The notes below the pieces were generated by a model that saw nothing but the letters and a program-made list of their open reading frames with translations, was not told the origin of the DNA and did no database searches. From Octopus bimaculoides (lineage: Eukaryota), in contig NC_068988.1 in assembly GCF_001194135.2 (NCBI RefSeq), positions 92,921,775 through 92,957,187 of the forward strand: 35,413 nt of DNA, in the 5' to 3' direction. Position numbers and translations under genes: made by a program. This document shows, one piece after another, positions 1 to 35,413 of the stretch; within the stretch, counting starts at the first letter, position 1, and every line of letters starts with the position of its first letter.

Positions 1-202
1 TCTTCTTCTTCTTCTTCTTATTTGTTAGATAGATTGATTTCTTGTTTGTATTTGTCAGCTTCCTTAAATACTGAAAACAGTTTTTTGTTTTGCTCATGTT
101 TTGTGGCTATTTGTATTAATTTTCCTTGCTTCTGGAGTAGGTATTTTTGCAGTCCTATGGTGGTTATTTTATAATAGTTTTCCAGCTGTATAAGACCCCT
201 TA

Positions 203-288
<86 letters not shown>

Positions 289-331
289 ATTATTATTATT
301 ATTATCATCATTATTATTATTATTATTATTA
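1..331. repeat. Trinucleotide microsatellites: (TCT)n at 1-19 and compound (TAT)n(GTT)n(TAT)n at ~200-331
   Basis: Directly visible; accounts for spurious poly-I/T/Y/C ORFs 18..398 and 147..359. Confidence 0.95.
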
Positions 332-333
332 TC

Positions 334-923
334 CTTGGATAGAATTTATGACCATTTAATGCAACGCTACGCGCGTTTCCAAATGTCATGTGTCTCATAA
401 GATCACAGTCCGTATACCTGGGATGATTGCAGTGTAGTCCGTAGTATTCCCGGGTATCGGGTTCATCATCTTCATGGGTTCATTTCTTTAGGCAATGTAA
501 CATCAATGGATGTACAAGAGAGGGTTGCTTTTCCCTTTGAACTGTATGAAGTTTGAGTGAGATCAAACAAAAGAATGTACAACCTATCCTTGGCATCCAC
601 TGAATGAATCGCAAAATAAGTCCAGCACCACCACACACACCTCCATTCCCATATCACTACCATTCCTCCCTCTCTTTCCCCCCCCCCCCCCNNNNNNNNN
701 NNNNNNNNNNCCCCCACAAAATACATACAGAAATGCCTACTGGTCAAAAGAGATAAGGATCCCTTTGTTGAACATCCATTAATGTTATATCGCCTAAAGA
801 AATAACACGGATACTACGGACTACACTGTAATCATCCCAGGAACACGGACTCTAATCTTAAAAGGCATTTCATTTGTGGAAACGCGCGTAGCGATGATTA
901 AATATTTATAAATTCCATCCAAG
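334..923. mobile_element. Foldback/MITE-like element with long imperfect terminal inverted repeats (~334-530 and ~755-923)
   Basis: Left CTTGGATAGAATTTAT..ATTTAAT..CGCTACGCGCGTTTCCA..CCTGGGATGATTGCAGTGTAGTCCGTAGTAT..ATTTCTTTAGGC is mirrored by the reverse complement of the right arm; flanked by TTA/TAT repeats; no ORF; small gap at 692-710 in the spacer. Confidence 0.75.
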
Positions 924-1031
924 AACTTTTGTTATTATTATTATATTTATCCTACGTTATATCAGTACAGTTTGATGCAACCTCAAAAGACCGGTTCACC
1001 TGTCAGCATTATTAGACGGGCAGGCATAATG

Positions 1032-1190
1032 GTGTGTGTGTGTGATGTGTGTATGTGTGTGTGATGTGTGTATGTGTGTGTGCACGCGTGTGCATGTGTG
1101 TGTAGTATGTGTATGTGTGTGGTGTGGTACATGTATGTGCGCGTGTTGTGTGTGTTTATGTGTTTGTATGTTGCTACTTGTATATTTGTT

Positions 1191-1284
<94 letters not shown>
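1032..1284. repeat. (GT)n-rich microsatellite
   Basis: Directly visible; source of HTHT/VCVC ORFs. Confidence 0.95.
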
Positions 1285-1288
<4 letters not shown>

Positions 1289-1291
1289 ATC

Positions 1292-1411
1292 CTTTAACAA
1301 GTATAGTATCGAGATTGACTTCGAAATTTCGGCAACTGATGCCATCGTTATCTGATGATATCTTAACCAGCCGAAACTTCGAAGTCACTATCAATACTGT
1401 ACATGCTAAAG
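1292..1411. repeat. Small hairpin element (~42-bp inverted arms 1292-1333 / 1370-1411) containing hammerhead-like core motifs
   Basis: CTTTAACAAGTATAGTATCGAGATTGACTTCGAAATTTCGGC versus reverse complement of GCCGAAACTTCGAAGTCACTATCAATACTGTACATGCTAAAG; CTGATGA at 1352-1358, GAAAC at 1373-1377, GTC at 1384-1386. Confidence 0.6.
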
Positions 1412-1756
1412 AAAAAAATAAGTATTTATTCTGCTAAATGTATTCATTTGCTGACGTTTTGTGTTGAAATCTTTTCGGTAGTTAGTTCGTTCATAAGAAC
1501 GAACTAACTACCGAAAAGATTATTATTATCACTTATATTTGATTGTATTTTTTTTTCAATTAATATTCATCATTTATTCATCATTGTTCTTTTAGATATT
1601 AAATGCACGTTAGTTAACAACTGCTTTGAAATATTTCATCTTATAGCTGTCTGCTTTAAATTTTACATTTTCAAATGTAACATGCTTTGCAGACGTTCTA
1701 CTAAGAATTAATATTTCATCGCTTTAACAATGATAAATATAATTTTTTTTCAACAG

Positions 1757-2029
1757 AAGTAACGCCAAGATTACATTGCTCTCATATATTTACATATTTA
1801 ATAGAAATGCTTCGCATCACTTTCATTTTGTATGTAACAATATTTGATTATACAACTGCATGTTACATATAACCAAGCAATAAACTTCTTTCAGTTTAGC
1901 TCAAATGGGAGACAATAATGTAAATTAGCAGGATTTATCTTTTCACTACACAAAAATACAGTTACGATCATATAGTGCTTAGTAACGAATGCTAACTGTA
2001 TTAAAAATACATCGGTGTGTGTATGCAAG

Positions 2030-2062
<33 letters not shown>

Positions 2063-2150
2063 ATGTGCTACTATTAGCTTCATGCGATGAAAGCATGCCA
2101 GACAGTATTTTTAACACGTCTGGTGTCTCCGCGCAATCTTCAGGCACTAC
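1757..2150 (+). pseudogene. Putative decayed first coding exon (signal peptide + PAN-like) of paralog A
   Basis: Strong acceptor TTTTTTTTTCAACAG ending 1756; ATG 1807 MLRITFILYVTIFDYTTAC; after a frameshift VTYNQAINFFQFSSNGRQ*CKLAGFIFSLHKNTVTII*CLVTNANC, then (GT)n, then LLLASCDES in another frame. Spacing resembles gene B exon 1 (PYNFAGQSYF..C..VASIIEC..YCDEE). No clear donor found. Confidence 0.4.
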
Positions 2151-2480
2151 CCTATTAGTATAACAAGCTGTAAATAGGACAAGATGAGAGAAAAACGAGA
2201 AAAGCGAGACAGAAGTAGATATAAAGGTAGAAGGTTGAAAAGCATAAAAACATAAAGGAAAACAGAAAGAAGCAAAAGGGAGAATTAAAATTATCTCCCT
2301 TTGACCGTAAAATATAAGGCTGGAAAGATACTGACCTAGTGTCTGCAGTAGCTGCTCAATCCAGAGAAGGTAGCACTTTCCATTGCTGGAGCAGAGACGA
2401 AAATACATAATGGCTTCATGTTTTGTCAAAATGGGAACAGTTTTAAAAGAAATGTAAGACGGTTGCAGGTATTTATTTTA

Positions 2481-2605
2481 ACGACGTCGAAATGATGAAC
2501 GGCAAAGTTGACCACGGTAGCATTTGAACTCAGAATGTGAGGACGGATGAAATGCCGCTAAGCATTTTGTCCGGTGTGATAACGATTCTGCCATTTCGCC
2601 GCCTT
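2481..2605 (-). mobile_element. SINE family alpha fragment (tRNA-derived head)
   Basis: Reverse-complement match to the copy at 24955-25154 (GAACTCAGAA..GCTAAGCATTT..AACGATTCTGCC..CGCCGCC). Confidence 0.8.
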
Positions 2606-2807
2606 AATAATAAATAAACAATAATAAAAAAACTATGATGAGGCTTAGGAAAATGTTTTATTGCATTTAATAATTTTAGAATCAGTTCAGTTAATTTTCA
2701 CTGTATTGTGCGCTCCATATTTCCTTTAAAATCTTAATAGCGGTTCTGCAACACCCTGTCTGTGCACTTACACATAGCTGATTGATATCCATTTCTGATT
2801 GTTTCAG

Positions 2808-2899
2808 GCAACAAGTGGCAGAAAGTATATAAGATGACCAGAAACTCATTTGAAAGAAGTCCTATTTATTTATACTGGGAAAATTTGCCTATTGAAAAG
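2808..2899 (+). CDS. Paralog A exon 2 (phase 1 to 0): (G)NKWQKVYKMTRNSFERSPIYLYWENLPIEK
   Basis: Acceptor TTTCTGATTGTTTCAG, donor GTAATA; open frame; aligns with gene B exon 2 (NPLYLYWDSLPIKE). Confidence 0.85.
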
Positions 2900-3054
2900 G
2901 TAATACACTTTTGAAATGACAAAAAGATCCACATTTAAATAACAATTACTCAGTTCCTTATCCCTTGGGATATATGATGTTTACCTTTCCTTGTCGATAT
3001 TGCAGTGGTGTATGTAATTAGTGCTGTTGGTTTTGTCCATGTTCTTTCCACTGT

Positions 3055-3590
3055 TTAACCCTTAGATTCAATCAGGGTCCAGTTTTGATTCCTTGTTTTA
3101 TTTTCATACATAGTATATCTATAACAAGACTATCCAATGTATTCTATTACTAGGTGGTAGGGTATAATCTGAGAGAGGTTTGCCTTCTATTTCTAGTAGA
3201 TTAAGGGAGAAAATTGAAGCTGATTCTGTTGTATGTGAGGTTAAAATGGAGTGTGGCATAAATCATATCAACTATGGTGGAAGTGTTATCATGTACATGT
3301 TTTGTCTTGGTATAAAAGATGAGCTACAGCAAATATTCTGGTCAGTACCACAGATATGCTTGTCAGATGCTTGACCTTAACCGGTCGAGCATGTCCCTTT
3401 GGGGCTAAAAATATGTGCATCTCCGATTACGAGCAGAAGTAGTGGGGAAACATCATAGCCATGTGTTGAGAGGAATTGTTTGGGGTTTGAATAATTCACT
3501 TCTGGAAAGAAAGGTGTTTTATTCATCGTCCTTGAAACAAACCTTATTCAGGCACCTTTTGAACGGGATAGGCTACTCTGGACTTGGAGA
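3055..3590. repeat. Unclassified interspersed repeat
   Basis: Resembles an abundant octopus repeat as I recall it (TTGACCTTAACCGGTCGAGCATGTCCC..GAGCAGAAGTAGTGGGG..); no recognisable protein; not verifiable within the window. Confidence 0.35.
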
Positions 3591-3636
3591 AAATTCTAAC
3601 TAGGTTCCACCTCCGAGGTCGACTTTTCCTTCCATC

Positions 3637-3682
<46 letters not shown>

Positions 3683-4217
3683 NNNNNNNNNNNNNNNNNN
3701 NNNNNNNNNNNNNNNNNNNNNNNNNNNNNNNNNNNNNNNNNNNNNNNNNNNNNNNNNNNNNNNNNNNNNNNNNNNNNNNNNNNNNNNNNNNNNNNNNNNN
3801 NNNNNNNNNNNNNNNNNNNNNNNNNNNNNNNNNNNNNNNNNNNNNNNNNNNNNNNNNNNNNNNNNNNNNNNNNNNNNNNNNNNNNNNNNNNNNNNNNNNN
3901 NNNNNNNNNNNNNNNNNNNNNNNNNNNNNNNNNNNNNNNNNNNNNNNNNNNNNNNNNNNNNNNNNNNNNNNNNNNNNNNNNNNNNNNNNNNNNNNNNNNN
4001 NNNNNNNNNNNNNNNNNNNNNNNNNNNNNNNNNNNNNNNNNNNNNNNNNNNNNNNNNNNNNNNNNNNNNNNNNNNNNNNNNNNNNNNNNNNNNNNNNNNN
4101 NNNNNNNNNNNNNNNNNNNNNNNNNNNNNNNNNNNNNNNNNNNNNNNNNNNNNNNNNNNNNNNNNNNNNNNNNNNNNNNNNNNNNNNNNNNNNNNNNNNN
4201 NNNNNNNNNNNNNNNNN

Positions 4218-4450
4218 GTTTTCCTGTCTTGTTTTTTGTCCGCCACTACATTCCTCCATGGCAAGGTTTAATTTGTGTATACAAATTTAATTTGCGGTCC
4301 ATGGGAAGAGCCGTTTTAACGATGCGTCCTGCCCAGCTCTTCGAAACGCCGGTGTTAAAACGGGGGTAGCTGATGAAGAAGAATGTTCTCTATGTGGCTT
4401 ATGTGTTTTCTCGTCTACGTTTTGTTTGCAATGTCCTGTACCCAGATATG
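4218..4450 (+). repeat. Interspersed repeat fragment, loosely related to 12640-12940; possibly Penelope-type terminal repeat
   Basis: Shared layout CTTCG(A/C)AACGC(C)GG(T/A)GT...CTGA(T/A)GAAG..TTCT(C/T)TATGT..GATGTCCTGTACC / AATGTCCTGTACC. Confidence 0.4.
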
Positions 4451-4812
4451 CACCTATACATACAGGTGGATGTCGGTATGCACATACTTGTACGTATATA
4501 TGCATATACTCATTTACTATTTGTTTATATATATATATATATATAACAAACTGAAACATCTGTAAATGTCATTTTCAATCTAATTAAAATATGACCATTT
4601 AATACCAATGATAAACTTCTAATTGTTAATTGTTGCTCCATTTCTTCTGTGTGAATATATTAAACCACAGTTTACCATTTAAATTACCAATTACTATTAA
4701 CTTTATAGCAAGACCTATACATGATTAGGTAATACACTAGTAGTGCCTACGGATACATTTGTCCCTTAGGCGGTTGCATAACCTCTAACTCATAGTTTTA
4801 TATAAATATATA

Positions 4813-5261
4813 CTCTTACTCTTTACTCTTTTACTTGTTTCAGTCAATTGACTGCGGTCATGCTGGAGCTCCGCCTTTAGTCGAGGAAATCGACCCCAAG
4901 ACTTTGTAAGCCTAGCACTTATTCTACCGGCCTCTTTTGCCGAACCGCTAAGTTACGGGGACGTAAACACGCCAGCATCGGTTATCAAGCGATGTTGGGG
5001 GGGAACAAACACACACACATACAAACATATACATACAAACATATACATACACACATATACACACAAACACACACACATATATATATATACATATACATAT
5101 ATACGACGGGCTTCTTTCAGTTTCCGTCTACCAAATCCACTCACAAGTCTTTGGTCGGCCCGAGGCTATAGTAGAAGACACTTGCCCAAGGTGCCACGCA
5201 GTGGGACTGAACCCGGAACCATGTGGTTGATAAGCAAGCTACTTACCACACAGCCACTCCT
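4813..5261 (-). mobile_element. SINE family beta, near full-length (tRNA-like head, internal TA/TG tract, 3' module)
   Basis: Reverse complement of 25348-25780 (GGAGTGGCTGTGTGGTAAGTAGCTTGC..GGTTCAGTCCCACTGCGTG..GGCGGTGCTCCAGCATG). Confidence 0.9.
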
Positions 5262-6163
5262 ATATATATATATAGTGGTCTAGCGAGAGAAAAAAACAGT
5301 CAATAGACTATGTATTATTCATTTAAAATGCAGAGATGCCTATAATAGGGATAATTGTTTTTATNNNNNNNNNNNNNNNNNNNNNNNNNNNNNNNNNNNN
5401 NNNNNNNNNNNNNNNNNNNNNNNNNNNNNNNNNNNNNNNNNNNNNNNNNNNNNNNNNNNNNNNNNNNNNNNNNNNNNNNNNNNNNNNNNNNNNNNNNNNN
5501 NNNNNNNNNNNNNNNNNNNNNNNNNNNNNNNNNNNNNNNNNNNNNNNNNNNNNNNNNNNNNNNNNNNNNNNNNNNNNNNNNNNNNNNNNNNNNNNNNNNN
5601 NNNNNNNNNNNNNNNNNNNNNNNNNNNNNNNNNNNNNNNNNNNNNNNNNNNNNNNNNNNNNNNNNNNNNNNNNNNNNNNNNNNNNNNNNNNNNNNNNNNN
5701 NNNNNNNNNNNNNNNNNNNNNNNNNNNNNNNNNNNNNNNNNNNNNNNNNNNNNNNNNNNNNNNNNNNNNNNNNNNNNNNNNNNNNNNNNNTATACGCACA
5801 CAAACACACGTTTTACCCTTTCACTTTCGCTTCTCTTTTCTTTTTGTCTCTTTCTCTCTCACTCACACACACGCACGCACACACACTCTCTCTCTCTCAC
5901 TCTCTCTCTCTCACTCACTCTCTCTCTCTCACTCTCTCTCCCTCTCTCCCTTTCTTTTCCTAACTTCTCTATTCCTTTTTCTCTTTTGTTCTAAGACTTT
6001 CTTGCTCTCTGTCTCACCCTTCCTCACTTTTCTCTTTCCCTCTCTTCCTCACCCGCTTTCTCTCTCCTTATATCTCATCCTTATTTTTTCCCTCTTTCTG
6101 CTACTCACTCCTCTCTCACTCTTTTACATTCTTTATTAATCCTTCTCAACTTTTCATTTTCAG

Positions 6164-6312
6164 GTCGAATTTCGGGTGAGGAGATATAACGGAGATTTAG
6201 TGTATCTGTTCAATGGAAGAGGGACAAATCCTACATCGTTCTACCGGAATGATAACTTCCTTTCTATTAATAGAAATAACAGTGTTAAAAGGAAGTTTAC
6301 ATCCAACAATAA
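6164..6312 (+). CDS. Paralog A exon 3 (phase 0 to 2): VEFRVRRYNGDLVYLFNGRGTNPTSFYRNDNFLSINRNNSVKRKFTSNN
   Basis: Acceptor CTTTTCATTTTCAG after a long pyrimidine tract; donor AA|GTATAT; open frame; aligns with gene B exon 3 (FNGTGSNLSSWFQED). Confidence 0.85.
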
Positions 6313-6564
6313 GTATATATTATCTCCTTATTTGTGTTAACCGCTTTAATGTTTTCATGATAATAATAATGATTTCTCGCAGTCAAAGAATAATGGCATA
6401 TTTTGAGGGATGAGTGATAGCAATTTTCTTGATTTCATTAATTAACAGGTATTAATTTACCGAGCCTGGAATAATGAGAGGCAAATGTTGGCTTGTTAGG
6501 ATTTGAACTCAGAACGTTAAGGAAAGAAACTATCACTTGCCGTTTCTTACATTCACTGTTTTCG

Positions 6565-6669
6565 TAGTAGTAGTAGTAGTAGTAGTAGTTGCGGTGGTGG
6601 TGGAGGTTGTGGTGGTGGTGGTGGTGGTGGTGAAAGTAATAGCAGCAGTAGTAGCAGTACAGCAGCAAC

Positions 6670-6739
<70 letters not shown>

Positions 6740-6750
6740 ACAACAACAAA
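6565..6750. repeat. Compound (TAG)n/(GGT)n/(CAG)n/(CAA)n microsatellite
   Basis: Directly visible. Confidence 0.95.
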
Positions 6751-7599
6751 AGGCAAATACTGATGCTGTAACAGAACACTAGGATTTGCGACAGAATGCA
6801 AAGATTAGAAGAAACGTTTTTACACAGCGAGTTCCACGGAGAAAACCAAGTTTGTGAAACATCATGAATCATCGCAGAACGGAGATTTATAAATAGAAAA
6901 TAAAAGTCCGTTGATGGTTGCTCAAGCTAAAACTCTGAGCAATAATTTAGTGAGTGTAGATATGTATTCCATATCTTCAACGTGTAAGGGCCGCTTACAT
7001 TATCAGCAAATCGACAATATTAATTATATTTTAGAAAGCTTTGTTGACACAGAAAAGATACAAGTGACGTCATAAGGTTTGAATTTACTTGCAAAATTAA
7101 TATAAGGATATAACACTTCAGGCAAAAGGTAGAACCATGAACTAGAAAAGATTCGATATGGAGATGGTAAAGCAAAATCTTCTATAGGATTTTTGACATC
7201 TAAACAGAGAGAACTGAACACCATAGACCATATATTCTTCTCAGCATCAGCATCAGTATTATTCCGCTTCTGCTCTCGAACACAACAGGTTGATGCCACT
7301 GGTTTTTGTTGGCTGCAATTTTCTCTGCATTTGGCCATTTTAATATTAACTTCTCACATTTCGGTTGTGAATGTCCTTCGTCATGTAGATTTCGGGTTTT
7401 GTCTCTTTCTTTTTCTCTCTTTTGCAGTCCATTTGGAAGCTGTTTTAGAATGGTGTAGTTCTGGTAGTCGAAGTATGTGACCTGCTAGTTTTAATTTTAA
7501 TCTTTGTTATTTGAGGTTTTCTCAAAGTGGTCTTGTATTCAGTGATAATAGCGAGTCCCACCGAGAGTATAATATGAGGACTAATACAGGAAAGACATC

Positions 7600-7840
7600 A
7601 ACTAGAAACCATTTTGGCTGCAATATTACCATAAAAGAAGTAGAAAACTGTCAAAATAAAAGGTTCTTCAAATCGAAATATTTAAGATGTGGGGCCTGAA
7701 AGTGAAAACCATACCAAAAATATTTGGAAATTATTAGGTATGACAAAAGATATAAGCATAGAAACCATACCAAGACATACAACACTACACATTGTCCAAA
7801 ATTATAGGACCATCCTGCATCCTGCGCGAAGTATTATTAA
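7600..7840 (+). mobile_element. 3' fragment of an RLE-type (R4/Dong-like) non-LTR retrotransposon
   Basis: Frameshifted peptides NITIKEVE.. and (R)MWGLKVKTIPKI..LGM..HIVQ..GPSCILREV resemble the RLE C-terminal pattern KE.EK..KY.DL..E..RMW.....TIP....ALG....AHILR. Confidence 0.55.
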
Positions 7841-8219
7841 TTTAACAGCACAATCCAAATAGAACAATCTTCAAACACACAATACAATTTATAAAATAAG
7901 CACCTAATAAAATAAAAGCAATAATTACTTTACAAGATCAATGCCTAATAAAGTAACAAAACTCACATTCCATACACTACACAAGAAATCATCAAACACT
8001 GATATATAACATGAAACAACAGGCTGAACTCCGTAGCAAAATAAACTCATGCACAGTTCTGACAGGTTAGAGCTATGCTACTCTATCCCACATAAAAATG
8101 AGAACAGAGAAAATGCTACAAACATTTCAGAAACACGGAGATGCAACAAACGGCGCAATTGAAACTTGCATGAAACTATCAAAGAAATATCAACAATAGT
8201 TTCTAATTAAAGGACAGAG

Positions 8220-8355
8220 CCAGGGATATATAGGCCCCAGTAAATAACTGTTGCATTAATTTATCGATTTTGGGGGTAAATTTGAACTCAGAACATAAAG
8301 AGCTGAAAGCAATACACCTTGCTATTTTTTCCGATGATCTAACGATTCTGCCACT
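8220..8355 (-). mobile_element. SINE family alpha, decayed fragment
   Basis: TTTGAACTCAGAAC..AACGATTCTGCC shared with other alpha copies; further decayed pieces at ~6455-6545(-), 22025-22115(+), 23595-23665(+), 25870-26000(+). Confidence 0.6.
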
Positions 8356-8847
8356 CCACACATGCCATTCCAAATGCAAAACTACTGAACTTCTATAATT
8401 ATTTCTAAGTTGAGTTCAAGAACTAAAATTAGGGAAGAGGATGAAAGATGCTACTTTTTGGTTTTCAAAGATTACGCGATTCCAAGACAAGTGGAAGTGT
8501 CTTATTTTCTAAAATATTCTGAATGCTTTTTTTCACTCAAATAAGACTTTACTTTTATCAGTCGATGGGACTCGACAAACATTCTTTCTATCAAAGAAAT
8601 ATGACTGGTTTGTCTTTATTGAAAACCCTTTTGATCATTGATTTTCTTGATCACAGCTGAACTGAGCCAAATTACAAGATCTGATTTATTCAAATTACAC
8701 GTTATTTATACGTTGTATATCGTGAATAACAATCGGGCTATGAGACACTCGCTAATCTCAATGGGGAAAAGGTAAATTCGTCAATTTAATTAAGCAGAAC
8801 ATCATTTCTGCTGATTGTCGTAAACACACAGACATGACAGAAGTAAA

Positions 8848-10029
8848 TAGACACACATATAATCATTAAAATTTATTTAAATCTGAAATTATACATTCAA
8901 ATTATTATTGATTATTATAATGTGAATATCTAATATTTAGTAGACATGCCCTTGGCATTTTTCATTGCAAGGACCCAATTAAACATGTTATTGATTAGAT
9001 GAATATTCTCTTCAAGAATTTCTTGCCAAGTTACATGCAGTAATCTCAGAAGATCTGGCTGGGATCATGCCTTTTTGTTCTTTTTACGAAGTATCCTGTC
9101 CATTACACCCCAGGTGGATTCAAAAGGATTCATATCTGATGACTAGCTTGGACGTGGAAGCTTCTTAAGGTCGTTCTCTTCCAACCGATCTTGGGTCTTT
9201 TTAGCCGTGTGACAAGGAGCGCCATCTTTCATAAATAAAGCGTCACCGTTAATCATTTTACCATAGGAGAAGATTGGGAGGAATGACTTCGGCAATATGG
9301 GCACATATTTATTTGAGTTTATGTTTCCCTTACACTTCACCAGCTCTGTTCAACCATTACTTCAAATTGCTCCCCAGACCATCACATTGTTGGCTGCAAT
9401 CTCTTCACATCGAATTCTTGGCCACAGAATCTCCAGACACACACTCGATCACTGTCAGAAAATACAGCAAATATGGACTCATCAGAGAATATGACAATGT
9501 CCCAAAATGCTAGTGGCCTCTCCACCATGTCATTGGTCCCATCTCTTCTCCGCTTAATATTGGCTTGCCGAAGATGTGGCTTCCTTCTTTCTGCTTCGCC
9601 ATAGTAGCCAAGTTCGTGGAGATACCTGACAGCTGTTCTCAGACTGACATCAACTTGTTCTGCTATGCCAGAGGCCTTGCAACGAGGATTATCCTACAGA
9701 CTTCTCTTAACAAAGCGAAAGGTCCTGTGAGGAGGCCCTAATCGAACTGGGCAAAGTGATGTGCACTCCTTCCTTTCTCTGGTGATTTGCACAATCACTC
9801 TATTAACTGTAGAAATAGGGACCCCAAGGTTTTCTGCAAATTTACGCTGGTGAAGTCCACCTACAGACAGACTGACAATATGGTCCCTTTGAAATTCGGA
9901 CAGTTTTAAGGTTTCTTTTGATTAGACAGTCAAAAATAGAAACTGAGCCACAAAAATGTCAATTAACAAAAGAATTTATACATTTTTAAATTTGAAATAA
10001 ACATCAAACTATGTTTTATGGAGTGTCTA
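8848..10029 (-). mobile_element. Near full-length decayed Tc1-family DNA transposon (DD34E), in intron 3 of paralog A
   Basis: Minus-strand translation: LSEFQRDHIV..VPISTVNRVI (HTH), RRKP, FSDES, VMVWGAI, KDGAPCH..34 aa..DMNPFESTW; several stops and a frameshift; degenerate TIRs TAGACAC.CATA.AA at 8848 and 10029. Confidence 0.9.
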
Positions 10030-10120
10030 TTTACTTCTTTATGTTTTATGGGGTGTCATGTCTTTGTATAGTCGTTCAAGTTTTCATTATGATAATCCTT
10101 ATTAAATTTATCAATTGTAG

Positions 10121-10230
10121 TACCACAGAACCGCATTATCACATGGATTACGGAGACGATTCTAATTTTGGTAATTGGATCGACGCCAAAATGGTGAATG
10201 GAAAGTACGAACTTCAAATGTATCACAATA
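10121..10230 (+). CDS. Paralog A exon 4 (phase 2 to 1): (N)TTEPHYHMDYGDDSNFGNWIDAKMVNGKYELQMYHN
   Basis: Acceptor TTTATCAATTGTAG, donor A|GTATGT; phases match exon 3 donor and gene B exon 4; P-aromatic..W(I/L) pattern shared with B exon 4. Confidence 0.75.
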
Positions 10231-10363
10231 GTATGTAAAATGTATCATCCTGTTTGTGAATGTAAATAATTGTATGTCCGTATGTTTTGTATAGATATAT
10301 ACATTATGTGCGTTTATGAGTATGAGTATATATGTTTATCTGTATGCATATATGCATTCATAT

Positions 10364-10366
<3 letters not shown>

Positions 10367-10409
<43 letters not shown>

Positions 10410-10454
10410 GGATGGATGGATGGATGGATGGATGGATGGATGGATGGATGGATG

Positions 10455-10508
<54 letters not shown>
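10367..10508. repeat. (TAGA)n(TGGA)n(TAGA)n tetranucleotide array
   Basis: Directly visible. Confidence 0.95.
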
Positions 10509-10509
<1 letters not shown>

Positions 10510-10686
10510 TTATGTCTGGGGAGAGTCAGAGTGCTTTAATATAACACTCTCTCCAGACACAACGAAATTTGTTTCAACTCACGGATTCACATGAGGAATC
10601 GTGCAAACCAAATACAAAACGAAGTAAATATATGTGTGTATGTGTACGAATAAGATGTAGATATATGTGTGTGTGTGTGGGGGGGG

Positions 10687-10753
<67 letters not shown>

Positions 10754-11139
10754 GAAAAGTATGCATATTTGAATATTTGAATACTAATTGTTTTCATACA
10801 AGCTACTTTTGGATTACATACATACGCGCATACACATGTTAATTAGCACGTCAAATAGCAATTACAAATTGGTACCTGGCTCTCATAAGACCATCAAATC
10901 TGCAATAAGTAAACGATTCGGCAGAATACCGCGTTGTCCATCGTGAATGTTAACAAGGGAAGCGTTCAGATCTTAGGTAGAGGAGTTCGTTCGAAACTTA
11001 TATCGAGTCCCCACCGAATGCTGAAACAAAGAGTATTAAATCCTGAAATTGTGCCGAGAGGCGTGGGGTGAGATGAGAAGGAATGCGTGTCCCAGCATGC
11101 CGAAGTGGGTCCAAGAGGAGACAACCGTTAATTATTGGG

Positions 11140-11410
11140 ATTTGGCATGTTACAACTTTTATCGTTAAGGAGTAAGGACTAGAGGAGGAGGCCAAACGCT
11201 ACCCGCTACATATAGTTGGTATCTCTTGTGCTAGGCTCCGTGGTTCTAGCAGGAATGGTGCCAACTACGTCTTCACTAGTGGTGTGGGGATACTCTCAAA
11301 TCCGGGCTGTTGGGTTGTTATGCAGTGGATACCATTAGGTGGGAAGGTTTGTCTCCTAAAACTTAGACTGGAAGAAGGGCCGCTGTTGTTTTCGCAGGAT
11401 ATGCACCAAA
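11140..11410 (+). mobile_element. RTE-clade LINE, N-terminal AP-endonuclease fragment
   Basis: IWHVTTFIVKE*GLEEEAKRYPLHIVGIS..VFTSGVGIL..WIPLGGKVCLLKLRL..GYAP matches the RTE endonuclease pattern (TWNV..L..KE.ELV.E..RY.LDIVG....GVGIL..VYAP); GC-richer 11000-11140 is probably its 5' part. Confidence 0.7.
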
Positions 11411-11589
11411 GAATAAACCATATACAGACCTTTACTTGATGAAGTCACTGCGGCATTAAATGTAATTTCTTCTGGAAATGGGATCTCCAATATAAGTATA
11501 TCTGGTATATGAATACTTTGGGACAGATGCCAAAGATAAATTTTGTTATCATCGTGAACGTCTTTTGCGTCTATGATGGACGTTCGGGT

Positions 11590-11705
11590 AAAGACAGGAG
11601 CACTAGGCTTACAAAGAATAAAGTCCTGGAATCGATTTGCTAGATTAAAGGCGGTGCTCCAGCATGACCGCTGTCAAATGACTGAAACAAATAAAAGAAT
11701 AAAAG
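11590..11705 (+). mobile_element. SINE family beta 3' module
   Basis: CTAGGCTTACAAAGAATAA..AAAGGCGGTGCTCCAGCATGACCGC..AAATGACTGAAAC as in 25680-25770. Confidence 0.85.
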
Positions 11706-11761
11706 AAAAGAATTAAAGAATATATATATACATGTATATACATATATATGCATGTATATAT

Positions 11762-11820
<59 letters not shown>

Positions 11821-11950
11821 NNNNNNNNNNNNNNNNNNNNNNNNNNNNNNNNNNNNNNNNNNNNNNNNNNNNNNNNNNNNNNNNNNNNNNNNNNNNNNNN
11901 NNNNNNNNNNNNNNNNNNNNNNNNNNNNNNNNNNNNNNNNNNNNNNNNNN

Positions 11951-12115
11951 CCTTTAGTCGAGCAAATCGACCCCAGGACTTATTCTTTGTAAGCCTAGTA
12001 CTTATTCTATCGGTTTCTTTTGCCGAACCGCTAAGTTACGGGGACGCCAACACACCAGCATCGGTTGTCAAGCTATGTTGGGTGGACAAACACAGACACA
12101 CAAACATATACACAC
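11951..12115 (-). mobile_element. SINE family beta 3' half
   Basis: CCTTTAGTCGAGCAAATCGACCCC..GCCGAACCGCTAAGTTACGGGGACG..ACACCAGCATCGGTTGTCAAG, same as 4875-5005. Confidence 0.85.
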
Positions 12116-12172
<57 letters not shown>

Positions 12173-12639
12173 NNNNNNNNNNNNNNNNNNNNNNNNNNNN
12201 NNNNNNNNNNNNNNNNNNNNNNNNNNNNNNNNNNNNNNNNNNNNNNNNNNNNNNNNNNNNNNNNNNNNNNNNNNNNNNNNNNNNNNNNNNNNNNNNNNNN
12301 NNNNNNNNNNNNNNNNNNNNNNNNNNNNNNNNNNNNNNNNNNNNNNTACGCACGTTTCATGCTACTTCAATTTATTTAAGTAATGTGAGCATTACCTTAA
12401 ATGCAATATGAAGAGCAATCTTCAGCTGCACGAAAAAATGTAGAAAAAAAGACATATTACAAATGTGGCAACATATTAAAACCAAGTGGGAGAGAGCAAG
12501 TGGGACTAGCCTGATAGACCCTGCTATGTCAAGATGGACTTATATATTCTTTGTCTCTCATTCACATCTAACTTCGCGTTCAAAATAATAATTTTTCTAT
12601 CGTCTTGGCTTAACAGCCCTTACCGTTTGTTTTCACTGT

Positions 12640-12940
12640 TCTGTCTTGTTTTTACTGTCTTGTTCTTGTTTACACTTTCACCCTCCGCAAAAAATTCCAA
12701 ATTTAATTAATTTGCTTTTGCGGGAAGGACTGTTCCAACGAAGTCGCGTATTGTCCTTGCCTTCGCAACGCGGAGTAGATGGAGCAGGGACAACTGAAGA
12801 AGGGAACTATTCTTTATGTTGCATGTTTCGTTTCTCTGTTTGTTTTTTTCGTTGTTCGAAAAAAAGTTCGTTTTCCGTCTTCGTCTTTATGTCTTCGTTT
12901 CTCATTGTGTTCAACGTTTTTTGTGATGTCCTGTACCTAT
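12640..12940 (+). repeat. Interspersed repeat fragment related to 4218-4450
   Basis: Shared motif order ending in GATGTCCTGTACC followed by (TA)n. Confidence 0.4.
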
Positions 12941-13209
12941 ATATATACATGTATGTATACATATAGATGTAGGTATGTACATATATGTATGGATATATGC
13001 ATACATTTACATATTATTTATGTTATATATATGTATATATATATATATATATATNNNNNNNNNNNNNNNNNNNNNNNNNNNNNNNNNNNNNNNNNNNNNN
13101 NNNNNNNNNNNNNNNNGTAATGTAATGTAATATAAAGCTGAACAAATTAACATCAAATATACAGTGCGTGTGTTTTTATTGGCTAAACTGGCAATATGAC
13201 CATCCCCAA

Positions 13210-13282
<73 letters not shown>

Positions 13283-13947
13283 TATACATAAGCATACATA
13301 TAATTGCAAGGTAAGAAAAAACTGGGAACAAAATCATCGATTATGATTTCTGTCTAAATGAACGAACGCTGTAATGTTTGTACAATATTACTTGTTTATT
13401 GATTGGGGGGAGAAAACCTTCGATTAATTACTTTCGATTGAATTGGCTTTATTGCACGTAGTTAAATGATAGCCCATTAATCAGCCCGGGAACGTATGTC
13501 TTTGTGCGTATATGTCTGTGCGAGTGCATGCGTGTGTGTGTGTGTGTGTGTGTTTTCTCACGCTTTTCGTTTTTTGCCTTTATTTAATAACTCAATTATA
13601 ACGGGATTTACACGATAAAACACCACTTGAGCGTGTAAAATATTTTTTCATACAACAGCTTCTTAGAAGAAAGCTAATATACGCACATACAAGTCAACGA
13701 TCAACGATCCTCAATTATCCAAGCGTTAATTTATGCCTCACATTCACCAAACGGATGTTACAGTTGTCCATCGATCAGCTTATGTCTCTTACTGCTGAAA
13801 GAAGTCTCCAGTTTCTTGTTTGAACCTGTTTCTTGTCTTCAGTTTCTTTCATTCTCACCATTTTATTCATATTCACTTGTGAATTTATCAATTACACTCC
13901 ATGGTATATCTATCGTTATAGTTCGTTAAATGCTCTTTAATGATTAT

Positions 13948-14009
<62 letters not shown>

Positions 14010-14930
14010 GTGAATGTTGCGCAATTTGGTCGACCACATTTTTTCACTTTTGCATCCGTTAATTTAGAAAATAATTTTGCCTTTGTGAGGATCTCTTTTA
14101 GTGATTTCAGTTGTTTGTGGCTTTTAATGATTTTTTTGTATGTGTAAAATTTCCTTTAATTTGGGGTCCTTATGTAGCATTGGTAAATTTTGGGTGATGA
14201 CGGTGAAGGCTTCTTTGTTTATGGGGTTGTATGTGGATATGTACGGTAGCATTTTCGGGGAAGGTGTGCTGCTGTGTTGAACTTAAGGTTTCTATATCAA
14301 TTTTTGTTGCACGTCTGATACTATCCTCTATGAGTTGAACTGGGTAGTGTCTGTCAATTAGAGTGTTTTTGAGTTCTTGCAGTCTAAAGTCTCTGGAATT
14401 TTTTCTGACACTATTGTGCATATCCTTCTTGCAAGGTTGATGGAGATGTTTGTTTTGGTGTGTCTTGGGTGGCATGAATTAAATAGTAGATATTGTTTGG
14501 CGTCTGTGGTTCTGTAAAATATGTCTGGTTCTATTTTTAGGTTTATTTTTTTAATTAGTATATCTATTTGGTTGTACTCTATTGTGAATTGTATGTTTGG
14601 GTTGACGCTGTTCAATTAGTCTTTTCAATTTCAGGAGTCTATTTGTGTTTGCATTCCAGAGTATGAAACAGTCGTCTAGGAATCTTTTCCAATTTTCTTT
14701 TATGTATTGGGAAAGGGGGGTTTCCAAAGGTAGATAAAGATTCCTGGTATATTATTACTTCCAGGTAGCACATTGTTAGGTTCGCAATGACTGGGGCTGC
14801 CTTAGTGCCCATAGCTGTTCCGGATTTTTGTCGGTAAAACGTATTGTCACACATGAAGTGGTTGTTTCATAGGATGAATTCAACCGATTTAGTTATGAAT
14901 TCTTTACTGATCCTTTCTGATATTTAAGGA
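14010..14930 (-). mobile_element. Penelope-like element (PLE) reverse transcriptase fragment, frameshifted
   Basis: FYRQKSGTAMGTKAAPVIANLTMCYLE; MNSVNPNIQFTIE; QYLLFNSCHPRHTK; RHYPVQLI; ends at KKCGRPNC before any GIY-YIG domain. Confidence 0.9.
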
Positions 14931-15234
14931 AGAAACAATCATGGTTTCATTTGATGCAATTAATTTATATACCAGTATACCTCATAATTATGGGCTATAG
15001 GTAATTCAGTTCTGGCTGGACCAATTTCCGGAAGAAATACCTAAAAAGATCAGTGAAGAATTCATAACTAAATCGGTTGAATTCATCCTACGAAACAACC
15101 ACTTCATGTTTGACAATACGTTTTACCGACAAAAATTCGGAATTGCTATGGGCACTAGGGCAACCCCAGTCATTGCGAACCTAACAATGTGCTACCTGGA
15201 AGTAATAATATACCAGGAATCTTTATCTACCTTT
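14931..15234 (+). mobile_element. Second, oppositely oriented PLE RT fragment
   Basis: MVSFDAINLYTSIPHNYGL*..ILRNNHFMFDNTFYRQKFGIAMGTRATPVIANL; 15048-15234 is an inverted copy of 14726-14912 (8 mismatches in ~187 bp by manual count). Confidence 0.9.
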
Positions 15235-16128
15235 TCTTTCACTACCCATATTCTTTCACTACACGCCGGGACATCTCCTAACAAACACACACACATCCAA
15301 GGATAATATGTATTTCCTGAAACTGCCACATCTTAGCGAAAAACAAAAACTACTGCTGCAACCTGTCATGCGATTCGTAATTATAAATTTAAAATGTGTA
15401 TATATTATGCAAAAGACAACGTGAATAAGGGAGAAATCGCTTGGAGCCGGTAAAAGCACAAATATGCAAACTAAGTTATCCACTGCAATCATAGTCTAAT
15501 TTATGAATGCTTTATATATTATAAGAATATTCTGTATTGTTAACGAGTGAAGGAAGCTGAGTACGTCTTCTCTAAATAGCGGTTAAAAAAAACTGTAAAG
15601 TAGTCTATCGATGAGATGACATCATTAATATCCCAATGTACCTTCACACATTTTCCCGTGTGAAGAATTTTTCACCCGGAGGTATTTCAGCAGCAGAAGA
15701 TCTTATCATGTCCGAGTGTACACGAATGCGTTAAATATGGACGTACGTGATTATATCTTATTTCATTTAACACCGTTTCGTGCGACTCTCGTCACATCAT
15801 TTAACTACTATTCTCTGCTCTTCTAAATAAAGACTGTTGTACGTTTATGGTAAGGTAAATTACAAATTTGATATTCGTAACCTGACAACGTGCAATGTGG
15901 CAGAAATGCAGGCATCCTTCGATCCGATGATGTCATTCATAATCTAATGAGTTTTCATATATTTTGTCAGAAAGGAGAATTTTCTCCAGGGTCTATTTCT
16001 GCAGCAAAAGTTCTCCCAACAACGGTACTTATAGAAACATGCTAAATATCGCTGGACACTGTTATGTTATATTTTATTCAAAGCTGCTATGTGCACCTCT
16101 AGTTGGCTACGTTATCGGTACTCTTCCA

Positions 16129-16278
16129 ATTACACCTAATTACCTCGCAAAACGAAGGACATGGGGCTAAATATTGTGCAGGGTACGCTATAACGAAATA
16201 AGAAGGATGGTCACAACAGAAATCATTGGCCAGTTCTATCAGCAATCAGGTTTAATGTTAATTTTGAATATATTCGAA
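16129..16278 (+). pseudogene. Unidentified pseudo-coding segment, copy 1: ITPNYLAKRRTWG*ILCRVRYNEIRRMVTTEIIGQFYQQSGLMLILNIFE
   Basis: Gapless 50-codon alignment to 18696-18845: 29/50 aa identical, 10 synonymous codon differences; one private stop. Confidence 0.6.
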
Positions 16279-16292
16279 TTCACATTATTTAC

Positions 16293-16417
16293 ATTATTCA
16301 CATTATTTACATTTGACGGATATTTGTCCTCATCTTGTCCTCATCAACGTTTCGGCTGATACACCTTCCAAACAAAATGAGGGCAAATATCCGTCAAATG
16401 TAAATAATGTAAATAAT
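16293..16417. repeat. 41-bp inverted repeat (16293-16333 / 16377-16417) with half-hammerhead-like loop; probable PLE terminal-repeat remnant
   Basis: ATTATT(C/T)ACATTATTTACATTTGACGGATATTTG(T/C)CCTCAT arms, 2 mismatches; minus-strand loop reads TCAGCC-GAAAC-GTT. Confidence 0.65.
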
Positions 16418-16449
16418 TTATATAATTCCTCATCTCTTAAATATAGAAC

Positions 16450-16745
16450 TATATTCGAATTAATTTTCTACGTCGCGGTTTCGCGTTCAGTACTATTGGC
16501 AAGTATCTTCGACTACAACCCGGGATGACTAATGCTTTATGAGTGAATTCGCTCGAAGGAAACTGCGAGGAAGCCCGTTGTATGTATGTGTGTGTGTCTT
16601 AATGTTTGTCCCCCTACCACTTGACAACTGGTGGGTGTTTGTTTACGTCCCTGTCACATACCAGTTCGGTAAAAGAGACGAGAGAATAGGTACCAGAGTT
16701 AATACGTATTGGAGTCGATTTTTTCGACTATATACTTGAAAGCAG
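16450..16745 (+). mobile_element. SINE family beta, decayed copy
   Basis: TTGGCAAGTATCTTC..GGAAACTG..GAAGCCCGTTGTAT..GTTTGTCCCC..GTTTACGTCCCTG collinear with 25348-25780. Confidence 0.7.
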
Positions 16746-17084
16746 TGAAACATGTAAAGGATAAACAAATTAAAGACTGCTTAATGAACTATAAGGATTG
16801 ACATAAATCTTCTTCTTGAAGAAACTATGAAAGTAAAACGCAGTGAAACTTAAGTGAAATAACAAGTTCGAACAAGAAATGACCAACTATACATAAACTT
16901 TTCAATTGATCTTGAGGAAATAAAAGAGTTCCATTTACTTATAACTTCCGGTTGCTGAATGCAAAACAGCTAACTAACGCCTGGTTAATAGATAATCATT
17001 GCTAATTGATTTATTACATGTGCTGAGTTGTCAGATGCATTCGGTCTTTTGTTCTGTTTCTTTGTTTGTTTTTGCTTTTGTCCT

Positions 17085-17560
17085 TTTTGACTTGGTACTT
17101 CATCGTGCGGTAGACCTTCCCAGCCGAACTGACGAATTGCATTTTGGGTGAAATTAGAGAAGGCGAGGACGAGCGTTGTTGTGTTGAAGTGGCACGCCGT
17201 GTCACCGATCAGGTCGTTCCATCTGAATTTCCCATCCAGTGAAGGTGGCGGACCGTATTATGAGAGTATTCTATATGTTTGATCAATTCCCTAGTGGATT
17301 GGAACGTATCTTCGGGGATGAACTCATTCAACCGATCCCCATGGAACTGAACAGGGAATTTCCCACCTCACTGGAGCGTGAAAACCATTTCTGTGCAGTT
17401 CTTTCAGTAATAGCAGCTTCTCTATACACAGTACACAATATCCCGTACGTGTTTTGCACTTTTATAACCTTGTTTGAAAGCAAAGAGCTTCATCGTCATA
17501 TTTCTAAATATTCATATTTCAAAATGAAGCCACAAAACCCCGTAAAATACAACAATGAGA
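17085..17560 (-). mobile_element. Internally deleted mariner transposase fragment
   Basis: Minus strand: LFAFKQG..VYREAAITERTAQKWFSR; EDTFQSTREL..YSHNTV.RHLHWMG; FTQNAIRQFGWEGLPH. Confidence 0.75.
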
Positions 17561-18022
17561 ATTGATTTCGTTTTAAATCAAATACCATGGATTGGTAATG
17601 GCTTGAAGTAGTTTTAGCATAAGTAAACAGAATCGGCAAGCTCTGTCTATGTAATCAAATCTTTGAAGTGTGTAAGAAGAATTGATCTGGTATTTATTAA
17701 TCGTAAAATAGTTTTTTACTAACTTCTTAAAGATTTTATCTTCACAATGGTTCTATAATCACCCAATTCACACCCTCCCTGTTATTTCTCTCCTGAGTTT
17801 TCTATGACGTTTCGCAGTTTATTCTTTGTCGTGATTTTTTTGCTGTTTCTTTCAGCGGTTTTTTACTACGTTTTTTTACGTTATTTCCAATAATTATTTT
17901 GCTTACTTTCTTAAGATTTTATTCATATAAATCTTAATGTATCTCTCAATACGAGTGCATGGTTAGACAAGGCGTTTCTTTAACATTGATCTTTCAATAG
18001 TCCCCACCAACACCACCAAATA

Positions 18023-18227
18023 TATTCTTTTCTACTCTAGGCACAAGGCCCGAAAATTGAGTGGGGCAGTCGATTACATCGACTCCAGTATGCAACTGGT
18101 ACTTAGCTTATCGACCCCGAAAGGATGAAAGGCAAAGTAGACCTCGGCGGAATTTGAACTCAGAACTTAAAGACAGACGAAATACCGCTAAGCATTTCGC
18201 CTGGCGTGCTAACGATTCTGCCAGCTA
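18023..18227 (-). mobile_element. SINE family alpha, near full-length
   Basis: Reverse complement of 24955-25154 including core GCCTTTCATCCTTTCGGGGTCGATAA..AGTACCAG and tail GGGCCTTGTGCCTAGAGTAGAAAAG. Confidence 0.9.
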
Positions 18228-18695
18228 NNNNNNNNNNNNNNNNNNNNNNNNNNNNNNNNNNNNNNNNNNNNNNNNNNNNNAATTATGACACAACATAATC
18301 TTATACAAATACACATGTAAATAAGCAATTTGTGCATCATACTTAAAGCAGATGTATTTTATTGAAAGCCGATAAACTGAGGTATTCGCCTCGAGAAGCC
18401 ATTTCTTATAGACGTACAGTGTTAAAACACACATGTATATCAGAAGTAGACGAAATATTTTAAAATCATTTGTGTTTTTAACACTATACGTCTATAAGAG
18501 ATGCTATGCTGTGATGAATACTGGAATTTGGTCGGCTTTCAATGACGTGCTACTTTACGTGTTTGATATGTTGAACTAATACTGTTTCTGTCGCCCACAG
18601 AAATTACAGATTAAAATGAAATCCAACCAGCAATTTTAATTGCCCACTGTTTATAACAAGTTGAGGTAAGCCACTACGAGATGGATATCCCTCTA

Positions 18696-18845
18696 ATTAC
18701 ACCATACAACCTTGAAAAACGCAGGACATGAAGCCAAACATTGTGCAAAGTGCAATATATTCCAATAAACAGGATGGTCACGACTGAAATTACTGGTTTG
18801 TTCTATCAACGACCACTTTTAATGCTAGTCATGAAAATATTCGGA
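18696..18845 (+). pseudogene. Unidentified pseudo-coding segment, copy 2: ITPYNLEKRRT*SQTLCKVQYIPINRMVTTEITGLFYQRPLLMLVMKIFG
   Basis: Paralog of 16129-16278; frame stays open to 18977. Confidence 0.6.
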
Positions 18846-19213
18846 TATCATTTTGTCCACTGCATATTCTTTGCGCTGACCAGTATCATTAGTGAGATTC
18901 AGTACAAGGGCGTTATGCATTACCGTACTGACCATTACATTTCAGATTATGCATCTCCTATAAATTCACAGAATTAAAAACAAATTAATATTAATGGAAA
19001 ATTTTCCCTGGGACACCATCTGTATATTAAACTCATATGGTCAAGTGCAGACTAACATAATGTAATGGGCTAAAAGAGATATAATAGATTGATGTATTGA
19101 AGAGGGCGAATAATACAGGAACACGCCCTGGAATTACCACCATTCCTGACATTAATCAAACTCACGTTTTACTAAATGTTGCCACTTAATTTTTAATAGA
19201 TTTAACATTTATG

Positions 19214-19750
19214 AAATATATTTGCCAATTAAATGTGGTGTCTTGTACAGGACAGTACTACTGTTGTTTTTAGCCCCAGGAAGACATCTCCTCCAGTTGG
19301 CTAACGACACACATTCAGTGTCCGATTGGTATTTGCGAAGAACATCATCTCTAGCCTTACGTAATACACACGGACACAAGTTTCTGGTTGGCTACCCATC
19401 CTCAGCGTGTATTAATCACTGGCTAGTGATGAAAACTCATTCCACTCACAAAATACTATATACTTTTCAAGCGACTCTGTCGCTGATCTCGTAAAAGAGA
19501 GAATTATGTCATATTAAATCTCTGAGCGAGATATAAACAGTAATAGTACGGAATCGTAAAATATATTTGCCAACTAGACGTCGCGTCCTATATAGGACAC
19601 TACCACTGTTGTTTTTAGCCCCAGGAAGACATTTCCTTCAGCTGGCTAACGACGATTAGTATCTGTGAGGAAGATCATCGCTCTCATCTCTATCCTTACA
19701 TTAAATCTCTAGCCTTTTATTAAATCTCTGAGCGACATATAAACAGTAGC
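19214..19750. repeat. Diverged tandem duplication, period ~345 bp (units start 19214 and 19559)
   Basis: AAATATATTTGCCAA..ACTGTTGTTTTTAGCCCCAGGAAGACAT..GGCTAACGAC and ATTAAATCTCTGAGCGA.ATATAAACAGTA each occur twice. Confidence 0.8.
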
Positions 19751-20364
19751 ATTTCTGAGTATTCTCCCTTACCTTTCTTGACTAGTAATTTTGCTAACGC
19801 TGTAACACTATTACACCCGTAATTAAACACAAGTAATTCGTGGATGCTTCATATGACCAATATGACCCTAACTGTATACAAAAATAGCCGTCAGGTTCCT
19901 TTGGAAGCCCTCATTCTCCAGATATTACTACATTAAGAGCTATTGAGGGAGCGTTTAAGCAGTCCCTCAGTCTACCAGAAATAGCTGTCACACACTTCTC
20001 TTGAATGTAGGCCAGGACACTTCTCATAATATAATCTTAGGTAGACAAAAAGGCAGGATAGTATTCATAGATCAAATCATTGAGCGCTGATCTGGAACTA
20101 AACAACATAATTACGATCCGACAAAGAAGCATTACGTAATCACTCAACTCGTAGAAATAGCAGCCAAAGCTACTCATATCTCCGTTTATCGTCATCTTAA
20201 ACGCATTTATATAATGTAGACTTTTACTATTCATTGCCAAGGAAAGAATGAGTGGTGATGGCGGTTATTTCTGTGGGTCTGGCATAAATTCAACGTTAAG
20301 GAAAACATTGAAAAGACAATTAAAAGAAACTTAGCGAAATCTTCATCCTGCGATATTTTTATTC

Positions 20365-20548
20365 TTGTAGGTGTATGCATGTGTGTGAGGTTAAGAAACT
20401 CGCTTTGCAAGCGCGTGGTTTGGGGTTCAGTCCTATTGCGCCGTACCTTGGGTAAGCGTTTTCTACTACAGAACTGGGGTCGACCAATGCATTGTGAGTT
20501 AATTTAGTCGACAGAAACTTTTTGAAGCCCGTCGTATACGTGAGTGTC

Positions 20549-20621
<73 letters not shown>

Positions 20622-20880
20622 TTCTGTGTATGTGTTTATGCTTATGCTTCACCATCGAGTGTCAACCAGCGTTGGTTTGTTTACAGCGCCATAACTTAGC
20701 AGTTTGACCAAACAGACTTCTAGAATACGTACTAGACTTTAAAAAATAAGAAATGGGATCAATTTATTCGACTAAATTTTTCAAGGCGGGGCTCCACCAT
20801 GGCCGCTGTTCAATAACTCGATTAAATTTTTCAAGGCGGGGCTCCACCATGGCCGCCGTTCAATAACAAACAAGTAAACG
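20365..20880 (+). mobile_element. SINE family beta-related diverged copy with a 50-bp tandem duplication in the tail (20768-20817 / 20818-20867)
   Basis: GTGGTTAAGAA..GGTTCAGTCCTATTGCG..ACCTTGGGTAAG..GAAGCCCGTCGTAT; duplicated unit TCGA(C/T)TAAATTTTTCAAGGCGGGGCTCCACCATGGCCGC(T/C)GTTCAATAAC. Confidence 0.8.
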
Positions 20881-21993
20881 ACAGAAAATCGATTTTCTTT
20901 TTCTTTTTTTTTACCAAAAAAATGTTTCAATTTTGTAGATTTACAAGAAATATGTCAACGATGATATATTACTGGTACTTTTGTCGATCGAAGATAAATC
21001 TCAGGTTAAAACTAAATGTGACGCTGACCATATCCGAAAACAGGGGATAAAATATTGAAATTTAATACAATAAAAAAATTTAGCTAATTTAATTTGCTAA
21101 TTTAAATGGGAATTTGCCACATTCATGCCTTTCTCAGATACATTATCCACATAAGCCAGAATACAAACCTAATCACACCTCCCTGTCATTGCATACCCTT
21201 ATATCATTAACCACACCTACTCCGACTGCATTAAGAATATATTATGTATTGTAAAACTAAAGAAATAAATCAATAAATTGAAGGTTGTTTGTATATTATG
21301 ATAAGAACTTAAAATCCTTTGTTCACTAAGTAAGTATATAAATACATGTGGGGCGTTTCTACTGATATAATTGCGAGCATCTGTGTCCAGGAGCTGACTG
21401 GAAGCTAACGATACGTCGAGGTAGAACTGATCATTTTAATAGCTGTGTTTTAAGGAGAAGGAAAAACAGCAGAATACATCAAATTGAAGAACATTTTTGA
21501 GAAAACTGAAATAGCCTGACAACAACTAATAGAACTAGTGGAAAAACAAACTCAAATTGCTGGCTTTCTGCTACAGAAGTGGCAAAAAATGGCGTTGTAA
21601 TATATTTGCCATAAGAACAGATTTTTGAAAACCTGTGTATAAGAACTCATTTGGCTTCACAAAATATGTTCTAAATTTAGCCTTAAGTTGTGAAAACAAA
21701 GAGAAAAAAAACGACCAACTATAAGTCCACTTACTAAAACTGCATTAAAAACGAAATTATACGACAGAAAATATTGTTTCCATCGATACAATTCAGATTG
21801 ATCGAACTTCAATTATAACTGAAGTTTACTTGTCAAGCAACTTTATAACAATAAAGAATCTTAAAGGTAAGTGAATTAATGACAATAAGAATCGGGCGAG
21901 AAATAATAATTATATTTGTTTCTGTAATTCAGTGTTTGGAAATATTGTAACCGATTTGTGCTTTTATTGCATTAGATTTACCATTATCATTTT

Positions 21994-22027
<34 letters not shown>

Positions 22028-22429
22028 TGGAGAATTGGTAGAACGGTCGATAAAAAATATTAAGAATATTCTGTTGCGTACCTTGACGTTCTAATTTCGA
22101 TTTCGATTCCGGTTTTGGTGGAGTCTGTTTTTCACTCATTTTAGCATCATAAAATAATTTGCAGTTAAGTTTCGTTTCATGTTGTATTTTCAACACTTAT
22201 TTCTTGCTGGCTTCAGGCATCGCACTGTAGCCATACAGGGACTCTGCCATTATGGATTTAGTCAATCATATCAATTACACGTATGTAAGACCGTTATGCA
22301 TTTACATCGTCGTCTGTGCATGAAACCGCTAATTTACAGAGTATAACCATAAATATAGACAGACATACGTACACGTGCATAGTTATGTGTGGGAGGTGTA
22401 TTTATGCTTCATGCGGCGGTTCTTCAGTT

Positions 22430-23027
22430 TTTCTAAACCCTGTACAAGAACTCGGAAGATTGGGCTGACTTTTCCGATGGCACGCAGATATCGATAAATG
22501 GTTGAATGACCAAATCAAAGCTTCTCTGCTAGTTCATCAATGGGATTTTGTTCCACCAGGGTTTGCAGGACGCCCTCGTCGAGCTCTACAGATCTTCCAG
22601 GACGAGGCACTTCTAGGCTGTAGTTTCCGGTTCGAAATTTCTGGAACCACCATTGACACTGGCTCACGCTTATTGTCCGATCCCCACATACTGCATTGCT
22701 CTTCCTCACACTTTCCATTGCACTGTTGCTTTCATTGAACGCATAAAACAAAATAAGCCGAATATGCTCCTTTGCCAGTTCCATTATAGCTTTGAAAAAA
22801 TAACTGTTAAAATCGAACTGCACTCTTCAAAATTTGCACTAAGAATAAGTACAAGGTAAAATTACTACCTGCGTTTATAGCAAGTTGATGCAGGTAGTTT
22901 ATGCTGTCCCCCTCCATCGTATGTTATTATTCATTTGATTATAATGCACCAAAAGAATGAATTTACGCCTTGTTGCATACCTTATAGTATACCAACAACG
23001 TAAAGTGTAATTTGGACCAGCCCCTTA
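22430..23027 (-). mobile_element. 5' part of a mariner element (TIR + N-terminal HTH of transposase)
   Basis: MELAKEHIRLILFYAFN..VCGDRTISVSQCQWWFQKFRTGNYSLEVPRPGRSVELDE..L.FGHSTIYRYLRAIGKVS; terminal TA+AGGGGCTGGTCCAAATTACAC. Confidence 0.85.
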
Positions 23028-23507
23028 GGCGCTAAATACTCATAGGGTTGGTTTTCTCTGTGTATACAACCGAAATATCTTATCTGATATTTCGACCCTC
23101 ACCAACCATAGGCTGGAACCACAGAGATTATCCATAGGACATTGATGAGATATTGTGTAATCATTATCATGCATCCAAGGTGTAAAATGCGCCTCCTCGG
23201 GTGATTTTTTAAAAAAATGTCCTTCGTTAGATCTTACGTGTGAGAATGCATACCCAAGTTGTGTGATTTTCTGTAGCTTACAGACAAAATGCTAAACCCA
23301 TAGATACAATTATAATCAAAATACAAAAAAGAAAATACAGAAATAACAAATTCAAAGCTCCATCGGTGGAATGTAGATAACAAAAACAATGTGACATTTG
23401 GAACATAAGAGAAGTCTTGCATACTTTTCCACTTACAGATTGTATTTGTAATGTGCAGTTAACTTAGTTGATTTCTTTCTCTGAAAATCCAAGCTTATCT
23501 AGACTGC

Positions 23508-23580
23508 CATGTGGCGTGACAAGTTTGTCCCCCGCCTGCTGATCGCTGAGCAGAAAGAACATCGCGTTGAAATCTGTCTG
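23508..23580 (+). mobile_element. Short mariner transposase fragment
   Basis: KFVPRLLIAEQKEHRVEIC, corresponding to the WVPREL-linker region. Confidence 0.65.
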
Positions 23581-24502
23581 TCAAAATCTCTGTCAGTACC
23601 AGCTGAGTAGTGGAGTCGATTTAATCAATTATGCCCACCCCGAAATTTCAGGCCTTGTGCCATTTGTATGAAATTAAAAATGGTAGCAACGACGGTTCCT
23701 ACGGAACAACCATGTTTAAGTGGTGATAAATATCACTTCTCACTGTAGTCACTGCTTTCATCTCTTATAGAGATTTTCGAACTCGCTACTTTGCTTGTTG
23801 CAAGATCAGTGACTGGTTGTCACTTGTTCTCTATATATTGCGATCTGTAGTGAACTACTGCTGTCTGTAGTGGACGAGTATCCACCACCAAGGATGTCCA
23901 CAAAGTGGTCGAAATCGTACGGTCTGGTGGTGCCATGGCTGGAAGATGATAGGTGTTCACTCCCCATCTTACAATATATATCGGATACAGACTGCATCGA
24001 ATAACCACCTGGAAGAGGCGTCCCCCTGCGGCTAAAATGGTTGGAACGTCGGGTCCTACGGAACAATTAATGCTTAAGTGACGATAACGATTACTTCTCA
24101 ATGAAAAAATAATTCTTATTTCCATATTTTTCATTACAACTGTTCCCATATAACAGTTTTACTATACAAATATTATTGTTTTCACAAGGTCTGTCTTACA
24201 CGCGCATGACAAAAGAGAGAGAGCAAACCTCATAATACTTAATTGTTTTTGTATTGAAAATATTTTTCGCATAAAAAAGTTTTCCTGCATAAATTTTAGT
24301 TTTGCAGTGGAAGGAATATCATATTTTACTGACCAATTTTCGCCATTGTTCAGCTTAATGTTTACAAGTTGTTCAATGAATTTTTATTCTATATACGTGT
24401 GTATTTATAATGTATGTATTTACGTGTATATTCGTGTGTGTATGTATGTATAAAATTATGTATGTATATAATTGTATGTATATATATATATTTCTTTTAG
24501 AG

Positions 24503-24842
24503 ATGGAAATATCAAATGAATATCATTTATCTCCTCTGAAAGTGTTGCTGGCTTTCAGCTTTATCTGTTTTGGGAATTTGGCAAGTGGAGGCCCATATAA
24601 TTTTGCTGGGCAAAGTTACTTTGAAAAACTACCTGTATCAAAATGCTTCCCGAATTTAAAACAGAGAGTAGTAAAACCGGTGGCATCCATAATTGAATGT
24701 GCATCACATTGTTTACAAAAGAAATATAGCTTCTTTAGCTATTGCGATGAGGAATGTAAACTATATGAAAAGGAAAAGGGAGAGATTAAGATGGGATCTG
24801 AAAGTTGCTCGTGTACCCTGTATTTTAAGTTACAAAGTGACG
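24503..24842 (+). CDS. Gene B exon 1: signal peptide + PAN/apple-like module of an uncharacterised secreted protein
   Basis: Acceptor TTTCTTTTAG ending 24500, ATG 24503, hydrophobic KVLLAFSFICFGNLASG, motif SIIECASHC..FFSYCDEECKLYE, donor G|GTATGT (phase 1). The ORF-track start at 24410 is microsatellite-derived. Confidence 0.85.
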
Positions 24843-24954
24843 GTATGTAAATAACACTTTCTTGAAATTAAATTATTTTCTTTATTGCCCACAAGGGGCT
24901 AAACATAGAGGGGACAAACAATATTTAGCCCCTTGTAGGGAGTAAAGAAATAAG

Positions 24955-25154
24955 AAACGTTAGCACGCCGGGCGAAATGCTTAGAGGTATTTCGTCTGTC
25001 TTTACATTCTGAGTTCAAACTCCGCCGAGATTGACTTTACCTTTCATCCTTTCGGGGTTGATATATTAAGTACCAGTTGCGTACTAGGGTCGATCTAATC
25101 AACTGGCCCCCTCCCCAAAAAATTTCGGGCCTTGTGCCTAGAGTAGAAAACAAT
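24955..25154 (+). mobile_element. SINE family alpha (tRNA-like head + Nin/Deu-like core), intron 1 of gene B
   Basis: CGTTAGCACGCCGGGCGAAATGC..GAGTTCAAACTCCGCC (B-box-like), core CCTTTCATCCTTTCGGGGTTGATA..AAGTACCAG. Confidence 0.9.
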
Positions 25155-25347
25155 AAATATTTCTCCTTATAATCTGTCTTTCGCATTTTAGTTATTTGGA
25201 TATTTTTGGCAAACTACGAGTTACACCGAAAATAAGATACAAAAGACAATACGCTGGGGCACATAGTTCGATAGCAGCAAAGAATTTTGTCTTTCACTGC
25301 TTCGAGACAATTGAATTTGGAGATTTGTTAGAATTACAAAACACATA

Positions 25348-25510
25348 GGCGCAGGAGTGGCTGTGTGGTAAGTAGCTTGCTTACCACCTACATTGTTCCG
25401 GGTTCAGTCCCACTGCGTGACACCTTGAGCAAGTGTCTTCTCCTATAGCCTCGGGCCGACCAAGGCCTTGTGAGTGGATTTGGTAGACGGAAACTGAAAG
25501 ACGCCCGTCG

Positions 25511-25556
<46 letters not shown>

Positions 25557-25780
25557 TGTATGAGTGTGTATATGTTCGTGTGTCTGTGTTTGTCCCCCAA
25601 CATCGCTTGACAACCGATGCTGGTGTGTTTACGTCCCCGTAACTTAGCTGTTCGGCAAATGAGACCGATAGAATAAGTACTAGGCTTACAAAGAATAAGA
25701 TCTGGGGTTGATTTGCTCGACTAAAGGCGGTGCTCCAGCATGGCCGCAGTCAAATGACTGAAATATGTAAAAAAAAAAAA
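25348..25780 (+). mobile_element. SINE family beta, full-length, intron 1 of gene B
   Basis: A-box-like TGGCTGTGTGG, B-box-like GGTTCAGTCCC, internal (TA)n, 3' module, poly(A) tail. Confidence 0.9.
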
Positions 25781-27246
25781 GTACATTAAAACTCTTACCA
25801 GATGTGTAGAAGAATATTCTGTAGATTTCATTCGCGAAATTCATTATTTAACATAATGTCAAACGTAAGGCCGAATGGAATCGGTTGAGCCACTGATACA
25901 ATGCTGTGCCGTATCTAATAACGTCGCTTTCAAATTCTGTCAGAGTCCACTTGGTCTTTCTTCCACCAAGGGTCTATAAACTAAGCACCAGCTAATTACT
26001 ATGGTCCTTGAGATAGTCTGTACCCTCTCCTTAAATCTGTGGAACCTTCCCATTCAGAAATTAATATTAGGTCGAATAATTTCGTTTTAAAATATTACAA
26101 AATATCAGGGCAAATCGAACGCAGAATACATCGTTTATGTGTCTGCTTTACTATCTCATTCGCTTGTGTCACTGGGATTTTGCTGATCTGCAATACATTA
26201 CCACATTATGTATAATGACTTAGTATCTACTGAAGACATTTCTTTATTTTGTTAAACCCATATAACTCCGTTTAGCGACTCAGTTCACCAGGGACCAATA
26301 AGACTAAAATATGTCCCTTGCCGGGAAACAAACGGCAGATCTTTTCCTTGCTGAAGGTAAATAAATTTTAAATTCCTCGAAATTATCTCCACTTACCTTT
26401 GATAGTCACGGAACGGTAACAGTAGGTTTTTGTTTACTCCCTCTCCAACTAAGAGTGAAATTTTACTGAAGGACAAGTAATGATAAATGTAAGTGGAGAA
26501 ATGTAAGTAGAGTAAATATTCCTTTATCAATTAGTCTCTTTAAATGAACTTACTGAGACGATTAAAACATCTTACGGCCTTAGTTGAAAAATAATTACAA
26601 AAACTGAATTCAATTAAACTCTTATAGTCATTAAATTGACAGAATCAATTCTTCAGTATATTTATTCTCATAACAAAACTGCTTTTTAAGCAATGAAACA
26701 CTACAAGATTGTGTCATAGCATGGCTCCAGCTTGACTGTAACCAGCAAAACTGTATTCAGTCTGACTAAATCAAATCTATTGTAGATAGATATCTTCTCT
26801 GAATAATTTATTCTCTGGAGAACTGATAGTTTTCTACACCAACAAGGGTACATTCTTGTACATTTACTTACTAATTCTCCAACCACCACTTCAGTAAGTG
26901 CATGGAAGTTAATACCTCACTGATGAGGACGTGATAAAACTGAAGCATGTTAGTTATTATCTCCCCTACTTGCCAAAATAATTAGAATTATACTACTACT
27001 TTATATTGTTCACCCCCCCCCCCTTTGCTTAACACTACCTGAACTGTTTTTCAGGTAGATGGCATGTATGAATTAGTCTTTAAGAAATATCATTTTTCTA
27101 ATGTTAATTAAGGACTTATATTCTCATGATATTTATCAATTAAACTTTTTATTCATAACTCTTTCTCTAAATTATGAAATTTTAGCTTAAAGCCTTGTTT
27201 GTAATCTTACAACTAAAACATTCGTAATTATTTATCCTTCACACAG

Positions 27247-27341
27247 GTCCAGAAAATTATGTGAATATATTTGAAATAGAAGGAGGTGGCTTTTTAAAAA
27301 ATCCGCTTTATCTGTATTGGGACAGTTTACCTATTAAAGAG
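27247..27341 (+). CDS. Gene B exon 2 (phase 1 to 0): (G)PENYVNIFEIEGGGFLKNPLYLYWDSLPIKE
   Basis: Acceptor TTTATCCTTCACACAG, donor GTAAAA; phase-compatible; paralogous to 2808-2899. Confidence 0.85.
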
Positions 27342-27571
27342 GTAAAACAATTTTCAGTTTTTCATAAATTATTGTCCTGTAAAAAAAGGTAAAAAATAAC
27401 ACAAATATCGCCTGCTACATTTGTATTTGGTTTGTAAGATCCCTGATGTGAATTTGTGTGTAGAAGCATAGTTTTGGTGTATCTCAAGGAGTGACATTAT
27501 GCCAATTAAAAACACATGACCTGGTTCTATTTCACTTATTTATTAAGTATTTCACAATGGATTAACTATTT

Positions 27572-27706
27572 AACGGACGCTCCAACTTTATCAACAGTGA
27601 AAAAGTGGCCAGCCGAATTTAAGAGGGGAACGGAGAGGACCCAAGGTCTGGGTGTCCTGCACCTGCCAGCACCGAAGAAAACATGATGATGGATGACAGG
27701 CGATTG
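27572..27706 (+). mobile_element. Mariner N-terminal fragment
   Basis: DAPTLSTVKKWPAEFKRG / EDPRSGCPAPASTEEN..MDDRR (frameshift), matching the mariner pattern W...FKRGR.S.EDD.RSGRP. Confidence 0.75.
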
Positions 27707-27713
27707 TTTCAGT

Positions 27714-27775
<62 letters not shown>

Positions 27776-27916
27776 NNNNNNNNNNNNNNNNNNNNNNNNN
27801 NNNNNNNNNNNNNNNNNNNNNNNNNNNNNNNNNNNNNNNNNNNNNNNNNNNNNNNNNNNNNNNNNNNNNNNNNNNNNNNNNNNNNNNNNNNNNNNNNNNN
27901 NNNNNNNNNNNNNNNN

Positions 27917-27974
<58 letters not shown>

Positions 27975-28019
27975 CGTATTCTCGTATTCTCGTTGAGAAT
28001 ATCTGGTTAGAAATATGGA

Positions 28020-28200
28020 AGGAAAAATGTGAAATTGTGCTTCAAAATACAAAGGCCTTACCGCGAAAACTTGAAGAAAATGGTGAAAGCATTGAAAGAG
28101 TGAAGAGAGGGTTTGAAAGATTTTATGAGAGAACTGTCTCATACTTAAATCTATGGAAAGGAAATTTAGGGCTTCAAAGTTGGGACAACACAGATATTTT
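28020..28200 (+). mobile_element. Possible DNA-transposase (hAT-like) C-terminal remnant
   Basis: LEENGESIERVKRGFERFYERTVSYLNLW resembles an FY...YL..W motif; no catalytic motif seen. Confidence 0.3.
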
Positions 28201-28479
28201 AAGTACAAAAAAAAGGGGACAGTTTACTTTTAATTGCAAAGAAAAACACATATTAATAAAAGGAATTTTAGTGCTGTAGTAGAATCCTACTACACCAGCT
28301 GAACGCATCTTTTTCTGCAGTAAATGGAATGCACCTTTCCGTAGCAGTTGAGGTCAGATTGACGAGAAGCCATACGTGTGGAGATGCAAACCATCTAAAA
28401 GCTTTCTGTCAGGTGCACACATACAAAATGAGAAAATGAGGAATCCTCCAGCCTCTGCTTTCATCAACTTCACCATAAC

Positions 28480-29260
28480 AGCAGCATGAGCAACAAGAGA
28501 TGCAGCATCAGCATCAACAGCGGCTATCCGAAGAGCAGCAATATAAACAAATCAACAAAGGACGCACTAAAAGAACGAGATAAACAGTCGACAATATCAG
28601 TAGCAGACAGCAATGCCATTTCCAAGGAAAAGAAAAATGTGACGTACAGCACCACAACCCCAAGAGACTTCACTCAGTCAAACTCCCGACACAGAAATAC
28701 AAGAATGCGCAAAATACCCATTACACCTGCCACAGATTTCTCCGACATTGAAAACTCGTCTCAGTTTGGGAGTGACGCCAGAATGGATACTTGTAAAGGA
28801 AAAGAGATTTTAAAAAATGGACAATTGAAAATGCAGCAGCAGACAAAACACGAAGAGATTAGAGGACAAGACACAGAAACAGACAGACCATCACACCAGG
28901 CACATCAACAACACTAACATCAACACAACTACAAACATTTTCAACACTAGAAACACCACCAGTATTAAAAACACATCGACAAACGAGAACACATCACAAT
29001 GGAAACCAACAACATGAACAGCATCCACAGACCTTGCAATCAAAAGGTATCGTCAAATATACGACCATACACAGAAAGAATAACGAAGCATATTCCTCAA
29101 TACTCACAATGAATACATCACAAATCCACATAACACTCCAACTCATATAAGCATCATAAAAACAGCGCAAGAAATCTACAACAAACTAAAAACAAAATAT
29201 CCCAAGGGAATGGGAAATTTCGAGAGCTATCAATGAAAATTCTACAAAGACATGCTTGCA
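28480..29260 (+). mobile_element. A/C-rich low-complexity region, possible decayed LINE ORF1 upstream of the Tx1-like ORF2
   Basis: Strong A/C strand bias, ORF 28486-28917, adjacent to the ORF2 start; no diagnostic motif. Confidence 0.3.
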
Positions 29261-29310
29261 GAGATACCCAGATCTAGCTGGAAGGATGGAAAATCTATCC
29301 CTTCACAAAA

Positions 29311-30338
29311 ATGTTCATACTCATAATAGGTGATGTGAATGCATTAGTCTGGGGTCGTCTTGGATGTAGAGACGCCTGCTCAATGATCTCAAATCACTAG
29401 ACATCGATGCGGTGGCTATCGGCGTTCCCAGAATTTCCGAGGCACGAGCATTTGTACCCATCTTCGGTGACTACGAACTGTATGCATCTCTAAAACTTCC
29501 GGCAATGGATGATGGAGTAGTTGCGTTGTTTCGGAAAGGTCTTGATCTCTGAATACGGATCATTTTCCTACACTCAGAAAAGAAATCGGTGGAGCTGGAC
29601 ATGACTTACATCATAAGCCATGCCTTCAGAATAGAAGCACAAAGGATATCCTTCTCCACATCAGACCGAAGGGCGGGGTGTTTCAACACTATATCTACTT
29701 GCCCAGCGTGTGGTGTGGGTGGAAAACGCTCTCATCGCGTCTATCATTTACTACCCTCATACTGTTGTGTTTTGCCCTGCTTTGCGAATGGCGAAAATGG
29801 TGTGCTAACTGTTCAGCCTTCTACGACATCTCCAGTGTTTCTGTGGCGGGGAGCAGGTATAGTTGCCGTTTGTTAGACGCACTTTTCTGCTGCTAGTCTC
29901 CCTGTCAGTGCTGCAGTACTAGACGAAGCGTTAACCGAGGCTGGGCGCCCGATACCTGGAGAGTCCCTCAGATGCTTGCATCTCTCTGCCAGTAGAGCAA
30001 CGCAGTCGGTGGATGTTCTTTCGTCGCATTCCATAGAGGGTTAGTGAGGTGTAAGAGCGATATCGTCATCAGAGAACCTCTAGTCGTCGATGAGAAATCC
30101 ACTGGCTGCTCTGTTCCAGAGGACTTTCGGACCAGGGTCTATGGATACTATACAAAGATATCTGTTAAGGCAGTGGTAAGTGGTACTAGACTGGCATTGC
30201 TGGTTCGAGATGAACTCTTCAGGTATGGTAATGCCATAAGCCATGCCTGTCCGAGATGCGAGCAGAGCAACGAAACTGTCCTTCACGCACTCGGATATTG
30301 CTCGAGCATCGTTGATTTGTGGAGTCATGTTGAACAGT
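29311..30338 (+). mobile_element. Heavily deleted Tx1/L1-type LINE ORF2 (endonuclease start, RT scraps, C-terminal zinc knuckle), intron 2 of gene B
   Basis: MFILIIGDVN..RRLLNDLKSLDIDAVAI..DGVVALFRKGLDL..AFRI (APE); CPRCEQSNETVLHALGYCSSIVDLWSHVEQFL (CCHC / zf-RVT). Confidence 0.8.
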
Positions 30339-30612
30339 TCCTCTCTCTACCATTTTCCTTCTTCGCCTTTTTCTCCCTCTCTATCTCTTCTCGCACTTTC
30401 TCCTCTGCCCTCACTCTCTTTCTCTTTATATATATCCACACTCACTCACACTCTCTCTTAAACTGTATCCTCCCTCTCACTCTTTATCTGTGTCTTCTCT
30501 TTGCGTCCTCTCTCCCTCCAACTCTCTCTCTCTCTCTCTCTCTTTCTTTCTCTCTCTCCCGTACCCTTCATCTCAGATTATTTCCCAATCCTCTTTTCCT
30601 TTCTACTTGCAG

Positions 30613-30767
30613 GTGAGATTAAGTCTGAGAGACAATTCCGGTGTTGTTCGACGTTTATCTTTCAATGGAACGGGGTCGAATCTTTCATCGTGGTTCCAGG
30701 AAGATAAAGTTATTTTTTCAGGCCAATGGACATTTCAGGGACAAGCAGAATTCTTTTTCAATAATTA
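30613..30767 (+). CDS. Gene B exon 3 (phase 0 to 2): VRLSLRDNSGVVRRLSFNGTGSNLSSWFQEDKVIFSGQWTFQGQAEFFFNN
   Basis: Acceptor TTTCCTTTCTACTTGCAG, donor TA|GTATGT; paralogous to 6164-6312. Confidence 0.85.
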
Positions 30768-30980
30768 GTATGTATTATTTATTATTCTGTTTTTTTTAAT
30801 GTTTTTTAAGTAACAAAATGGTTTGATGACAGAAACAGAGGACAGAAACCAAACAACCACGAGAAATTCATCCTTTATATAAATGATTACTTTAATTATT
30901 GCTTCTGTTTTATGCACAAGGTCAGCGATTTTGAGAGAAGGGAATTAATACTGTAAGGGATTAGTGGATATATATAATAC

Positions 30981-32008
30981 AAAAATAGGACAAGAACACA
31001 AAACATCCAGACAGTTAGGTGATACAAAAAAGGGACAACAAAACATCCAGACAGACGATACAAGGAAAACAAGGACAGGTCATTCGGAGTTTCCTATCCT
31101 CAGTCGAGTCCCAGATTATCTTTGCAATCTCGGCTGGTTATACTCGAGATTGCTCCAATCTAGCCATCCCCAAGGAAAAACTAAGCTAAGAGCATTAGAT
31201 TCTTTGGAAGAAAGCAGCGAATGTATACGAAAACAAGGACGGGGAAAAAACGAAAAATGTTCCACAAATACAAATGCAATTAACAGGACATAACAGGTGT
31301 CTTTCGACTAAGGATGAATTAAATTAAATAGCGTGTGTGGAAGTAAAGCCTCACGGCAAGAACATGAGATTATGCAGGCACAGGGAGGAATATAGATATT
31401 GCACGGATGGTAGTCGAACCAAGAAAGAAAAGTCAGGCTTGGCCGAACACCGGTCACGTGGTGAGAGAAGAGAGAGCAGTAGAGACAGAGGGATAGAAGA
31501 ATTAAGGTGGGGCGAGAAAAAATTGAAAGAGACACTGAAATGAAAGAGGAAGGAAAGTGAGCATGAAGAGAAGGTCAGGAAATGTGAGAGAGGGGGAACG
31601 AAAGAGCGAAGAGTGGAATGAACGAAGTGTGAAAGGGCTGATAGAAAGAAGGATAGAATGGAAGAATACAAAGAATAATAGAGTCGTACAAAATTTATAT
31701 ATATATATATATATATATNNNNNNNNNNNNNNNNNNNNNNNNNNNNNNNNNNNNNNNNNNNNNNNNNNNNNNNNNNNNNNNNNNNNNNTATATATAGATA
31801 TAGACTTACATATAAGAGACCAAAGTGTACGTACGCCGCTATATTTTATATATAAGAAATATAAAAATGGGACAAGAACGCAAAACATCCAGACAGTTAT
31901 GTGATACAAAAAAGTGACATCAAAACATCCAGACAGACGATACAAGGAAAACAAGGACGGGTCATTCGGAGTTTTCTTTCCTCGGTCGAGTTCCAGCTTA
32001 TCTTTGCA
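30981..32008. repeat. Two copies of a 146-bp repeat in direct orientation (30981-31126 and 31863-32008)
   Basis: GGACAAGAAC(A/G)CAAAACATCCAGACAGTTA.GTGATACAAAAAAG..CAGACAGACGATACAAGGAAAACAAGGAC.GGTCATTCGGAG..TTATCTTTGCA. Confidence 0.85.
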
Positions 32009-32225
32009 GTATATATATGAATGTGTGTTACAAGATCCCTGATGGACTAAGTGAAGTAGGAGGATACACGTGGATGGAAAAGGTCACTGACGAAGTCACA
32101 GATGTGTGACGAAAGATTTCTCGGGAATGGACATAGGATAAAATAAGAACAGTAATAAACGAGTGAAAAACAAATGCAGAGTGAATGCGTTTATTGGCAA
32201 AAAGATTGACTATCCCGAAATATAG

Positions 32226-32256
<31 letters not shown>

Positions 32257-33267
32257 ACGTGAGAGAGTTAGGGGTTGGGGGTACAACCCACTAAGGGATA
32301 GTATCTATCCGGTATACTGCTGGGAGGGTACCCAATTATTGCTGCACTAGTGCTATACTAGGTGCAATCAATGGGAGTGGGTAAAAGTGGAGGTTTTACC
32401 CAAAATTTGTATAACAATTAGAAAATGGAGGATAATATGCTGAACCCAACTACTTGCAGACGGTGTATCCCGTTGAATTCATTAGTTTAATTCATAGCAA
32501 AAGTGATAAAAAAGAAAGAAANNNNNNNNNNNNNNNNNNNNNNNNNNNNNNNNNNNNNNNNNNNNNNNNNNNNNNNNNNNNNNNNNNNNNNNNNNNNNNN
32601 NNNNNNNNNNNNNNNNNNNNNNNNNNNNNNNNNNNNNNNNNNNNNNNNNNNNNNNNNNNNNNNNNNNNNNNNNNNNNNNNNNNNNNNNNNNNNNNNNNNN
32701 NNNNNNNNNNNNNNNNNNNNNNNNNNNNNNNNNNNNNNNNNNNNNNNNNNNNNNNNNNNNNNNNNNNNNNNNNNNNNNNNNNNNNNNNNNNNNNNNNNNN
32801 NNNNNNNNNNNNNNNNNNNNNNNNNNNNNNNNNNNNNNNNNNNNNNNNNNNNNNNNNNNNNNNNNNNNNNNNNNNNNNNNNNNNNNNNNNNNNNNNNNNN
32901 NNNNNNNNNNNNNNNNNNNNNNNNNNNNNNNNNNNNNNNNNNNNNNNNNNNNNNNNNNNNNNNNNNNNNNNNNNNNNNNNNNNNNNNNNNNNNNNNNNNN
33001 NNNNNNNNNNNNNNNNNNNNNNNNNNNNNNNNNNNNNNNNNNNNNNNNNNNNNNNNNNNNNNNNNNNNNNNNNNNNNNNNNNNNNNNNNNNNNNNNNNNN
33101 NNNNNNNNNNNNNNNNNNNNNNNNNNNNNNNNNNNNNNNNNNNNNNNNNNNNNNNNNNNNNNNNNNNNNNNNNNNNNNNNNNNNNNNNNNNNNNNNNNNN
33201 NNNNNNNNNNNNNNNNNNNNNNNNNNNNNNNNNNNNNNNNNNNNNNNNNNNNNNNNNNNNNNNNNNN

Positions 33268-33300
<33 letters not shown>

Positions 33301-33449
33301 TATTATGGTACTTGTATTTCACACATTCACTTATGCCGATGATGGAAAGGTGACAAAACTAATAGTCATAAGAACAATCGTAAAAGATTTCATAATAAAC
33401 TTTACTGAATTATGCTTAAACTATCATTTCTCATATATGTTAGTTTCAG

Positions 33450-33550
33450 TCAACCTTGTTTTGAAATTAAAGCGAAATCTTCAACATCAACGCTTTGGCT
33501 TCAGGTATGCAATAATATCATGAAGTACTCAAATGGAACGGCAGCTACAG
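33450..33550 (+). CDS. Gene B exon 4 (phase 2 to 1): (Y)QPCFEIKAKSSTSTLWLQVCNNIMKYSNGTAAT
   Basis: Acceptor TTAGTTTCAG, strong donor G|GTAAGT; same phases as A exon 4. Confidence 0.7.
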
Positions 33551-33757
33551 GTAAGTAATTTTTTATTGTTAACTATTCTTATTGTGTGTGTGTGTGTCTG
33601 TGTGTGTGTGTGTGTGTGTAAGCATACAAACACACATACACATACATATACACATACATTCGTACAGACATACGTATGAATGTGATCATTCATATGCCTT
33701 TTTTTGAATAGAGCAATATGATGGCAGAATTGATAATGTCGCACCTTTTTGCTTTAG

Positions 33758-33825
33758 TAAAGGTCAGCGCTTATTGTCGGAAACAGAACAGACCTACGGA
33801 AATATTGCAGATTATTAAGTTGTGA
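33758..33825 (+). CDS. Candidate terminal exon of gene B: (V)KVSAYCRKQNRPTEILQIIKL*
   Basis: Phase-1-compatible acceptor CTTTTTGCTTTAG; no confirmed paralogous exon; the true exon could lie in a gap or beyond the window. Confidence 0.3.
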
Positions 33826-33851
33826 CGAAAACGAATCGAACAAGGTGAAAG

Positions 33852-33891
<40 letters not shown>

Positions 33892-34753
33892 CGCGTGAAC
33901 TAATGGTTACGGTTGCATTCACTATTGCAAGATGGTGTCTTGCGAACCAATGATGCGTTCTGTTCTTGAACAAAACACATTTCACGTTGGTCTGTAATTA
34001 ATTGTGGCTTATTTTGTCATTGTGCAGCACAAATATTTGATTCCCATAAGCATATCATCTGTGCAGCATGTATATGTATGAGTGTGCATATATATATATN
34101 NNNNNNNNNNNNNNNNNNNNNNNNNNNNNNNNNNNNNNNNNNNNNNNNNNNNNNNNNNNNNNNNNNNNNNNNNNNNNNNNNNNNNNNNNNNNNNNNNNNN
34201 NNNNNNNNNNNNNNNNNNNNNNNNNNNNNNNNNNNNNNNNNNNNNNNNNNNNNNNNNNNNNNNNNNNNNNNNNNNNNNNNNNNNNNNNNNNNNNNNNNNN
34301 NNNNNNNNNNNNNNNNNNNNNNNNNNNNNNNNNNNNNNNNNNNNNNNNNNNNNNNNNNNNNNNNNNNNNNNNNNNNNNNNNNNNNNNNNNNNNNNNNNNN
34401 NNNNNNNNNNNNNNNNNNNNNNNNNNNNNNNNNNNNNNNNNNNNNNNNNNNNNNNNNNNNNNNNNNNNNNNNNNNNNNNNNNNNNNNNNNNNNNNNNNNN
34501 NNNNNNNNNNNNNNNNNNNNNNNNNNNNNNNNNNNNNNNNNNNNNNNNNNNNNNNNNNNNNNNNNNNNNNNNNNNNNNNNNNNNNNNNNNNNNNNNNNNN
34601 NNNNNNNNNNNNNNNNNNNNNNNNNNNNNNNNNNNNNNNNNNNNNNNNNNNNNNNNNNNNNNNNNNNNNNNNNNNNNNNNNNNNNNNNNNNNNNNNNNNN
34701 NNNNNNNNNNNNNNNNTATATGTATATATATATAGGGAGAGTGAGAGAGAGAG

Positions 34754-34802
<49 letters not shown>

Positions 34803-35378
34803 ACAAAGTATGGAGGTTTAGTTCATAGGTGATCTAAACGATTAGATACGCTAGGTAAGTGCTGTAACGGGTTACTAGGAGTCCAAGATTATAGACGAAA
34901 CGGTAGTTATGGAGCCATTGCGGATTTTCGATGCAGCGGATATAATTGTTAAACAGGATAGCAAACATTAAGGCAAGGCAAACATCTCAAGGCGTACATA
35001 ATATTATTACGGGAAGAAATTCAGAATCTTCCAGCTGATTCTGGGATATCTCCGAGTATGGGATATTCTGTCATCAGAGACAAATAGGGAAAAAATAGGG
35101 AAAATGAGAAGAGTATATATTAATGAGATGACGACATGGAGGAAGGGAGTAAAAGAATAAGGAGATGGAAAGAGAGAAGAAAAGGGAAGTGTAAAGGTTC
35201 ATAGTTTAACTTTCTGAAGTTATAGAAACCAGAGCATGAGTCCTTAAGTGCAATCCTGCGTAGATCCATGTCAGTTAAATTCCTGATATAGTAGACATCC
35301 CAAGAAAAAAGACGCGAACATATCAACGTTCAATAACAGAATGGTAGCGGAGGTGGCTATTAAGTGGTAAAAGGAAAG

Positions 35379-35413
<35 letters not shown>

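Follow-up and report, generated by a model that had tools for sequence, protein, structure and literature searches.

The window analysed here, a stretch of 35,413 nt from Octopus bimaculoides (contig NC_068988.1), carries exons of two genes, hereafter called A and B (table 1). An earlier sequence-only reading had described these exons as GT-AG spliced, with open frames and junction phases 1,0,2,1 common to both genes, and re-reading all seven bears this out: AG/GT borders flank every exon (three in A, four in B), the joined exons of A give 351 nt in a single open frame of 116 amino acids, and those of B give 691 nt open from an ATG (230 amino acids). Splice signals and open frames alone are no proof, since the same strand of the window holds 6101 open AG..GT segments of 80–400 nt, and it is because of homology that we accept the exons as real. 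A BLASTP comparison shows A to be homologous to B (E = 9e-12, 59 residues aligned at 34% identity), their junctions fall at matching alignment positions (e.g. LPIEK/V vs. LPIKE/V, the slash marking the junction) and each of the seven exons is matched by about 19 independent Octopus paralogs. The motifs originally noticed as shared between the two genes are the conserved core of the family, SPIYLYWDxLPIEKV and FNGTGTNSTSWF in the family alignment. That the spliced frames are chance segments of AT-rich, repeat-rich DNA, as the abundance of such segments on this strand might suggest, is already refuted by the matches of every exon to many paralogs from three species, with the right junctions and exact exon lengths, and by the 99% identity of B to a RefSeq protein.

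Table 1. Features of the window (positions counted from its first nucleotide).
Feature	Position	Strand	Description
Gene A, family exon 2	2808..2899	+	92 nt, phase 1 in / 0 out; encodes ..NKWQKVYKMTRNSFERSPIYLYWENLPIEK
Gene A, family exon 3	6164..6312	+	149 nt, phase 0 in / 2 out; encodes FNGxGTN..S(W/F) core
Gene A, family exon 4	10121..10230	+	110 nt, phase 2 in / 1 out; encodes TTEPHYHMDYGDDSNFGNWIDAKMVNGKYELQMYHN
Gene B, exon 1	24503..24842	+	ATG (probable start), signal-peptide-like leader, Cys-rich PAN/Apple-like module
Gene B, exon 2	27247..27341	+	95 nt, phase 1 in / 0 out; encodes ..PENYVNIFEIEGGGFLKNPLYLYWDSLPIKE
Gene B, exon 3	30613..30767	+	155 nt, phase 0 in / 2 out; encodes VRLSLRDNSGVVRRLSFNGTGSNLSSWFQEDKVIF..
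Gene B, exon 4	33444..33550	+	107 nt with the RefSeq acceptor (more likely), 101 nt with acceptor 33450; phase 2 in / 1 out
LOC106874575-collinear block, introns included	2647..10408	+	matches L002 13001-20055 (blastn)
Intron-1 homologue	34805..35335	+	homology only to first ~700 nt of LOC106874575 intron 1
Gaps	3683-4217, 5365-5790		intron between first two A exons
Gaps (three)	11821-13116		intergenic
Gap	18228-18280		intergenic
Gaps	27776-27916, 31719-31788, 32522-33267		B introns
Gap	34100-34716		downstream of last B exon in window

Gene B corresponds to the annotated, uncharacterized locus LOC106874588 (XP_014777863.1, 99% identity), so that the term cryptic, first applied to both genes, does not suit B; only A is apparently unannotated. 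The RefSeq model of B is N-terminally truncated, for it starts at an internal Met at 24791 and its protein begins MGSESCSC. The reading frame of exon 1 is open from the ATG at 24503 and aligns with the exon 1 of paralogs that encodes signal peptide and PAN module (E between 1e-5 and 6e-8); the true start is thus probably this upstream ATG, as the sequence-only reading had it, which adds a paralog-supported signal-peptide and PAN/Apple exon. The exon coordinates of that reading stand for A and for exons 1–3 of B, whereas the acceptor of B exon 4 is more likely 33444 than 33450: it is the one used by XP_014777863.1, it restores the family motif NFSxPxF in the same phase, and the family alignment favours NYFSQPCF at this point. 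The terminal exon of B (ending in ..ASSKMVPLTKMRINVLLK and a stop) is not in the readable window. Exon 3 is the part of B closest to an ancestral metazoan domain described below, and the protein cited for it (P0001) obtains the top octopus score, 1.1e-17, against an HMM built without octopus sequences; B keeps the most ancestral-looking core of the family. Compared with its Octopus paralogs, B is the most divergent member in the C-terminal half, and its PAN module lacks one of the eight usual cysteines.

Searches among 1.84 billion representative proteins returned 33 relatives, of which 17 are close clusters; grouped at 50% identity, the family numbers 17 clusters or more, and every one of them comes from one of three species, O. 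bimaculoides, O. sinensis or O. vulgaris. The earlier idea of a larger cephalopod-expanded array consequently survives as a tandem lineage expansion, but one visible only in the genus Octopus. Tandem arrangement is found at L001 (two genes), at L003 (a head-to-head neighbour) and in LOC106876621-625. The family follows a five-exon plan of ~330/92/149/110/50 nt, with exon 4 varying between 110 and 116 nt, and the phases 1,0,2,1 together with lengths of 92/149/110–116/50 nt recur in L001, L002 and L003 (O. sinensis and other O. bimaculoides loci). The identical phases of A and B are therefore real but not special to the pair, being inherited from the family ancestor. Paralogs include, in O. bimaculoides, LOC106874575 (XP_014777839), LOC106876621-625, LOC106867736, LOC106879016 and LOC106880398 and, in O. 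sinensis, LOC118764386; they are labelled either 'uncharacterized protein' or, in UniProt, 'Apple domain-containing protein'. They share with A and B the exon plan, phases and both motifs, and run in the order signal peptide, PAN module, beta domain and a ..VISVLLK end; B is itself an annotated locus like them, whereas A is partial. No one-to-one metazoan ortholog with a name was found, in keeping with the novelty initially claimed, and we found no paper on these loci or on the function of the family. Taken together, A and B are best read, with a probability of roughly 80%, as neighbours in an Octopus-only tandem family of small secreted proteins, having the plan and status outlined here and the binding role proposed below.

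A family protein would have about 240 residues, exon 1 providing the signal peptide and PAN/Apple module, exons 2–4 a ~130-residue all-beta domain and exon 5 (50 nt) the last core beta-strand, ..VISVLLK. The sequence-only reading took A and B for secreted proteins, and in B an N-terminal hydrophobic leader indeed precedes a Cys-rich PAN/Apple module; from such leaders the family proteins are probably secreted, and the NGT and NST sequons conserved in B and paralogs suggest that they are N-glycosylated. The AlphaFold model of a family protein, P0034 (pLDDT 86.7, pTM 0.80), places the terminal-exon strand E228-241 within blocks of pLDDT 94–97, and its N-terminal domain matches PAN/Apple structures with probabilities of 0.99–1.0. 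PAN/Apple modules (PF00024 PAN_1, PF14295 PAN_4) occur in plasminogen and HGF (N domain), in the apple domains of factor XI and prekallikrein and in apicomplexan microneme proteins, where they mediate protein or carbohydrate binding. The P0034 module has the same Cys-rich pattern and superposes on FXI A4, plasminogen PAN, Eimeria PAN and HGF N with rmsd of 3.3–3.8 Å over ~83 residues, but the paralogs score only 18.6–18.9 bits, below both Pfam cut-offs (21.4 and 27), and B itself has no Pfam PAN match. Outside the family, PAN and beta domain come together only in a few echinoderm proteins, with the order reversed in P0033.

No Pfam model covers the beta domain, and that of P0034 has no PDB match at E<1e-3 by Foldseek. 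Sequence profiles indicate, however, that it is not an orphan but a trimmed form of an unnamed domain distributed from sponges to amphioxus, with the consensus W.LVFK..G.G..Y.LW ... HYKS..V..W.SL....VK..LY ... FNG.GSD...WFS..RL.SSPW.DL, continued by RRF.IN..Y.GC..D.GWLVV.D...C.WE ... AD...I.I. An HMM from non-octopus sequences alone recovers every octopus member, and the octopus form aligns end to end with the ancient domain, the match of the cores reaching 98.4% in hhalign (E = 5e-15). It is ~60 residues shorter, lacking a segment after W..VFK and the loops RRFxINxxYxGC..D and C.WE....P..YS with their conserved cysteines; the octopus domain would thus derive from a ~190-residue extracellular domain by removal of three Cys-bearing insertions. 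Elsewhere the ancient domain often occurs in tandem repeats within large proteins, and in distant relatives it is accompanied by EGF, ZP, Sushi, C-type lectin, SUEL lectin, D8C and PAN modules, pointing to extracellular contexts; no Pfam model, solved structure or described function was found for it.

As possible remote relatives we compared the fibrinogen-related domain (PF00147), the intelectins (X-type lectins) and the fibrillar collagen C-propeptide (PF01410). In its sponge and coral representatives the ancient domain bears an extra N-terminal segment, G.Y.I....F.V.CD...GGWT.V, which weakly matches Fibrinogen_C (E 0.005), COLFI (1e-4), fibrinogen gamma (0.022), XEEL (0.3) and FIBCD1 (0.2), and UniRef labels one coral member 'Fibrinogen C-terminal domain-containing'. 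However, all matches lie under curated thresholds and span only ~40–95 residues, the octopus proteins lack the segment, and Foldseek retrieved no fibrinogen-related structure for the octopus model. We thus consider this similarity a lead for remote ancestry, not membership.

Gene A is apparently a partial copy with exons 2–4 only, and protein database searches returned no protein identical to it. Its exon 2 is matched by 19 paralogs (best E 2e-13) and its exon 4 by P0007 (E 3e-10). With 23–34% identity, A and B are deeply diverged paralogs, as had been stated, but the old local duplication proposed for them does not hold, for the closest relative of A is LOC106874575 (83% nucleotide identity through introns) and not B; their adjacency therefore reflects a mixed array instead of one old pair duplication. 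The collinear block marks A as a segmental duplicate, which would have arisen from the LOC106874575 lineage. Exon 2 of A has the length of exon 2 in LOC106874575 and in both O. sinensis genes and is 84.8% identical in nucleotides to the former; exon 4 is of equal length and 73.6% identical, while exon 3 falls to 62.4% against 88–91% in adjoining intron sequence.

Neither the signal-peptide/PAN exon nor the terminal exon of A was found in the readable window by tblastn, PSSM scan or sensitive blastn, and its exon 3 no longer has either sequon (NGT, NST), the near-invariant Trp of SWF or the PW motif, all four of them conserved in the family, so that A is perhaps a pseudogene. A would then be a dead fragment, decaying after partial segmental duplication, and B the sole working gene in the window, a serious possibility to which we give somewhat less than even odds. 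Also favouring it, collinearity with the parent locus ends 178 nt past exon 4, at a block of (TAGA/TGGA)n and (TG)n microsatellites, the absent terminal exon encodes a core beta-strand of the predicted model, about 40 nt within exon 3 are not homologous and the differences are equal over codon positions (32/29/37). On the other hand, the three exons retain canonical splice sites, exact lengths of 92/149/110 nt and an open frame, which without selection has a probability of ~0.045 x 0.22, or ~0.01; their rate of change is two to three times the neutral rate of the introns, which decay cannot exceed, and the functional sister LOC106874575 is accelerated too. Moreover, the layout of the latter predicts exon 1 of A at ~3.07 kb before position 2808, slightly beyond the edge of the window, and the gaps at 11821-13116 could hide exon 5.

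What is novel here is that A and LOC106874575 are collinear through introns, yet far more diverged in their exons: 28.2% vs. 10.5% (376/3577 intron substitutions), a nearly threefold excess (Fisher 8.6e-18) that concerns one gene pair of which one member may be non-functional. Exon 3 reaches 37.6% and exon 4 26.4%, with changes on both lineages (23–33 in A, 17–27 in LOC106874575); dN is 0.36 and dS 0.33, giving dN/dS of ~1.1 with the frame of A intact. Synonymous and fourfold sites are elevated as well (6/22, p=0.02), which, together with the even codon positions, is not predicted by simple positive selection on amino acids. Rather than positive selection on point mutations, the excess may reflect gene conversion or segment replacement in short tracts limited to exons, with more distant paralogs as donors, or else introns that were homogenised, an explanation that we regard as tentative and somewhat improbable. 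It would account for the ~3-fold rise at synonymous and fourfold sites, for the wholesale replacement of the ~40-nt stretch in exon 3 and for an exon identity between A and its sister (71%) that equals the level at which any pair of family members plateaus (69–75%); tracts would be confined to exons, the only parts alignable among distant paralogs. Exon-segment exchange is documented in snake toxin genes (viperid three-finger toxins, PMC2474615; ASSET, PMC2711939), and coding exons outpace introns in habu venom genes (PMC6062510). However, no donor was found among 50%-identity representatives and three loci, the sampled paralogs reaching at most about 40–50% protein identity to A exon 3, and the DNA of this exon is 62–64% identical to all three comparators.

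A third possibility, that A and B form one read-through unit, is very unlikely. A exon 4 (phase 1 out) would be spliced to B exon 2 (phase 1 in), skipping B exon 1, to give a product with two tandem beta domains as in O. sinensis XP_036361048.1. The phases are compatible, the readable sequence shows no terminal exon belonging to A, proteins of amphioxus, echinoderms and molluscs carry the ancestral domain repeated in tandem, and the O. sinensis RefSeq model P0002 likewise joins two tandem family genes. But in O. sinensis a good terminal exon of its own (PSSM 23.5) belongs to the upstream gene, and the downstream one likewise has its own signal-peptide/PAN exon, so that the fusion model looks like an annotation artefact; furthermore, the first domain of the fusion would lack its last core strand, and an intron of 17 kb would be needed.

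For genes A and B as separate members of the tandem family, our best guess is a rapidly diversifying extracellular binding protein. The family proteins would serve in binding or recognition in the extracellular space, their PAN module and beta domain binding protein or glycan ligands, and the surface encoded by exons 3–4 would have quickly diversified after duplication, through diversifying selection or exon-limited exchange among paralogs. Rapid surface diversification after duplication is the pattern of immune-recognition and venom gene families. Like these, the genes form a tandem multigene family whose products are small, secreted and Cys-containing, with exons diverging ~3 times more than introns, dN/dS of ~1 or higher and short exon segments swapped wholesale; here, however, the pattern concerns a single pair, synonymous sites are also elevated and the binding role is proposed by analogy.

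None of the assembly gaps touches an exon or reading frame, and order and orientation over the two gaps in the A intron are supported by collinearity with L002 on both sides. Downstream of B, the intron-1 homologue matches nothing else in the rest of the window or in related loci totalling 140 kb; a third gene of the family may begin here, its exon 1 then lying in the gap at 34100-34716.

All of the exons that the sequence-only reading listed for genes A and B have AG/GT borders, and the intron phases are 1,0,2,1 in both genes. The exons of A (92+149+110 = 351 nt) form a single open frame encoding 116 aa, and those of B as modelled in that reading (340+95+155+101 = 691 nt) encode 230 aa in a frame that stays open from the ATG at 24503. 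Because open AG..GT segments of 80-400 nt are very common (6101 on the same strand of the window), splice signals and open frames are by themselves uninformative, and the reality of these exons rests on homology. A and B align with E=9e-12, bearing out the homology proposed for them, and their exon junctions lie in the same alignment columns; moreover, all seven exons, and no other region of the window, are matched by ~19 independent paralogs. None of the 11 N-runs in the window touches an exon, so that the claims on reading frame are independent of gaps, while the order and orientation of sequence around the two gaps in the intron that separates the first two listed exons of A are backed on both sides by collinearity with the paralogous locus L002, which contains LOC106874575. 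Most of the gaps in the window have (TA)n, (TG)n or (GA)n runs at their edges.

Searched exhaustively with HMMER, 1.84 billion representative proteins yielded 33 relatives of XP_014777863.1, the RefSeq protein of B. Close relatives make up 17 of the 33, as clusters of 111-402 aa, all from O. bimaculoides, O. sinensis or O. vulgaris, and are named either 'uncharacterized' or, in UniProt, 'Apple domain-containing protein'; no protein of squid, cuttlefish or nautilus lay above threshold in the same scan. The larger cephalopod array of secreted proteins envisaged earlier thus stands as an expanded family, but one seen only in Octopus species. Its alignment displays a common plan, namely a signal peptide, a Cys-rich module, a beta domain with the core motifs SPIYLYWDxLPIEKV and FNGTGTNSTSWF..DK..PW, and a C-terminal '..VISVLLK'; the terminal exon is 50 nt long and ends with ..(V/I)(I/V)SV(L/I)(L/F)K and a stop codon. 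The exon-phase architecture is indeed identical in A and B, as had been observed, but it is common to three other loci of the family (see table) and so implies no special link between the two genes. The exons of A measure exactly 92/149/110 nt, and the shared exon-phase architecture is accordingly a legacy of the family ancestor. The family to which A and B belong is of a known kind, in which genes for secreted proteins with a PAN domain are tandemly arrayed in a single lineage. Literature searches by locus, accession and keyword found nothing on it; the family and its ancestral domain are already in databases but unnamed and unstudied, B being annotated as uncharacterized. What is new is the definition of the family, its derivation from a trimmed domain, the lack of a structural neighbour and the contrast between exons and introns. 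We assign a probability of about 0.8 to this structural and evolutionary account as a whole.

Exons of A and B, family loci and repeated elements (window positions, except for L001)
Feature	Location	Strand	Description
Gene A, partial	2808-2899, 6164-6312, 10121-10230		apparently unannotated
Gene B, LOC106874588	24503-24842, 27247-27341, 30613-30767, 33450-33550		exons of the sequence-only reading
L001, O. sinensis	CM016866.1:72,020,675-72,101,023		two tandem genes; exons 92/149/113 and 92/149/116 nt, 50-nt terminal exon; phases 1,0,2,1
L002, LOC106874575, O. bimaculoides			exons 328/92/149/110/50 nt; phases 1,0,2,1; at CM046608.1:92.89-92.92 Mb in GCA_001194135.2
L003, LOC106876623, O. bimaculoides			same five blocks, phases 1,0,2,1; start of LOC106876621 head-to-head alongside
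ORF with zf-RVT match	30044-30616	+	sub-threshold, 22.3 bits (cut-off 27.5); ends just within B exon 3 (30613)
Mos1/mariner transposase HTH_48 ORF	22515-22823	-	E 4e-14
Inverted repeat	14726-14925 / 15035-15234		200-nt arms, 94% complementary, 109 nt apart; MITE-like or foldback element
Short dispersed repeats, SINE-like	18059-18219 vs 24953-25113 (inverted); 11951-12168 vs 25511-25727		~150-220 nt

Given 25 aligned sequences of family members and distant relatives, AlphaFold2 modelled the protein of LOC106874575, hereafter abbreviated as P0034, with a pLDDT of 86.7 and a pTM of 0.80 (the RefSeq protein of B, modelled from its single sequence, reached a pLDDT of 44 and was unusable). The model has a low-confidence N-terminal helix resembling a signal peptide, followed by a helix-plus-sheet module and a C-terminal domain that is mostly beta with two short helices; the terminal exon supplies the last long strand of this domain (residues 228-241, pLDDT 94-97). 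In Foldseek searches of the PDB, the N-terminal module matches the PAN/Apple domains FXI A4, plasminogen PAN, Eimeria PAN and HGF N (2j8j, 1hky, 4dur, 4iua; probability 0.99-1.0, rmsd 3.3-3.8 A over ~83 residues). By these matches the modelled module of P0034 has the PAN fold (a helix against a curved, disulfide-tied beta-sheet), and exon 1 of B aligns to the same region. Pfam searches with A and B gave no hit at E<=10, PAN/Apple (PF00024 / PF14295) included, and the paralogs score 18.6-18.9 bits against Pfam PAN/Apple, below the gathering cut-offs of 21.4 and 27. The beta domain of P0034 has no Foldseek match in the PDB at E<1e-3, and a PDB sequence search with B returned sub-significant hits only.

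The ancestry of this beta domain emerges from the distant relatives in the HMMER scan, which come from echinoderms, a hemichordate, amphioxus and gastropods, with a sponge and a coral added by profile search. They share a module of ~190 aa, often present in two to four repeats and neighboured by EGF, ZP, Sushi, C-type lectin, SUEL lectin, D8C or PAN domains; it has no Pfam model, and PDB sequence searches gave sub-significant hits only, whether run with its profile or with its sponge and coral members. An HMM built from non-octopus sequences alone finds every octopus member (1e-7 to 1e-17, B being the best with 1.1e-17), and hhalign of the octopus against the non-octopus profile gives 98.4% probability with E=5e-15, so that at the level of profile comparison the link of the octopus family to the metazoan module is robust. 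The octopus domain aligns end to end with it but without three insertions that bear conserved cysteines: the invariant Cys139, the near-invariant Cys156 (numbered in alignment A3) and the segment 'RRFxINxxYxGCxxDxGWLVV' are deleted in all octopus members. Judged from this alignment, the octopus form is a trimmed derivative of the ~190-aa domain. Sponge and coral members carry an extra N-terminal segment, 'VYCD..GGWT', with consistent sub-threshold hits to Fibrinogen_C, COLFI, fibrinogen gamma, intelectin XEEL and FIBCD1; the coral members score 16.8-17.1 bits against the Fibrinogen-related domain (PF00147; cut-off 22) over ~40 residues only. The octopus proteins have no Pfam hit to PF00147, and no FReD structure is among the Foldseek hits of P0034. 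These hits are a lead to a possible remote FReD-like ancestry and fall short of domain membership.

Gene B, described earlier as cryptic, is in fact annotated as LOC106874588 ('uncharacterized protein'), and its product shares 99% identity with XP_014777863.1. Its internal exons measure 95/155/107 nt (~92/149/110 in the family), with phases 1,0,2,1. The RefSeq model begins at an internal Met (24791), in frame with the upstream ATG at 24503 chosen in the sequence-only reading. This upstream start is supported by the alignment of 24503-24842 with exon 1, encoding signal peptide and Cys-rich module, of six full-length paralogs (E 1e-5 to 6e-8); XP_014777863.1 is likely an N-terminally truncated annotation, in which the signal peptide is missing along with the greater part of the PAN module. 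Toward the 3' end, the RefSeq acceptor at 33444, 6 nt upstream of that proposed before, adds 'FS' and restores the family motif NFSxPxF, and the RefSeq model has an extra last exon (ASSKMVPLTKMRINVLLK), absent from the readable window, with the protein ending in ..MRINVLLK. The core motifs of B read NPLYLYWDSLPIKEV and FNGTGSNLSSWFQEDK. Its mature N-terminal module contains seven Cys versus eight in typical paralogs, the Cys of 'xxCGYFSYC' being replaced (KKYSFFSYC), a loss that would leave one Cys unpaired. The ORF with a match to zf-RVT, a zinc-binding domain of reverse transcriptases (see table), looks like a retroelement remnant directly upstream of the acceptor of B exon 3, the own reading frame of which is open over 30334-30765.

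Gene A appears to be an unannotated member of the family, though not the partner of B that it had been taken for: in the family alignment its sister is LOC106874575, with 53% protein identity versus 23% to B, and the window region 2647-10408 is collinear at the DNA level with positions 13001-20055 of L002, both introns included. Its core motifs, SPIYLYWENLPIEKV and FNGRGTNPTSFYRND, are recognisable though eroded. The strongest alternative, to which we give somewhat less than even odds, is that A is a decaying fragment. In A, both conserved N-glycosylation sequons (NGT>NGR, NST>NPT) and PW are gone and a near-invariant Trp is replaced (SWF>SFY), and neither homology to exon 1 or exon 5 nor a third gene copy was found in the readable window by tblastn, regex, PSSM or word-7 blastn. 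By analogy with L002, exon 1 is expected ~3.07 kb upstream of 2808, just outside the window. Against decay, an open frame such as that of A would survive ~55 random substitutions with a probability of ~0.045 and escape indels with one of ~0.22, low odds which argue for coding constraint through most of its history.

Downstream, the collinearity of A with L002 ends 178 nt past exon 4. Exactly at this end lies a microsatellite block (10340-10760) composed of (TAGA)n/(TGGA)n and then (TG)n, and a rearrangement removing or displacing the terminal exon of A coincides with the microsatellite expansion. Two candidates for that exon, 14089-14127 ('RSLLVISVVCGF' plus stop, PSSM 8.5) and 26470-26547 ('..PLSISLFK' plus stop), were rejected, as was the terminal-exon candidate 20261-20287, all being at noise level (z<2.5) relative to real terminal exons. 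Apparent coding homology upstream of both second exons ('YPFLIVS', 'LFILHTG' vs 'YILLKEN') was read as polypyrimidine tract. A word-indexed homology search gave no protein match to A, weak evidence given its patchiness (1 and 3 hits, missing its own queries).

The divergence of A from LOC106874575, the single gene pair on which exon acceleration rests, is distributed unevenly. Aligned introns differ at 376 of 3577 sites (10.5%, including all six exon-abutting segments) whereas the three exons differ at 99 of 351 (28.2%; Fisher 8.6e-18), with 37.6% in exon 3 (p=3e-17), 26.4% in exon 4 (p=6e-6) and 15% in exon 2, the last not significant versus introns. The Nei-Gojobori method gives dN=0.36 and dS=0.33 (ratio 1.08); fourfold sites are raised too (6/22, p=0.02), and codon positions 1, 2 and 3 differ equally (32/29/37). 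In the gapped alignment, a segment of ~40 nt of exon 3 is essentially replaced; the same alignment excludes compensating frameshifts behind the low exon identity, and BLAST selection bias behind the high intron identity is ruled out by the contiguous alignment of the six exon-abutting intron segments. With the two O. sinensis genes of L001 as outgroups, changes over 241 nt fall on both branches, 23-33 on A and 17-27 on LOC106874575, where the intron rate (10.5%) leads us to expect ~13 per lineage by our own arithmetic. Exons 2-3 of these four genes are all 69-75% identical regardless of intron distance. Since decay alone cannot surpass the neutral rate, it does not account for the exon divergence of A, and an exon-specific process is acting. 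Its cause could be diversifying selection on fast sites, exon-limited conversion or segment exchange among paralogs, or both; no donor for the exon segments of A was found among the sampled paralogs.

A phase-compatible read-through transcript joining A to B would be mirrored by the O. sinensis model XP_036361048.1 (402 aa, two beta domains; exons within L001 10001-70349), which splices exon 4 of one gene onto exon 2 of its downstream neighbour in the family, but this parallel passes over a good terminal exon of the upstream gene (~30920-30970, '..CLVISVLFN' plus stop) and a good signal-peptide/PAN exon of the downstream gene (53192-53515), and such a fusion would leave the first beta domain without its last core strand. 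XP_036361048.1 is probably a read-through fusion model, that is, an annotation artefact. In L001, the 5' exons of the upstream gene occur twice, the signal-peptide/PAN exon among them (4472-6530 vs 10001-12071, ~5.5 kb apart, ~98% protein identity), through a duplication that is either local and very recent or a product of assembly.

As to function, the family proteins would be secreted and N-glycosylated, and their PAN module together with the rapidly diversifying surface of the beta domain would engage ligands outside the cell. Such an extracellular binding or recognition role is tentative; the analogies that suggest it are PAN modules, the ancestral domain in its settings of lectins and adhesion, and those families of venom and immunity in which exons out-run introns (PMC6062510, PMC2474615, PMC2711939). 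More speculative still would be an Octopus-specific, hyper-diversifying family of secreted recognition or toxin-like proteins, combining PAN with a trimmed and structurally undescribed beta fold from an ancient, as yet unnamed metazoan domain; its ligand-surface exons would be driven apart several-fold above the neutral rate after each tandem duplication, by selection or exon-targeted exchange, and if true, this would give cephalopods an equivalent of the gene arrays for venoms or immune lectins. The exon/intron contrast, if general, would single out the family as a target of diversifying evolution, and this in turn would point to immunity, prey or venom interaction, mucus or adhesion, or reproduction. 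The value of these findings is mainly that of a lead.

Octopus genomes are known for lineage-specific expansions, and most of their small secreted families are still unnamed; one of these is now defined by exon plan, domain make-up and ancestry. For annotation, the N-terminal truncation of LOC106874588 is corrected and the probable O. sinensis fusion flagged, and a pan-metazoan extracellular domain without Pfam entry or PDB structural neighbour deserves curation and a solved structure.

The end of the window may hold the start of a third family gene, whose exon 1 would fall within the gap 34100-34716. Positions 34805-35335, the last ~530 bases that can be read, are 76-83% identical, partly in inverted orientation, to the first ~700 nt of LOC106874575 intron 1, and have no other match in 140 kb of related loci; the homology starts 74 nt inside this intron and directly adjoins the microsatellite that comes after the gap. 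The HTH_48 ORF (see table) is a fragment of a mariner-like element in the A-B intergenic region. The SINE-like repeats have many copies in L001 and one in L002, and one of the window copies lies in intron 1 of B, just past exon 1.
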